The notes beneath the pieces were generated by a model, which was not told where the DNA came from, did not search any database, and saw only the letters and a program-made list of their open reading frames with translations. Below are positions 1 to 64,000 of a stretch of 64,000 nucleotides of DNA, piece by piece. Numbering within the stretch: the first letter of the stretch is position 1; each line of letters opens with the position of its first letter. Both the position numbers and the translations under genes were made by a program. Where the stretch lies: NCBI GenBank assembly GCA_963727455.1, contig CAVSGG010000005.1, forward strand, positions 32,001-96,000, written 5' to 3'. This DNA comes from Candidatus Krumholzibacteriota bacterium (GTDB taxonomy: Bacteria > Krumholzibacteriota > Krumholzibacteriia > JAJRXK01).

Positions 1-201
1 ATTCAGAGCTCATGGTTGTCTGATATCCAACGAGTTGGCCTCACCGCCGGAGCGAGCGCTCCGGAAAATCTGGTGGAAGAAGTGCTGGACCGGCTGCGCG
101 AGCTGGGTGGCATGGTTCGCGAGAAAGAGGTCATCGAGGAGACGGTGACCTTCCCGATCCCCCCGGAATTGGCGCGGCCAGGCCTAAAGGACGCTCGCTG
201 A
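1..201 (+). CDS. ispH: 4-hydroxy-3-methylbut-2-enyl diphosphate reductase, C-terminal part (5' truncated by window)
   Basis: Frame open from base 1; VGLTAGASAPENLVEEV is the conserved C-terminal IspH/LytB motif, followed by the typical E.V.F..P.EL tail. Confidence 0.9.
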   Translation: MQSSWLSDIQRVGLTAGASAPENLVEEVLDRLRELGGMVREKEVIEETVTFPIPPELARPGLKDAR

Positions 202-339
202 TCCACCATTCGCTCAGTTACTGTCTTCCGCAGAAATTCTCTCTTGCAGTCGAAATTCTCCGCTCAAAGCTGGAACCAGCCGGAGCCGAGCGCGTATAGA
301 ACCCCTCGTGGAAGGCGCTCTCGCCAGCGCTCTGCTCGG

Positions 340-368
340 TGGACGCTTCGCGGACCATCTCCTATACT
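340..368 (+). promoter_or_regulatory. Putative sigma70-type promoter for the GldAFG-like operon
   Basis: TGGACG-17 nt-TATACT in the intergenic region upstream of 486. Confidence 0.5.
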
Positions 369-485
369 GCCCGATCGGACACGGGAGAAGCTGCGCCCTT
401 GCGGGACCGTGGACCTTCCCAACGCCGCACACGCGACACGACATTCATATCAGCATTGGTGCGATCATCTGGAGGTACCTAGACG

Positions 486-1451
486 ATGATCCAGGTAAAG
501 GACGTGACCAAGGTCTATGGCCCCACCATGGCTTTGGACCATGTCTCGTTCGAGGTAGGAAAGCGACAGATTTTGGGCTTCCTCGGGCCCAATGGTGCAG
601 GCAAGAGCACCGCCATGAAGATCATCACGAGCTACATCGCCCCCACCGAAGGAACGGTCACGGTGGGCGGCATCGACGTGGCGAAGGATCCGATCTCCGT
701 TCGACGGCTGATCGGCTATCTCCCGGAGACGACACCTCTCTATGAAGGCATGCAGGTGGATCGATACCTGCGCTTCTGTGCCCAGGCCCGTGGGCTTGCC
801 GCCGCGCGACTGAATTCCCGGATCGACTGGGTGGTCCAGCAGTGTGGTCTGGAGGAGGTGTTCAAGAAGGACATCAACCAGCTCTCCAAGGGCTTCAAAC
901 AACGCACCGGACTCGCGCAGGCGCTCATTCACGATCCGGAAATCCTGATTTTGGATGAGCCGACCACCGGGCTCGACCCGCTCCAGATCATTCAGATCCG
1001 CAAGCTCATCCAGGAGTTGGCCCACGAGAAGACGGTGATCTTCTCCACCCACATTTTGCAGGAAGTCTCTTCGACGACGGACCGGGTCATCATCATCAAC
1101 AACGGCCGCATCATCGCCGACGGCTACTTGAACGAGCTGCAGTCGAATGCGAGAGGTGGAGCTCAGCTGCGTGTCGCACTGGTGGCAGGAAGAGAAGAGG
1201 TCGAGAGCGGTCTCTCAGCTCTTCAATCGGTGGCACAGGTCAACGTGGTTTCTGAAGCGGAGGGAGTGGTCACCACGCGAGTGAACGGCGCCGATGGAGT
1301 GAATCTCAGGCGCGAGGTCGGGCAACTGGCCGCCGCCAAGAGCTGGCCGGTCATGGAGATGGGTGTTCCCGAAGTCAGTCTGGAGGACGCCTTCATCGAG
1401 TATATACGACGCAGTAACGAGCAACACGGCAGGGAGGCGCGACATGTCTAA
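486..1451 (+). CDS. ABC transporter ATP-binding protein (GldA-like)
   Basis: Walker A GPNGAGKST, signature LSKGFKQR, Walker B ILILDEPT; GGAGG RBS. Confidence 0.9.
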   Translation: MIQVKDVTKVYGPTMALDHVSFEVGKRQILGFLGPNGAGKSTAMKIITSYIAPTEGTVTVGGIDVAKDPISVRRLIGYLPETTPLYEGMQVDRYLRFCAQARGLAAARLNSRIDWVVQQCGLEEVFKKDINQLSKGFKQRTGLAQALIHDPEILILDEPTTGLDPLQIIQIRKLIQELAHEKTVIFSTHILQEVSSTTDRVIIINNGRIIADGYLNELQSNARGGAQLRVALVAGREEVESGLSALQSVAQVNVVSEAEGVVTTRVNGADGVNLRREVGQLAAAKSWPVMEMGVPEVSLEDAFIEYIRRSNEQHGREARHV

Positions 1452-2169
1452 CGTCGGCGTGATCTTTCGCCGGGAGTTTCGCGGGTATTTCGATTCCACC
1501 ATCGCGTACATCTTCGTCATCGTGTACTTGCTGTTGAACGCGGGCTTTTTCATGAGCGGGTTCTTTCTCTCCGGTGAGGCGAGCCTGCGTGCGTTCTTCG
1601 AGAACCTACCCCTCTTCAACATCTTCTTTTTGCCCGCGATCACCATGGGTCTGTGGGCCAACGAACAACAAGCCGGCACTTTCGAACTCTTGATGACGCT
1701 TCCCATGAAGTCGTGGCAAGTGGTGACTGGCAAATATCTGGCCTCTCTCGCGTTCTACACCGTCGCGCTCGTGTGCACCTTCACGCTTCCTTTGATGGTG
1801 ACGAGCCTGGGCAACGCCGATCCCGGCGCGATCTTCACCGGTTACGTGGGAGCCTTCCTGCTCGGCGCATTCTATTTGGCCCTGGGCATTTTCATAAGTG
1901 GTCTCTTCAAGGAGCAGATTGCCGCGTTCATCGTCACGTGTCTCGTCTGTCTGTTCTTCCTGCTTCTGGGGAACGACTTCGTGGTGGCGGGAATCGACGG
2001 CTGGATCGCCGGCTTCGGTAGCTTCCTCAGAGACCATGTCGCATTCTCCAGTCACTGGAATACGCTCCAGCGCGGCGTCATCGATTTCAGCTCGATTCTC
2101 TACTTCATCACGATGCCCGCCCTCTTCTTGGGGTTGAATGCCATCTCACTGGAGAGGAGGCGGTACTGA
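1444..2169 (+). CDS. ABC-2 type permease (GldF-like)
   Basis: Start re-called to ATG 1444 (GGGAGG RBS); IFRREFRGYF.S.IAY start, PAITM.LW..E...GT.ELL.TLP motif, six hydrophobic segments. Confidence 0.85.
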   Translation: MSNVGVIFRREFRGYFDSTIAYIFVIVYLLLNAGFFMSGFFLSGEASLRAFFENLPLFNIFFLPAITMGLWANEQQAGTFELLMTLPMKSWQVVTGKYLASLAFYTVALVCTFTLPLMVTSLGNADPGAIFTGYVGAFLLGAFYLALGIFISGLFKEQIAAFIVTCLVCLFFLLLGNDFVVAGIDGWIAGFGSFLRDHVAFSSHWNTLQRGVIDFSSILYFITMPALFLGLNAISLERRRY

Positions 2170-3893
2170 TGGCGACACGTAAGACCAGCTTCACCGTCAC
2201 CTTCACGATCGCGGCGGTTGTGCTCTTTGCCATCGTGGTGTTCTTCAATGCCATCGTGGGGAGCCATAGCAAGGCGCGGATCGATCTCACGCAGGACAAG
2301 ATCTATACCATGAGCCCCGCCGCGAAGCGGATCATGTCGAAGCTCAAAGTGCCGGTTCACGTGAAGCTCTACATCACGCAGGCTTCGGACATGCCGACCG
2401 GTCTGAAAAGCCTCGAGCGCGACATCACGGACAAGTTGGAGGAGTACAAGGCCGCCTCCGGAGGCAAGCTCACCTACTCCGTTTCCGATCCGTCCCAGAA
2501 CGAGGACCTTGCGCAGAAGATCCAGGCCAAGGGAATCCGGCCGTTTCAGGTGCAGAGCATCGAACGGGACGAGATCGGGCTGAAGTTGGTGTATTCGGCC
2601 ATCGAGATGAGCTACAAGGACAAGGACCCGGAGATCATTCCCCAGGTCGCGCCCAAGACGCTCGATATCCTGGAATACGAAATCTGCCGCCGCATCATCA
2701 AGCTGACGCGCGACAAGGCACCGGTTCTGGCCATCTATTCGAGCAAGGAGAGCTTGGACCCCCAGATGGTGCAGCTCTACATGCAGATGGGGCAGCAGCC
2801 GCCCGCCCCGCGTGACCTGTATTCGAAGATGCCGCAGATTTTCCAGGGGCAGGGTTACGAAGCGCGCAAAGTCGATATCAGCCAGGAGTCGCCCATTCCC
2901 GATGATACGACCACCCTTCTCATCCTCTCGCCCAAGAACCTCAGTGATCGTCAGCGCTACGAGATTGCGAAGTTCTTGCATCGTGGCGGACAGGTTTTCT
3001 GCGCGGTCCAGAACCACGAGTACGATTACAACCCGGGCCGGAGGGGCGGATTCGACATCTCGGCTCGACCCGTCACTACCGGATTGGATCCGCTGCTTCA
3101 GGACTTCGGAGTTCGCGTGTCCAAGGGCGTGTTCATGGACGAGAACCTGGAAACGCTCTCGATCCCGCGTACGCAGAACCTGGGGGGGATGCGGGTTCAG
3201 GTTGCCGAACCGGTTCAGGCCCCCATTCAGATCCGAGTGAGTGGTGATCAATTCAACCAGGATCTTTCGGTTTCCAGCCGTTTGGGCAAGCTCCTCTATC
3301 TGTGGGGCGCCCGCTTGGTTGTGGATGACTCCAAGTTGAATTCGTTGAAATTGAGCCACGACACGCTCTTCACCTCCTCGGACAAGGCCTGGGAGGTGGA
3401 CAACGACGGTGGGCCGCTCACTCAACGCGACTTCACCTTCGATCCGGCAAACGCGCATCCGCGCGCTCCTCTGGCCGTCATGGTCCACGGAGAGTTCCCT
3501 AACCCCTACGAGGGCCAGCCGATCCCCAGCTGGGGCCCCAGCGACTCCACCACCACGGGCAATGCGGTGAGCGAGAAGGGAAAGCCGGGGACGCTGATCC
3601 TGGTAGGCTGCGGCAAGATGTTCGAGGACAGCTATCTGCAGGCGGGTGACTACAACAACGGACTCCTCATTCTGAACGGAATCGACGTCCTGACTCTGGG
3701 TGAGGACCTCATCCAGGTGAGGGCGAAGACGAACGAGCAGAGGCTCATCGGTGAAGTTTCCCAGCAGGGAAAGCTGTTCTGGAGAACCTTTACCACGGCA
3801 CTGATTCCGCTCCTCGTCGCTCTCTACGGTATTGCGCGAACGGTGCGGCGGCGCCGGGCGCAAGCGGCATGGCTCCACACGCATACGAGCTGA
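2169..3893 (+). CDS. GldG-like ABC transporter auxiliary component
   Basis: N-terminal TM, RIDLTQDKIYTMS motif typical of the GldG family, C-terminal TM plus basic tail; coupled to the permease. Confidence 0.85.
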   Translation: MATRKTSFTVTFTIAAVVLFAIVVFFNAIVGSHSKARIDLTQDKIYTMSPAAKRIMSKLKVPVHVKLYITQASDMPTGLKSLERDITDKLEEYKAASGGKLTYSVSDPSQNEDLAQKIQAKGIRPFQVQSIERDEIGLKLVYSAIEMSYKDKDPEIIPQVAPKTLDILEYEICRRIIKLTRDKAPVLAIYSSKESLDPQMVQLYMQMGQQPPAPRDLYSKMPQIFQGQGYEARKVDISQESPIPDDTTTLLILSPKNLSDRQRYEIAKFLHRGGQVFCAVQNHEYDYNPGRRGGFDISARPVTTGLDPLLQDFGVRVSKGVFMDENLETLSIPRTQNLGGMRVQVAEPVQAPIQIRVSGDQFNQDLSVSSRLGKLLYLWGARLVVDDSKLNSLKLSHDTLFTSSDKAWEVDNDGGPLTQRDFTFDPANAHPRAPLAVMVHGEFPNPYEGQPIPSWGPSDSTTTGNAVSEKGKPGTLILVGCGKMFEDSYLQAGDYNNGLLILNGIDVLTLGEDLIQVRAKTNEQRLIGEVSQQGKLFWRTFTTALIPLLVALYGIARTVRRRRAQAAWLHTHTS

Positions 3894-3914
3894 GCAGGGA
3901 GGATATCGACCGAC

Positions 3915-4928
3915 ATGAACAATCGGACACTAGGTGTTCTACTGGTAATTCTCATTCTGTTCGCGGGCGGATATTGGTACAGCAAGAGCCAGCGCCGGGA
4001 TTTGGATCAGACCGGCGGCTACGTGGATTTGGTGCAAGGGCCTCTGTCCACCGACTCCGTGTACGGGCTCGCGGTTTATCGCGGCTCGGATCCGGACAAG
4101 GGATTCACCCTGGTTCGCCGCGGCAACGATTGGATCATGAACTCCCACTATGATGCCAAGGCCAACGTCAATCGCCTGCGTACGCTTCTGACCAATCTGG
4201 AGAATCTCGACGGCGAGCCGCGCTCCAACGACCCCTCCGTGCTCGCCGACTACGATCTCGACGACTCCAACGCCGTGCATCTGGTGCTCAAGGACGAGAG
4301 TGGGGGCGAGATTCTGCATCTTCTCTTGGGTAAGGCAGCTACCGGAGGCGCGTTCGTGCGCAAAAACGGCAGTAACCAGGTCCTACTGGCCAGCCGCAAT
4401 CTACTGAGTGATTTCGGCATTTGGGGCGAGGACAACCGGGATCCGGTACCGACCACCTGGCTCGACCTGGACGTCTACAAGCCGGATCGGGATAGCGTTA
4501 CTTCCATCAGCCTCAAGAAGGGGAAGTCCCTGATTTCCCTGAAGAAGGTGTACCAGGAACCGGCGAAAGGCGACACCGCTAAGGTGAAGAAGCCGCTCCC
4601 CTACGAGTGGGAAGTCACCCAGCCGAAGCACTTCACTGCCCTCAAGACGCGGGCGGACGGTGTTCTCACCACACTGTCCAACATGCGCGCGCGCGACGTG
4701 GCGCCCAAACCGGACACGCCCGCGGAGTATGGTCTTTCGGACGATGCGGATTGGGCCGAGGTGACGGTGAACGACAGCGCCACCACGCGGCTTCTCTTTG
4801 GCAAAGAAGGTCCCGATGGACAGTTCTATATGAAGCTGAAGGGTGACGACCGCTATTGGTTGGTTTCTGACTACGTGCGTGGGAACGTGTTCAAGAGCCT
4901 CAAGGAATTCGAGCCCGACAAAAACTGA
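3915..4928 (+). CDS. DUF4340 domain-containing membrane-anchored protein
   Basis: N-terminal TM; two internal units with W...A....L..L..L and (D/E)Y(D/G)L motifs; usual fourth gene of GldAFG-like operons. Confidence 0.7.
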   Translation: MNNRTLGVLLVILILFAGGYWYSKSQRRDLDQTGGYVDLVQGPLSTDSVYGLAVYRGSDPDKGFTLVRRGNDWIMNSHYDAKANVNRLRTLLTNLENLDGEPRSNDPSVLADYDLDDSNAVHLVLKDESGGEILHLLLGKAATGGAFVRKNGSNQVLLASRNLLSDFGIWGEDNRDPVPTTWLDLDVYKPDRDSVTSISLKKGKSLISLKKVYQEPAKGDTAKVKKPLPYEWEVTQPKHFTALKTRADGVLTTLSNMRARDVAPKPDTPAEYGLSDDADWAEVTVNDSATTRLLFGKEGPDGQFYMKLKGDDRYWLVSDYVRGNVFKSLKEFEPDKN

Positions 4929-4935
4929 GATTGCC

Positions 4936-5742
4936 TCAAAGCGCTCCTTCAGGGCGCGCAATGAGATGCCACTCCGCGCCGTCTTCATCCAAGAGGACGG
5001 CGCCTTGCTGAAGGCTCTTGTCCACCACGGCCAGCGCGATCCTGAGCGGTGGGTCTACCTGAAGGGCCGTTCGCACCAGTTGACCGCGAACCCGCTGTTC
5101 CTCGCGCAGCTCTCCCTGAAAACGCGCAGCGGGTTCAGCACTGAGCACGGCGGGAGTACGCCGGACCTTGTCGTAGTTCTTCAGCCGCGCCACGACCTCC
5201 TGTCCGACGTAGCAGCCCTTGTCCCAGGCCACCACCCGTTCCAGGCCGACTTCCAAGGGGTGAAAGCGCTCGTCGAGGTCGATGCCGGGCCGGAAGCGGC
5301 CATGCCGAATGGCCTCCAGCTCCGACTGCTCTTCCTGTCGGGCACCGAGGGCGGCCTCGAGGAACTCGTGGACGAGGTCGCCCCCCCTAAAGAGGGGCGG
5401 AGATAGGGCGTCTTGGCCCGCTGCGAGTTCGACATCCTCGGTGATGATGAAGGACTCGATCCACTTCCGCAGCAGCTCCCCATGACCTTCGCCGGCCAGA
5501 AGCAGTACCTCGTTCTCGTGCTCGCTGGCCCGCGCGAGATCGACGATGCGTCCCTTGGCATTGGTGAAGAGGGCCCAGAAGACCTCGCCTTCGCTGCGAT
5601 TGCGGAACTCGGAGGCGGAAATACGCTGCAGCAGATCGACGGAATCGACCCCTCGTAGACGTAGAAGACGTTCCGGTCCCAAATCCTTCAGAGCCTGGAA
5701 TCGGTCGCTGCGGTCGGAGGAAGACGAGACGGGCTGTTTCAT
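4936..5742 (-). CDS. ygfZ: YgfZ/Iba57 family folate-binding Fe-S maturation protein
   Basis: Signature KGCYVGQEVVAR; GcvT-like N-terminus (LRGVDSVDLLQR, NAKGRIV). Confidence 0.85.
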   Translation of the reverse strand: MKQPVSSSSDRSDRFQALKDLGPERLLRLRGVDSVDLLQRISASEFRNRSEGEVFWALFTNAKGRIVDLARASEHENEVLLLAGEGHGELLRKWIESFIITEDVELAAGQDALSPPLFRGGDLVHEFLEAALGARQEEQSELEAIRHGRFRPGIDLDERFHPLEVGLERVVAWDKGCYVGQEVVARLKNYDKVRRTPAVLSAEPAARFQGELREEQRVRGQLVRTALQVDPPLRIALAVVDKSLQQGAVLLDEDGAEWHLIARPEGAL

Positions 5743-5905
5743 GAGCTACATCATTAGAACGGTGCCCCGCCTTCTGCCAGCTTTGAAGCCGAGGATGCGC
5801 GAAGGTACAGCCCAAAAAGTCACTCGAGCATGCGAGGCGATCGCCTTGCCGCGGGGGGAGACCACCGTATCTTGATGCACAGCACTCGGATCCAAGGAAC
5901 TGCTC

Positions 5906-7069
5906 ATGGCGCGCACCTATCTCGATCATCATGCGACCACTCCGGTCGATCCAAGGGTCGTCAAGGCCATGGCTCCCTATTGGGAAGGTGCCTACGGCAA
6001 CTCCGCGAGCGCTCACATCTTCGGCTGGGAAGCAGCGGAGGCCATCGAGAAGGCCCGTACGCAGGTCGCCGAACTCGTTCGTTGTAAACCGGGTGAGATC
6101 ATCTTTACCAGTGGCGCGACCGAGGCGGACAATCTCGCGATCCTGGGAAGTGCTCCACGGATGGCTCAGCGAGGGCACCACCTCGTGACCAGCGCCATCG
6201 AACATCCCGCGGTCCTGGATGCGTTTCGCCAGCTCGAGAAGCGTGGCGCCGAACTGACCGTCCTTCCGGTCGACTCTGATGGCCGGGTGAGTGCAGGCGA
6301 GTTAAAGGCTGCCCTACGGGACGATACCGTCCTGTGCAGCGTGATGTGGGCAAACAACGAGATCGGAACCATCCAGCCCATCGAGGAAATCTCCGCCATT
6401 TGCAAGGAGCGCGGTGTCGTGCTCCACAGCGATGCAGTGCAAGCCGTGGGACGCATCCCGGTGGACGCCGACATCGTCGACATGCTTTCCTTGACGGCTC
6501 ACAAAATCTACGGACCCAAAGGCATCGGTGCGTTGGTGGTTCGCCGCCGTAAGCCACGTATTCATCTTCAGCCACTATTCTATGGTGGTGGCCACCAGGA
6601 TGGCTTGCGCCCCGGTACTCTACCTGTACCCCTGATCGTGGGTCTTGGCGAAGCGTGCGCTCTGGCCAAGGCGGAGGCGGTGGCAAGAAGGAATCATGTG
6701 GAAGTCCTGCGGGATCATCTTTTGCAGCGCCTGCGCCAAGAAATCGAGGACCTCGGCGTCAACGGGAGTCTTCGGGATCGATTGCCCGGAAACCTGAACG
6801 TCTGTATCCATGGAGTGGAGGCCGAAGCGTTGCTGCTGGAATTGCGCGAAGTGGCGGCAAGCACCGGTTCCGCCTGTTCCTCGGCGGAGCATAGCCCCAG
6901 CTCCGTCTTGCTGGCATTGGGTTTGAGCCCCGATGAAGCCCATGCCAGCGTTCGATTCGGCATCGGGAAGGACAACACGATCGAAGAAATCGATACCGTG
7001 TGTGACGCACTCGTGAAGAAAGTAGAAGCGCTCCGTTCATTCTCGCGCCACGACAGTCGAGGTGGATGA
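5906..7069 (+). CDS. iscS: Cysteine desulfurase (IscS/NifS group I)
   Basis: YLDHHATTP, FTSGATE, PLP lysine in TAHKIYGPKG, catalytic STGSACSS. Confidence 0.93.
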   Translation: MARTYLDHHATTPVDPRVVKAMAPYWEGAYGNSASAHIFGWEAAEAIEKARTQVAELVRCKPGEIIFTSGATEADNLAILGSAPRMAQRGHHLVTSAIEHPAVLDAFRQLEKRGAELTVLPVDSDGRVSAGELKAALRDDTVLCSVMWANNEIGTIQPIEEISAICKERGVVLHSDAVQAVGRIPVDADIVDMLSLTAHKIYGPKGIGALVVRRRKPRIHLQPLFYGGGHQDGLRPGTLPVPLIVGLGEACALAKAEAVARRNHVEVLRDHLLQRLRQEIEDLGVNGSLRDRLPGNLNVCIHGVEAEALLLELREVAASTGSACSSAEHSPSSVLLALGLSPDEAHASVRFGIGKDNTIEEIDTVCDALVKKVEALRSFSRHDSRGG

Positions 7070-7095
7070 GAGAGAATCCGGTGGAGGAGAATTTC

Positions 7096-7431
7096 ATGGT
7101 TCACATCACAGATAATGCCGCCAAGGCCATCCTTTCCAACCTAGCCGAGGAGAAGCGCGATCCGGCCACCAATTACCTGCGCGTTGCAGTGCAGGGTGGT
7201 GGTTGCTCGGGTCTGAGCTACAAGCTCGCTTGGGAGGATTCTCTGCGTGAAGGAGACGAGGTCTTCACGCACGAAGGGGAAGGCGTCAAGATCGTCGTGG
7301 ACAACAAGAGCCTTCTGTTTCTCCACGGTCTCACGCTTGATTTCTCCAGCGGCCTCAATGGGAAGGGCTTCATCTTCGAGAATCCCAATGCCACGGGGAC
7401 CTGTGGCTGCGGTTCGTCGTTCAAGGTCTGA
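7096..7431 (+). CDS. iscA: A-type Fe-S carrier (IscA/HesB family)
   Basis: GGGCSGLSY and CGCGSSF motifs; ATG 7096 after GGAGGAG RBS. Confidence 0.92.
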   Translation: MVHITDNAAKAILSNLAEEKRDPATNYLRVAVQGGGCSGLSYKLAWEDSLREGDEVFTHEGEGVKIVVDNKSLLFLHGLTLDFSSGLNGKGFIFENPNATGTCGCGSSFKV

Positions 7432-7570
7432 TCTTCTCGTCGGGGGCGCATTCCCGCAGAGCAAATGCTTGCCAGCGCATCATCGAGATGAAACAATATT
7501 GCGTCAATTTTCAGGTGACGAGAATTCGAGCTTCTAGGGGAGTCGGGGGACCGGCTCGGAGAGGGATCCC

Positions 7571-9079
7571 ATGCGTTTCACGGTGAAAAAGGGAGGTCTG
7601 GAAGAGTTCCAGGCCGAGGTCTTGATCGTTGGCGTGCATTCGGGCGGAAGACGCCTACGCGGAGCGGTGGCCGATCTCGATCGGCGGACGAGTGGCGCTT
7701 TGAGCAAGGCGATGGAGGTGAGTGGATTCACCGGGGAACTCAAGCAAGTCGCATTCGCGCCAGCGCCGCGAACCAGCGCCAAGAAGGTATTGCTCGTCGG
7801 TCTGGGAGAAATGGCGGACCTGGACGTGGCTGCCTTGAAAGACGCGATGGGAAGCGCGGCCTCTGCCTGTCAAGTCCAGGGGATCAAGTCGGCGGGGGTA
7901 CTCGTCCCCACTTCGCGCTTATTGCACGCCCGTGAAGCAACCGAGGTGAGCTGTCGCGCGCTGGTTCTAGCCAGCTACGATCCCGGCCTTTACAAGACCG
8001 ACGAGAAGGAACGTAAGAAGGCTCCGCTGAATCGGGTTGGCCTGTTCTGCGAGGCCAAGAACTCGCAGCTTGCACTGAGCGAGGGAGCGGCCCGCGGCAA
8101 CGCGACAGCGGAGGGTGTTCTCTTCACCCGCGAGCTGGTAAATCGGCCTTCCAACGAACTCACGCCGCGCATCATGGCCAAACAAGCCCGCATTCTGGCC
8201 CGTTCGCCTCTTGTACGGTGCAAGGTCTTCGGACCCGCCGAATGCGAGCGCAAGGGCATGGGGGGACTCATCGGAGTGGGGCAGGGTAGCGCCGAACCGG
8301 TGCAGTTCATCACCCTCGAATACAAGCCAGGGCGTCTGCCCAAGAATGCCCCCAAGATCGCGCTCGTGGGAAAAGGGATAACCTTCGATTCCGGGGGAAT
8401 CAGTCTCAAGCCCTCCGCGAACATGGACCAGATGAAGTTCGACATGGGAGGCGCCGGGGCGGTGTTGGGCGCTTTCAAGATTCTCTCGCTCCTAAAGCCC
8501 AAGGTGCATGTCTTGGGCTACGTGGCCGCGGCAGAGAACATGCCCGGCGGCAAGGCCATCAAGCCGGGAGACCTGTTGCGAATGATGAACGGTCTCACGG
8601 TGGAAGTGAACAACACCGATGCCGAAGGCCGTCTGGTACTGGCAGATGCCTTGCACTACGCGAAGAAGCAGAAGCCCGATTTCATTGTGGACGCGGCAAC
8701 CCTGACTGGAGCCTGCATGGTGGCGCTGGGAGAATACGCGTGTGGTCTCATGAGCGAGGACGACGACTTGGTTCGTCTCATCGAAGGAGCATCCAGACTC
8801 AGCGGGGAGGCCGTGTGGCGTTTACCCCTGGGAGATCTGCACCGCCAGAAAATGAAAGGTCATGTCGCGGACCTGAAGAACACCGGACCCAGGGACGGTG
8901 GTGCATCGACCGCAGCTGGCTTTTTGAGTTGCTTCGCCAAAGGAGCACGCTGGGCTCACTTGGACATCGCAGGTATGGTCTGGGCCGAGGAGAATCGCCC
9001 AACCGAACCCAAGGGCGCGACCGGATTCGGAGCATGTCTCTTCTATTACATCGCCGAAGCTGCGGCAAAGAAGGCCTAG
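7571..9079 (+). CDS. pepA: Leucyl aminopeptidase (M17)
   Basis: VGKGITFDSGG, MKFDMGG, NTDAEGRL, ATLTGA, HLDIAG motifs. Confidence 0.95.
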   Translation: MRFTVKKGGLEEFQAEVLIVGVHSGGRRLRGAVADLDRRTSGALSKAMEVSGFTGELKQVAFAPAPRTSAKKVLLVGLGEMADLDVAALKDAMGSAASACQVQGIKSAGVLVPTSRLLHAREATEVSCRALVLASYDPGLYKTDEKERKKAPLNRVGLFCEAKNSQLALSEGAARGNATAEGVLFTRELVNRPSNELTPRIMAKQARILARSPLVRCKVFGPAECERKGMGGLIGVGQGSAEPVQFITLEYKPGRLPKNAPKIALVGKGITFDSGGISLKPSANMDQMKFDMGGAGAVLGAFKILSLLKPKVHVLGYVAAAENMPGGKAIKPGDLLRMMNGLTVEVNNTDAEGRLVLADALHYAKKQKPDFIVDAATLTGACMVALGEYACGLMSEDDDLVRLIEGASRLSGEAVWRLPLGDLHRQKMKGHVADLKNTGPRDGGASTAAGFLSCFAKGARWAHLDIAGMVWAEENRPTEPKGATGFGACLFYYIAEAAAKKA

Positions 9080-9105
9080 TGGCTCTCACCCAGGAGGAAG
9101 CTCTC

Positions 9106-9987
9106 ATGCCTGCCTCGCAGCCAAGACGAGGGTCGATGAGGTTCGCCATCCTCCTTTGTCTACTCCTTTCGGCCACGCTGTTCGGCGGATGCTCCAGAAC
9201 CAAGGACCAAGCTCCCGCGCCAGACGGGCAATCCGCCGCGAAAGCGCTCGCCCCTACCGGTCAATCTACGACGGATTCACTCACGCGGACCCAAGCTGCA
9301 GCGAAGCCCCAGGGGCCCACCAGGGAGGCCCTGCGAGAAGTGATGACAGCGCGGGCCAAGGAGGCGGCGCAAAAGAAGGCGCAGAAAGTGCTCGAGCGCG
9401 CGCGCGCTGCCACTCGCGTCACTAAGGCCGCCCTGAGCAAGATCATCGAGGGGCGCGCCATTGGAAGTGGTTCCGAGGGGCGCTTCAGGACCGAGATCAG
9501 TTCGCCCTCGGGTGGAAGATTTTGGTATAGCCGCGCACTCGAGGGAAAGACACCCTTTGAGGCGATCATCACTCCCAAAGGTGCGTGGTCAGTCAGCGAA
9601 GACGGTACGAGAACTCCCCTGACCGGTCGAACTGCCCTGATGATCAAGAGTCACGATTTCCAGCGAATCGCGCTCGATCCCGAGAGCTTTGTACAGGAGA
9701 TTGGCTGGGTGAAAGAAACGAAATTCCGCTCGGTGAAGAGTCAGGAGCTTTTGGGATTCACGCCAGACCGTACGAAGGTCTACTTCTACTTCGACGACAA
9801 GTCCGGATTACCGCTGGGATTCAAAATTGCGGATCCAATGCAAGCCGGCAACTCGGTGACCATCATTTTTCGCGAGTGGAAAGAAGTGGGGGGGGTACGG
9901 ATGCCTTCCGATATCCTCGCGTTGGACTCAGAGAGGAACTTTCATTTCTCCTTCCAAGGACTGACCTTCCAAGACGAAGAGAAGTGA
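9106..9987 (+). CDS. Hypothetical lipoprotein, possibly LolA-like beta fold
   Basis: ATG 9106 after AGGAGG; lipobox LFGGC after a hydrophobic stretch; beta-rich C-terminus (YFYFDDKSGLP...WKEVGGVRMP). Confidence 0.6.
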   Translation: MPASQPRRGSMRFAILLCLLLSATLFGGCSRTKDQAPAPDGQSAAKALAPTGQSTTDSLTRTQAAAKPQGPTREALREVMTARAKEAAQKKAQKVLERARAATRVTKAALSKIIEGRAIGSGSEGRFRTEISSPSGGRFWYSRALEGKTPFEAIITPKGAWSVSEDGTRTPLTGRTALMIKSHDFQRIALDPESFVQEIGWVKETKFRSVKSQELLGFTPDRTKVYFYFDDKSGLPLGFKIADPMQAGNSVTIIFREWKEVGGVRMPSDILALDSERNFHFSFQGLTFQDEEK

Positions 9988-10032
9988 GTGAGCCGTGAAT
10001 CGAGATTGCCGAGCCTCCCTCGGTGTCTCCAT

Positions 10033-10899
10033 CTATGCGCCGCGGGAATCCGGGTCGAAAGCGTCGCGTATCCCGTCCCCGAGAAAATTGAGCGCCAGCA
10101 GGGTCAGGCCCAAGAAGAGCCCGGGAAATAGGATCAACCACCAGTTCGTGTTCAAGGCGTTGATCGCCGAAGCCCCTTCGTTGGCCAAGCTGCCCCAGGA
10201 AGCATCGGGTGGTTGCACTCCCAGGCCCAAAAACGAGAGGAAAGCCTCCTCCAGCATGACGGAGGGAACGGTCAGCGTTGCGTAGACCAGGATGGGTCCC
10301 AGCATGTTGGGAAGCAGGTGCCTGAGGAAGATACGGTGCCGCGGCAATCCAAGAGCTATCGAAGCCTCCACGAACTCACTCGAGCGCAAGCGCTTCATCT
10401 CTCCGCGCACGATGCGACTCATGGTGAGCCACTGCACGGCGCCCAGAGCCAAGAAGAGCAGCAAGAGGCTCTGGCCGAAAAAGGCTACCAGGAGAATCAC
10501 GAAAAACATGAATGGTAGGGAGTAGAGCAGGTCGACGAAACGCATCATCGCCTCGTCGGTCTTTCCACCTTGCCATCCAGCGGTCATGCCCCAGCCCACT
10601 CCGATGAGGAGGCTTACCAGGGTGGCAACGATCCCTACCGCGAGGCTGATACGGCCCCCCCGCATCACTCGCGTCATCAGGTCACGGCCTACCGCGTCGG
10701 TTCCAAAAGGATGCTCCAAGCTCGGTGGCTGCAGTTGCCGGGGAAGATCTTGACGGTCGAAGGGGTACGGGCTCAAAAGGGGCCCAGCCACCGCAATGAC
10801 CACGATGGCGGAGAGGACCCAAATACTGATCACCGCCACTCGATGCCGGCGCAAGCGACGCCAGGCATCCTGGAACGGAGAGTTACCGCGCTCGCTCAT
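10033..10899 (-). CDS. oppC: Oligopeptide ABC permease OppC
   Basis: AWRRLRRHR N-terminus, HPFGTDAVGRD, EAFLSFLGLG motifs. Confidence 0.9.
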   Translation of the reverse strand: MSERGNSPFQDAWRRLRRHRVAVISIWVLSAIVVIAVAGPLLSPYPFDRQDLPRQLQPPSLEHPFGTDAVGRDLMTRVMRGGRISLAVGIVATLVSLLIGVGWGMTAGWQGGKTDEAMMRFVDLLYSLPFMFFVILLVAFFGQSLLLLFLALGAVQWLTMSRIVRGEMKRLRSSEFVEASIALGLPRHRIFLRHLLPNMLGPILVYATLTVPSVMLEEAFLSFLGLGVQPPDASWGSLANEGASAINALNTNWWLILFPGLFLGLTLLALNFLGDGIRDAFDPDSRGA

Positions 10900-11813
10900 C
10901 GCAGTTCCATCCGGGGATCGAGGGCCGAGTAGAGCAGGTCAACGAGTAGATTGAGCCCGATGAGTAGAGTGCTGTAGAGGAGGACTGTGCCCATGGCCAG
11001 GGTGTAATCACGATTGAGTGCGCTGTTGACGAAAAAGGTGCCGAGCCCGGGGATGTTGAAGATCTTCTCCACGACGACGCTTCCCACCAGAATGGACGCC
11101 GCAGCAGGTCCCAGATAGCTGAGGACCGGCAGGATGGCCACCCGAAGTGCGTGCTTGGTGACGACGACCGGTTCGCCAAGGCCCTTGGCTCGGGCGGTGC
11201 GGATGAAGTCGTGCGAGAGGACCTCGATCATACCCACGCGGGTCAACCGCGCGATGTAGGCGGCACGGATTGCACCCAGCGTAATCGCGGGGAGCACCAG
11301 CTGTTGAAGCGTCCCGAATCCGCCCACCGGAAACCAACCGAGCTGGAACACGAAGAGAAGGATGAGGAGTGGACCCAAGACGAAATTTGGAATGCAAATG
11401 CCTAGCAATGCGAAACCGGTGGCGAAATGGTCCGGCCATCCGTTGCGATGGATCGCAGCGAATACTCCCAGGGGAATTCCACTGAGCAATGCGATAATGA
11501 GCGCGAAAAGTCCCAGGGTGAGGGAGACTGGCAGCGCCTGTCCGATGATCTCGCGCACCGACCATCCCGGGTAGCGAAACGAAGGGCCCAGATCGCCTCG
11601 CAGCAGACCCTTTCCGTAGAGCCAAAGCTGTTCGCCAAGAGGCCGATCCAGTCCGTACCGCGCCTGTATCTGAGCTTTCACCGTGGGGTCGAGTTCGCGT
11701 TCGAGATCGAAGGGTCCCCCCGGAGCCAGGCGCATGAAGAAAAAGCTGACCACGATGATGGCCGCAAACAAGGGGATGAGCGAGAGTAAGCGACGCGCGA
11801 GAAAGCGCATCAT
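10896..11813 (-). CDS. oppB: Oligopeptide ABC permease OppB
   Basis: Start re-called to 11813 (ATGA overlap with oppA stop); APGGPF, GDLGPS, RTARAKGL, VEKIFNIPGLG. Confidence 0.9.
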   Translation of the reverse strand: MMRFLARRLLSLIPLFAAIIVVSFFFMRLAPGGPFDLERELDPTVKAQIQARYGLDRPLGEQLWLYGKGLLRGDLGPSFRYPGWSVREIIGQALPVSLTLGLFALIIALLSGIPLGVFAAIHRNGWPDHFATGFALLGICIPNFVLGPLLILLFVFQLGWFPVGGFGTLQQLVLPAITLGAIRAAYIARLTRVGMIEVLSHDFIRTARAKGLGEPVVVTKHALRVAILPVLSYLGPAAASILVGSVVVEKIFNIPGLGTFFVNSALNRDYTLAMGTVLLYSTLLIGLNLLVDLLYSALDPRMELR

Positions 11814-13414
11814 TTTGCACCTCCCGCGCGCGAGACATATTTCAACTGTACGGCATTCAGTAAGTTCGGTTTGAGACCCTTCCACTTGTCAGCGTCGTAG
11901 AGATTGGTGACGACGTAGTAGTAGATAGGCACGATGATGCACTCTTGTGAGGTAACGATACGCTCGCACTCGTGAAGAATTTTCATGCGGCGCGCGGGGT
12001 CGAGTTCGTTGGCGGCAAGGGTCAGCAGGCTGTCATAATGGGTGGACGCAAATCCGGTTCGGTTGTTTCCATTTCCCGAACTCCAGATCGAAAGGAAAGT
12101 ATTGGGATCGAGATAGTCGCCGATCCAACCACCGCGCGCGATTTGGTACTCTTTGGCGCGCGTCTTCGCCATGAAAACCTTCCACTCCATGTTGCGCAAC
12201 TCCACCTGGACTCCGAGCACTCGTTTCCATTGCTGTTGGAGTACCACCGCGATCTGCCGGTGCGCCTCGCTCGTGTTGTAGAGATAGGTGATCTTGGGAA
12301 AGCCCTTGCCGCCGGGGTATCCCGCCTCGGCGAGCAGTTGGCGCGCGCGCTCCGGCTGATAGCCCTCCAGCTGGACTTCGTGGTAGCCGGGCAACCCGGG
12401 AGGAACGAGGCTGTGCGCGGGAATCTGCCCTCCCCGTGTAACGTGCTCCGTGATCGCTTTCGCGTCTACGGCCAGGGCGAAGGCCTTCCGTACGCGAGGA
12501 TCGTCCATCGGCGGTGAGTTCACGCAAAAGCGCAAGAAGTAGGTGTTGAGATAGGGACCCCGGTGAAAATCGGATCGAGACGAAAGCTGCTGGATCACCG
12601 TGGGCGGAATTCCCTCCGAATCGACCCAGTCGAGCTCACCGCTCTCGTAGCGATTGAAGCTGCTGTTCGCGTCGTCACCGTGCATGATGTCGACGATCTT
12701 CAAGGCCACGCGAGAAGCGTCCCAATAGCGGGGATTGCGAAGCAGACGGACCCGGCGGTTGATCTGCCACTTCTGCACTTGATACGGTCCATTACTCACG
12801 ATGAATTGGGGATGCGTCCAACGCTCGCCGTGCTCGCGGATGGTCCATGCGGGAACTGGATACAGGGGATAGTAGGCGCAGAGATCCAGAAAATAGGCGA
12901 CCGGATGGGAGAGCTGCACCACGAATGTCGTGTCGTCGGGACAGCTGAGCCCGAGGCTCGAAGGGTCGCTAGTCTTGCCAGAATGGAGACGACGAGCTCC
13001 CATGAGAGGATATAGGAGATCGGCGTAGGGGGCCGCGGTCGCCGGTGTCAGGAGCCTAATCCAGGCGAACTGGAAGTCGTGACTGGTGACCGGCCTGCCA
13101 TCGCTCCAAAGGGCATCACCGCGCAGGTGGAAGGTGTAGAGGGTGCCGGTAGCGTCGATCTCCCAGCTGCGAGCAACCCCGGGGTGCGGAGCCAGTGTGG
13201 CCGGGTCCCGCGAGCACAGTCCCTCGAAGACATTGCTCAGGATGCGTCCCCCCGGCTGCGCGCTGCAGAGCCCTGGATCCAGGCTCTCCGGCTCCCGTCC
13301 CAGCATCGTGAAATCCGCCGGCTTCTCACCCAGTCCGCAACCGAGAACAAGAAGGGCGCACGCTGCCAGTGTCCACCGCGTCCTTCGGTACAGCTGCCGC
13401 CGCCAAGAATCCAC
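11810..13414 (-). CDS. oppA: Oligopeptide ABC substrate-binding lipoprotein OppA
   Basis: Probable GTG start 13414 with lipobox VLGC; EPESLDP, YTFHLR...WSDG.PVT..DF, SNGPY, RGGWIGDYLDP. Confidence 0.88.
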   Translation of the reverse strand: MDSWRRQLYRRTRWTLAACALLVLGCGLGEKPADFTMLGREPESLDPGLCSAQPGGRILSNVFEGLCSRDPATLAPHPGVARSWEIDATGTLYTFHLRGDALWSDGRPVTSHDFQFAWIRLLTPATAAPYADLLYPLMGARRLHSGKTSDPSSLGLSCPDDTTFVVQLSHPVAYFLDLCAYYPLYPVPAWTIREHGERWTHPQFIVSNGPYQVQKWQINRRVRLLRNPRYWDASRVALKIVDIMHGDDANSSFNRYESGELDWVDSEGIPPTVIQQLSSRSDFHRGPYLNTYFLRFCVNSPPMDDPRVRKAFALAVDAKAITEHVTRGGQIPAHSLVPPGLPGYHEVQLEGYQPERARQLLAEAGYPGGKGFPKITYLYNTSEAHRQIAVVLQQQWKRVLGVQVELRNMEWKVFMAKTRAKEYQIARGGWIGDYLDPNTFLSIWSSGNGNNRTGFASTHYDSLLTLAANELDPARRMKILHECERIVTSQECIIVPIYYYVVTNLYDADKWKGLKPNLLNAVQLKYVSRAGGAK

Positions 13415-13585
13415 GCATCTCGCCTTTTCGCCAGTGTGGGGCGGGCTGATTGTATCGGTTTCCCCCCAGCGGTCCAGACCTGAAGAGATCGCCCCGGGAA
13501 GTGTTCTCGCGCCATTCCAGCTTAGCGTGTATAAGAAAGGGGACGCCCCATCCCTTCGACTGTGCTCGTGGAGAATCTGGCATTC

Positions 13586-15016
13586 ATGAACGACTTGCCG
13601 CTCTTTGCCGCCTCTTCCATGGAAGAGGACGCCACCTGGTCGGTGACCCGCCTGAACGAGGCGATCTCCCACGCTTTGAGCGAACGCTTCCCGCAGGAGA
13701 TCTGGGTACGCGGCGAAATTCAGGGACTTGCTAGAACCAGGATGCGCAAACACTGGTACTTCGAACTGGTGGAAAAGGACGAATACGGAGATGGAGTAAA
13801 GGGCAAGCTCTCGGTGGCGCTTCTCGCCTGGAATCGGGGACCGGTAGATCGCACGATCACCAGTTCACCGGGTTTCAGGCTCGACGACGACATCGAAGTG
13901 CGCATCAAGGGCCGCGTCGACTTCTATCCGCCGTTCGGGAAACTCCAATTCGTGATGACAGGGGTCGACCCCGCATTCACCCTGGGACAACTCGCTCTCA
14001 GACGAGAGCGCATCCTGCGCGCACTGAAGGCGGAGGGCCTCCTGCGCGCGAACGCCGAGCGTCCCATGCCCCTAGTTCCAGCCAGAATTGGTCTGATTAC
14101 CAGCGTGGGCAGCGCGGCTTACAATGACTTCATCAACGAGTTGGAGCAAGGCGGCTTCGGGCATCGGGTCGTGGTCGCGGATGCTCGGGTGCAGGGGGCG
14201 GAGGCCGAGCGAACTCTGCTCGCGGCGCTCGGCACCCTCAAGGCCTGTGAGCTCGACCTGATCGCGATCGTGAGGGGAGGCGGTAGCCAGAGCGATCTCG
14301 CGGCCTTCGACAGCGAGGCTCTGGCGCGGGCCATTTGCAAGATGCCCATCCCGGTCTTGACCGGAATCGGTCACGAGATCGACACCTCCGTGGCCGACCA
14401 CGTGGCGCATACCGCTTACAAGACCCCGACGGCTTGCGCGGCCGCCCTGGTGGTATCCACCGCTAACTTCCTGTCCCTTCTGCAGGAAAGGGCGGAGGAA
14501 ATCGCGTCTCTGGCGGAGAGGCAGACGGCAAACGAGCGACACCGTCTTATCATGGCTGCGCAGCTGGCCAGTTCGCGCGCCAAAGCGCGAATCGTCTCTG
14601 CGCAGCGTGACCTCGCGGAGGCCGAGCGGAGCCTGCTTCGGGAGACCCCGCGGTCTCTGGCTCGTGCCGAGGCCCGGCGCGAACGCATCGCGGGAGAACT
14701 GCGGGGAGCGGGACGCCTGGTATTGCACCGGGCCGATCAATCCTTGAAGACGGCTCTGAGAAAGCTGACTCTCCCCCGCATGCGGGTTCTGCTGAACCGC
14801 CGCGCGGAGAAATTGAGTGCCCAGGAGACTCGGGTCCGCCTCCTCGATCCTCGGCGGGTCTTGGCCCGGGGCTACAGCATCAGTCGTGGACCGACGGGCG
14901 CAGTGGTGCGCAGCGCCGCGGAACTGAAGCTCGGCGATATGATGACCACTCAGCTCTCGCGGGGAAGTGTGAAAAGCGAAGTCAAGGTATGCCGGAAGGA
15001 GAAAAAGAGTCCATGA
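13586..15016 (+). CDS. xseA: Exodeoxyribonuclease VII large subunit
   Basis: WVRGEI, RIGLITS, RGGGS..DL..F, GIGHEID, TPTA, RVLARGYS. Confidence 0.93.
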   Translation: MNDLPLFAASSMEEDATWSVTRLNEAISHALSERFPQEIWVRGEIQGLARTRMRKHWYFELVEKDEYGDGVKGKLSVALLAWNRGPVDRTITSSPGFRLDDDIEVRIKGRVDFYPPFGKLQFVMTGVDPAFTLGQLALRRERILRALKAEGLLRANAERPMPLVPARIGLITSVGSAAYNDFINELEQGGFGHRVVVADARVQGAEAERTLLAALGTLKACELDLIAIVRGGGSQSDLAAFDSEALARAICKMPIPVLTGIGHEIDTSVADHVAHTAYKTPTACAAALVVSTANFLSLLQERAEEIASLAERQTANERHRLIMAAQLASSRAKARIVSAQRDLAEAERSLLRETPRSLARAEARRERIAGELRGAGRLVLHRADQSLKTALRKLTLPRMRVLLNRRAEKLSAQETRVRLLDPRRVLARGYSISRGPTGAVVRSAAELKLGDMMTTQLSRGSVKSEVKVCRKEKKSP

Positions 15017-15261
15017 GTGCGAAGAAGGCTCAGACCAAAGCGCCACGCTATGCCGAGGCCATGGAAGAACTGGAGACGATCCTCGCGCAGCTCGAGGAGG
15101 AAGCGGTGGATGTAGACGAACTCACGGCCAAGGTGAAACGGGCGAGCGAGCTGATCCAGTTTTGCCGCGACCGACTGAGCAACACTCGCCTGGAGATTGA
15201 GCAAGTCGTGGCAGAGCTGCAGAAGGTCGAGGAGGAAGAAGATGCCGAGGATGAGGGATAA
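15013..15261 (+). CDS. xseB: Exodeoxyribonuclease VII small subunit
   Basis: YAEAMEELETILAQLE...CRDRL pattern; overlaps the xseA stop. Confidence 0.9.
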   Translation: MSAKKAQTKAPRYAEAMEELETILAQLEEEAVDVDELTAKVKRASELIQFCRDRLSNTRLEIEQVVAELQKVEEEEDAEDEG

Positions 15262-17109
15262 GTGAATCCCCCAGGCCGGCAGCATTCCCCTCTCAGCGTG
15301 GAGGAAAGGGACCGGCGGTGGCGCGACGAAGTCTACCTCGCCGATGGTAGTCCTCAACTCACGTTGCGCTCGACTCTGACGGGTGTCCTCCTGGGATGCA
15401 TGCTCGCTCTGAGCAACCTTTACGCGGGTCTCAAGACCGGCTGGTCGTTCTCCATCGCAATCACCGCCTGCATTCTCTCCTTCTCTTTTTGGCGCATATT
15501 CAAGCTCGCCAAACCCAACTTGCGCTCCCCGGGGATTCTCGAAGACAACTGCATGCAGTCGACGGCTTCCGCGGCGGGCTACACCATCGTAGCGCTCTTG
15601 GTCTCGGCCATCCCGGCCTATCTCATGGTCACCGGTGTGAGCATTCGCGCGGGTTGGCTCATTCTGTGGGTGTTTTTCTCGGCCGCCCTGGGCCTGATGC
15701 TCTTTATCCCCTTCAAGCGACAGCTCGTGAACGACGAGAGCCTGACCTTCCCCAGTGGAGTCGCGGCGGCGGAGACCCTTCGCGGCTTGCACGCCAAGGG
15801 GACGGAACCCCTGCGGCACGCGAGGGGACTCTTCGCCGGCATGGGGCTGGGCGCATTGGGATCGTGGCTTGGAACCAACAATGCTTTCAGCTGGTGGCGC
15901 TTTCCGAGAATTCCCGATTCCATATTCGTTCCCGGATCGATCTCGGGCGTTTCCCTCTCGCCGCTGACGGTCGGATTGGACTTGGCCGGCGTTTCACTGG
16001 CGGGCGGAGCTCTCATCGGAATTCGCATCTCGCTGTGGATGCTCGCCGGGTCGAGTATCGTCTATCTTCTCCTGGCGCCGTGGCTGGTCTCGAATCTCTA
16101 CATCGTGGGGGAGCTCTCCTATCGCAACATCCAGAATGGCTTTGCGCTCTGGCTCGGCGCATCGCTCATGGTAGGAGCTTCTCTATCAGATCTCTTCTTC
16201 CAACGCCACACCATGGGAAGGGCGTTTTCTGGTCTTTGGGCCATTCTGCGCGGCCGTTCCGGATCGAGCCTGGATGATCCACTTGCCGAGATCGAGATGC
16301 CCGACTGGTGGTTTCTGGTGGGGCTCGGCTTCTGTGTGATCGGATTGGCCGTGACCGGCATCCTGGCCTTCGCCATATCTCCTCTCTCACTCCTGGCAGC
16401 ACTCATCTTGAGCCTGCTCTTCGTCGTGGTGGCAACGCGCGCGGTGGGGGAGACGGATCTCATTCCGGTAGGGCAGCTGGGAAAGTTGGCTCAGCTCAGC
16501 TTCGGTGGGCTCGCTCCGCGCCGCCTGAGCACCAATTTGATGGCGACCGGGATGAGCGTGAGTTCCGCCGCTTGCGCCGCTGATCTCGCCACAAATCTCA
16601 AGTGTGGACGCCTACTGGGAGGCAACCCCCGTAAGCAGTTCCAGGCGCAACTCTTGGGGACTCTGGCCGGCGCTCTGGTGGTGGTACCCGCGTTCTACGT
16701 ACTCGTGCCCGATGTCAGCGTGCTGGGCACGGCACAGCTTCCCGCTCCGGCCGCCGCCGCCTGGCGGGCCATCGCCGAGCTGATGTCCAGCGGCCTTTCC
16801 GCGCTCGCCCCCGCCGCGCGTCTCGGCCTGTTGGTGGGTCTCATCCTGGGTCTGATTCTCTCCGTGATCTCACAAATTTGGCCAGAGAACAAGTGGACGC
16901 CCAGCGCCTTCGGTTTGGGCTTGGGAATGGTGATACCCTTCAGCCAGTCCACCGCCTTCGTGCTCGGCGCTCTTCTGGCCATCGTGGCGCGCAGAGCGGA
17001 TGCTTCGCGCGCGGAAGCCTATACCGTCCCGGTGGCCAGCGGCATCATCGCCGGAGAGAGTTTGTTGGGAGTGCTGTTCGGGACCCTGGCCGCCCTGGGC
17101 CTCATGTAG
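15262..17109 (+). CDS. OPT/YSL family oligopeptide transporter
   Basis: QLTLRS, NLYAGLKTGW, EDNCMQSTASA, FPSGVAAAE, ASGIIAGES; many TM helices. Confidence 0.88.
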   Translation: MNPPGRQHSPLSVEERDRRWRDEVYLADGSPQLTLRSTLTGVLLGCMLALSNLYAGLKTGWSFSIAITACILSFSFWRIFKLAKPNLRSPGILEDNCMQSTASAAGYTIVALLVSAIPAYLMVTGVSIRAGWLILWVFFSAALGLMLFIPFKRQLVNDESLTFPSGVAAAETLRGLHAKGTEPLRHARGLFAGMGLGALGSWLGTNNAFSWWRFPRIPDSIFVPGSISGVSLSPLTVGLDLAGVSLAGGALIGIRISLWMLAGSSIVYLLLAPWLVSNLYIVGELSYRNIQNGFALWLGASLMVGASLSDLFFQRHTMGRAFSGLWAILRGRSGSSLDDPLAEIEMPDWWFLVGLGFCVIGLAVTGILAFAISPLSLLAALILSLLFVVVATRAVGETDLIPVGQLGKLAQLSFGGLAPRRLSTNLMATGMSVSSAACAADLATNLKCGRLLGGNPRKQFQAQLLGTLAGALVVVPAFYVLVPDVSVLGTAQLPAPAAAAWRAIAELMSSGLSALAPAARLGLLVGLILGLILSVISQIWPENKWTPSAFGLGLGMVIPFSQSTAFVLGALLAIVARRADASRAEAYTVPVASGIIAGESLLGVLFGTLAALGLM

Positions 17110-17575
17110 ACCGCTGACAGAGCTCCAGTAGAACACCACCGGTCGAGCGAGGGTGGCAGAAGGCGATGAGCTTGTTCGAAGCTCCAGGGCGTGGCGCTTC
17201 GTCGATCATCGTGATCCCCGCCTCGCGCAGCATTCTCACCGCAGACGCGCAATCTCTCACTTTCAGGGCTACGTGATGGAGCCCTGGCCCTCGCTTCTTC
17301 AAGAACTTCGCGACCGGGCTTTGTTCGCGGGTGGGTTCGAGGAGCTCGAGGTGGGGTCCCTTCAGGTCCAGAATGGCGACGCGCACCCCATCGCTCTCGA
17401 TGGTCTCCGTTGCCAGCAGCGGGAGTTCCAATAAGTCGCGATACAGAGGCAAAACTTGCTCCAGCTCCGGGACCGCCACGCCCAGATGATCCAGCCCGAC
17501 GCAGAGCGGGCGCAGCTCGGCAGGGAGATTCAGAATGGCCCTGCGCAATTGTTCGGGATTCTCGAAGAGGCTCAC
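17102..17575 (-). CDS. mce: Methylmalonyl-CoA epimerase
   Basis: DHLGVAV, LELLEP, GPGLHHVA, F.HP.STGGVLLEL; in operon with acyl-CoA carboxylase. Confidence 0.88.
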   Translation of the reverse strand: MSLFENPEQLRRAILNLPAELRPLCVGLDHLGVAVPELEQVLPLYRDLLELPLLATETIESDGVRVAILDLKGPHLELLEPTREQSPVAKFLKKRGPGLHHVALKVRDCASAVRMLREAGITMIDEAPRPGASNKLIAFCHPRSTGGVLLELCQRST

Positions 17576-18108
17576 TGTGTCTCCAGGGACTTCGGTTGAA
17601 CTCGCAGCAGCACGGTGCCTGCGGCAACGGTACTACCGGCCTCGACCAAGATTTCCTCGACGATACCGGCACCGGGTGAAGGAAGTTCGTTTTGCATCTT
17701 CATCGCTTCGAGGATGACCAGGGCCTGCCCTGGCTTCACTTCGTCACCCACCGCGCACTTGTATTCGACGACGAGCCCCGGCATCTCCGCGAGGACTTCG
17801 GCGCCCGAAGAACCGGAAGTCACCTGTTCCGCGGCTGCGGCGGCGAGTTCATCGAGGACTTCCACTCTGCCCCCGCGTCCTCCCAGCAGCGCTGCGTGCC
17901 AGGAGCTTCCCGGAGGGGTGAGATCGACCAGATACATGCGACCGTTCTGACGAATGCTGACGGTACGACCGCCATCCAGCACTAGCGCGTCGGTGATGCG
18001 CGCTCCCGTGGGAGTTTCCACCCATATCTTGCCAGCGCCATCGCGCACCACCACCGCTTTCAGGTCCTCTCCGAAGAGTCGTGTCACGTAGGTCTTGCGC
18101 AGTTCCAT
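17572..18108 (-). CDS. Biotin carboxyl carrier protein of acyl-CoA carboxylase
   Basis: Biotinylation motif EAMKM preceded by AEMPGLV. Confidence 0.9.
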   Translation of the reverse strand: MELRKTYVTRLFGEDLKAVVVRDGAGKIWVETPTGARITDALVLDGGRTVSIRQNGRMYLVDLTPPGSSWHAALLGGRGGRVEVLDELAAAAAEQVTSGSSGAEVLAEMPGLVVEYKCAVGDEVKPGQALVILEAMKMQNELPSPGAGIVEEILVEAGSTVAAGTVLLRVQPKSLETQ

Positions 18109-18116
18109 TGCGTCCC

Positions 18117-19640
18117 CTAGTCCAGCTTTCGCGTCATGGCGAGTCGGCCGTACTGGCCCCAGGTCGACAACGGCGCTGGCCGATCCCCGTGTCCTCCATT
18201 CGCATTCCCCAGGCCCGCTTCCACCAGCGCCAGCGCGGCGGCGAGAGCCTCTTTTTCGTCCTGCGTGAGGTTGCTCTTGAGTTCCGCGGGATCGAAACGC
18301 TCCTCGAGAAATCGAGTACTGTAATGCCCGTCGATGAACTCGGGCTGTTCGAGTACCCAGCGGTGTAGGGGAATGTTGTGAATCAAACCCAAGATGCGGT
18401 AATCCGCGAGCGCCCGACGGCCGCGTGCGATCGCGGCACTGCGGTTCTCCGCTACCACGATCAGCTTGGCCAACATGGGGTCGTAGTACACGGGGACTTC
18501 ATATCCTTCGCGAAGTCCGCGGTCGTTCCGCACTCCCGCCCCCACCGGCATTCGCAGGCGATGCACCGTACCCGGACTGGGCGCGAAGTTCAGCCAGGGA
18601 TTCTCGGCATAAACTCGAAATTCGATCGCGTGGCCCCGCTGACGGAGATCTTTCTGCTTCCAACGGAGTCCCTCGCCCTGGGCCACCCTGACCTGAGCTG
18701 CCACGAGGTCGACGCCTACGACCTCTTCGGTAACCGGATGCTCCACCTGGAGTCGGGTGTTCATTTCCAGGAAGTAGAAGTTGTCATTCTCATCCGCAAT
18801 GAACTCCACCGTTCCCGCGCCGCGATACTTCACGGCCTGGGCGGCCTTGACTGCAGCTTCGCACAGACTTTGGCGGGTCTCGTCGGAGATGGAGGGGGAG
18901 GGTGACTCTTCGATCACTTTCTGGTGGCGCCGCTGAACGCTGCATTCGCGTTCGTAGAGATGCAATACCTCGCCCCTGCCGTCACCCAAGACCTGGACCT
19001 CGAGATGGCGCGGTCTCTCGATGAATTTCTCCAGGAAGACCGAAGCGTCGCCGAACGCGCCTTTGGCCTCGCCCTTGGTGCGTTCGAGGAAACTGGCCAT
19101 TTCCTTTTCGGCATGCACCACTCGCATTCCCTTGCCGCCGCCCCCCGCCGCGGCCTTCAGCAGGACCGGGTAGCCGATCTCCTCAGCCGCCTTCAGCGCC
19201 GAGGAAAGATCCTCCAGGGCGCGAAAGTTGCCGGGAACCACGGGAACCCCGGCCTTCTCCATGAGGGTCCGCGCCGAGAGCTTGTTGCCCATGCTTTGCA
19301 TGCTCTGAGGAGTGGGTCCGATGAAGACGAGGCCGGCATCTTCCACCGCGCGCGCGAACTCGGCGTTCTCGCTCAAGAAACCGTAACCGGGATGGATGGC
19401 GTCGGCTTTCGCCTGATGCGCTGCGTCGATGATCTTCTCGATACTCAAATAGCTCTCGCTCGAGGGTCCGGCGCCCAGAGGATAGGCTTCGTCGGCCTGG
19501 AGGGTATGCAGCGCGGTCCGGTCGGGATCACTGTAGACCGCGCAAGCGACGATGCCCATCTCGCGCAGAGTCTGTTGGATTCGCACCGAGATTTCGCCTC
19601 GATTGGCGATCAGCACTTTTTTCAGCGATGCGGTGGTCAA
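18117..19640 (-). CDS. Biotin carboxylase subunit of propionyl/acyl-CoA carboxylase
   Basis: KVLIANRGEI, HPGYGFLSEN, GGGGKGMR, RECSVQRRHQK, EMNTRLQVEH. Confidence 0.93.
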   Translation of the reverse strand: MTTASLKKVLIANRGEISVRIQQTLREMGIVACAVYSDPDRTALHTLQADEAYPLGAGPSSESYLSIEKIIDAAHQAKADAIHPGYGFLSENAEFARAVEDAGLVFIGPTPQSMQSMGNKLSARTLMEKAGVPVVPGNFRALEDLSSALKAAEEIGYPVLLKAAAGGGGKGMRVVHAEKEMASFLERTKGEAKGAFGDASVFLEKFIERPRHLEVQVLGDGRGEVLHLYERECSVQRRHQKVIEESPSPSISDETRQSLCEAAVKAAQAVKYRGAGTVEFIADENDNFYFLEMNTRLQVEHPVTEEVVGVDLVAAQVRVAQGEGLRWKQKDLRQRGHAIEFRVYAENPWLNFAPSPGTVHRLRMPVGAGVRNDRGLREGYEVPVYYDPMLAKLIVVAENRSAAIARGRRALADYRILGLIHNIPLHRWVLEQPEFIDGHYSTRFLEERFDPAELKSNLTQDEKEALAAALALVEAGLGNANGGHGDRPAPLSTWGQYGRLAMTRKLD

Positions 19641-19649
19641 GGTGAGCTC

Positions 19650-21206
19650 CTAGAGAGGAATGTTCCCGTGCTTCTTGCGGGGGGTTTCCTGCTTTTTGTT
19701 GCGCAGTCTACGCAGCGCGGCGATGAGCAGGGGGCGTGTGTCGCGCGGTTCGATGACATCATCGAGGTATCCCAGGCTCGCGGCCACGTAGGGATTCGCG
19801 AGTCTCGCCTCGTACTCCTGCACCCTCCGTTTGCGCGCGGCCTCGGGATCGTCGGCCTTCTCGATCTCCTTACGGTAGATGATGTTGACCGCGCCCTCGG
19901 GCCCCATCACCGCCAGCTCGGCGCTGGGCCAGGCTACGTTCCAATCGCCCCGGATGTGCTTGGAGCTCATCACGTCGTAAGCGCCACCGTAGGCCTTGCG
20001 AGTAATGACGGTCAGCTTGGGAACGGTTGCTTCGCAATAGGCGTAGAGCAGCTTTGCGCCGTGTTTAATGAGACCACCGAACTCTTGACGTGTGCCCGGC
20101 AAGAAGCCGGGGACGTCTTCGAAGGTAATTAGCGGGATGTTGAAGCAGTCGCAGCTGCGAACGAAGCGCGCTGCTTTCAAACTGGCGTCGATGTCGAGCA
20201 CTCCAGCCAGATTCTTCGGTTGGTTGCCCACGATGCCCACGCTGGCTCCCCCCAAGCGCGCGAATCCGCACACGATGTTTTGCGCGTAGGCGGGCTGAAT
20301 CTCCAGGAACTCCCCGTCGTCTACCACCAGCCGAATGACTTCCTTGATGTCGTAGGGTTGCTTGGGGCTGTCGGGAATGATCTCGTTCAGACGTTTCTCG
20401 CGGCGATCGATAGGATCGGTGCAGGCGACGGCGGGCGGATCCTCCAAATTGTTCTGCGGAAGGTAGCTCAGCAGCTTCTTCACCATCAAAAGGCACTCTT
20501 GATCGCTCTGAGCCTTCAGGTGGGCGACGCCGCTCTTCATGTTGTGCGTATCCGCTCCACCCAGTTCTTCGAAGGTGACGTCCTCGTTGGTGACCATCTT
20601 GATGACGTTCGGTCCGGTCACGAACATGTGGCTGGTCTTTTCCACCATGATCGTGAAATCGGTGATGGCGGGGCTGTACACCGCCCCCCCCGCGCAGGGT
20701 CCCATGATCGCGCTGATCTGAGGGACAACGCCGCTGGCCTGTGTGTTGCGCCAGAAGATCTCCGCATAGCCGGCAAGACTCTCGACACCCTCTTGGATAC
20801 GAGCGCCGCCGCTGTCGTTGAGACCGATGACGGGTGCGCCGTTCTGGAGAGCTTCGTCCATGATGCGGCAGATCTTCTCCGCATTGGCCATGCTCATGCT
20901 CCCCCCGAAGACCGTGAAATCCTGGGCGAAGAGATAGACCAGGCGGCCGTCGACTTTCCCTGCCCCGGTGACGATACCATCGCCCAAAGGCCGGGAACGT
21001 TCCATGCCCAGATCGTTGCAACGATGGGTCACGAAAACGCCGGTTTCCTGGAAGGAGCCCTCGTCGAGCAGGAGATGAATGCGCTCGCGGGCGGTGAGTC
21101 GACCGGATGCGTGGATCTTGTCAATCCTGGTCTGACCACCGCCGAGAAGGGCTTCTTGGTGCTTTTCCGCCAGCTCTTTGATCTTCTTCTGAATGTTCTC
21201 GCCCAT
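19650..21206 (-). CDS. pccB: Propionyl-CoA carboxylase beta (carboxyltransferase) subunit
   Basis: [55 protein letters not shown] end; start re-called to 21206. Confidence 0.93.
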
Positions 21207-21337
21207 AGTACCAAAGCTAGTTCCGAGGGGATGGTGGCGCGCGCGGCAGAGGGTGCCCGCGGCCGAGGAATCGTTCCAAAGGTCCAAGAGACCCTAGATT
21301 AGCAGAGGAGGAAAGCCAGTGCCGCAAAGAAAACGGA

Positions 21338-24070
21338 TCAGCGAACCACGAGCACCGAATTGACGGCACCGAAGCCGTCGGAAACGCGGCTGGAATTGGC
21401 TGGATCGGCAATCCAACGCGTTCCGTCCACGACCAGCTTGTATTGGAAACTGCCGGGACGAAGCCGGATCTCCGTGCGCCAGAGGCCATCGGCGCCACGC
21501 CGCAGGATGTTTGCCTTGGGGCTCCATCCGTTGAAACTCCCCACGACCGCGACGCTCGATGCCTTGGGATCGCGATAGGTGATGGGCACCAGGCGCATCT
21601 CCACTCGGGTCTGTTCCTCGCGAGTCCATAGGTTTTCAGCTGGGACCGAGCCCAAGTAGGCGTATCCATCGACCAGGCTCTTCAAGCGATAGTCCGCTGC
21701 GAAGAGCGGCGCGCCCGTAACGTCCTTCAGTCCGAGTCGAATCTTCGCCACCCCGCTCTCGTCCGCGACCACTTTCACGAGGAGGTAATTCGTTCCCGGG
21801 CTGAGTCGCAGTGAAGTCTCGAAAGTATCGTGGGCCAGGCGGGTACGTCCGAGCTCGTCGCCATTCACTTTCAGGAGTGCTTCGGTTCGCGATTCTAACT
21901 TCACTCTGGCATCGCGCGTGGCGGTCGAGACTGCGGTGAGGCCGTACCAGACCGCGCCGGGCGCGCCATGTCCCAGCATGACCGAACCGTCGGTGGCCAG
22001 AGCGCGGGGCTCGATGTGCTGCCAACGCTCCATTCCTTTCAAACCGGGATAGCTCTGCCCGAGACGCACCTGGAAATCGGGTCCCGCGGTCGTCGCGAGC
22101 GGAGAGCTCTCGCCGGGAGCGAAAGGTCCGACCGTGAGCCAACCGAAATGTACCGCAAAGCTCGCGTCGAGTTGGGCAGTGAGCCCATGGTCGTCGTAGA
22201 AGCGCCACTGCACCGGGTAGTCCCCGGGAGCTTTGTTCTCGGGCGCAATGATCTTCACCTTCCAGGTGCTGGTCGAGCGGGCGGGTAGCCTGAATTCGCG
22301 CGCAGCGCGCGGTTCCACTTCGAAGTCGGGAGGAACCACGATCTCGTAGCGGCCGTCGAGATCGCTGGTCAGGGCGTTTTCGAGCGAAACCTCAAAGCTG
22401 CGCGAGTGGTTATTTCCCTGAGGAAGCGCGAGGACAGTGGCCCGCATGGGGTCCACGATCGAACATGCCGGGGCATGCTTCGGGCCTCCCGCAGGGCCCC
22501 TGAGGATGACCCACCACAGCCCGGGATCCTGAGGCAGAGTGGGCAGCGTCGCATTCGCGCTCAATTTCCCCTGGGCCTCTAGGGTCAAGGGAACGAAGGC
22601 GCGGGTGAGGTGACCATCCGTCCAGGCCGCGGTCCATTCGCCGGGAATTTCGCGCTCGGCAGCCGAGACCCGGTCGAAGTGCAGGTGCAGGCTGGGACGA
22701 TGATCGCGAGTAACCACGCCCGGCAGAATCTGAGCACGGTAGGAGGATTCGGGCCGGCTCCGATACAACAGCTCCGCGGCATCGCGTTGCAACAGCCCGA
22801 TTGCGGTCGACAACCACTTGGCGGCGTCTCTCTCGTGGAAGCTGAAGGCCGCCGTTGCGTCGCTACCGTTCAGGCCCTGCTCCTTGAATTCTCTGGGATG
22901 CATGGCCTGACGCTCCCTGATGTCGAATTCCTGCCAGCGGTCAGCCCAGCCTTGGAGCATGGTCGCGACGGAATCCGGGACATCCTCCAGACGATCGCTG
23001 GCGTTCTGCAGGGCCAGACGGATGGCCGCGGTTTCCTCGGGACTGAAGATGTGAGCGCGGATGAGGAACTCGATCGCGACGCGGCTGCGCTGCAGGCGCT
23101 CCTGATTGGCAAGAACGGTGGGAATGGAAACCCGCTGGTCACCGAGATCGAGCTCCATGGGCCCCCGGTAGGGAAGATCCAGCTCCTGGAGAGTACCGCG
23201 AAGCAGGTCGTTCAACTCGGCGTCTCCCAAGAGTGCGACCGCTCGGCTCAACAGGATGGTGGTCTGATCCGTTCGCAAGAGATCGAGACCCGCTTGCAAG
23301 GGCCACCCCGAGGACGGATCGAGTCGCTGGGACATCCATGCCTTGGCTCGGGCGTCGTTTGGGCCGTCGAGGCTGCCTCCGGCCAGGAGTGAGTAGGCCA
23401 GACGCAGAGAAGCCCCTCGATCACAGGGGGCGCTCAGAGCGACGGGAACGAGGTCCGCCAAATCCGGCGAATGTTGTTGTCGATGCCCCAGAGAATCGTA
23501 GCGAGCATATCCACCGGTGGAGGGGTCATAGATGTTGCGCGCAATCCGGCGCTCCACGAGATCGCGGTCCCGCCACCAGATCAGGGCGTCGAAGACGTGA
23601 TCCGCCCGAAAGGCCATCCCGGCCAGTGCGCTCAGCTGGGTCATCTCCAGGGCGGGGAGGATGGCGGTGGTGCCTCGGGTGATGGGCATGGACTTCGGGA
23701 ACACTTCGGGACGCGCCTCCCAGGCCCCTCGATTCTGGGCGTCGAGGCGCTTGGAAAGCCAGAACTGCCAGCGGACCAAGGCCTTGTAGGTGACGGGATC
23801 GGGCTCCTCCAACTCGCGTTCTGCCTCGTTGACCACGCTGGCTAGCAGGGGGATCTGCAAGGGGTTGAAGCTCTTGGCCCGCTGATCGAGCTCCTCGGGA
23901 CGGGCTTGCGCCGTCCAGCTCAGAAAGTCCCTCAAAGCTACGTAGGATTCCACCACCTTCCCCGTGCTTTCCGCAGAGGGATCCATGGCTGCGGGGCGAA
24001 GCGCTGCGCAGAGTAGAGGGGTGAGCAGAAGTGGTGCGGCCGCTTTGAGCCAGCGGCGTCTCGTGGTCAT
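21338..24070 (-). CDS. Large exported hypothetical protein with C-terminal CBM48/AMPK-type glycogen-binding domain
   Basis: Start re-called to ATG 24070 (MTTRRRWLK + hydrophobic signal); C-terminal VAVVGSFNGW...YKLVVDG.RWIADP...DGFG..NS is a CBM48-type motif; NEW3-like Ig segment at about 22200-22410. Confidence 0.7.
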   Translation of the reverse strand: MTTRRRWLKAAAPLLLTPLLCAALRPAAMDPSAESTGKVVESYVALRDFLSWTAQARPEELDQRAKSFNPLQIPLLASVVNEAERELEEPDPVTYKALVRWQFWLSKRLDAQNRGAWEARPEVFPKSMPITRGTTAILPALEMTQLSALAGMAFRADHVFDALIWWRDRDLVERRIARNIYDPSTGGYARYDSLGHRQQHSPDLADLVPVALSAPCDRGASLRLAYSLLAGGSLDGPNDARAKAWMSQRLDPSSGWPLQAGLDLLRTDQTTILLSRAVALLGDAELNDLLRGTLQELDLPYRGPMELDLGDQRVSIPTVLANQERLQRSRVAIEFLIRAHIFSPEETAAIRLALQNASDRLEDVPDSVATMLQGWADRWQEFDIRERQAMHPREFKEQGLNGSDATAAFSFHERDAAKWLSTAIGLLQRDAAELLYRSRPESSYRAQILPGVVTRDHRPSLHLHFDRVSAAEREIPGEWTAAWTDGHLTRAFVPLTLEAQGKLSANATLPTLPQDPGLWWVILRGPAGGPKHAPACSIVDPMRATVLALPQGNNHSRSFEVSLENALTSDLDGRYEIVVPPDFEVEPRAAREFRLPARSTSTWKVKIIAPENKAPGDYPVQWRFYDDHGLTAQLDASFAVHFGWLTVGPFAPGESSPLATTAGPDFQVRLGQSYPGLKGMERWQHIEPRALATDGSVMLGHGAPGAVWYGLTAVSTATRDARVKLESRTEALLKVNGDELGRTRLAHDTFETSLRLSPGTNYLLVKVVADESGVAKIRLGLKDVTGAPLFAADYRLKSLVDGYAYLGSVPAENLWTREEQTRVEMRLVPITYRDPKASSVAVVGSFNGWSPKANILRRGADGLWRTEIRLRPGSFQYKLVVDGTRWIADPANSSRVSDGFGAVNSVLVVR

Positions 24071-24197
24071 GACGGAAGCTCTGAGGCTGCAAGAGGCAGG
24101 CCAAGGAGTTCCTTGTCGTCTCGGCACTTCGGTGCTTTTGTGAAGGTTCCCATCCCGGCGGCCACGCGTTCGCCGGTAAGCCCAGTGAGGTGTCCAG

Positions 24198-25370
24198 ATG
24201 TTCCAAACCCAAGCCAGTGTTGCCTCTGCCGTACGTACTCCGATCGGGCGCTTTCTCGGGTCCCTCTCCGGCCGGAGCGCCATTGAATTGGGGATCTTCG
24301 CCGCCCGCGCCGCCATCGAGCGGGCTGGTCTGCAGGCGCGCGACATCGACTTGACCATCGTGGGCAACGCCCGGCCGGCCGGACTGGGTCCCAATCCAGC
24401 CCGGCAGATCGCGATCGGGACCGGCGTGCCGCAGGACAAGGTAGCCTACACCCTGAACATGGCCTGCGGCAGCAGCAGCACCGCGATCATTCTGGGTATC
24501 CAGGCTCTCACTCTGGGCAAGGCCAAGCGCGTGCTGGTGGGGGGAAGCGAGAACATGTCGCGCGTGCCCTATCTCTTGACGGAGGCGCGCATGGGCTACC
24601 GCATGGGTCACGCCCCGGTCGTGGACGGGATGTATCGCGACGGATTCGATTGTCCCATCGCCAAGCAGGTCATGGGACTCACTGCCGAGACTCTGGCGCG
24701 CGAATACGAAGTCTCGCGGGCGGAGCAGGACCGTTACGCTCTCATGTCTCAGACCCGCGCGGCGAAGGCATGGGAGGAGCGGGCGTTCGACGCGGAAATC
24801 AAAGCAATTCCTGCCGAGGGAAAACTGCCGGGACTGGACCACGATGAACACCTCCGGCCCAACACCACCTTGGAGAAGCTCGCCAAACTCCCGACCGTCT
24901 TCGAGGAAAACGGTACCGTGACCGCGGGCTCCAGCAGCGGACTCACCGACGCGGCGTGCATGCTGGTCCTCGAAAAACCGGGCCTGCGAGAGAAGCCACT
25001 GGCCTCCATTCTGGAGAGCGAGAGCGCGGGCGTCGATCCCGCGCGGATGGGCCTGGGACCGGTTCCCGCCACGCGCGCACTCATGGAACGCTGTGGACTG
25101 AGCATCGACGATTTCGATCTCATTGAGTTGAACGAGGCATTTGCGGCCCAAGTTCTCGCGTGCCAGCGGGAGCTTCAATTCGACATGGAGAAGACCAACC
25201 TCCAGGGAGGCGCCATCGCGCTGGGCCATCCCATCGGAGCCACCGGCGCTCGCATCACCACCACTCTCATCCACGCACTTCGCCGTCACGGAAAAGGCCT
25301 GGGTCTCTCTACCTTGTGCGTGAGCGGTGGTTTGGGAGTCTCGATTCTGGTGCGAAACGAAGAGGCCTAG
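24198..25370 (+). CDS. Acetyl-CoA C-acyltransferase (thiolase)
   Basis: RTPIG, NMACGSS, NEAFAAQ, GHPIGATG, LCVSGG. Confidence 0.92.
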   Translation: MFQTQASVASAVRTPIGRFLGSLSGRSAIELGIFAARAAIERAGLQARDIDLTIVGNARPAGLGPNPARQIAIGTGVPQDKVAYTLNMACGSSSTAIILGIQALTLGKAKRVLVGGSENMSRVPYLLTEARMGYRMGHAPVVDGMYRDGFDCPIAKQVMGLTAETLAREYEVSRAEQDRYALMSQTRAAKAWEERAFDAEIKAIPAEGKLPGLDHDEHLRPNTTLEKLAKLPTVFEENGTVTAGSSSGLTDAACMLVLEKPGLREKPLASILESESAGVDPARMGLGPVPATRALMERCGLSIDDFDLIELNEAFAAQVLACQRELQFDMEKTNLQGGAIALGHPIGATGARITTTLIHALRRHGKGLGLSTLCVSGGLGVSILVRNEEA

Positions 25371-25394
25371 TCCCCAATTGGCAGGACGCGAACT

Positions 25395-26813
25395 TCAACG
25401 GTAAGTGCGGAACCGCAAAATCGTGGATTCGCCGGGCTCGACCCGCACCGTCTCAAAGGTCGCAGTGCGGCCCACTTGGCCCATGCTGTCCAGACATTCG
25501 ACCACGACTCGATGATCTCCGGCGGGAACGCGGAGTTGCGCTACGTGAATCCGATCGGGCAGGGTGCTCCACGAACGGGTGTCGGCGCGCTCCGTCGCAA
25601 CCGAAGTGATGTTCGCGAGAAAGCCCGAGAGTTCCCCTTTGTCCGTTGCCGTCTTGGTTACCCTCCACTTGGCGAGCGCCCGCAGAATCGTTCGCAGTAG
25701 GCGTTTGCCGGCCCCCTCGTCGAAAGTGAGTTGAGCGATGCCTGAAACGTCTTCAGCCAGTTCCGTGGTCCGGCTTTTTCCGTCCGTGCACAAGCGGGCA
25801 TGGGTGAGTACGGGTGGTGTGGATACCATGGCCGGCAATGCGACGCGCAACCAGTAAGCCACCTTCACTTCCTTCCGTTTCACCCAAACCCTGCGCCGGC
25901 CGCGGCGCGTGAGGACCGTCGCCATCTCGGCGTCGTTTTGATCCTTGTCCGATTCCAAGATGGGGAAGAAAGCCGCGTCTTCCTCGAGGTGATTCACGAA
26001 GCCGCTCTCGTAGATGAGAACGATGCGTCCCTCGTTGGGACCGAGCGGTTTGAGCTCGTCCTCTAGTTCAGGATGCGCGTCCAGGATCTCGTTGGCTTCG
26101 TCGGTGAATCCAAAGCGGCGCGCCCAATCCAGGTAGTCGAGAATGAAGGCTTCAGGCATCGGGGTACCGAAGAGCTTCTCGTATTCCTCGTAGGCTGACT
26201 TGCCGCGGCGCGCTGCCACCAGGGTGGAATTCCCATCGCTGTCCTCGGCGAAGATCATCCCGGACAGCCACTCTGCGAAGGCGTCGTCTGTGTAGCCCTG
26301 TTTGTCCTCCCGGATCAGTGCGAGCTGATCCAGTCGAAGTCCCGCGCGTCGGCACTCCACGAGAGCATCCTGGTGGTTTCCTTCGAAGAGGTAATTCAGG
26401 GCTCCGTAGACGTGCAAGAGCACTTGCTCGTGGGGATAGCCGCTGTAGGGGAGAGTCGCGTCGTTCGTCAGGAACGCCAGGGCCTGGCCGCTGACGCTCT
26501 TGGTGAATTGGTCCTCGATCTTGGAGTCCGCGAGTTGAAAAGCCTGATTGCTCTCCTCGTAACGCTCGGCATAGTGGTAGAGCAAGCCGCGTTGCAAGAG
26601 GTTCAGAACGTCGGGATCATCTCCGCCCTTCTTCTCCGTCGCCTGCACCGCTTTGGGTAGATCATCCTGCAGTAGATCGTCACGGAGCTGATTGGAAAAG
26701 GTGCTGTAGGTGGAGCATGCACTCAGCCCGAACACGGCGCTGAGGGCGAGCACCGTGGAGATGAGCACGCGCCGCAAACGACGCGTGCCGTATCGTCCCG
26801 ACCGAGGGTTCAT
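25395..26813 (-). CDS. COG3014-like TPR lipoprotein (LpoB-operon partner)
   Basis: Lipobox LSAC; ND..LPY.G..HE and C-terminal ERADTRSWSTLP motif; directly downstream of the lpoB-like gene. Confidence 0.75.
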   Translation of the reverse strand: MNPRSGRYGTRRLRRVLISTVLALSAVFGLSACSTYSTFSNQLRDDLLQDDLPKAVQATEKKGGDDPDVLNLLQRGLLYHYAERYEESNQAFQLADSKIEDQFTKSVSGQALAFLTNDATLPYSGYPHEQVLLHVYGALNYLFEGNHQDALVECRRAGLRLDQLALIREDKQGYTDDAFAEWLSGMIFAEDSDGNSTLVAARRGKSAYEEYEKLFGTPMPEAFILDYLDWARRFGFTDEANEILDAHPELEDELKPLGPNEGRIVLIYESGFVNHLEEDAAFFPILESDKDQNDAEMATVLTRRGRRRVWVKRKEVKVAYWLRVALPAMVSTPPVLTHARLCTDGKSRTTELAEDVSGIAQLTFDEGAGKRLLRTILRALAKWRVTKTATDKGELSGFLANITSVATERADTRSWSTLPDRIHVAQLRVPAGDHRVVVECLDSMGQVGRTATFETVRVEPGESTILRFRTYR

Positions 26814-26823
26814 GTCGAATTAC

Positions 26824-27444
26824 TCAGGCCTTGTACTTGCTCTTGCCGATGTACTTCTTGATTTGCTTCTGGCCGATCCAGACTTTCTCGTTGGTCTGGA
26901 TGTCGATCAACTCGAGATTGGTCTGGTAGAAGACGACCTTGTCCTTGCCCTCTTCGTCGACGATCGAGCCGAGCGAACCGATGAGCATATAATCCGCGCC
27001 GAGCTCCATCCCCATCTGCTTCACCGTGGCGGGGTCCGACCAATCCTGCTGCGAATCCCGCTCTTCACGGACCTCGCCGCGTTCGTCACGAGATGCCACG
27101 ACGCGTACCCGGCCACTATTGATGAATGCAATTTCGAGGTTCTTGGTGAAGATGTTGGTATCGATGTGCTCGCTGCTGTTGTTGCGAACGGTTCCCACGA
27201 TGATAGTCGGACGGTCGGAGTGAGTCGCTTCGAAGCGCGCCAGCCAGGGCTGGGACAGCACCTGAGCGATCATCTCTTCGGAGACCAAACGGGAATCGGT
27301 GTCGTTCCAGTTTCCGCTGATATCCACAGTGGTGTCCGTGCCGATCCGCTGCACGGACTTACCACCGCAGGCGGTCAGAGAAGCCAAGGCGGCGGCCAGG
27401 AAAAGCGCAAGAAGCACTCCACGGGATAGTGTGACTCGAGACAT
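26824..27444 (-). CDS. lpoB: Penicillin-binding protein activator LpoB-like lipoprotein
   Basis: Lipobox LTAC; DISGNWNDTD, N.SSEHIDT, GADYML.G, KVWIG...IKK; ATG 27444 after GGAGG. Confidence 0.8.
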   Translation of the reverse strand: MSRVTLSRGVLLALFLAAALASLTACGGKSVQRIGTDTTVDISGNWNDTDSRLVSEEMIAQVLSQPWLARFEATHSDRPTIIVGTVRNNSSEHIDTNIFTKNLEIAFINSGRVRVVASRDERGEVREERDSQQDWSDPATVKQMGMELGADYMLIGSLGSIVDEEGKDKVVFYQTNLELIDIQTNEKVWIGQKQIKKYIGKSKYKA

Positions 27445-27674
27445 GTGCAAGACCTCCATCGGGGCAGACAAACTCAGAAAATGGCGGTTGACGCATTTGC
27501 AAGAGTCGCGCCAGCACTCTGCCGGGAGGCTAGTGCACGTCCGCCGGGAGCACAACAAGAGGATGTGGGCGGCGACCGATTCTACGAGCGCGTGCGCCTG
27601 TCGTTGTCCGATACCGGGGGCTGTGGTACAAACACGGGCGTGACGCGGGTCTCACAACCAGGAAGAAGGACGTC

Positions 27675-28457
27675 ATGGAGTTCCAGAATCTCTTGTACAC
27701 GGTGGAGGAGGGCATCGCCACCGTCATCATCAACCGTCCAAAGGCCCTCAATGCACTGAACCGGGAGACTCTCGCCGAGTTGGCGACGGTGATGGACGAA
27801 CTGAGCGCCGACGAGGACGTACGTGCCATCATCCTCACGGGAGCGGGAGAAAAGGCCTTCGTGGCCGGAGCGGACATCAGGGAATTGGCCGCGAATAGCG
27901 CGCTCGAGAGCAATGATCATTCGAAGTTTGGCCAGAGCCTGATGGACCTCATCGAGGACCTCGGGGTTCCCACCATCGCCGCCATCAACGGTTTCGCCCT
28001 GGGTGGCGGGCTCGAGCTGGCCATGGCCTGTACTTTCAGGATCGCCAGCACCAGTGCCAAGATGGGCCAACCCGAAGTAAACCTGGCGATCATTCCGGGC
28101 TTCGGAGGCACGCAACGGCTGCCCCGTCTGGTGGGTCAGGGTCGAGCCATGCACATGGTCCTCACCGGAGACCCCGTCGACGCTGAGACCGCGTTGCAGT
28201 ACGGGCTCGTAACCGAGGTCCACGAGCCTGAGGCGCTTCTCGACGCGGCCAAGGTCCTGGCACGAAAGCTCTCGTCGAAGAGTTCCTTCACTCTGCGTGT
28301 GGCGGAGGAAACCGTGCGTCGTGGCATGCACATGGGCCTGGCAGAAGCCCTAGCTTACGAGTCGAGCCAGTTCGGTCTGGCGGCGGCGGCCGAGGACTAT
28401 CAGGAGGGGATGAGGGCTTTCCTGGAGAAGCGAAAAGCGGAGTTTCACGGGCGCTGA
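27675..28457 (+). CDS. Enoyl-CoA hydratase / crotonase
   Basis: INRPKALNAL, AFVAGADI, GFALGGGLELA, GQPEV.L.IIPGFGGTQRL. Confidence 0.92.
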   Translation: MEFQNLLYTVEEGIATVIINRPKALNALNRETLAELATVMDELSADEDVRAIILTGAGEKAFVAGADIRELAANSALESNDHSKFGQSLMDLIEDLGVPTIAAINGFALGGGLELAMACTFRIASTSAKMGQPEVNLAIIPGFGGTQRLPRLVGQGRAMHMVLTGDPVDAETALQYGLVTEVHEPEALLDAAKVLARKLSSKSSFTLRVAEETVRRGMHMGLAEALAYESSQFGLAAAAEDYQEGMRAFLEKRKAEFHGR

Positions 28458-28602
28458 GGGTTTGCTGAATTGTGTACGGATGATCGTTCGGCGTCGCCGG
28501 GCGTTTCCGCTATATTGTCTGCCGAAATCAGGCTCGCGGGACGGCGATCTACCTCGCGCGAAGCCCATCAGAACACAACCAAAAACAGAAGAGGAATGAG
28601 CA

Positions 28603-29823
28603 GTGGAGAGCGCCTACATCGTAGCGGGAGCGCGTACGCCCATGGCGGAATGGGCCGGAGGCAAGACGGGCGAAGGAAAACTGGGAGGAGCATTCGCCAG
28701 GATCAGTGCCATCGATCTCGGCGTGCATGCCTCCAAGGCGGCTCTGAAGAAGAGCGGAATCTCGGCGGAGAGGGTCGATGAGGTGATTTTCGGCAACGCG
28801 CTCCAAACCTCTCCCGACGCCATCTACGGGGCACGCCACGTGGCGTTGAAGGCCGGTGTTCCCAAGGAGCGGCCGGCCCTCACCGTCAATCGGCTCTGTG
28901 GCTCGGGCATCGAGGCCGTAGTCCAGGCCGAGGCTCGGATTCTCCTCGGACACAGCAAGATCGTCCTGGCCGGCGGCATGGAAAACCTCTCACAAGCGCC
29001 TTTCGTGGTGCGCGGCGCGCGCCAGGGTCTGAAGCTCGGGCAGGGTGAGCTCGAAGACTACCTGATGGCCTCGCTCATGGATTCCTATTCCAAGTGTTAC
29101 ATGGCAGTTACTGCGGAAAATTTGGCTCGGGATTTCTCCATCTCGCGCGAGGCACAGGACGAGTTCGCCCTCCGTTCGTTCAACGCGGCAGAGAAGGCCA
29201 TACAGAGCGGAGTTCTCGACGAGGAAGTCGCTCCGATTGAAGTCCCACTGGGACGCGGCAAGAGCGTGAGTTTTCAGCACGACGATCATTTCTTTCCCAA
29301 CTGCACCATGGAAGGACTCAGCAAACTGCGCCCTGCATTCGCCAAGGACGGCTTCGTCACGCCGGGGAACGCGAGTGGACTGGTGGATGGCGCGGCCGCG
29401 GTACTCGTCATGAAAGAGAGCACCGTGAAGGAGAACAAGCTGGATCCTCTGGCCAGAGTCGTCACCCACGCGGTAGTGGGAGTCGAGCCCACGCGTATGG
29501 GAATCGGACCGGTACCCGCCATTTCAGCCGTACTGCAAAAGGCCGAGCTCGAATTGGCTGAGATCGACCGCTTCGAAATCAACGAAGCATTTGCGGCGCA
29601 ATATCTCGCGGTGGAGAAGGAACTCGGCTTGGATCGGGAGAAGGTGAACGTCAACGGAGGCGCCATCGCGATCGGCCATCCCCTGGCGGCTACCGGCACC
29701 CGCCTGCTCTTGACCTTGGGACTGGAGCTCAGGCGACAGAAGCTTCGTTACGGTATCGCCAGCGCTTGCATCGGCGGGGGACAGGGCATTGCGATGCTCA
29801 TCGAGAATCCGCAGGCCGCTTGA
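28603..29823 (+). CDS. Acetyl-CoA C-acyltransferase (thiolase)
   Basis: NRLCGSG, NEAFAAQ, GHPLAATG, ACIGGGQG. Confidence 0.92.
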   Translation: MESAYIVAGARTPMAEWAGGKTGEGKLGGAFARISAIDLGVHASKAALKKSGISAERVDEVIFGNALQTSPDAIYGARHVALKAGVPKERPALTVNRLCGSGIEAVVQAEARILLGHSKIVLAGGMENLSQAPFVVRGARQGLKLGQGELEDYLMASLMDSYSKCYMAVTAENLARDFSISREAQDEFALRSFNAAEKAIQSGVLDEEVAPIEVPLGRGKSVSFQHDDHFFPNCTMEGLSKLRPAFAKDGFVTPGNASGLVDGAAAVLVMKESTVKENKLDPLARVVTHAVVGVEPTRMGIGPVPAISAVLQKAELELAEIDRFEINEAFAAQYLAVEKELGLDREKVNVNGGAIAIGHPLAATGTRLLLTLGLELRRQKLRYGIASACIGGGQGIAMLIENPQAA

Positions 29824-29882
29824 TTCGAGCTGGCGGGTAAGATGACTGAGATCATCAACGAGCAGAGGAGAGAGCTTCGATC

Positions 29883-31889
29883 ATGAGCACGCCTTTGAGT
29901 CAGCGTGAAGTGAAGAAACGTCATCCGCAGGTCAAGATCGAGGGGCGAATCCTGTACCTCACCGAGGATCCCGATTTGATTCGTCGCCAGCTCGCCGGGG
30001 AGGACCTGGAATGGGCCCCGACCATGAAGCTGCGCGACAACATTTCGACTGACGAGATCACTCCCGCCTACATCTGTTACTACCACGACGACACCCTGGG
30101 CGACTTTCCCTATTTGGGGCTCCAGGCGGGTGGGGAATTTCCCGTGAGCGAGAAGAGCGTGCGCCGCGGGGGCTTCGCCGTTTCGGTGAGCGGCAAACGA
30201 CGCGGCAAGGGGAGCAGTCGCGAGCAATCTCCTTACGCGGAGATGATGGCGGGAATCCAGCTCGTCGTCGCGGAGAACATCGAACGGATCTATCACCAGA
30301 ATTGTCTGAACTTGGGGATGCTCGCCACCACGGACTTTTCGGTCCTCGGGCGCGTCAAGGCCGGGGAGACGATTCCCCTGAAGGTGTTTACCGAGGGCAA
30401 GGACGAGGTCACGAGGCAGATCATCGAGTACGGCGGACTCTTTAACTTCAATCTCGCGCGTCTTCAGGGCAAGGTCGTCATCCCCGCCATCGAGACTACG
30501 ACGCGCCCCATGACCGTGGCTGAGAAGATCTTCGCCAAACACATGGTCACCGATTTGGCGAAGGACGAGGTGGGAGTGAAAGCAGTCGCTCCCGGCGACA
30601 GTGGCTTTGTGCGCTGTGACCTACGCTTCTCACACGAGTACGTCACGCCGATGGCAGCGATTTTCTACGAGAGTCTGGTGGGAAAGGAGGTGCCGCTGCG
30701 CGACCGCGAGAGCGTGGTGTTCTTCCGCGACCATCTCACCTTCCTGGAGATGGCGATGACGCAGGAGCGCATCGACGCCGGTCTCCTAACGGTGGCTCAG
30801 AGCTTGGCGACTAAGCAGGCGCAGTTTGCCGAGGATCAGGGCATCACGCTACACGGGGAAACATCCGCCGGCGGGAGCGAGGCCATCTGTCACTCGAAAG
30901 TCACGCAGAGCTATGCCTTGCCGGGCCAGCTCATCATCGGTACCGATAGTCACACACCGCACAGCGGCGCTCTGGGCTGCGTGGCATTCGGCGTGGGCAC
31001 CACTGCCATCTTCAATTCCTGGATCACCAAGGACACCATGGCGCGGGTGCCCGAGAGCGTCAAAATCGAGATCACGGGTAAGCGACGGCCAGGGGTCACC
31101 GCGAAGGACTTCATGTTGGAGATTCTACGCCACCCTTACGTGCGAGATGGGCAAGCGATCGGCAAGATCGTGGAGTACTGCGGAGCGGCCGTGGAGGAAC
31201 TCAGCGTCGACGAGCGAGCGACTATGACCAATATGGCCGCCGAGGTGGGTGCGTTGACGGGGATCGTGGCTCCGGACGAGAAGACGGTGGAGTTCCTCAT
31301 GGATTGGCGCGGGATGCAACTCGAGGAAGCACGGGCACTCGTCGAGGGCCTCCAGAGCGATCCCGGAGCGCAGTACGCCGAGACCATCCGCTTCGACGCC
31401 GCCAGCATCGAACCCTTGGTCGCGCTCCCCGGTGACCCCGGCAATGGCGTCGCCATCTCGGAGCTGCCGAAAGCAGTGAAGATCGATATCGCGTATGCCG
31501 GTTCCTGCACTGCGGGAAAGAAAGAAGACATGGACATGTACGCGGAAGTGCTGAAGAGCGCACTCTCCGCCGGCCGTCACGTCCACCCCGATGTCACCTT
31601 TTGGATCCAGTTCGGGAGCCAGGAGGTGAAGGAGTACTGCCGCGAGCGTGGCTATCTCGAACTCTTCGAGAAGGTTGGGGCGCGCGTGATCGAGCCTTCG
31701 TGCGGCGCGTGTATCAATGCGGGTCCTGGAGTCAGTGACAATCGGGATCAAGTGACCGTTTCGGCGATCAACCGAAACTTTCCCGGCCGTAGCGGACCGG
31801 GACAGATGTACCTGGCCAGCCCGTATACCGTGGCGGCAAGCGCGCTGGCCGGGCAGATCGAGGCCTACGAGCCCACGATGGTGGCCTAG
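29883..31889 (+). CDS. Aconitase-family dehydratase; fused small (LeuD-like swivel) + large (LeuC-like) subunits
   Basis: N-terminal DNISTDEITP and GKGSSREQ (LeuD-like); then MTVAEKI, GTDSHT, AGSCT and PSCGAC with three Fe-S cysteines, NRNFPGR (LeuC-like). Confidence 0.85.
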   Translation: MSTPLSQREVKKRHPQVKIEGRILYLTEDPDLIRRQLAGEDLEWAPTMKLRDNISTDEITPAYICYYHDDTLGDFPYLGLQAGGEFPVSEKSVRRGGFAVSVSGKRRGKGSSREQSPYAEMMAGIQLVVAENIERIYHQNCLNLGMLATTDFSVLGRVKAGETIPLKVFTEGKDEVTRQIIEYGGLFNFNLARLQGKVVIPAIETTTRPMTVAEKIFAKHMVTDLAKDEVGVKAVAPGDSGFVRCDLRFSHEYVTPMAAIFYESLVGKEVPLRDRESVVFFRDHLTFLEMAMTQERIDAGLLTVAQSLATKQAQFAEDQGITLHGETSAGGSEAICHSKVTQSYALPGQLIIGTDSHTPHSGALGCVAFGVGTTAIFNSWITKDTMARVPESVKIEITGKRRPGVTAKDFMLEILRHPYVRDGQAIGKIVEYCGAAVEELSVDERATMTNMAAEVGALTGIVAPDEKTVEFLMDWRGMQLEEARALVEGLQSDPGAQYAETIRFDAASIEPLVALPGDPGNGVAISELPKAVKIDIAYAGSCTAGKKEDMDMYAEVLKSALSAGRHVHPDVTFWIQFGSQEVKEYCRERGYLELFEKVGARVIEPSCGACINAGPGVSDNRDQVTVSAINRNFPGRSGPGQMYLASPYTVAASALAGQIEAYEPTMVA

Positions 31890-32344
31890 CCCTCGTCTTC
31901 GTCCAGATCGGCACGAACCGTGAGGACCGGACAAGTGGCTTTGCGGACGACTCTCTCTGTGACGCTGCCGAGCAAGAAGTGGCTCAGACCGGAATGCCCA
32001 TGGGTGGACATGACGATCATGTCGATCTCGTGCGCTTTGGCATAGCGAGTGATCTCCAGGGAGGGGTGGCCGTCGACCACGGCGAGCGAGAGTCTCTCCT
32101 TGGGCAATCCGATCTCTTCTGCCAGTTTTTCGAGTCGTTCTTTTGCGGCCTCGTGAATTCGGGTATCCATCTCCGGCTGCGCAGCCGACCAGCTCACATC
32201 CGCGATTTGGAGGCTGGTCTCGACCACATGGAGTAGATGGACCTGAGCCGAGAAACACTTCGCCACCTCCAGCAGATGGGGAATTGCGTGACGTGCGTTC
32301 TCGGAGAAATCAGTTGGATAGAGTATGGTCTTCACGGGCAACAT
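31886..32344 (-). CDS. Universal stress protein (UspA family)
   Basis: ILYPTDFS, DMIVMSTHG.SG...LLGSVTERVVR.A.CPVLTV. Confidence 0.92.
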   Translation of the reverse strand: MLPVKTILYPTDFSENARHAIPHLLEVAKCFSAQVHLLHVVETSLQIADVSWSAAQPEMDTRIHEAAKERLEKLAEEIGLPKERLSLAVVDGHPSLEITRYAKAHEIDMIVMSTHGHSGLSHFLLGSVTERVVRKATCPVLTVRADLDEDEG

Positions 32345-32479
32345 TCTCCCACCTCCTCAACGAGGCGAAACGGGGGATGCCCAGGGGGACAGAGTTGGGG
32401 CACCCCACCGGCCCAATGGTAGGCAGCGGTCGGACGCCATCAAAACCGAGATTTTCGTGCGAGAATTCGGGAGGAAATC

Positions 32480-33529
32480 ATGAAGCGGATCGGAGTCGTG
32501 GCTGGTGATGGAATCGGCCCGGAGGTCGTCGAGGAAGGTCTTCGAGTGCTGCGCGAGGTTGGCCCCCGGGTGGGGCTCGAGTACGAAACGGTAGAGTATC
32601 CCTTCGGGGCGGACCATTACCTAGAGACGGGGGAGACCATGCCCGATTCGGTGCTCGGCGAATATCGGGAGCTGGACGCCATCCTCCTGGGCGCCATCGG
32701 TGATCCGAGAGTGGAGGTGGGACTCCTCGAGCGTGCGATCATCGGCGGGATCCGCTGGAAACTCGACATGTATCTCAACTTGAGGCCGGTGAAGCTCTAC
32801 CACGAGGACCTCTGTCCCCTGAAGGACAAGACCACCAAGGACATCGACATGGTCTTCGTACGCGAGAATACGGAGAGTCTCTACTGTCAGATCCACGGGG
32901 TCTTCAAGAAGGGTACTGCGGACGAGATCACCACCCAGGAAATGGTGAATACCCGGAAGGGAATCGAACGTGCAGTGCGCTACGCCTACGAACTCGCGGC
33001 CAAACGCCCGCGCAAGAAACTGACCCTCATCGACAAGGCCAATGCGCTGCGAAGCCAGGAACTGTGGACCCGGACCTTCGCCGAGGTGGGAGAGGAGTTC
33101 CCGCAGGTGGAGCAGGACCACGCCTACATCGATGCCGCCTGCATGTGGATGGTGAAGAACCCCGAGTGGTTCGACGTGGCAGTGGTGGACAACATGTTCG
33201 GCGACATCGTGACCGATATCGGCGCCATGATCCAGGGCGGCCTGGGTGTGGCAGCCAGCGGGAACATCCATCCCGGTCAGGTGAGCATGTTCGAGCCGAT
33301 CCACGGATCGGCGCCAAAGTACCGGGGTCAGCAAAAGGCATGTCCGGTGGCGACCATTTCCGCGGTGGGGATGATGGTCGACTTCCTGGGTTATCCCGAG
33401 GGGGGGCAGCTCATTGAAGGCGCCATACAGAGCGCCATCGCCAGCCGCAAGATCCCTTCTCTGAGCACTTCCAGCGGGCTGAAAACTTCGGAATATACAG
33501 ATCTCATACTCGCGGAACTGCCGCACTAG
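32480..33529 (+). CDS. leuB: 3-isopropylmalate dehydrogenase-like beta-decarboxylating dehydrogenase
   Basis: [47 protein letters not shown]; substrate assignment not certain. Confidence 0.8.
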
Positions 33530-33594
33530 CAGGCGAGTATCTCTTCGATATTTCGACAAGTATCGAAATCAGAGACAAATGAGGGGTGCTCAAC

Positions 33595-33623
33595 TTGACC
33601 ACCCCTCCCTTCGCACCTATAGT
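33595..33623 (+). promoter_or_regulatory. Putative sigma70 promoter for tRNA-Leu-tig-clpPX
   Basis: TTGACC-17 nt-TATAGT. Confidence 0.6.
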
Positions 33624-33725
33624 ATATCTTCCCACGTCTCCGAAGGTCTATCGGCTAAGTCACTAAAATACAGGGATTTATGCCGCTGGATGCACAGCGG
33701 ACGGGGGGTGTTCGAGGAGAACGGA

Positions 33726-33810
33726 GCGCGAGTGGCGGAACTGGCAGACGCGCAGGGTTTAGGTCCCTGTGAGGCAACTCGTGGGGGTTCGAGTCCCCCC
33801 TCGCGCACCA
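33726..33810 (+). tRNA. tRNA-Leu (anticodon TAG)
   Basis: Acceptor GCGCGAG/CTCGCGC, anticodon stem CAGGG-TTTAGGT-CCCTG, long variable arm, GGTTCGAGT T-loop, encoded CCA. Confidence 0.95.
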
Positions 33811-33859
33811 GGAGTCCCCGCCCACCAAGCGGCCTACAGGGCCAGGGGTAGCCAAGGCG

Positions 33860-35230
33860 ATGAGCGAGAAAGCAATCGAATTTCAGCTGGAGGCTGCCGA
33901 AGAGGCGTGGAAACGCGTCGCGCACGTCACCGTCAGCACCGACCACATGGAAGCCATTCGCGAAAGGGTCGTGGGCGACCTGCGCAAGCAGGTGAAGCGC
34001 CCCGGATTTCGCAAGGGCAAGGTTCCTCCCAAGATCATCCGCAGCGAGTATGCGGCCCAAGTGGAGCGCGAGTCTCTCGAGCGCGTGGTGCCCGAGGCCT
34101 ACCGTGAGATTTTGAAAGCCCATGAGGAACTCGAGCCAGTGGGCGAGCCCTTGGTGGACAAGCTGAGCCTGGAGGAAGGGCAACCCGTGGGCTTCGACCT
34201 CCAGATCGAGGTGCGCCCGGAGATCGAGCTACAGGGTCTCCAGTCGTGCCAGGTCGACAAGGTCGAGATCGAGATCTCAGAGCAGCGCGTGGAGGCCGCG
34301 CTGCAGGAGATTGCCGCGCGCAATGCCAGCTGGGCCCCGGTCGAACGGGAAGCACGCGACGGGGATGCCCTGATGATCGACTATGCCCCGCTTGGCGAGG
34401 ATGGAACGCCCAACGAGGCCGAACGTACCAAGAACTACGCGATGGAGCTGGGAGGCACCAGCGTACTTCCCGAGTTCAACGCGGCCCTGACCGGCCTGCA
34501 ACCGGGGGAGGATACCCAGGTCGAGGTGAGCTACCCCGAGGACTATCCCCGCGAGGATCTCGCCGGCAAGACCATGAGTTTCGAAGTGCGCGTCAATGAG
34601 ATCAAGGAGAAGCAGATCCCGCAGCTCGACGAAGACTTCGCGCAGAACCTCGGTCCGTACAAGACTCTCGAGGAGCTGAAAGTAGCCGTGAGGGACGATC
34701 TGGTGAAGACCGCCGAAAACGAGAGCAAGCGGCATTTCCGCGAGTCCCTGATCGACGAGGTCCTCAAGCAGAACGCTGTCGCGGTGCCGCCCACTCTCGA
34801 GGCACGCTACGTGCAAGCGATGATCGAGGATCTGAAGCACAGTTCCGGGCGGGATTTCGACGAAGAGACCCGCAAGAAGCTCGCGGAGAGTTATGCGCCC
34901 TCGGCGCGCCGCGCGACGCAGCGCTGGCTGCTGATCGACCACATCAAGAAGGCACAGGGGATCGAGGTCGGGGACGAGGAGCTTCAGGTGAGGATCGAGG
35001 AGATCGCGGCCGAGCGTGATGCCACACCCGAGCAGGTGCAGCAGGCGCTACAGAGCAAGAATGGGCTCGCCCATCTGCGCATGGAACTCGAGGAGAACCG
35101 CGTTTTCGACTGGCTCTCCGAGCAGGTTCAGGTGAAAGTGGTGCACAAGAGCGCCGAGGAGCTGGACGAAGAAGCGGCCAGCGAGGCAGAGGCCGCTCAG
35201 GACGAATCGAAGGACGCGAGCGGGAAGTAG
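33860..35230 (+). CDS. tig: Trigger factor
   Basis: Ribosome-binding motif PGFRKGKVP; FKBP-like core (YPEDY...LAGK...F.V); upstream of clpP. Confidence 0.93.
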   Translation: MSEKAIEFQLEAAEEAWKRVAHVTVSTDHMEAIRERVVGDLRKQVKRPGFRKGKVPPKIIRSEYAAQVERESLERVVPEAYREILKAHEELEPVGEPLVDKLSLEEGQPVGFDLQIEVRPEIELQGLQSCQVDKVEIEISEQRVEAALQEIAARNASWAPVEREARDGDALMIDYAPLGEDGTPNEAERTKNYAMELGGTSVLPEFNAALTGLQPGEDTQVEVSYPEDYPREDLAGKTMSFEVRVNEIKEKQIPQLDEDFAQNLGPYKTLEELKVAVRDDLVKTAENESKRHFRESLIDEVLKQNAVAVPPTLEARYVQAMIEDLKHSSGRDFDEETRKKLAESYAPSARRATQRWLLIDHIKKAQGIEVGDEELQVRIEEIAAERDATPEQVQQALQSKNGLAHLRMELEENRVFDWLSEQVQVKVVHKSAEELDEEAASEAEAAQDESKDASGK

Positions 35231-35269
35231 AGCGGGCCTCCAAGCCCCTTACCCTCAAGGAGTTCACAG

Positions 35270-35878
35270 ATGCTGGTTCCCATGGTGGTGGAACAAACGG
35301 GTCGCGGCGAACGGGCGTACGATATCTACAGCCGTTTGCTGAAGGATCGGATCGTCTTCATTGGTTCGCCGATTGACGACAGTGTGGCAAATTTGGTCAT
35401 CGCGCAGATGTTGTTTCTACAGGCCGAGGATTCCGATCGCGACATCTACTTGTACATCAACTCGCCCGGTGGCGTGATTTCGGCCGGTTTGGCTATCTAC
35501 GACACCATGCAGTACATTTCCAATGATGTCGCGACGATCTGCATGGGGCAGGCGGCCTCGATGGCGGCGGTCCTCATGGCAGCGGGCTCAGCCGGCAAGC
35601 GATCGGCGCTGCCCCACTCGCGCATCATGATCCACCAGCCCATGGGAGGTTCGCAGGGTCAAGCGGCCATGATCGAGATCTACGCCAGGGAAATCCTGTA
35701 CATGCGGGATCGATTGAACGAGATTCTGGCTGGCCACACCAAGCAGTCACTCAAGAAGATCGCCAAGGACACCGACCGCGACTTCTTTATGTCGGCGGAA
35801 GAGGCCAAGGAATACGGCATCGTCGACAAGGTTATCGAGAAGCGAGAAGAACTGGGTCGGGATAGCAAGGACGGCTGA
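35270..35878 (+). CDS. clpP: ATP-dependent Clp protease proteolytic subunit
   Basis: [32 protein letters not shown]. Confidence 0.97.
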
Positions 35879-35926
35879 GTCTAGTCTCAGCCGCCAGGAT
35901 GCCATCCCCGGATGGAGCGAGTAGGA

Positions 35927-37183
35927 ATGAAGACCAAGAACGGTTCGCCTCAAGTCATCAAGTGCTCGTTCTGCGGACGGGGACAGGATGAGGTCGCCAA
36001 GCTGGTGTCCGGTCCCTCGGTGTACATCTGTAACGAGTGCATCAAGCTCTGCAACGACATTCTCGAGGATGAACTGCCCGCGATCAATACTCTGGACACC
36101 GGGGATTTTCCCAAGCCCCAGGACATGAAGGAGTTGATCGATCACTACGTGGTGGGGCAGGAGCAGGCCAAGCGCACGCTGGCCGTCGCGGTCTACAACC
36201 ACTACAAGCGCATCAATCACCGCCGCGATGCGGACGACATTGAACTCGACAAGAGCAACATTCTTTTCGTTGGTCCCACCGGTACCGGCAAGACCCTACT
36301 CGCACAGACTTTGGCGCGCATTCTGAAGGTTCCGTTCGCCATCGTGGATGCGACGGCTCTGACCGAAGCCGGCTACGTGGGCGAGGACGTCGAGAACATC
36401 CTCGTGAAACTGCTGCAGAATGCCGATTACAATCTGGCCGCCGCCGAGCGCGGAATCATCTACATCGACGAGATCGACAAGATCTCCCGCAAGAGCGACA
36501 ACCCCTCGATTACACGCGACGTGTCGGGAGAGGGCGTGCAGCAGGCGCTGCTCAAGCTCTTGGAGGGAACGGTGGCAAACGTTCCGCCACAGGGTGGTCG
36601 GAAGCATCCTCAGCAGAAGTACCTGGAAGTGAACACGCGCGACATTCTGTTCATCTGCGGCGGCGCCTTCGAAGGGCTCGATCGCATCATTCAGCAGCGC
36701 ACTGGCGAAAAGATTCTGGGCTTCGAACGCACGAAGGGCGGAAGCAAGAGGGATAATCGCTTCAAGACTCTGCAGAAGATGGAACCCGGCGACCTCATGA
36801 AGTTTGGGCTCATTCCCGAGCTCGTGGGACGACTCCCAGTCGTCGCTACTCTGGAAGAACTCGACGAGGATGCGATGGTTCGGATTCTCACCGAACCCAA
36901 GAACGCACTCGTGCGTCAGTACGAGAAACTCTTCGAGATGGAAGACGTGGAGTTGATTCTGGAAGAGGAAGCTCTGCGGGCGATCGCCAGAATGGCCATC
37001 GTGCGCAAGACAGGCGCGCGGGGTCTGCGCGCGATCCTCGAGGAGACCATGCTCAATCTGATGTTCGACATCCCCTCGTCGAAGGACGTGCAGAAGGTCG
37101 TCATCAACCGCCGCTGTATCGAGGAAGGCGAAGAGCCCATCGTCTATACTGGCCGCGATCAACTGCGAGTTCGCGAGGCTTGA
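35927..37183 (+). CDS. clpX: ATP-dependent Clp protease ATP-binding subunit
   Basis: C4 zinc finger CSFC...[34 protein letters not shown]. Confidence 0.97.
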
Positions 37184-37222
37184 GTGGCGCGTGCGGCTAC
37201 GCGCCCGCCGCTCAGAAACAAC

Positions 37223-37247
37223 CAAGGCCCGCCTCGTGCGGGCCTTG
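37223..37247. terminator. GC-rich hairpin between clpX and lon
   Basis: Perfect 10-bp stem CAAGGCCCGC/GCGGGCCTTG with 5-nt loop; no clear U-tract. Confidence 0.4.
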
Positions 37248-37266
37248 AGTGTGTAGGAGAGCAAGG

Positions 37267-39684
37267 ATGAGCAAGAGCACCAAGGACAGAACCACAGAGG
37301 AGCTGGAGCTTTTGCCCAACCGCTTACCGCTCTTGCCCCTGCGCGATGTGGTGATCTTCCCGGGTGCGATCGTGCCGCTCTTGGTGGGTCGCGAACGAAG
37401 CATCCTCGCTCTGAATGCGGCAGCCGATGAAGAGAAGCTGCTAGTGGTCGCCGCGCAGCGCGAGCCGGAAGTGTCCGATCCGGGCTCGGAGGACATCTAC
37501 TCCGTGGGCACCCTGGTGCGGATCCACCAGGTGCTGCGGCTGCCCGACGGCACCACCAAGATCCTCATCGAGGGAGTTTCCCGCGCCGAGATCCTCGCGC
37601 ATCATCAGAACGAGGGCTACCTCACCGTCGACTTCAGGCTGTGTGAGGTCATCACCGAACCCGCCAGCACGGAGCTGGAGGCTCTGTGCCGCCAAGTGGT
37701 GGAGCTCTTCGAGGACTACGTACACCTGCACAAACGCATCCCGGACGAAACCGTCGTGGCGGCACAGCGAATCGAGGACGCTGATTCTCTGGCCGATACG
37801 GTGGCCGCGCAGTTGGTGGTGGGCGTCGCCCTGCGTCAAGAACTCCTGGAGAACCAGAGAACTACTCCCCGCTTGCGCGAACTCGCGAAGATCCTGCGGC
37901 GCGAGATCGAAATTCTCGGAGTCGAGCGGAGGATCGAGGGCGAGGTCAAACAGCAGGTGGAGAAGGGCCAGAAGGAGTTCTACCTCAACGAGCAGTTGCG
38001 CGCGATCCGCAAAGAACTCGGATACGGACCCGAGGAAGATGACGAAATCGAGGAGCTGATCAAGCGAATCGAACACGCCGAGATGAGCGACGAGGCGCAC
38101 GAGGTTGCTCTCAAGGAAGTGGGTCGTCTTGCCAAGATGGCCCCGATGTCTCCCGAGAGTACCGTGGTTCGCACTTACCTCGACACCCTCGTGGGTCTGC
38201 CCTGGGCCCGCCGTAGCCAGGACCGACTCGACACGCGCCGCGCCCGGCGGCGTCTCGACGCCGACCACTACGGTCTGGAGAAGGTCAAGGAGCGCATTCT
38301 CGAGTTTCTCAGCGTGGTGAAGCTCACGGGTCGCCTCCAGGGCTCGATCCTCTGTCTGGTTGGACCTCCGGGGGTGGGGAAGACCAGCCTGGGCCGCAGC
38401 ATTGCCGAGAGCATGGGCCGCAATTTCGTGCGAGTGAGCTTGGGTGGGGTGCGCGATGAGGCTGAGATCCGCGGTCATCGGCGCACCTACATCGGCAGTC
38501 GCCCGGGCAGGATCATGGAGGGTCTAAAACGCGCGGGAACGCGGAATCCAGTGTTTCTTTTGGATGAGATCGACAAGCTGGGGAGCGACTTCCGCGGCGA
38601 CCCCGCCTCGGCGCTACTCGAGGTTCTTGATCCCGAACAGAACAAGAGCTACAGCGACCACTTCTTGGAAGTTCCCTTCGACCTCAGCGAAGTGTTCTTC
38701 ATCACCACCGCGAACGTCTTGCACCAAATTCCACCCGCGCTCGGTGATCGCATGGAGATCATTCGCATTCCTGGTTATCTCGAACATGAGAAAGTTCTCA
38801 TCGCAAAGAACTTCCTACTGCCCAAGGTTCGCAAAAGTCACGGCCTGGAGCGCACGCGTTTCACGGTGAGCGAATCCGCCTTGAAGGACGCGGTAAATCT
38901 CTATACTCGCGAGGCGGGGGTACGCAACCTCGAGCGCGAACTGGCGACGCTCTGCCGCCGGGTCGCGCGCCGCAAGGCCGAGAGACGTCCCATGCCGCGC
39001 ATCATCCAGCGCAGCAATCTACAGCGTTTCCTCGGAGCGCCCAAGTACCTGCACCGTATGGTGGAGGAGGAACCCGAAGTGGGCGTGGTCAATGGCCTCG
39101 CATGGACTCCGGTGGGCGGAGAAATTCTGGAGATCGAAGTGTCCGCTCTACCGGGCAAGGGCCGGCTGACCCTGACGGGCAATCTGAAGGAAGTGATGCG
39201 AGAAAGCGCGCGGACCGCTCTCAGCTACGCGCGCTCGGTGGTGCCGGAGAGCAAGGCCTTCCTCGACCAGCACGACATCCACATCCATGTGCCCGAGGGA
39301 GCTGTGCCCAAGGACGGACCCAGCGCGGGAACCGCAATGGCCACTGCCCTGGTGTCCATGATGACCGAGCGGAAGGTGCGACGCGAAATGGCCATGACCG
39401 GTGAGGTGACTCTGCGAGGAAAAGTGCTCCCCATCGGAGGCCTGCCGGAGAAGGCGGTGGCTGCGCAACGCTTCGGCTGCAAGCACATCATCATTCCCGC
39501 CGACAACGAGAAGGACTATCTCGAACTTCCGCGGGACGTGCGCAAGGGTCTGAAGTGGCATCTGGTGTCACGCGTGGAAGAGGTGCTCGAGCTCGTCCTG
39601 CTGCCGGCCAAGAAGAAGGAGACGAAGGAAGACTCCCTGTTGAACGCCGGACGCAGCCGTCCGACGGAGAGCCGGGCTCACTGA
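37267..39684 (+). CDS. lon: Lon protease
   Basis: LPLRDVVIFP, GPPGVGKTS, LDEIDK, catalytic PKDGPSAG, MTGEVTLRG. Confidence 0.97.
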   Translation: MSKSTKDRTTEELELLPNRLPLLPLRDVVIFPGAIVPLLVGRERSILALNAAADEEKLLVVAAQREPEVSDPGSEDIYSVGTLVRIHQVLRLPDGTTKILIEGVSRAEILAHHQNEGYLTVDFRLCEVITEPASTELEALCRQVVELFEDYVHLHKRIPDETVVAAQRIEDADSLADTVAAQLVVGVALRQELLENQRTTPRLRELAKILRREIEILGVERRIEGEVKQQVEKGQKEFYLNEQLRAIRKELGYGPEEDDEIEELIKRIEHAEMSDEAHEVALKEVGRLAKMAPMSPESTVVRTYLDTLVGLPWARRSQDRLDTRRARRRLDADHYGLEKVKERILEFLSVVKLTGRLQGSILCLVGPPGVGKTSLGRSIAESMGRNFVRVSLGGVRDEAEIRGHRRTYIGSRPGRIMEGLKRAGTRNPVFLLDEIDKLGSDFRGDPASALLEVLDPEQNKSYSDHFLEVPFDLSEVFFITTANVLHQIPPALGDRMEIIRIPGYLEHEKVLIAKNFLLPKVRKSHGLERTRFTVSESALKDAVNLYTREAGVRNLERELATLCRRVARRKAERRPMPRIIQRSNLQRFLGAPKYLHRMVEEEPEVGVVNGLAWTPVGGEILEIEVSALPGKGRLTLTGNLKEVMRESARTALSYARSVVPESKAFLDQHDIHIHVPEGAVPKDGPSAGTAMATALVSMMTERKVRREMAMTGEVTLRGKVLPIGGLPEKAVAAQRFGCKHIIIPADNEKDYLELPRDVRKGLKWHLVSRVEEVLELVLLPAKKKETKEDSLLNAGRSRPTESRAH

Positions 39685-39689
39685 AGCCG

Positions 39690-40307
39690 ATGCAGCACGA
39701 AGTCGAATTGATCACTTTGGCGCCCGATCTCGATCATTGTCCGGATTCGGAGTTGCCCGAAATGGCCTTCAGTGGCCGCTCGAACGTGGGGAAGTCCTCT
39801 CTCCTCAACCTGCTGGTGGGCCGGCGCCGCGTGGCGCACACGAGCGGACAGCCCGGCAAGACGCGCGCTCTCAGCTACTACCTCGTCGATCAGAGCTGGC
39901 ACCTGGTGGACATGCCGGGTTACGGCTATGCGCGCACTTCGCAAGCCGAACGGCGGCGCTGGGCCGGGGCCAGCCGGGCTTATCTCTCCACGCGCTCGCA
40001 ACTGCGCGGGGTGTTCCAGCTCATCGACCTCAAGGTCGGAGTGACCCCGGACGACCGGGCCCGGCTGCGGGACTTGCTCCGCTTCCATCGCAATTTTTGT
40101 ATTATTTTCACCAAAGCGGACAAGGTGCCCCCGACGAAGCGCGAAGAGAAAGTCGTGGAACACCTTTCAGGGCTGGGACTTCCGGCGACGACCGGGGTCA
40201 TCGTGAGTTCCGCTCAAAATCGGTTGGGTCGCGAGGAGATCTGGGCCTGGGTGGAGGACCACCTGAGCCCGCAAAGTACGGAAAATCCCCCAGATGCGGG
40301 CGATTGA
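39690..40307 (+). CDS. engB: Ribosome biogenesis GTP-binding protein YsxC/EngB
   Basis: GRSNVGKSS, PGKT, DMPGYG, TKADK; follows lon. Confidence 0.92.
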   Translation: MQHEVELITLAPDLDHCPDSELPEMAFSGRSNVGKSSLLNLLVGRRRVAHTSGQPGKTRALSYYLVDQSWHLVDMPGYGYARTSQAERRRWAGASRAYLSTRSQLRGVFQLIDLKVGVTPDDRARLRDLLRFHRNFCIIFTKADKVPPTKREEKVVEHLSGLGLPATTGVIVSSAQNRLGREEIWAWVEDHLSPQSTENPPDAGD

Positions 40308-40333
40308 CCTTTTGGGCCGAGCGGTTCTATACT
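40304..40333 (+). promoter_or_regulatory. Putative sigma70 promoter upstream of 40465
   Basis: TTGACC-18 nt-TATACT. Confidence 0.45.
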
Positions 40334-40464
40334 GGATACAAGTCCGCGGACTCCTTGGCATGCTTCTGGTAAGTGGTAGTGCAGAGTTCGCGCGCACTGC
40401 GGTGCGCTGAACCTGGACCGCCTCCGAGGAGTAGGGGGATACGAAACTGGCTACCGTACGAGTC

Positions 40465-40920
40465 ATGCGTCGAGGCCTCTTTCTGCTCTCGTGCCTACTG
40501 TTGTTCGGCATGCTGGTGCCAGGGTCCGCTCGGGCCACGCGCTCGGAGATGTGGAGTCTTCCCACCTATGAACCGGCACGTTGTCTGACCTGCCATACCT
40601 CTTCCGAGAGCGCACTCGACAACGATCCCTCTTTGGCAACGCAGTTGAATCCTTTCGGAGTCGACTGGAATTCGCTCGGTCGCGTCTGGGGCGAACAGAT
40701 CGCCAAGCGTGACAGTGACGGTGACCAGTGTATCAACGGTGCCGAGCTGGGCGATTATACCGGGACGCAGTGGACGGGTCCTTACGTGGAGGATCCGACT
40801 CGCAATGAACAAAACAGCAATCCCGGCGTTGTCGACTGCACCCGTGCCTCGATCAACGATCGGAGCTGGGGTATTCTCAAGGCCGTGTTCGGAGAATCGA
40901 ACAAGTTCAAATACCGATAA
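40465..40920 (+). CDS. Small secreted protein with CxxCH motif, temptin-like DSDGD segment and C-terminal SWG-x-LK tail
   Basis: Signal peptide (…SARA); CLTCH; LNPFG.DW......W....AKRDSDGD...NGAELGD; ends SWGILKAVFGESNKFKYR. Confidence 0.75.
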   Translation: MRRGLFLLSCLLLFGMLVPGSARATRSEMWSLPTYEPARCLTCHTSSESALDNDPSLATQLNPFGVDWNSLGRVWGEQIAKRDSDGDQCINGAELGDYTGTQWTGPYVEDPTRNEQNSNPGVVDCTRASINDRSWGILKAVFGESNKFKYR

Positions 40921-41002
40921 TTCATCTGGGTGCAAACCCTTCTTGTCTCAGCCGACCAGCTTCGCGCTGGAGGCGTGTTTTTTTGCGAGGTGAAGCAAGG
41001 CG

Positions 41003-42292
41003 ATGCAGACGGTACGCGTTGTTCTGGGCGGCCAGTGGGGGGATGAGGGCAAGGGGAAGATCGTGGACTGCCTCGCGGCGGACGTGGATCTCGTGGCGCG
41101 CTTTCAGGGTGGCGCCAATGCCGGCCACACCGTGAAAGTGGGAGACCAGGAGTTCGTACTTCATCTGCTCCCCACCGGAGTGCTGCACGAGAGGGTGCGC
41201 TGCTTTCTTGGAGCGGCGATGGTGGTGGACACCTGGGCCCTGCTGGATGAGCTGGATGAGCTGAAGAAAGCCGGGATCGATGTGGAGGATCGAGTTCACA
41301 TCGCCACCTCGGCCCATTTGGTACTGCCTTTTCACCGTAGGGTCGACGAGCTGCGCGAGAAGAGCCTTCAGCGCAAGAGCATCGGCACCACCGGCTGCGG
41401 CATCGGTCCCACCTACGAGGACAAGATGGCGCGCATGGGAATGCGTGCCTCCGATCTCCTTCGCACCGATGAGAACCTGAAGCGCTTGGTGATCGAGAAA
41501 GTGCTGCGCGCGAATCAATACATTGCGGCTCGCTTCGAGGCCCCGGCCTTGGCGGCGGAAGCCCTCGCGGTCGAATTGGTGGAGCAGGCCCAGCGTCTGC
41601 GACCGATGATCAAGAGCCCCTACGAGTTCATGGCACCCGTGCGCAACGGCGCCTGGAATGCGCTCTTGGAGGGGGCCCAGGGCACCCTCTTGGACATCGA
41701 TCACGGTAGCTACCCCTTCGTGACCTCCAGCAGCTGTACTGTGGGAGGCGCTCTGATCGGCACTGGGCTTTCGCCGTGGCGCATCAGCGCGGTGACCTTG
41801 GTGATGAAGGCCTATTGCACACGCGTCGGGAATGGCCCGTTTCCCACCGAATTGCACGGTGACGAAGCCGAGGAGTTGCGCCGGCTCGGACACGAGTTTG
41901 GTGCGACGACCGGTCGTCCACGACGCCCAGGTTGGTTCGACGCGGTTGCCGCCAGGTACGCGGTCGATATCAATGGCGCCACCGAACTCGCGCTGACGAA
42001 GCTGGACGTCCTCAGCGGGATGGAACGGATCAAAGTCTGCACGGGGTACACCATCGACGATGAGCCGGTCGATTCCTTCCCCGATGACGCCTTGCGGCTC
42101 GAGCGTTGCAAGCCACGCTTCATCGAGCTCCCCGGCTGGGAGGGCGAATTGTCCGAAGCCAAGAGCTTCGAGGACCTTCCGGAGAATACCCGCGGCTACA
42201 TCAAAGAGCTGGAGAAGCTCACGGGCTGTCGGGCTCGCTACGTCTCCACCGGGCCCCAACGCGATCATTTCATCGATCGCGGCGAAGCCTGA
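41003..42292 (+). CDS. purA: Adenylosuccinate synthetase
   Basis: QWGDEGKGK, GGANAGHT, IGTTG.GIGP.Y.DK, EGAQG, TRVG.GPFPTE, GATTGRPRR. Confidence 0.97.
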   Translation: MQTVRVVLGGQWGDEGKGKIVDCLAADVDLVARFQGGANAGHTVKVGDQEFVLHLLPTGVLHERVRCFLGAAMVVDTWALLDELDELKKAGIDVEDRVHIATSAHLVLPFHRRVDELREKSLQRKSIGTTGCGIGPTYEDKMARMGMRASDLLRTDENLKRLVIEKVLRANQYIAARFEAPALAAEALAVELVEQAQRLRPMIKSPYEFMAPVRNGAWNALLEGAQGTLLDIDHGSYPFVTSSSCTVGGALIGTGLSPWRISAVTLVMKAYCTRVGNGPFPTELHGDEAEELRRLGHEFGATTGRPRRPGWFDAVAARYAVDINGATELALTKLDVLSGMERIKVCTGYTIDDEPVDSFPDDALRLERCKPRFIELPGWEGELSEAKSFEDLPENTRGYIKELEKLTGCRARYVSTGPQRDHFIDRGEA

Positions 42293-42447
42293 AAATTTGC
42301 AGATTTCCAGCTTTGTTCCCACAGGCGGAGGGACAGTCCGCCCTCAGGACCTCATTCGCGGCACGACGAGAAGCAACTCGACTCCACCGGGTTGCGATGC
42401 CCTTTTGGCACGTATCCTGTTCTGCTGCAATTTGAGGTCTGAAATCG

Positions 42448-43362
42448 ATGCACTGGCTCTACTGGATTACTCTCGCTCTCGCGATCGCGGCTCTCGGATC
42501 CTACGGCTTCCAATTCTGGCGGCGGCGTGGACGACTCGAGGCTCTGGCGCGGCGGCACCACATGCATCGCCCCAAGGGAGGCGAGTTTGAAACGGTCCTG
42601 AAGACACTCCCGGAAAATTGGACGAATGCCGGACTGCGAGACATCCTGGTGGGCACCGATGGGAGTGGACGTTACTTCTCCGCACGCAAGGGGTGGGGGG
42701 GAGAGATGCATGAGGTGTTTCTCGTCGAATTGAGTCAGCATACCCCCGCACGGGGACTTCAACTGCAGAGCAGACGAAAGAAAACCGACTCGGCCAGCTT
42801 GCACATGGGCTGGAATCTGACGCCGGAGCAAGCCCTGGATGCGACGGCACGCGAAGTCGTGCAGCGGGTACTCCGCGAATTTGCCGCCTTCAAGATGCAT
42901 CACCCCAGACCGCAGATCTCCTTGGAAGTGGGGGACAAGGGTGCGGTTCTCTACGCGCCGGCAGCAGGGGAGGAGCAGCGAATGCAATTCATTGCGGCCG
43001 CGCGCGTTCTGCGGGGAGATCTCCTGCACTGCCTCTTCCGACGCGCTTCCATCAGCACGAACCCTGCTTCTTCCTCCAAGCCCGAAGAACCGGCCCTTCC
43101 CGAGATCGAGGAAGTCCATCCCGACATCGAGCGTGCTCTGGGCAGCCTGGAGGCCGAGCCTGTCGTGAGCGCCAAGGAGCTGTTGGCGGAGAAACCGCCT
43201 CCGCCCAAGAAGGGCTGGCAACGGGTGAACGGCAAAGAGGTCTTCCAGATTCCCGAGCCCGAGGACAGAGTCGTGGTGCTCTCGGCCAGTGCCTCGCACA
43301 CGAAAGCGATCAAGCCCATCAAGGGCGTGGATCAAGACAAGTCCAAGTTCTTCTTGCCCTGA
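42448..43362 (+). CDS. Hypothetical protein with N-terminal membrane anchor
   Basis: 304-aa ORF filling the purA-tRNA gap; hydrophobic N-terminus followed by RRRGR; no recognised family. Confidence 0.55.
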   Translation: MHWLYWITLALAIAALGSYGFQFWRRRGRLEALARRHHMHRPKGGEFETVLKTLPENWTNAGLRDILVGTDGSGRYFSARKGWGGEMHEVFLVELSQHTPARGLQLQSRRKKTDSASLHMGWNLTPEQALDATAREVVQRVLREFAAFKMHHPRPQISLEVGDKGAVLYAPAAGEEQRMQFIAAARVLRGDLLHCLFRRASISTNPASSSKPEEPALPEIEEVHPDIERALGSLEAEPVVSAKELLAEKPPPPKKGWQRVNGKEVFQIPEPEDRVVVLSASASHTKAIKPIKGVDQDKSKFFLP

Positions 43363-43405
43363 GTGCGCTTCGCGCTCGTCTCTTGCCCTATCCGAGTTCT
43401 CACGG

Positions 43406-43434
43406 TTGCCTGCACGGGCCTTCCTGGCTACACT
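43406..43434 (+). promoter_or_regulatory. Putative sigma70 promoter for tRNA-Lys
   Basis: TTGCCT-17 nt-TACACT followed by a GC-rich discriminator-like stretch. Confidence 0.5.
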
Positions 43435-43504
43435 ACCGGTCCGCCGCCGCCTCGAAAGCAGCGGCACCCCTCTGCAGTCTCGCACCCGCGAGGCAGTCTC
43501 AGGT

Positions 43505-43580
43505 GGGCCTCTAGCTCATCAGGTAGAGCAACGGACTTTTAATCCGTAGGTGCTGGGTTCGAGTCCCAGGGGGCCCACCA
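43505..43580 (+). tRNA. tRNA-Lys (anticodon TTT)
   Basis: Acceptor GGGCCTC/GGGGCCC, anticodon stem ACGGA-CTTTTAA-TCCGT, GGTTCGAGT T-loop, encoded CCA; 76 nt. Confidence 0.95.
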
Positions 43581-43601
43581 GGTAACTCTAGCGAGTTACC
43601 T
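43580..43601 (+). terminator. Hairpin immediately after tRNA-Lys
   Basis: Perfect 9-bp stem AGGTAACTC-TAGC-GAGTTACCT; weak U-tract. Confidence 0.4.
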
Positions 43602-43696
43602 AGCTTGTAGAATCGCCAGGAAAGCACCAACAAATGCGGTGTGAGAGTCGTAGCTTACTGACGGTGGCAAAGCGACGTCACTGGAGGGGGAAGAGC

Positions 43697-45469
43697 ATGG
43701 ATCGTGTGAAGAAGGCAGAATTCGGTGTTCTTCTGGCCCTACTCGCGATCTGCTCGTCTGTTCCGGAGACAACTTGCGCTGCCGCGGGTCCAGATGCGGC
43801 GTACTCCGAGTATGCGGGGATCTATCTGCACGGTCCGCTCGAGGTCCTGGAGGTTGGTGCGGTGGACGACTACCTCTCGGTGGTACCGCCATTCTGGGGA
43901 TCGAAGCCGTACTTCGTGAAGGACGGCGCCGAGACTTTCTCGATGGCATTGCCGCGTCCGGAGCCCGGTCGGACCGTAAGCTTCGAGCGTAGTGCCGACG
44001 GCACCGTCGAGGCGCTGCTGATGTCGGGAGTGGATGATTCCTACGACGGCAAGCGATTCGTAAGAAGCACGAAGGAAGGACTAACGCCAGGGCAACTCTT
44101 TCTCGCAAGAAAACCACATGAGGCCGCGAAAGCGGTGCTCGCCGATTCGTCGCTGACGGCAGACGATCTCTATCGCTTCGCCTTCCAGCATCTGCTTAGA
44201 CATCCTTCCCGACAATCCGATGCTGCTGTTTTCCTGCAGGACCTGCTGGTGGCCCATCCGAAGCACGCCAAGCTCAGCGCGCTCTACGCCTATAGTCTCG
44301 TCGCCGCTGGCCGTCGCAGCGAAGCGCCAGCGGCTCTGGAAATCGCGTTGCGGCTGGATCCACAGAACAGTATCGCCCAGGAAACGTACCGACGTCTCAC
44401 GCAGCGTGAACCGCCTCTAGGGGAGGGTTATCGCGCTGTTCTTCCCTTCTCACTTCAGGAAGCCTATGCGCCGCCGACCCGGGAGGAGATCAGAACAGTA
44501 CGACGTGCATGGGCGGAGCGGGACCTCTCAGCGAAGGACGTGGAGGTGGTCCAGGAATTCCAGCTAAAGATTCCGCAGGCAAGCTTCCACGTCGCCATGT
44601 TGCGTCATCAGGTCGATGGCAACGAACACTACGGGGCAGTGCTCATTCCCGAAGGTGCGGCCGGTCCCCTGCCGGTGGTCGTCGCGGCGCGTGGCGTGGA
44701 CTTCTACTACTCGCCGCTGGACATCTCCGAGGGCGTCGAGACGACGACGGCGCTCGGCGATGCCGCATCCAACTTCATGTACCTCATCCCGTGCATGCGC
44801 GGCAATACCATCATCGTGAACGGAATGGAGTTCAGCTCCGGAGGGGACGCCTCCGACGCGTGGGACGGCGCAACGGACGACACCCTGGCTTTTCTCAACG
44901 CGGCGCTGGAGACCTTTCCTCAGGCCGACCAGAGGCGGATTGCGATCGTCGGCAAAAGCCGCGGTGGCTCGGTCGCGCTTCTGGCCGGAGAGCGCGACCG
45001 CCGTATCAGTTTGGTCCAGAGCATTTCGGGCCCGACTGACCATTTCAAAGCAATGAATCCCTTCTATGGCTGGAGCTGGGCGGTTGTTCTCGCGGACGAC
45101 ATGCGGGACGAGGAGCCACCTTCCATGGAGGAGCGAGACGAGAGCAGCCAGGTGTTCGATCACTTCTTCGACCGTGCGCTGACGGAGAACGAAAATCTCG
45201 AAGACGTCCGCCAGCGAATGCTCGCTTCGTCTGCGCTGTATTTCCTCGAGAATTTGCCACGCACTGACGCTTACTACGGGGCGGAGGACCGGGCGGTGCC
45301 ACTGGCCAACGCTATTCGGCTCCGCGAGCGAGATGCGGCGCTCGGCAACTCTGGTCCCGATTTGACGGTACACATTTTCGACGGTCGAGGACACGACACG
45401 GACCCCTACCTCGTGAACCAGAGCATCAAGAAGCGACTCGTCCGCTGGGCAGGAGTTTCTGCGAGGTAG
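43697..45469 (+). CDS. Secreted TPR-containing alpha/beta hydrolase (S9 peptidase/esterase-like)
   Basis: ATG 43697 after GGAGG; signal-like N-terminus; TPR (ALRLDPQN); nucleophile elbow GKSRGG, G.ED..VP Asp, GRGHD His. Confidence 0.75.
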   Translation: MDRVKKAEFGVLLALLAICSSVPETTCAAAGPDAAYSEYAGIYLHGPLEVLEVGAVDDYLSVVPPFWGSKPYFVKDGAETFSMALPRPEPGRTVSFERSADGTVEALLMSGVDDSYDGKRFVRSTKEGLTPGQLFLARKPHEAAKAVLADSSLTADDLYRFAFQHLLRHPSRQSDAAVFLQDLLVAHPKHAKLSALYAYSLVAAGRRSEAPAALEIALRLDPQNSIAQETYRRLTQREPPLGEGYRAVLPFSLQEAYAPPTREEIRTVRRAWAERDLSAKDVEVVQEFQLKIPQASFHVAMLRHQVDGNEHYGAVLIPEGAAGPLPVVVAARGVDFYYSPLDISEGVETTTALGDAASNFMYLIPCMRGNTIIVNGMEFSSGGDASDAWDGATDDTLAFLNAALETFPQADQRRIAIVGKSRGGSVALLAGERDRRISLVQSISGPTDHFKAMNPFYGWSWAVVLADDMRDEEPPSMEERDESSQVFDHFFDRALTENENLEDVRQRMLASSALYFLENLPRTDAYYGAEDRAVPLANAIRLRERDAALGNSGPDLTVHIFDGRGHDTDPYLVNQSIKKRLVRWAGVSAR

Positions 45470-45495
45470 AATCTGGTACCACCGGGAGTACTGCA

Positions 45496-45675
45496 ATGAA
45501 GGGACGAATTGTCTTGTCCCTTGTCTGCCTGCTCATCGCCGGTTGTTCGGAGAGTACCGAGCCTGGAAGCGTCAGAAAGCCCGGACGCCGTACAGCGACC
45601 GGGCTCGTTGGTATTCGGTTTTTCGAACGTGGATTCGGTCTCTGCTCGAGTCCGAACCCCAGAGAGCAGCTCTAG
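45496..45675 (+). pseudogene. 59-aa lipoprotein ORF, probably a truncated remnant
   Basis: GGGAG RBS, MKGRIVLSLVCLLIAG-CSESTEP lipoprotein signal; remainder runs through the convergent gene's terminator; absent from the ORF track. Confidence 0.4.
45574..45605 (-). terminator. Rho-independent terminator of the 45672-46367 gene
   Basis: Minus strand AGCCCGG-TCGCTGTACGGCGT-CCGGGCT followed by TTCT. Confidence 0.5.
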
Positions 45676-46367
45676 TAGCGCGCCTTGAGGGAACCCCAGG
45701 AGGTCTCCTCGGAAGTGACCTCACAGCTGGGGTAGATCACGATCGTCGCCTGCACCACATCACCCCAGGCTCCGGTCGTAGGGCCATTGCCGCAGTTGTC
45801 GTACATGAAGTACGGGTAGTCCGCGGGTAAGCCCATTAGCTGGGTGGTAGCAACGATCGCTGCGTTGCTGATGGTGTAGGTCATGCAGTTGATATACCCG
45901 TCAAAGGCTCCAAAGACGGAGATATCACTGACGACCCTCTGCAACACTCCACCCACGTACATATGCGTGGAGGTCACTACCATCTGATCGACTTGAGCGG
46001 TGTAATCTTCATCACCCCAGGGTCCGGCCGCTGCGAACCAGAAGCTCCCGTTCTGGTAATGCGTCTCGTACTTGACATAGCCGGTGCCCGCGACGCGGGT
46101 ATCCGAGGTGAGGGTCGGGGGGGCCATGATCGACGGACAGGTCAGAGTCCATTGCGTTCCCAGACTGCTTCCGTCCCAGGATTGTGCGTTGATGGTGTTG
46201 CCGACCACGCCTTCATGGTAGGCGGGCGCCGGCCAGGATTCGCTGAAGTGACCCGGGAGCACTTGGCCCCCCAGATCGATGGTGTCATAGGTACCGACCA
46301 CTGGCGGTGCAGCGAGGGCCAGCGTCGGGAGAAGGAGGATTACGACGAACGGGACCAGTCGTCTCAT
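45672..46367 (-). CDS. Secreted hypothetical protein with C-terminal SWG-x-LK tail
   Basis: ATG 46367 after AAGGAG; signal peptide MRRLVPFVVILLLPTLALA; beta-rich, four Cys; ends ETSWGSLKARY. Confidence 0.8.
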   Translation of the reverse strand: MRRLVPFVVILLLPTLALAAPPVVGTYDTIDLGGQVLPGHFSESWPAPAYHEGVVGNTINAQSWDGSSLGTQWTLTCPSIMAPPTLTSDTRVAGTGYVKYETHYQNGSFWFAAAGPWGDEDYTAQVDQMVVTSTHMYVGGVLQRVVSDISVFGAFDGYINCMTYTISNAAIVATTQLMGLPADYPYFMYDNCGNGPTTGAWGDVVQATIVIYPSCEVTSEETSWGSLKARY

Positions 46368-46491
46368 GAACAGCTCCTTTCGCGGATTGCGATGATCTCT
46401 CGATCTAGTCCGATGAAGGACCATAGTGGGACTCGGGACACCAAGTGACCGCACCGTGGAGCCTGGCGATGGGACCTGATGAACCAGGGTC

Positions 46492-46520
46492 AGTATAGAA
46501 GTTCCAGATCTTTATGTCGA
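46492..46520 (-). promoter_or_regulatory. Putative sigma70 promoter for the 45672-46367 gene
   Basis: Minus strand TCGACA-17 nt-TATACT. Confidence 0.55.
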
Positions 46521-46839
46521 GTATGTTTCTGGGAAGGAACGACCAAGTAGGGCACCCCGTCACCTAACGCCTCGATCCCACCATCCACCGTCCAGGAGAC
46601 GAGCCAATTCCCCGGGTTCTCGAATACGAATCGACTTGCGTGAGAGATCGAGGATCTTGCGGCGCTCGTGAGCGTTCAGCTCGCGCGAGAGTGTATGCAG
46701 AGCCGTACAGGCTCCGGGAGCGCGGCCATTCGGCGCTGCAGCCGAGTTCGCGACAACTTTCTGGGCCCGTTTCACGTAGGAAATATTCGTCGGGAACGAT
46801 CCTCAGCATGACCCTCGTAAAGGATTGAGAAGTAAGAAG

Positions 46840-48108
46840 ATGAACCTAGGCAGAATCCTGAAGAAAAAAATCGTGCTGATCGGCCTCGCGGTCGTCGTCC
46901 TGGGCTCTCTGGCCGGATTCATGGCGATCCGCAAGGGTGAGGAACCTCCCCAAACGGTGAAGACGGCCAAGGCCTCACGGCAGAAGATCATCCAGAAGGT
47001 GAGCGCCAACGGGAAGATCCGCGCGCGGACCGAAGTGAACATCAGCGCCGACGTCAGCGGCAAGATCACCAAGATCCATGTCAAAGAAGGCCAGGCGGTC
47101 AAGAAGGGCATGCTCCTGGTGGAACTCGACCGGGAGCGCTACCTGGCGGCGGTGGAGAACGCTGAAGCCTCGGTACGCTCGGCAACTGCGAACTCGAAGC
47201 TGGTGCATGAAAATGTCCTGAAGACCAAGCGAGAACTGGAGCGCGCTCAGGGCCTCATGGACCGCAACCTCCAATCGGAGTCGGAGTACGAAGACGCCAA
47301 GTCGGCCTATCAGATCGAACTCGCGCGTTACGCCTCTACACAGGACCAGGTAGAGCAGGCCAAGGCCACCCTCAAGCAGGTGAGAGACGACCTCTCCAAG
47401 ACCATGATCTACTCGCCGATGGATGGAACGGTGAGCGATCTGCGCAAGGAGGAGGGCGAGATCGCCATCGGTTCGCAGTTCCAGGGTGACACCATTCTGG
47501 TCGTATCCGATCTCACCGAGATGGAAGCACGTGTCAACGTGGATGAGAACGACATCGTGTCGGTCAAGCTCGGACAGGAAGCCGAGATCGAAGTAGACGC
47601 GCTCTTGGGACAGAAGTTGAAGGGCGTCGTGTACGAGATCGCGAGCAGTGCGAACGCCACCGGTGAGGGCACCACGGAACAGAAGACCGAATTCGAGGTG
47701 AAGATCAACATCGTGGATCCCGATCCGGCCTTGCGTCCAGGCATGACGGCCACTGCGGATATTCTCACCAAGACCAACCCCAACGCGCTTAGCGTGCCCA
47801 TCCAGAGCGTGGCGGTGCGCACCGTCGATCAGCTCAGGGCGCCGGGAGAAAGTCGGGCCGAAGCCGAAGAGAAGTACAAAGCTGACAAGGACGGCTTCGT
47901 GGAGATCGTCTTCTGCATCGAGGACGGCAAAGCCATGGCCAAGCAGGTGAAGACAGGAATCCAGAGTGATGAGCTCATCGAGATCCAAGATGGCCTCAGC
48001 GAGGGAGATGAAGTGGTGACCGGCAGCTATCGGGCCATTTCCAAGGACCTGAGCAACGGCGATCTGGTTCGAATCGATAACGACTCCAAGGCGAGCGACG
48101 GAGCATAG
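46840..48108 (+). CDS. Periplasmic adaptor / membrane fusion protein (MacA-like)
   Basis: N-terminal [45 protein letters not shown]. Confidence 0.9.
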
Positions 48109-48110
48109 AG

Positions 48111-48851
48111 ATGAAAGCGGTGACCGGAAACGGCAATGGAGTCGCTCTTGCTCTGCACGATGTCGAGAAGACTTACGTGATGGGGACGGAGAAAGTCCAC
48201 GCCCTACGCGGCGTCTCGCTGCAGGTGCGCAAGAACGAGTACGTGGCCATCATGGGGCCCTCGGGCTCGGGCAAATCCACTCTGATGAACGTGATCGGCT
48301 GCCTCGACGTGCCCACCAAGGGTAACTATACGCTGGAGGGGCAGGCGGTCGCGGATATGACGCAGTCTGAACTGGCCGAGATTCGAAACCTGAGGATCGG
48401 TTTCGTGTTCCAGACCTTCAATCTGATTCCACGCGCGGACGTCTTTCACAACGTCGAACTACCTCTGATCTACGGGGGAGTGCGCAGCCGGGAGCGACGT
48501 GAACGAGCGGAAAGCGCCATCGCGCGGGTGGGCCTGAGCGACCGCATGAAGCACAAACCGAACGAACTCTCTGGAGGTCAGCGTCAACGCGTCGCCATCG
48601 CGCGCGCCATCGTTCTAAATCCCTCCATCATTCTCGCGGACGAACCCACGGGAAATCTGGACAGCAGAACCGGTGACGAGATCATGGCGATCTTCGACGA
48701 GTTGCACGCGGCCGGACATACCATCATCGTGGTCACGCACGAGGACTACATCGCCGACTACGCCTCACGATCGATCCGGCTGAAGGACGGCCTGGTTGAG
48801 AGCGATGAGGCCAAGGGGCGTAAGGCGATGGCCGGAGGCTTGATGTCGTGA
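48111..48851 (+). CDS. ABC transporter ATP-binding protein (MacB/LolD-type)
   Basis: [38 protein letters not shown]. Confidence 0.93.
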
Positions 48852-50098
48852 GAGGCTTGCGCATGGCCTTGGACCTCCAGGAGTCCGTCCGTATCGCTTT
48901 CGGCGCGCTACGCGCCAACAAGGCGCGCGGAGCGCTCACTACTCTGGGAATCATCATCGGCATCGTGGCTGTCATCACCACCATGACTGCGGCCAATGGT
49001 CTGCGGAATACCTTCCGTGAGAGTTTCTCCTCGGTGGGGGCGGATGTGCTCTACATCTCGCGCATGCCCTGGGTCATTCAGGACGACTTCTTTCTTTACC
49101 GGAACCGGCCGCCGATCGACTACAAGGAGGCGCGCGAGCTGGAGAAGCACCTGCGCGGCTCCGCGGTAGCCAATCCGACCATGAACGGGCGGCAGGACAC
49201 CAAGTACCGCTCGGAGAGAATGGATGGAGTCACGATCATCGGAACCACTGAGAAGCAACTGTTGGTCTCGAATGCACAGCCGGCCGTCGGCCGCTTCATC
49301 TTGCCCTTCGAGGTGAACTACAAGCACAAGGTCTGCGTCATCGGCAACGACGTGCGCAAGGGCCTTTTCGGTGAGGTCGATCCGCTGAACAAGGAGATGA
49401 AGATCGGTCGCACCACCTTCCGCGTCATCGGTGTGATGGAAGAGCAGGGAGGGGGAAGCTTCTTCGGGGGCCCCAATTTCGACCGGCAGATCTACATTCC
49501 GATCACGGCCTTCGTGGGTGCCTTCGGTGGGCTTCACGGACGACAGGACGTGAACATCGCGGTAAAGGCCCCGAGCGAGGCCGCGATGGGCGACCTCGAG
49601 TACAAGCTCATCGGAGAAATGCGCAAGCTCCGCGGTCTGCGTCCCACCGAGAAAGAGGACTTCAGCATCAACCGCTTGGACACTCTGGTGGGCGCCTTCA
49701 ACAACGTCATGGGTGTCGTGCTCTTGGTGGGTCTCTTGATCACGAGTATTTCGCTCTTCGTAGGAGGAGTGGGGGTGATGAACATCATGTTCGTGTCCAT
49801 CACCGAGCGCACCCGCGAGATCGGCATTCGCAAGGCCATCGGGGCAAAGCCGCATAGCATCATGCTTCAGTTTCTCTTCGAGGCGGCCGTGATCTGCCTT
49901 CTGGGGGGTGTGATCGGCATCGTAATTTCAGCTGGGGTGACCGTTGCCATCAACGCCTCGCTGATGCCTGCGAACCTATCGCTGTCCATTCTCTTTATCG
50001 CGCTGGTGGTGGCCGTGAGCGTCGGATTGCTCGCAGGATTGGTCCCCGCCTGGCGCGGTGCGCGGCTCAACCCGATCGAAGCTTTGCGCTATGAGTAG
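48848..50098 (+). CDS. MacB/FtsX-type ABC permease
   Basis: [43 protein letters not shown]. Confidence 0.92.
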
Positions 50099-50106
50099 GT
50101 GAATCC

Positions 50107-51357
50107 ATGAGTAGCTTCGATACTCTCTCCATGTCCGTTGGCGCCATCTTCAGCAACAAGTTGCGGTCCAGCCTCACTCTGGTGGGGATCGTGGCCGGAG
50201 TGGCGTCCATCATTGCAGTGATGACCGCGATCTCGGTGGTGCAGGCCACCATGGAACAGGAGATGAGCGTCCTGGGGTCACAGGTCTTTCAGGTACAGAA
50301 GTGGCCGGCCGGCGGATTCCACAGTTCCGAAGAGCGGCGCAAGGCCATGAAACGGCCGCCGCTGACCATAGAAGATGCGCAGTTGATCCGCGACAAGGTA
50401 CCCACGGCTGATATTGTGGGGGCCGAGCTGTGGTCCTTCGGCTATACCGTGGAATACAAGGGCGAATCGACGAACCCGAACATCACCATCTGCGGGGGGA
50501 CACCCGAGTATGCGGCCAACAACACTCACTACGTGGGGTTGGGGCGCAACATCTCACAAATGGACGTACGCAGTGCGCGCCATGTGGTAGTGATCGGCAA
50601 GGCCATCGCCGGCAAGCTCTTTCCCTTCACTGATCCCATCGATAAGATCATTCGCCTAGACGGCCGCAAGTACAGGGTCATCGGTGTGTTCGACGTGAAG
50701 AAGTCGGCGTTCCGCGGAGGAAGTTTCGAAAACTACTGCCTCATTCCGATCACTTGCTTTTTGAAAACCTACGGAATGGTCGATCCTCAGGGCTTTGATC
50801 GTTCGGTGAACATCACCATCAGGGCCAAGAGTCCAGAGCTGGTCGAAGATACCATCGAGCAGACGCGCCAAGTGTTGCGACATGCGCGCGGAGTGAAGCC
50901 GAACGAACCGGACAACTTCGACTTCTTCAACAGCAAGAGCTTGATTACACAGTTCAACAACATGACCCGCGGGGTCAAAATCGCCGCTTTCGTGGTGGGA
51001 ATCATCGCCCTGGTCGTGGCGGGCATCGGAATCATGAACATCATGCTGGTCTCGGTGACCGAGCGCACCAAGGAGATCGGCATTCGCAAGTCGATCGGAG
51101 CCAAGCCCACGAACATTCTGGTGCAGTTCCTCCTGGAGGCGGTGATCCTGTGCAACTTGGGAGGCCTGGTGGGAGTTGCCGTCGGTTTCGGACTGGGAAA
51201 CGTCTTTACTCTGTTCACCGCCTTCGAGGTCAACGTCCCTCTGCAGTGGACCTTCATCGGACTCGGCTTCTGTTCGATAGTGGGAATCGGCTTCGGCCTG
51301 TTGCCCGCGATCAAGGCCTCGCGCCTCAATCCCATCGACGCCTTGCGCTACGAATGA
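50107..51357 (+). CDS. MacB/FtsX-type ABC permease (second paralog)
   Basis: RSSLTLVGI, GIGIMNIMLVSVTERTKEIGIRK, PIDALRYE. Confidence 0.92.
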   Translation: MSSFDTLSMSVGAIFSNKLRSSLTLVGIVAGVASIIAVMTAISVVQATMEQEMSVLGSQVFQVQKWPAGGFHSSEERRKAMKRPPLTIEDAQLIRDKVPTADIVGAELWSFGYTVEYKGESTNPNITICGGTPEYAANNTHYVGLGRNISQMDVRSARHVVVIGKAIAGKLFPFTDPIDKIIRLDGRKYRVIGVFDVKKSAFRGGSFENYCLIPITCFLKTYGMVDPQGFDRSVNITIRAKSPELVEDTIEQTRQVLRHARGVKPNEPDNFDFFNSKSLITQFNNMTRGVKIAAFVVGIIALVVAGIGIMNIMLVSVTERTKEIGIRKSIGAKPTNILVQFLLEAVILCNLGGLVGVAVGFGLGNVFTLFTAFEVNVPLQWTFIGLGFCSIVGIGFGLLPAIKASRLNPIDALRYE

Positions 51358-51433
51358 GTCACATCGTGTCAGCTTGTTTGCGAATTTCACAATGAGTTTG
51401 AATCCGACGCCCTTTTTTGGCTAAGCTGCGCTC

Positions 51434-53248
51434 ATGAGATCCAATCTTGCCATTTGCTTGATCGCGATGCTGATCGCACCCTTCCTCGCGCAGCCCGAAG
51501 CGTTCGCCACTTCGAAGTCCTACCACGTGAGTAGTCTCACGATCGAGGCTAACGCTCTGTCGAATGGGTCGATGAAGGTCGTCGAGAGCCGTAGCTATAC
51601 ATTTCGGGGCCGCTACCACTACGCCTATCGTAGCTTTTCCCGCTCGGGTGGCATCGACTACTCGGAATTTGTGGTCAGCGAGAATGGACGAGCCTACAAG
51701 CGCAACGATTCAGAGGATCCCGGTAGCTACAAGATCAGCGATAACGGTGACGGGATCGAATTGCGCTGGTACTTCAAGGCGAGCAACGAGACGCGCACCT
51801 TCACCATCTCCTACGAAGTCAACGATCTCATCCGCCGCCATCCCGACGCGGCAGTTCTGCACTATCAGTTCGTCGGTTCGGGCTTCGCGGTGTCGAGTTC
51901 CAAGGTGAGCCTGCAGCTGACGCCGCCTCGCGAGATCGATCCCGGGCAGATCCATCAGTGGTTGCACGGCCCTCTGTGGGCCGAGTCGAAGACCGAGTCG
52001 AACGGAGTCGTCATAGCCTGGTGCGATTTCCTTCCCGCACATCAGTACCTCGAGCTGAATGTGCTCTATCCAGCGGATGCGTTTCCGGATGCGCCGGCAG
52101 TTCCCGGACTGATCGTGGCTCGAGTGATGGAGAAGGAGGCGCAGCTCGCGAAGGAAGCCAATCAACGCAGAATCGAGGCCAAGGAGAAGGCGAAACAGCG
52201 CGCGGCAAGGATGGCTATGGGTAGCAAGGTGACACCGGTGTTGGGTTTCTTGGGGATCTTCGCTTGGGTGCTCATCTTCCTGCGCTACGGACGGAGGCCA
52301 GAGATCCCCTTGAGACTCGAACGCTCGGCTGAGATTCCTTCGGAATTGCCGCCAGCCCTGACCCAATTCCTGGTAGCCAATCGCGTGATCAATGGCAATG
52401 CCTTGGTGGCGACTCTGCTCGATTTAGCCCGACGGGGATTCCTCGAGTTTCACGAAGATAGTGAGGATCGCCATTACATCCTGGGCATCAAGCGGAAAGT
52501 GAACAAGCACTACTGGGTCCTGCTGAGGAAGAAGTACGAGTCCGATCGCAAGGAGCTTCTTCCCTTCGAGTCCATGCTGATCAACTTCGTCTTCGATGAA
52601 CTGGCGGATAGCGATCGTGCTCCCATGGAGCTTTTCAAGAAGAACGCGCGAAAGTGCCGCCGCTTCTTCCGCCAGTGGAAGAAGGAGGTCGAGGCGGAAG
52701 GCAAGCGGCGCGAGTTCTACCTTGCTGAGAGCTATACGGGCAGGAATCTCGGCATGATGGTCGGTGGATTCATGGTCATTCTGGGCGTCGCGTTGGCTGC
52801 GTTCTTTTACGAGTGGGCCCTCGTTCCCGGGATCCTGGGACTGGTGCTCTTCGTGCTCTCGTTGCTAATCGTGCATCACACGCGCAAGGGCGCGATCGAG
52901 GCCGCACGTTGGAAGAGCTTGAAGAACTATCTGAAAGAACTTGGATCGAGGCGTACGAGTCAGATGGACAGCGTCCCGCGCTATCTAGTGTATGGCGTTG
53001 CCTTGGGCGTCGGTAAGAAGGCCCTGACCGACCTGGCGAATGCCATCCCCGCGGGACAACAAAATGTCTACGTCCCCTGGTACTTCACTCAGGGAGAATA
53101 CGGTGGCAGCTTTGGCGCGTCCTTCGGAGCCTCTTTCAGCACCGCGGTGGCTACGGTGAGTTCCAGCATGTCCAGCGCCACCGGGGCGGGAGGCGGTGCT
53201 TCCGCGGGCGGTGGCGGCGCGGGTGGTGGTGGCGGCGGAGCTGGTTGA
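51434..53248 (+). CDS. DUF2207 family membrane protein
   Basis: Signal peptide, NGS..V.E...Y.F.G, ATLLDLARRG, YLVYGVALGV, Gly/Ser-rich C-terminus (GGGAGGGGGGAG). Confidence 0.85.
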   Translation: MRSNLAICLIAMLIAPFLAQPEAFATSKSYHVSSLTIEANALSNGSMKVVESRSYTFRGRYHYAYRSFSRSGGIDYSEFVVSENGRAYKRNDSEDPGSYKISDNGDGIELRWYFKASNETRTFTISYEVNDLIRRHPDAAVLHYQFVGSGFAVSSSKVSLQLTPPREIDPGQIHQWLHGPLWAESKTESNGVVIAWCDFLPAHQYLELNVLYPADAFPDAPAVPGLIVARVMEKEAQLAKEANQRRIEAKEKAKQRAARMAMGSKVTPVLGFLGIFAWVLIFLRYGRRPEIPLRLERSAEIPSELPPALTQFLVANRVINGNALVATLLDLARRGFLEFHEDSEDRHYILGIKRKVNKHYWVLLRKKYESDRKELLPFESMLINFVFDELADSDRAPMELFKKNARKCRRFFRQWKKEVEAEGKRREFYLAESYTGRNLGMMVGGFMVILGVALAAFFYEWALVPGILGLVLFVLSLLIVHHTRKGAIEAARWKSLKNYLKELGSRRTSQMDSVPRYLVYGVALGVGKKALTDLANAIPAGQQNVYVPWYFTQGEYGGSFGASFGASFSTAVATVSSSMSSATGAGGGASAGGGGAGGGGGGAG

Positions 53249-53369
53249 GTTGGAGAATCCAGTCACCACCCTGAGGCAGTCGATCACCCGCCGGGCTTCG
53301 CGCCTTCCAGGCCGTCGAAATTCTCAGCATTGAATCTGCCCGAATTCGCGCGCTCGAAGTTCGACTGGA

Positions 53370-53399
53370 TTGACAGCCCGACCCGTCATCCTCTACAAT
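53370..53399 (+). promoter_or_regulatory. Putative sigma70 promoter for the cohesin/giant protein locus
   Basis: TTGACA-18 nt-TACAAT, about 270 nt upstream of ATG 53674. Confidence 0.55.
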
Positions 53400-53673
53400 C
53401 TCAAGCCATAGTTAGACTTGCTGTGATCAGCGGCTTTGGGCTCCCGCAGAGCGATTTTCACATCTTTGGCTTCGCAACTTCCAAGAGGAGTCTACTGGTG
53501 CTGCGCCAATGCGATTTCCCCCTGCGCGGATCATCCGTAGCGCAATTCAATACCCGCCCGCAATTCGTCTACCAGAACAAGAGATTTAGCTGCGACCGTT
53601 GTCCCGCGAATTCACGCGCAGTTCCAGCGTGTTGCCACCGCATCCAAGCCCCTCACCAAGGAGCATCGCGCCC

Positions 53674-54225
53674 ATGGACCACCCACGTCCGTCTTTGAAA
53701 TCTCTCGCCCTTCTCTCCGTAGTTCTTTGCTTGCTGATCGTCAACGCGGCGAACGCTCAAGAGTTGAGCGGCGTAACCAATCCGGTGGGAGGGGGGTTCA
53801 TCTGCCCTAACACCATACTCGTTGATCTTAACGTTGATGCGGCAGTGGTGGATCTTCGCGGTTTCTCACTCACGCTGAGTTACGATCCTGCCGTGCTCGA
53901 TCCAATTTCCGTGAGCGCCGGATCACTAGTGGCTTCGGCGTCCTGTGCCAACACGCTGTATTGGATCGACGCCGGCACCAACGATGGGAGTTTGGAAGTT
54001 GATCTAGCCCTCCTTGGATGTTCCGTGAACGGACCGGGGTCGGTTCTGAGCATCGAATTCGAAGGAGTCGGCGACGGGACCACGACTCTGCAGTGTTCTA
54101 ACAGTATCTTTCGGGACAGCGCGAATGCGGAAATCCCCGTGAGCTGTCTTCCCGTCGACATCAGCTATAGCTGCCCCGTGCCCGCGGCAGGACATTCCTG
54201 GGGCATGTTGAAGACCAGTTACTGA
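53674..54225 (+). CDS. Secreted single cohesin-like domain protein with C-terminal SWG-x-LK tail
   Basis: ATG 53674 after AAGGAG; signal peptide (…ANA|Q); L.GFSLTLSYDPAVL...V.AG, G.G.VL.I.F, G.T.L cohesin-type pattern; ends HSWGMLKTSY. Confidence 0.78.
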   Translation: MDHPRPSLKSLALLSVVLCLLIVNAANAQELSGVTNPVGGGFICPNTILVDLNVDAAVVDLRGFSLTLSYDPAVLDPISVSAGSLVASASCANTLYWIDAGTNDGSLEVDLALLGCSVNGPGSVLSIEFEGVGDGTTTLQCSNSIFRDSANAEIPVSCLPVDISYSCPVPAAGHSWGMLKTSY

Positions 54226-54267
54226 GTTCTTTTGTACTTGGGATTGAAAGTCCCGGAGAGGTAGATC

Positions 54268-57200
54268 ATGTCACGCGCCCGAGTCTTTTCGACAGTTCTT
54301 TCGTTCCTCGCTCTGATTGTCTTCGCTGCTGGTTCGGCCTGGGCTCAGAACGCAATCGTCACCGAAAACGCACTCCCGGGAAATCCCCCGAGCGAGTGGG
54401 ACGTGAGTGGGGCCGGTGACCAGAGCATCCAGGGCTTCGCGACCGACATCAGCGTCGACCAGGGTGAGACCATCGACTTCAAGATCAGAACCGATGCCAG
54501 CAGCTATCGCATCGACATCTATCGGCTCGGCTTTTACGGGGGCGACGGCGCGCGCAAAGTCGCGACGGTTCTTCCCTCGGCCACCCTGCCCCAGACTCAA
54601 CCCTCCTGCATCTCGGACTCTGCAACCGGTTGCCTGGACTGCGGAAACTGGGACGTATCCGCCTCGTGGGCCGTGCCCGTGGACGCCACTTCGGGCATCT
54701 ACCTCGCCAAGCTAGTGCGTACCGATCCGGAAGACGGACGCGCCAGCCATATCGTCTTCATCGTGCGCGACGATGACGGTGGTAGCGATCTTCTCTTTCA
54801 GACCTCGGACACCACCTGGCAGGCCTACAATCGATGGGGCGAAAGCGATCCGACGGGGGGCTATAGCATCTACGAGGGTCCCACCGGCAAGGCCGACAAG
54901 ATCAGTTACAACCGGCCATTCGGTACCCGCGCCTATCCCACCGAAGACTGGCTTTTCAATGCCGAATATCCGATGGTGCGCTGGCTCGAGCGCAACGGCT
55001 TCGATGTGAGCTACTTCACTGACGTCGATACCGATCGTCGTGGCGCCGAGATCCTGGAACACCAGGTCTTCATGTCGGTCGGCCATGACGAGTACTGGTC
55101 CCGTGCCGCCCGCGAGAACGTAACGGCAGCGCGGGATGCGGGCGTGAACCTGGCCTTCTTCAGCGGGAACGAGATCTACTGGAAGATTCGTTGGGAAGAT
55201 AGCATCGACGGCAACGGAACACCGATGAGGACCCTCGTGTGTTACAAAGAGGGCGATCTCGGCGAGAACCAGTGTTTCGACAAATGTGACCCCGTGTCCG
55301 ACGTATGGACGGGTCTGTGGAGATCCGGCTGTGACTACACGCCGCCGGCCGACGGCTGTGAGCCCGAGAACGCCCTCTCGGGACAGATCAGCTGGCTGGG
55401 TACCACGGGTGCCATCACCGTGCCCAGCACTTACAAGGATTTACCCCTGTGGCGCAACACCTCCATCGCCACCCTGGGGCCCGAGGAGACCGCCACGTTT
55501 CCCAGCGGGACCCTGGGCTACGAGTGGGACTTCGAGCAGTACGAGGACTCCTATCCGGCGGGCCGGATTCGTATGTCCGAAACCCACCAGGATGGAGAGA
55601 CGCATCAGCTCTCGCTGTATCGTCATAGCAGCGGGGCCCTGGTCTTTGGCGCGGGCACCGTCCAGTGGTCATGGGGTCTCGATGCGAATCACGATCGCTC
55701 GGGGGGCGCAGAGGACGCGCGCATGCAGCAAGCCACGGTAAACGTACTCGCGGACATGGGCGTGCAACCGGCGACCCTGCAGACGGGATTGGTGGCAGCA
55801 ACTCCTCTTTCGGATTCCACCGCGCCCGTTTCCGTGATCGCATTTCCCACCGACGGCTCTTCGGTGGAAGTCGGTACTCCGGCCACCATCTCGGGGACCG
55901 CTTCGGATAGCGGTGGAGGCGCGGTCGCTTTGATCGAACTCTCCTTCGACGGGGGAGCCACCTGGCAGACGGCCCAGGGGCTTTCGAATTGGAGCTACCA
56001 GTGGACTCCCACCAGTACCGGTCCGGTCACCATCATGAGCCGGGCGACGGACGGAGCCTTCAACACCCAAACTCCCGGGGCGGGAATCAGCCTCACGGTC
56101 GATCCGCACGTCTGCCCCTGCACCCTCTGGAGTGACGCCGTCATTCCGGGAACCATCGATAGCGGCGATGCCTTGGCCGTGGAACTGGGGATGAAATTCC
56201 AGACCGAGGAGAACGGCTACATCACCGCCATTCGCTTCTACAAGGCCGCGACGAACACCGGCGTTCACGTGGGAAATCTGTGGGCTAGCGATGGCACCTT
56301 ACTGGGTAGCGCGACCTTCTCGGCCGAGTCCGCTTCCGGTTGGCAGGAGGAGCCGCTCAATCCGCCGGTGGCCGTCACCGCCAACTCCACCTATGTCGTC
56401 TCGTACCACACGAATACGGGTTACTACTCGGTCGATAGCGGATACTTCGCCAGCACCGGTCTGAGCAATCCTCCTCTACGGGCCCTGGCCGAGGGAGAGG
56501 AAGGGAGCAACGGAGTCTACAAATACGGTGCCACCAGTGCCTTCCCGACCGACGCCTTCAACTCGTCCAACTACTGGGTAGACGTGCGCTTCCACACGAG
56601 CGCGGTCGACGATCAAGCGCCCTACCTGACAATTCACAGCCCCGCCACCGGCGCATTGGGAGTTGCGGTGGAAAGCAAGGTCACCGCGACCTTCAACGAA
56701 TCGGTCGATCCGTTGAGCGTGGTTTTCGAGTTGCGCGATGCGGGCAACAATCTCGTCACGACCAACTTCAGCTATGACGGGCCCTCGCGTACGGCGATCC
56801 TCGACCCCGCGGTCGATTTGGATTATTCCAGTCAGTACACCGCTACTCTGAGCGACGCGACCGATCTGGCGTCGAACTCGCTATCCGCGCCGGTGAGTTG
56901 GTCGTTCAACACTGAAGATGTGCCGCCGCCGCCTCCCGATGAGGGCCCGGGCGGTCCCATCCTGGTGGTGGGCGATGCGGCCAATCCCTTCACTCGTTAC
57001 CCTGCCGAGATTCTGCGCACTGAGGGCTTGAACGCCTTCACCGCCAGCGACATCACTCTCATCGACGCGAGTGTCTTGGCCAACTACGACGTGGTGATTC
57101 TGGGGGAGATGGCGCTCTCCGCCGCACAGGTCACCATGTTCAGCGACTGGGTGAACGCGGGCGGCAATCTCATCGCCCTACGACCGGACAAGCAGCTGGC

Positions 57201-60200
57201 CTCACTCTTGGGACTGAGCGATGCCAGCGGTACGCTGGACGACGGATATCTGCTGGTAGATACCTCAGTGGGACCGGGAGTGGGAATTGTCGGTGAGACC
57301 ATCCAGTACCACAGTAGCGCGGATCTCTACGATCTCGCGGGAGCGACCGCTCTGGCCACCCTCTATTCCGATGCGACCACGGCCACGACGCATCCCGCGG
57401 TCTCGCTGGTGAGCGTGGGAAGCAACGGCGGTCAGGCAGCCGCCTTCAGCTATGATCTGGCGCGTTCGGTGGTCTACACACGTCAGGGAAATCCCGCCTG
57501 GGCCGGTCAAGAACGCGACGGCACCACGCCAATCCGTTCGGACGATCTCTTCTTTGGCGATGCCGCAGGCGATCCGCAAGCGGATTGGGTCGACCTGAAC
57601 AAGGTCGCGATCCCACAGGCCGACGAACAGCAGCGCCTGCTCGCGAACCTCGTCCTCACGATGAACGAAGATCGCAAACCTCTGCCGCGATTTTGGTATT
57701 TCCCAAGAGGATTGCGTGCGGTAGTGGTAATGACGGGTGACGACCATGGCTCGGGGAGCAACTCGGTTGGTCGTTTCGACATCTACAAGGCGAGTGATCC
57801 CTCCGGCTGTTCCGTAGCGGACTGGGAATGCGTGCGAGCGAGCACCTATCTTTATCCCGCGTCGGGGGGAATGACCGACGCTCAGGCGGTCTATTACCAA
57901 TCCCTGGGATTCGAGATTGGAGTGCACGTCACAACCTCCTGTGGAGATTGGACCGAGTCCTCCTTGGCCTCGGACTACACCCAGCAACTGGGTGACTTCT
58001 ACACTCTGTTTCCCAGTATGCCCACGCCGGATTCGGAGCGTACGCACTGCATCGCCTGGAGCGAGTGGGCCACCCAACCCAAGATCGAGCTTCAGAACGG
58101 CATCCGCCTGGATACCAACTACTACTACTGGCCGGGAAGCTGGCTGCAGGATCGACCGGGCATGTTCACCGGCTCGGGAATGCCCATGCGTTTCGCCGAT
58201 CTCGATGGAACGATGATCGATGTATATCAGGCGACGACACAGATGACGGACGAGTCGGATCAGAGCTTCCCCTACACCATCGACACGCTCCTCGATCGGG
58301 CCCAGGGACCCGAAGGATACTTCGGATTCTTCACCGCCAACATGCACAACGACAGCGTCACGCATGCCTCCGCATCGGCGATCATCGCCTCCGCGCAAGC
58401 GCGCGGGGTGCCGGTGATCTCCGCTCGTCAATTGCTCACCTGGATCGATGCGCGCAACAGCTCGTCGTTCTCCAACCTGGTGTGGTCCTCGAATACCCTG
58501 AATTTCGACGTTGCCCGTTCCGCCTCGGCCCTGAATCTCGAAGGAATGATCCCTGTGCAGGTGGGGGCGGCAACTCTGCAGAGCCTCAGTGGGGACCTTG
58601 GATCGGTCTGGGAGCGCACGGAGATCATCAAGGGCATTCAGTACGCGATCTTTCCCGCCGAGAGTGGCAGCTACGTTGCCACTTACGAAGTGGACACGAC
58701 ACCGCCGGTGATCAGCAACGTGAACGCGGCTCCCGCGATCGATGGAACTGCAGTGATCACCTGGGATACCGACGAAGCGGCTAGCTCGCGGGTGGACTAT
58801 GGCACTGATGCGGGCAACCTGAATCTCAGCGTGTCCGACGCGACCCTGGAGAGCAGCCACAGTTTGACCCTGACCGGGCTGGCTTCCGCGACGACCTACT
58901 ACTATCGGGTGAGCTCGGCCGACGCAGGCGCATTGCTCAGCACCGAACCGCCCACCGGAAACGCTCCGCTGAGCTTCCTGACCCCGGTGGGGCCCTGTCT
59001 GAACGATGCCACGGTGGCCGATTTCGCGGCCGGAACGCCCGATGCCAATGTCTACATTTCCAAGATCTTCGACGGCGAGCTCACCCTCGCGCCGACCGAG
59101 GTGGCGGAATTTGATGGCAGCGCCGTGCCGGCAGGTTGGAACAGCGGACTGTGGGATCCCTCCGGCAGCGCGACGGTTTCCGGTGGAGTCCTCACGCTCG
59201 ATGCGGCCTATACGGGCACTGACCAGGTCTACGGTCCTGATCGGGCAGTGGAGTTTGCGGGCACCTTCCAGAACGTCGGAGGCCAGCACTGTGGTTTTGG
59301 CGTGACCTTCAACGAAACCAACTGGGCGATCTTCAGCACCGGCGTCAGCGGGGGCACGCTCTACGCCAGGGTGGCCGATGGCGGCACGCTCATCGACTTC
59401 GACTTGGGCTCTTCCACGCTGGGAAGCGAGCATCTCTATCGCATCGAATGGGCAAGCTCCGAGGTGAGGTTCTACATCGATGACGTTCTGGTTCATACCG
59501 AGTCCATCGTGCTCAGTACCTCCATGCGCCCTCTGGCCAGTGATCTCAACCCCGGCGGACCGGATCTTACGATCGACTGGATGCGCATGTCGCCGTATGC
59601 ATCCTCGGGTACCTATCTCTCGCGAGTGTACGATGGGGGGGAGGCAACCAACTGGGGCATGATCAACTGGGACGCCGTGGAACCGCTCAATACGAGCGTG
59701 AGTGTGGCGGTGCGCATTGGCAATACTGCAACCCCCGATGCTTCCTGGTCTCCCTTCGGTGTCATCGCCAATCCAGGTGACGTGGTGGGCGGCAACAGTC
59801 GCTACGTACAGTACCGCGTCATTCTGACGAGCTCGAATCCTCTGAACAACCCCCTCCAGAAAGATGTGGTACTCGAGTGTGCCCCGGGACCGGATGTCGA
59901 TCCTCCGGTGATCCTGAACGTGGTGGCAACACCATCCATCGACGGAACCGCGGCCACTGTAAGCTGGACCACCTTGGAGGCAGCGGATTCGCGGGTAGAT
60001 TACGATACCTCACCGACGCCGCTGACACTGCAGGAAAGTGACGCCTCTCTGGTGTTCAATCACTCGGTGGATCTGACCGGACTTACCCCGGGACAAACCT
60101 ATTACTTCCGGGTCAGCTCGGCGGACGCAGCCAGCAACAGTGCCACCGAGCCGATCCTCGCGGATCCAGCGCTGAGCTTCACGACACCGGCGCCCGCGTG

Positions 60201-62442
60201 CGCGATGGTGAGCACGAGCGGCGAATTCGCGGCGGGAAGTTCGGATGCCGGCATCACTGTGGCCGAGATCGACGATGGTGCCCTCATTTTGACCCCCACC
60301 GAGGGTTCAGATTTCAGCGGCACGAGCCTGCCTTCGGGTTGGCAGAGCACACCTTGGGTCGCCGGAGGCGGAGGAGTGGTGAGCGGGGGCGTCCTCTCGG
60401 TGGACGGTGCTCTTGTCGGTACGAACACGGTCTATTCGCCGGGACGGGTCCTGGAATTCCAGGCGACCTTCGGCCCCGAGATTTTCCAACACGTGGGCTT
60501 TGCGGTGGATTTCGACACCGTGGATAGCTGGGCCATGTTCTCGACTTCCAATCAGACCAGCGATCTCTATGCTCGCACTTCTCCGGGAGGGGCCGACGTC
60601 AACCTGGGTAGTGGCTACGTGGGAAGTTCGCATCTCTATCGCATCGAGTGGAATGCCGATAGCGTCCTGTTCTACATCGATGGAGTGCTGGTCAACACCC
60701 AGAACGTGAGTATCGCCACCGACATGCGGCCCGTCGCCAGCGACGTTCACTACAACGATGGCAATCTCATCGCAATTGACTGGCTGCGGATGACGCCCTA
60801 CGCCTCATCCGGCACTTGGGAATCGACGATTCACGATACGGGGCAGTCCAATTCCACCTGGCATACTCTGAGCTGGACGCAGAACGTGCCGGACGGAACT
60901 TCAGTTGTGGTGAGTTCTCGCGCTGGCGACACGCCGACACCCGATGGAAGTTGGAGCAGCTACACTCCGGTGGCCTCCTCCGGGACGGACCTCGCTCTCG
61001 CAGGGCAGTACCTGCAACTCCGGGTGCAGCTCTCCAGTCTCGATGGCACTGCGACCCCGGTCTTCGAGGACTACTCGGTCACCTGCACCGGCTGTCTCGA
61101 CAACACACCGCCGGACGCCTTGACGAACCTGACGGCGACTCAGGTCAAGTCGGGCAATCCGGTGGGCCAACTCACACAGATCACCGTGAGTTGGAGCGGA
61201 AGTGAGCCGGGTTCTACCGTGGAAGTGTTCCGCAAAGGCTTCGGTGACTATCCCGCATACGATGACGGACCCACCCCAGGAGTTGCGCCCACGTTGCCGG
61301 CCGATCCGGCGGCGGCAGCGAGTGAGGGTTGGAGTTCGGTATATCAAGGCTCCGGTCTCGAGTTCACAGAGTTGCCTCCCTCGCGTGACTTCTGGTATTA
61401 CGTCGCATTCGTCACTGACGCCTGCGAGAATGTCTCGGCCGTCTCGAACATGACGACAGGCACCTTGAGCTATCATCTGGGCGACGTGTCGGATGGAGTG
61501 ACCGCAGGGACGGGAAACAACGATGTGGCCCTCGAGGACATCTCTTACCTCGGCGCTCATTACGGAACAAGCCGCGGCGAGGCCCTCTACGAAGCGGCCC
61601 TGGATGTGGGACCAACGAGCACGACGACCATCGATGGCCGTCCGACGACCGATGGTCTTATAGGCTTTGAGGATCTCATCCTGTTCGCGATCAACTTCGG
61701 CGTCGTTTCCAAACAGGAGACCGCTTGGACCCCGCCCAAGACGGCAGGCATCAACTCTCTGGTGTGGCAAGCGCCGGCGACTCTGCCGGCGGCGGGAGAG
61801 GTGGTCGATCTACCGCTCGTCATGGATGGTAATGGGGCCGTGCTGGGACTCAGCACGCGATTGCAGTGGGATCATTCAGTCTTGGCCTTCCAGGGTTTCT
61901 ACGCAGGAGAGCTTCTCTCCAAGCAGGAGGGCACGGAGCTTCTTTTGCAGCCGGAAGAGGGTGTGATGGATCTGACTCTGTTGGGCGTGCGAGAGAGGGG
62001 GATCCAGGGAAGGGGAATCCTTGCTCACGCGAGCTTCAAGGTGCTTAAACAGGCCGATCCAGGGTTTGCGACCGGAGAAGTCGTTGCGCGTGATCTCAAC
62101 AACACAAAGGTGGATGTGACGGTGGAACTGTCGCATGACCAGGCGCCTGTGATCAGCAGACCGCTCGTGACGGCTCTTCACCCGAACTATCCGAACCCCT
62201 TCAACCCCAGCACCTCGATCGCTTTCGATTTGGCCCGAAGTGGACCGGTCTCGCTGAAAATTTACAGCGTGAGCGGCCGCCTGGTAAGAACTCTGATCAA
62301 CGAGCTCCGTCCGGCCGGCAGTTTCGTCGAGGTGTGGAATGGAACCGATGACACGGGGCGTGGAGTGGCCTCGGGCAGCTACCTGGTGCGGCTCCACACC
62401 GAGGCGGGATCACAGATTCAGCGGATGATCCTGAGCAAGTAA
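54268..62442 (+). CDS. Giant secreted multidomain protein (DMF-amidase beta-like/DUF6605, Ig, DUF4082, SbsA-Ig, deacetylase-like barrel, 2x FN3+LamG-like, dockerin-like, cohesin-like, FlgD-Ig CTD)
   Basis: Signal peptide; TWQAYN.WG, SYNRP, SVGHDEYWS, FFSGN, VFGAGTVQW; VELGMKF...NYWVDV (DUF4082); C-terminal PNYPNPFNP.T.I.F......V.LKIY...GRLVRTL. Confidence 0.85.
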   Translation: MSRARVFSTVLSFLALIVFAAGSAWAQNAIVTENALPGNPPSEWDVSGAGDQSIQGFATDISVDQGETIDFKIRTDASSYRIDIYRLGFYGGDGARKVATVLPSATLPQTQPSCISDSATGCLDCGNWDVSASWAVPVDATSGIYLAKLVRTDPEDGRASHIVFIVRDDDGGSDLLFQTSDTTWQAYNRWGESDPTGGYSIYEGPTGKADKISYNRPFGTRAYPTEDWLFNAEYPMVRWLERNGFDVSYFTDVDTDRRGAEILEHQVFMSVGHDEYWSRAARENVTAARDAGVNLAFFSGNEIYWKIRWEDSIDGNGTPMRTLVCYKEGDLGENQCFDKCDPVSDVWTGLWRSGCDYTPPADGCEPENALSGQISWLGTTGAITVPSTYKDLPLWRNTSIATLGPEETATFPSGTLGYEWDFEQYEDSYPAGRIRMSETHQDGETHQLSLYRHSSGALVFGAGTVQWSWGLDANHDRSGGAEDARMQQATVNVLADMGVQPATLQTGLVAATPLSDSTAPVSVIAFPTDGSSVEVGTPATISGTASDSGGGAVALIELSFDGGATWQTAQGLSNWSYQWTPTSTGPVTIMSRATDGAFNTQTPGAGISLTVDPHVCPCTLWSDAVIPGTIDSGDALAVELGMKFQTEENGYITAIRFYKAATNTGVHVGNLWASDGTLLGSATFSAESASGWQEEPLNPPVAVTANSTYVVSYHTNTGYYSVDSGYFASTGLSNPPLRALAEGEEGSNGVYKYGATSAFPTDAFNSSNYWVDVRFHTSAVDDQAPYLTIHSPATGALGVAVESKVTATFNESVDPLSVVFELRDAGNNLVTTNFSYDGPSRTAILDPAVDLDYSSQYTATLSDATDLASNSLSAPVSWSFNTEDVPPPPPDEGPGGPILVVGDAANPFTRYPAEILRTEGLNAFTASDITLIDASVLANYDVVILGEMALSAAQVTMFSDWVNAGGNLIALRPDKQLASLLGLSDASGTLDDGYLLVDTSVGPGVGIVGETIQYHSSADLYDLAGATALATLYSDATTATTHPAVSLVSVGSNGGQAAAFSYDLARSVVYTRQGNPAWAGQERDGTTPIRSDDLFFGDAAGDPQADWVDLNKVAIPQADEQQRLLANLVLTMNEDRKPLPRFWYFPRGLRAVVVMTGDDHGSGSNSVGRFDIYKASDPSGCSVADWECVRASTYLYPASGGMTDAQAVYYQSLGFEIGVHVTTSCGDWTESSLASDYTQQLGDFYTLFPSMPTPDSERTHCIAWSEWATQPKIELQNGIRLDTNYYYWPGSWLQDRPGMFTGSGMPMRFADLDGTMIDVYQATTQMTDESDQSFPYTIDTLLDRAQGPEGYFGFFTANMHNDSVTHASASAIIASAQARGVPVISARQLLTWIDARNSSSFSNLVWSSNTLNFDVARSASALNLEGMIPVQVGAATLQSLSGDLGSVWERTEIIKGIQYAIFPAESGSYVATYEVDTTPPVISNVNAAPAIDGTAVITWDTDEAASSRVDYGTDAGNLNLSVSDATLESSHSLTLTGLASATTYYYRVSSADAGALLSTEPPTGNAPLSFLTPVGPCLNDATVADFAAGTPDANVYISKIFDGELTLAPTEVAEFDGSAVPAGWNSGLWDPSGSATVSGGVLTLDAAYTGTDQVYGPDRAVEFAGTFQNVGGQHCGFGVTFNETNWAIFSTGVSGGTLYARVADGGTLIDFDLGSSTLGSEHLYRIEWASSEVRFYIDDVLVHTESIVLSTSMRPLASDLNPGGPDLTIDWMRMSPYASSGTYLSRVYDGGEATNWGMINWDAVEPLNTSVSVAVRIGNTATPDASWSPFGVIANPGDVVGGNSRYVQYRVILTSSNPLNNPLQKDVVLECAPGPDVDPPVILNVVATPSIDGTAATVSWTTLEAADSRVDYDTSPTPLTLQESDASLVFNHSVDLTGLTPGQTYYFRVSSADAASNSATEPILADPALSFTTPAPACAMVSTSGEFAAGSSDAGITVAEIDDGALILTPTEGSDFSGTSLPSGWQSTPWVAGGGGVVSGGVLSVDGALVGTNTVYSPGRVLEFQATFGPEIFQHVGFAVDFDTVDSWAMFSTSNQTSDLYARTSPGGADVNLGSGYVGSSHLYRIEWNADSVLFYIDGVLVNTQNVSIATDMRPVASDVHYNDGNLIAIDWLRMTPYASSGTWESTIHDTGQSNSTWHTLSWTQNVPDGTSVVVSSRAGDTPTPDGSWSSYTPVASSGTDLALAGQYLQLRVQLSSLDGTATPVFEDYSVTCTGCLDNTPPDALTNLTATQVKSGNPVGQLTQITVSWSGSEPGSTVEVFRKGFGDYPAYDDGPTPGVAPTLPADPAAAASEGWSSVYQGSGLEFTELPPSRDFWYYVAFVTDACENVSAVSNMTTGTLSYHLGDVSDGVTAGTGNNDVALEDISYLGAHYGTSRGEALYEAALDVGPTSTTTIDGRPTTDGLIGFEDLILFAINFGVVSKQETAWTPPKTAGINSLVWQAPATLPAAGEVVDLPLVMDGNGAVLGLSTRLQWDHSVLAFQGFYAGELLSKQEGTELLLQPEEGVMDLTLLGVRERGIQGRGILAHASFKVLKQADPGFATGEVVARDLNNTKVDVTVELSHDQAPVISRPLVTALHPNYPNPFNPSTSIAFDLARSGPVSLKIYSVSGRLVRTLINELRPAGSFVEVWNGTDDTGRGVASGSYLVRLHTEAGSQIQRMILSK
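58693..61086 (+). repeat. Intragenic tandem duplication of about 400 aa
   Basis: Unit 1 starts DTTPPVISNV (58693), unit 2 DVDPPVILNV (59893), 1200 nt apart; shared SRVDY, VSGGVL, QH.GF, HLYRIEW, FYID.VLV, MRP.ASD, IDW.RM.PYASSGT, TPD.SWS. Confidence 0.85.
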
Positions 62443-62450
62443 GCCAACCC

Positions 62451-63677
62451 TTGTCTGAACGCTCGACTCGATTGCACCGCAAGCTTCATCCGGGCGAATT
62501 CGTCGCCCTGATGGCTTTGATGACCTCCCTGGTGGCGTTGTCGATCGACGGAATGCTTCCCGCGCTGGCGCCGATTGGCCGCGATCTGGGCGCCAGCGCC
62601 GCCAACCAAACTCAATGGGTGGTCACGGCGCTTCTCATCGGATTGGCACTGGGACAGCTCGTCTACGGTCCCCTCAGTGACAGCACTGGTCGCAAGGGCC
62701 CCGTGCACGTGGGCCTGATCCTCTTCGCCGTAGGTTGCCTACTCTGCATCGTGGCGGGCGACTTTCGTACCATGCTGGCGGGACGGTTGCTGCAGGGCCT
62801 GGGCGCGGCAGGGCCACGCAGCGTCTCCATCGCCCTCATCCGCGACCTTCACGCTGGTCGCGAGATGGCCAAGATCATGTCTCTCATCATGTCGGTGTTC
62901 ATCCTGGTGCCCATCCTGGCACCGGCGGTGGGGGAGCTCATTCTGCTGCTCGTAAACTGGCGCGGGATCTTCGGGTTCTTTCTTTTGCTCTCGCTTCTGG
63001 TGTTGTTCTGGTTCGCGCTGCGTCAACCCGAGACGCTGCCGCGTCAACGCAGAAAGCCATTCACTTTCAGGAAACTCGGCAGGACAGTGGCAGTGGTCCT
63101 GCGGGACCGGGCCGCCATTGGCTTCACCTTGACTTCCGGGATCTCCTCGGGCGCCTTCATCGGCTATCTCAGTTCGGCCCAGCAGATCTTCCAGGACGTC
63201 TACCAAGTAGGCTCGCGCTTCGCCCTGTACTTTGCGATTCTGGCCGCGTCGATCGGCCTGGCTGCGCTACTGAACGGTCGGCTTGTGATGCGCTTGGGGA
63301 TGATCCGGCTCTCCACCTGGGCATTACGCTCGATTTGCGTTTTGTCGGCTGCGTTTCTTCTGGCCTCATTCGGCTTGCCCGGCAAGCTGGGTCTCCTCTG
63401 GTTCATGGTCTACATGATTCTGACCTTCTTCTGTGTGGGGATCCTCTTTGGCAACATGAACGCGCTGGCCATGGAGACCCTGGGCGAAATCGCCGGCGTG
63501 GGAGCTGCGGTGGTGGCCTCCGTCTCGCTCTCGGTTTCGATCGTCTTGGGCGCAATCATCGGTCAGAGCTTCAACGGCACCGTCATCCCCCTGGTGGGCG
63601 GATTTGCCCTGTTGAGTCTCTGCAGCCTACCTCTCATCGCCTGGGCGGACCGTGGCCGGATCACCCATGGCGTGTGA
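62451..63677 (+). CDS. Bcr/CflA family multidrug MFS transporter
   Basis: ALSIDGMLPAL, GQLVYGPLSD..GRK, GRLLQGLG, APAVG, PETL; about 12 TM helices. Confidence 0.9.
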   Translation: MSERSTRLHRKLHPGEFVALMALMTSLVALSIDGMLPALAPIGRDLGASAANQTQWVVTALLIGLALGQLVYGPLSDSTGRKGPVHVGLILFAVGCLLCIVAGDFRTMLAGRLLQGLGAAGPRSVSIALIRDLHAGREMAKIMSLIMSVFILVPILAPAVGELILLLVNWRGIFGFFLLLSLLVLFWFALRQPETLPRQRRKPFTFRKLGRTVAVVLRDRAAIGFTLTSGISSGAFIGYLSSAQQIFQDVYQVGSRFALYFAILAASIGLAALLNGRLVMRLGMIRLSTWALRSICVLSAAFLLASFGLPGKLGLLWFMVYMILTFFCVGILFGNMNALAMETLGEIAGVGAAVVASVSLSVSIVLGAIIGQSFNGTVIPLVGGFALLSLCSLPLIAWADRGRITHGV

Positions 63678-63713
63678 AGCGAATTCACATGGACCGTGAA
63701 GATCGTGGCAAGA

Positions 63714-64000
63714 TCAGCGGGAGCCGAACTGCGCTTTCAATCGGCCGATTGTCGTCGTTTCGGAGGGCACGAGGTTCTCGAGGACCACGCTGGCGGCATC
63801 GTAGAGAATCACGACGAGATCGATCGGCGTTCCGTCATTCAGATTTCCGGTGAGGTGGTTTTCAGCCCCGAGTCCCTGGCTACCCTCGATCGAAAGATGA
63901 TGTCCGGTCACCGTGAGCACAGAGCTTCCCCAGAGCACGATGTGGCCCTGGTAGTCGCCACCGGAGAGGAAGATCTTGGAGTTCTTGAAGGCCTCGATGC
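63714..64000 (-). CDS. Hypothetical protein, C-terminal part (5' end beyond window), ending in a variant TIG-x-LK tail
   Basis: Frame open to the window edge (…IEAFKNSKIFLSGGDYQGHIVLWGSS…LTGNLNDGTPIDL…); ends VPSETTTIGRLKAQFGSR. Confidence 0.65.
   Translation of the reverse strand, partial: IEAFKNSKIFLSGGDYQGHIVLWGSSVLTVTGHHLSIEGSQGLGAENHLTGNLNDGTPIDLVVILYDAASVVLENLVPSETTTIGRLKAQFGSR

Follow-up and report, generated by a model that had tools for sequence, protein, structure and literature searches.

The window analysed here comprises 64,000 nt of contig CAVSGG010000005.1 (positions 32,001 to 96,000; assembly GCA_963727455.1) from the 89%-complete genome of an uncultured Candidatus Krumholzibacteriota bacterium (G000, the host genome). 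Four genes in the window encode proteins with related 9-residue tails (SWGILKAVF, SWGSLKARY, SWGMLKTSY and TIGRLKAQF for copies 1 to 4), which the original prediction had taken for a mobile C-terminal sorting tag. All four were recovered in translation at the same positions and on the same strands, with 0, 0, 3 or 9 residues before the stop codon (Table 1). Val at -6 and Cys at -8/-9, each said to occur in three copies, were likewise found there.

The passengers differ widely. Passenger 1 also matches NCBIfam diheme_GEGP below the cut-off, and its tag is retained in 9/10 homologs, the tenth being frameshifted. The model of passenger 2 has a pLDDT of 95, with a middling best structural match (Z 8.5, rmsd 4.1, 126 aligned) and no Foldseek match at E<=0.001; its tag was matched in 77/85 homologs, with three visible variants and five truncated or frameshifted sequences. 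In the genome the ORF of passenger 4 is complete (370 aa, G000 C5:95714-96826); its N-terminus is hydrophobic, and the protein matches no Pfam or NCBIfam model. The passenger 3 gene lies directly 5' of a T9SS cargo gene. This type A cargo gene next to a tagged one shows that both signals are used side by side.

Table 1 Features of the window and their coordinates (position 1 is the first nucleotide of the window).
Feature	Position	Strand	Evidence
Passenger 1, 151-aa Sec protein, Temptin_C domain, CxxCH	40465..40920	+	PF24784 E 5e-11
Tag copy 1 (junction and core), then 9 more residues	40846..40890	+	core 40864-40890 translated
Passenger 2, 231-aa Sec protein without Pfam match	45672..46367	-	small beta-barrel model
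Tag copy 2, ends at stop codon	45675..45719	-	core 45675-45701 translated
Passenger 3, single-cohesin Sec protein, start codon inferred	53677..54225	+	PF00963 E 3e-5, over cut-off
Tag copy 3, ends at stop codon	54178..54222	+	core 54196-54222 translated
Untagged context: 2,724-aa protein, T9SS type A / FlgD-Ig C-terminal domain	54268..62442	+	TIGR04183 over cut-off
Passenger 4, 3' end only, Gly-rich protein	63714..64000	-	start outside window (G000 C5:96826)
Tag copy 4, Ile replaces Trp, then 3 residues	63726..63770	-	core 63726-63752 translated

Position, passengers and distribution of the tag

The conserved unit is longer than the nine residues first proposed: the core is real, and conservation begins six residues further upstream, giving a unit of about 15 residues with the consensus [VIT]-[PAG]-x-[EQ]-x-x-[ST]-[WF]-G-x-[VIL]-K-[AS]-x-[YF]. 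A six-frame scan of the host genome with the regular expression [ST][WIFL]G.[LIV]K..[YF] gave 33 matches, and all 33 lay within 25 residues of a stop, a zone that holds 21.6% of residues. With the four window ORFs removed, 29/29 were C-terminal (p about 5e-20); reversed ORFs, used as a control, yielded one match. An independent matrix built from 72 tails of other genomes only found 43 matches among 2,900 called genes, every one of them C-terminal, and a profile recognised 51 tagged ORFs in the host genome. Between 0 and 9 residues come after the core.

The passengers are non-homologous, as had been proposed: 49 of them fell into 39 BLAST clusters, with a median size of 230 aa vs 799 aa for T9SS cargo. 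Signal peptides were called in 36/47 tagged genes vs 395/2,582 other genes, using a crude heuristic that detects 37/59 T9SS cargo. The strict C-terminal position, the 39 clusters, this enrichment and the T9SS exchange described below bear out the idea of a mobile tag on unrelated exported proteins, and on these sequence features the tail would act as a sorting signal. The tag matched no NCBIfam or Pfam model, and none of the T9SS CTD models there matched the 43 tagged proteins or 75 tails; the 15-residue tail matches no sorting signal catalogued in these databases.

Like the tripartite signals (LPXTG/sortase, PEP-CTERM/exosortase, GlyGly-CTERM/rhombosortase and MYXO-CTERM/myxosortase; bioRxiv 10.1101/2023.06.07.544157), the tag is C-terminal, occurs many times per genome, carries signature residues, sits on non-homologous passengers with signal peptides and has one candidate enzyme for many substrates. 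Unlike them it has no transmembrane segment (a 17-aa window with hydropathy >1.6 was found in just 1/51 tails), no obligatory Arg cluster and no invariant Cys such as the signature residue of MYXO-CTERM, and its candidate enzyme, C25-B (see below), is no intramembrane protease but a C25 peptidase, soluble and exported by the T9SS. The upstream Cys, thought to be a feature of the tag, depends on the passenger (at -12..-7 in 19/51 tags). A lipid-modified Cys was rejected, this residue not being conserved and tagged proteins having no lipobox.

It is extremely improbable that an exosortase processes the tail as a degenerate signal of the PEP-CTERM type, even though the tail begins Val-Pro, the host genome has one exosortase and some passengers show a weak similarity to PepA, a PEP-CTERM protein. 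That exosortase is encoded in an EPS operon together with a PEP-CTERM substrate of its own, the tag lacks the transmembrane segment, and exosortase (PF09721) was found in just 69/151 genomes. Family f5 has the tag in 60/60 genomes and an exosortase in 1/60, below the cut-off; exosortase was rejected as the reader because these genomes are tagged nearly without it.

The original prediction had also read the core as an amphipathic helix, which the data did not support: its mean helical moment was 0.26 vs 0.29 for shuffles (115 tails). PBP5-type anchors are C-terminal amphipathic membrane anchors, and a similar role in periplasmic proteins would suit a short aromatic and basic tail that is helical by prediction, and would require no machinery. 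We consider this very unlikely given the moment below that of shuffled controls, a length of just about 2.5 turns and the exchange of the tag with an outer-membrane export signal. The near-invariant Gly and Lys and the fixed upstream Val also point to sequence reading, the invariance of Lys being partly built in by scans that demanded K/R at +5.

The tag is present in 151/151 genomes of the phylum, with 15-52 matches per genome in those family f3 genomes that have examined C25-B loci. A profile search of 1.84 billion representatives gave 20 matches at E<=0.001, of which 13 had a C-terminal tag and seven were low-complexity or repeat artefacts; this search is too insensitive to describe distribution. 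A related tail presumably occurs in Poribacteria, where the C25-B clade was not seen and the one named match lies outside it. We found no description of the tag or its operon in open-access PMC and bioRxiv papers, where motif tables in bioRxiv supplements may be missed.

Relation to the T9SS

One tagged protein is 58% identical over 236 residues to a T9SS-domain protein, and the two diverge at the tag junction. The host genome encodes SprA, PorV and PorU, with PorU over its cut-off, 54 type A matches and 14 PorV-family matches, several of the PorV-family genes having no adjacent cargo. SprA was found in 150/151 phylum genomes, and a PorU search of genome contigs returned four loci, all close relatives. 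GldM matched 0/61, with control searches blank as well, and the matches to PorZ and GldK in this 89%-complete genome stayed below cut-off, which leaves the acceptor and the export step without an explanation. T9SS cargo genes adjoin 8/48 tagged genes vs 100/2,792 other genes.

The tag resembles the T9SS type A domain (TIGR04183 / PF18962, FlgD_ig-like PF13860) in combining a Sec peptide with a C-terminal signal on many unrelated passengers, in being interchangeable with it on paralogs and apparently in the linker motif ahead of the signal, and the C25 peptidase put forward as its enzyme is a homolog of PorU (NF033707). It differs in length (about 15 residues vs 40-80), in the much smaller passengers and in the separate clade of that enzyme; motifs B, D and E and the beta-sandwich are absent from the tag, and its consensus has no GxY. 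T9SS signals themselves vary in length, with cleavage in a linker that has the consensus PT/GI (PMC11969387) and the cleavage motif T/E/D/N, then G/A/S (PMC10202324). The CTDs of Prevotella intermedia (40-55 residues; PMC11969387) and the type C / ChiA CTD (about 100 residues; PMC10202324) remain three-stranded sheets that carry GxY and basic motifs at the terminus. Secretion of GFP depended on 22 residues of Hbp35 (PMC11969387). The tag is about one third as long as the P. intermedia CTDs and is predicted to be helical.

A PorU-type junction was found in 29/62 type A linkers of the host genome vs a background of about 10%, and in the tags with a strict fit in 17/115 and a relaxed fit in 58/115. 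Family f3 tags carry it most visibly, with A/S/G at -5 in 33/37, Val at -4 in 30/37 and Glu at -3 in 27/37.

The PorU paralog C25-B and its operon

The original prediction had called the machinery that reads the tag unidentified. With a conserved PorU paralog as a concrete candidate, this no longer holds in full. The paralog, C25-B, is the second C25 cysteine peptidase of the host genome (G000 C18:29080-33378), with PF01364 (E 1e-56) and a C-terminal FlgD_ig domain. Its catalytic profile was found in 144/151 genomes at E<=4e-22 and in all 9 families, and a quick tree of 33 rows placed it in one clade separate from PorU (SH-aLRT 100). C25-B scored 165 bits against the PorU model NF033707 (cut-off 420) and 78.5 bits against the PorU2 model NF052324 (cut-off 450). 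PorU2 by the latter model was rejected as the reader: it gave 29/151 matches, 0/151 over cut-off, with PorU and another paralog mixed among them. C25-B is homologous to the PorU structure 6za2 (E 1e-27), and its catalytic His and Cys are intact in 43/43 and 110/110 orthologs of two sets. An invariant Glu (110/110) aligns with the S1 residue Gln282 of RgpB. Placing a second Glu (E-x-x-F, 108/110) on RgpB Asp163 relied on visual alignment over a variable loop, and PorU also has acidic residues nearby, so this Glu was not counted toward Lys specificity. A complex prediction of C25-B (950 aa) with the tag scored 0.00 and carries no weight for or against.

In 8/9 families the C25-B gene is preceded by 1-6 tagged genes for cohesin-fold proteins and by an X-dockerin gene. 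Among the best 30 loci, 27 have a tagged gene <=1.5 kb upstream of C25-B (23 by automated count and four by inspection, where automation took a wrong-strand ORF) vs 0/26 control loci. Four other families have tagged genes upstream in 14/20 loci, and metagenome contigs of a separate subclade show the arrangement in 2/3, the third having no upstream DNA. Family f3 has it in 0/4 loci; there the dockerin gene adjoins tagged genes elsewhere (4/5 by coordinates). The X-dockerin gene is present in 138/151 genomes. The one operon subunit that was modelled folds like a cohesin (Z 11.5, rmsd 3.1, 124 aligned, 2vo8), and the best match of the untagged partner is the CipA X-dockerin 2b59_B (E 2e-6), with a duplicated dockerin repeat. 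In sortase-pilin operons the enzyme gene stands beside a dedicated substrate set, and the candidate gene here likewise adjoins its putative dedicated substrates.

The tail could instead be an ultra-short T9SS signal that uses the ordinary PorV/PorU pathway or a spare PorV-family barrel, C25-B being an operon neighbour with another job (e.g. cohesin/dockerin maturation). Several observations fit: the exchange with a type A domain aligns through the linker, f3 tags have a PorU-type junction and a split operon, some of the 14 PorV-family genes lack adjacent cargo, T9SS cargo genes adjoin tagged genes at the frequency given above, and short T9SS signals have precedent (PMC11969387). We nevertheless find it rather unlikely, as the tag lacks motifs B, D and E, of the 26 control loci the six that contain PorU have no tags, and a phylum-wide PorU paralog with an intact active site, kept beside tagged genes, would have no explanation.

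An uncleaved docking peptide was also considered, a short helix binding a receptor non-covalently and clipping small proteins to a scaffold or T9SS carrier. Its receptor could be the X-dockerin protein, the part of C25-B outside the catalytic domain, or a lattice at the surface or in the periplasm. Structure models of two unrelated folds show the tag as an extended linker and a separate 7-residue helix (model residues 205-211 in passenger 2); a search of the ESM Atlas with the last 25 residues gave no usable match. The constant spacing of W, K and Y, which places Lys within the hydrophobic face, the tolerance of 0-9 extra residues, the common Pro at -5, the small passengers and the dockerin gene beside tagged genes even in f3 would all suit docking. 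Such a role would explain neither why the adjacent peptidase strictly conserves its catalytic pair and S1-side Glu nor why a PorU-like junction lies at a constant distance, and we judge it unlikely.

A possible sorting route

We put at about even the chance that the tail is a minimal T9SS-linked sorting signal processed by C25-B as its dedicated PorU paralog; the tail is probably cut or read by this second T9SS-type sortase. This reading draws on the Sec signals, C-terminal position, unrelated passengers, T9SS exchange, the presence of SprA, PorV and PorU, and C25-B after the tagged genes. The tail would take the place of the T9SS C-terminal domain with its 80 residues. Tagged proteins would be exported by Sec and fold in the periplasm, the core [ST]-[WF]-G-x-[VIL]-K-x-x-[YF] would be read sequence-specifically, and the cargo would cross the outer membrane via SprA. 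C25-B, which has a PorU-like C-terminal domain and would itself be T9SS cargo, may then cut the tail and join the new C-terminus to a surface amine. The founding substrates may have been single cohesin-fold proteins forming a surface platform for dockerin-bearing partners.

Two candidate cut sites can be proposed, the PorU-like junction at -6/-5 and a gingipain-like site that follows the conserved Lys (+5). Pro at -5 in 55/115 tails and the low number of strict junction fits argue against the former. A small residue follows the Lys in 99/115 tails overall and in 23/37 of family f3. This lower frequency in f3 was counted against the preferred reading, as were the split operon of that family, the tag without T9SS motifs, the unexplained acceptor and export step and the C25-B clade unseen in Poribacteria. 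Co-occurrence cannot single out the reader: it was scored within one phylum, whose related genomes are not independent and nearly all carry the tag, C25-B, SprA and PorU-type machinery alike.

If the preferred reading is correct, it would add a bacterial sorting signal of 15 residues, free of a transmembrane segment and with a named candidate enzyme, and would permit surface-protein prediction across an uncultured phylum in which most such proteins are now 'hypothetical'. Two open T9SS questions, the minimum size of an export signal and the choice of cargo by sortases, would become testable. Enzyme and tag are amenable to in vitro work without culturing the organism, and a C25 transpeptidase reading a short peptide could serve as a protein-ligation tool.

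A bolder proposal, which we hold to be quite unlikely, is that C25-B is a second Gram-negative sortase that cleaves the tag and links the cohesin monomers, one to another or to the envelope, into a covalent pilus- or coat-like scaffoldin. X-dockerin proteins would cap or load it, and about 50 other small proteins would be attached to it by way of this tag. This would merge sortase-pilus and cellulosome logic with a T9SS that may lack its usual motor. Among known assemblies, the C. thermocellum CipA X-dockerin pairs with sortase- or SLH-anchored cohesins, and cellulosome-like proteins occur in Ca. Stygibacter (PMC8542988). The operon resembles such assemblies in its cohesin-fold subunit and in the untagged partner nearest the CipA X-dockerin; unlike a multi-cohesin scaffoldin, its cohesins are single-module genes, each tagged. 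The host genome yielded few dockerin proteins (2 with the operon profile).

A short tag at the C-termini of unrelated proteins

All four tails noted in the window were present, 0-9 residues ahead of a stop codon. We assign the organism to Candidatus Krumholzibacteriota, as its PorU shares 87-88% identity with records of that title. When the originally proposed pattern was run in six frames across the 3.46 Mb genome, 33/33 matches fell within 25 residues of a stop, against a background of 21.6% of residues lying that close. With the four window ORFs excluded, 29/29 matches were still C-terminal, and reversed ORFs gave one. An iterated matrix then identified 51 tagged ORFs (score >=23.65; one low-complexity ORF scoring 23.6 was excluded). 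A matrix built from 72 tails of other genomes only was run over 2,900 roughly called genes; its 43 matches were C-terminal without exception (43/43), and every one belonged to the 51-ORF set.

The consensus from 115 tails (40 of the 51 in the source genome and another 75 taken at operon loci, among which 3 likewise come from the source genome) was [VIT]-[PAG]-[TAVN]-[EQ]-x-x-[ST]-[WF]-[GS]-x-[VIL]-K-[AS]-[LQR]-[YF], with 0-9 residues after the nine-residue core. The core Lys was found in 115/115 tails, in scans that demanded K/R at that position. Among 85 homologs of window gene 45672, a family set by the passenger (the protein bearing the tag), 77 had the tag pattern and 3 had visible variants, again with the Lys; the other 5 had suffered truncation or a frameshift. 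Two proposed features failed: the core was no more amphipathic as a helix than shuffled sequences (helical moment 0.26 vs 0.29), and the upstream Cys was found in only 19/51 tags. When two unrelated tagged proteins were modelled with AlphaFold, the core formed a separate 7-residue helix behind an extended linker (pLDDT at the tag about 61-64 and 78-85). The tails had no transmembrane segment and the tagged proteins no lipobox. PBP5-type anchors offer a comparison for a tag acting as a membrane anchor, a reading that we regard as very improbable. No Pfam or NCBIfam model covered the tail (43 tagged proteins, 75 tails). A related tail may occur in Poribacteria. No published description of the tag or operon was found in open-access literature and preprint main texts. 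The tag is real, undescribed in the literature searched, and would be a variant of sortase-type sorting.

Passengers of the tag

The passengers are indeed unrelated, 49 of them sorting into 39 BLAST clusters. Their domains include cohesin, lamin-tail, GDSL, beta-helix, FG-GAP, phosphoesterase, C25 and choice-of-anchor F-like, which would be typical of exported proteins. The expected enrichment in signal peptides was seen in a crude test, passed by 36/47 tagged proteins vs 395/2,582 other genes, and by 37/59 proteins carrying a T9SS C-terminal domain (T9SS cargo). Of the tagged proteins failing it, a few were fragments and most had an N-terminus that looked hydrophobic on inspection. An RND permease, seemingly an exception, is followed in frame by a second gene with its own signal peptide; the fusion reflects a lost stop codon or an assembly artefact. 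Median length was 230 aa for tagged passengers vs 799 aa for T9SS cargo. A tagged protein and a T9SS-domain protein encoded 5 kb apart shared 58% identity over 236 residues, the alignment stopping exactly where one enters the tag core and the other the T9SS domain.

The window's temptin/CxxCH protein may be an exported c-type cytochrome. On visual inspection, a dockerin-like motif is duplicated in the window's 2,724-aa T9SS cargo, which gave a weak flexitail match at residues 2407-2478. On contig C1, a T9SS cargo gene is followed by a cohesin-tag gene resembling that of the window.

T9SS machinery and an operon with a second C25 peptidase

The tag profile matched 151/151 sampled phylum genomes. 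Counts were low in family f3, where a broader profile raised them to 15-52. SprA was found in 150/151 genomes; the source genome has PorU, SprA, 14 PorV-family matches and 54 matches to the T9SS type A C-terminal domain. Searches of 61 genomes gave no GldM, with the controls likewise blank, and GldK and PorZ gave matches below cut-off only. Judged from gene content, this is possibly a T9SS with SprA, PorU and PorV and without the standard motor and ring. The ordinary PorV/PorU pathway might itself handle the tag; we consider this unlikely. Most of the 14 PorV-family genes come straight after a large gene for their own cargo, whose C-terminal domain is atypical, and one sits within an exosortase/EPS operon on contig C10.

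Exosortase was excluded as the tag reader. It occurs in only 69/151 genomes and is essentially absent from f5, yet tags were found in 60/60 f5 genomes, and the source genome's exosortase has its own PEP-CTERM substrate; processing by exosortase is hardly credible.

The genome contains seven C25 genes. Directly ahead of one of them, the PorU paralog C25-B, lie three tagged genes, themselves preceded by a dockerin-like gene. C25-B formed one well-supported group distinct from PorU in a quick tree (59 rows) and scored far under the cut-offs of the PorU and PorU2 models, and its catalytic His and Cys were kept in 43/43 and 110/110 sequences. At the best 30 phylum loci, a tagged gene lay <=1.5 kb upstream in 23 by script and in 4 more on manual reading, the script having taken a wrong-strand ORF; of the rest, 1 is cut off by the end of its contig and 2 lack a tag above threshold. 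Control loci (exosortase and PorU) had a tag in 0/26. A set of 20 larger loci, four of them picked since nearby tags had already been seen in the phylum tag scan, showed the order X-dockerin gene, 1-6 tagged genes of 180-250 aa, C25-B. Among another 20 loci, from f2, f3, f7 and f9, this order was present in 14. The exceptions were one locus without upstream DNA, one f2 copy with no such genes, and f3 (none in 4/4), where the dockerin gene still adjoins tagged genes in 4/5 genomes. A catalytic-site profile detected C25-B in 144/151 genomes at E<=4e-22 (146 at 1e-9), and the operon's dockerin gene was present in 138/151. Tagged genes also lay upstream of C25-B on two metagenome contigs of a separate subclade.

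The operon often lies directly downstream of a putative mltG gene. Four genomes (G058, G006, G034, G051) have two C25-B copies each, at least one copy in G006 being without tagged genes upstream. A third C25 paralog was seen in f4 loci only (L074 and L132), with two tagged genes upstream in genome G032.

Coordinates of the operon and of individual genes (C, contigs of the source genome G000; L, loci)
Feature	Position	Locus	Observation
X-dockerin gene, 1-6 tagged cohesin-fold genes, C25-B	C18:25510-33378	L085	Phylum-wide operon
C25-B	C18:29080-33378		Candidate tag sortase
1,149-aa protein, weak SprA match	C5:379592-383173	L086:13225-16671	Inside PorU-PorV operon; Omp85/TamA-like gene next
RND permease ORF	C7:174367-178773	L027	Reads in frame into tagged protein with internal signal peptide
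Tagged C25-domain protein	C17:45975-47294	L040	Ser replaces catalytic Cys; C10 paralogs have T9SS domain in place of tag
Temptin/CxxCH protein	window 40465-40920		Basic extension after tag kept in all intact homologs
2,724-aa T9SS cargo	window 54268-62442		Comes after tagged cohesin gene

Proposed processing by C25-B

One tagged operon subunit was modelled as a cohesin fold (Z 11.5, rmsd 3.1, 124 aligned), and the best match of its untagged partner was the CipA X-dockerin. We rate a tag acting as a non-covalent docking peptide as improbable, slightly more so than handling by the ordinary pathway. Our preferred reading, given about an even chance, is that the tag could be a minimal signal tied to the T9SS, with C25-B doing the cutting and ligation. 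What the data show for it are sequence features; tagged cargo would be exported through SprA, the tag cleaved by C25-B and the protein joined to an acceptor. The system would operate much as a T9SS C-terminal domain and its sortase do, or as a sortase-pilin operon does, yet it belongs to neither family: the tag has no fold of the C-terminal domain, no match to its models and no transmembrane segment. What most weakens the C25-B reading is that, in the one phylum covered, every candidate component is nearly universal. C25-B is a candidate enzyme open to direct testing.

The cut might fall at a PorU-like junction ahead of the core or, as in gingipains, after the conserved Lys. PorU is described as cutting at PT/GI in P. 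intermedia (PMC11969387) or between T/E/D/N and G/A/S (PMC10202324). PorU-type junction motifs occurred in 29/62 type A linkers in the genome vs about 10% background; f3 tags fit such a junction well, and the strict form was found in only 17/115 tails, with Pro at -5 in 55. Gingipains cleave after Arg or Lys, with Asp163 and Gln282 as S1 residues of RgpB (PMC4357240), and an invariant Glu of C25-B aligns with RgpB Gln282. The residue after the Lys was Ala/Ser in 99/115 tails and small in just 23/37 f3 tags.
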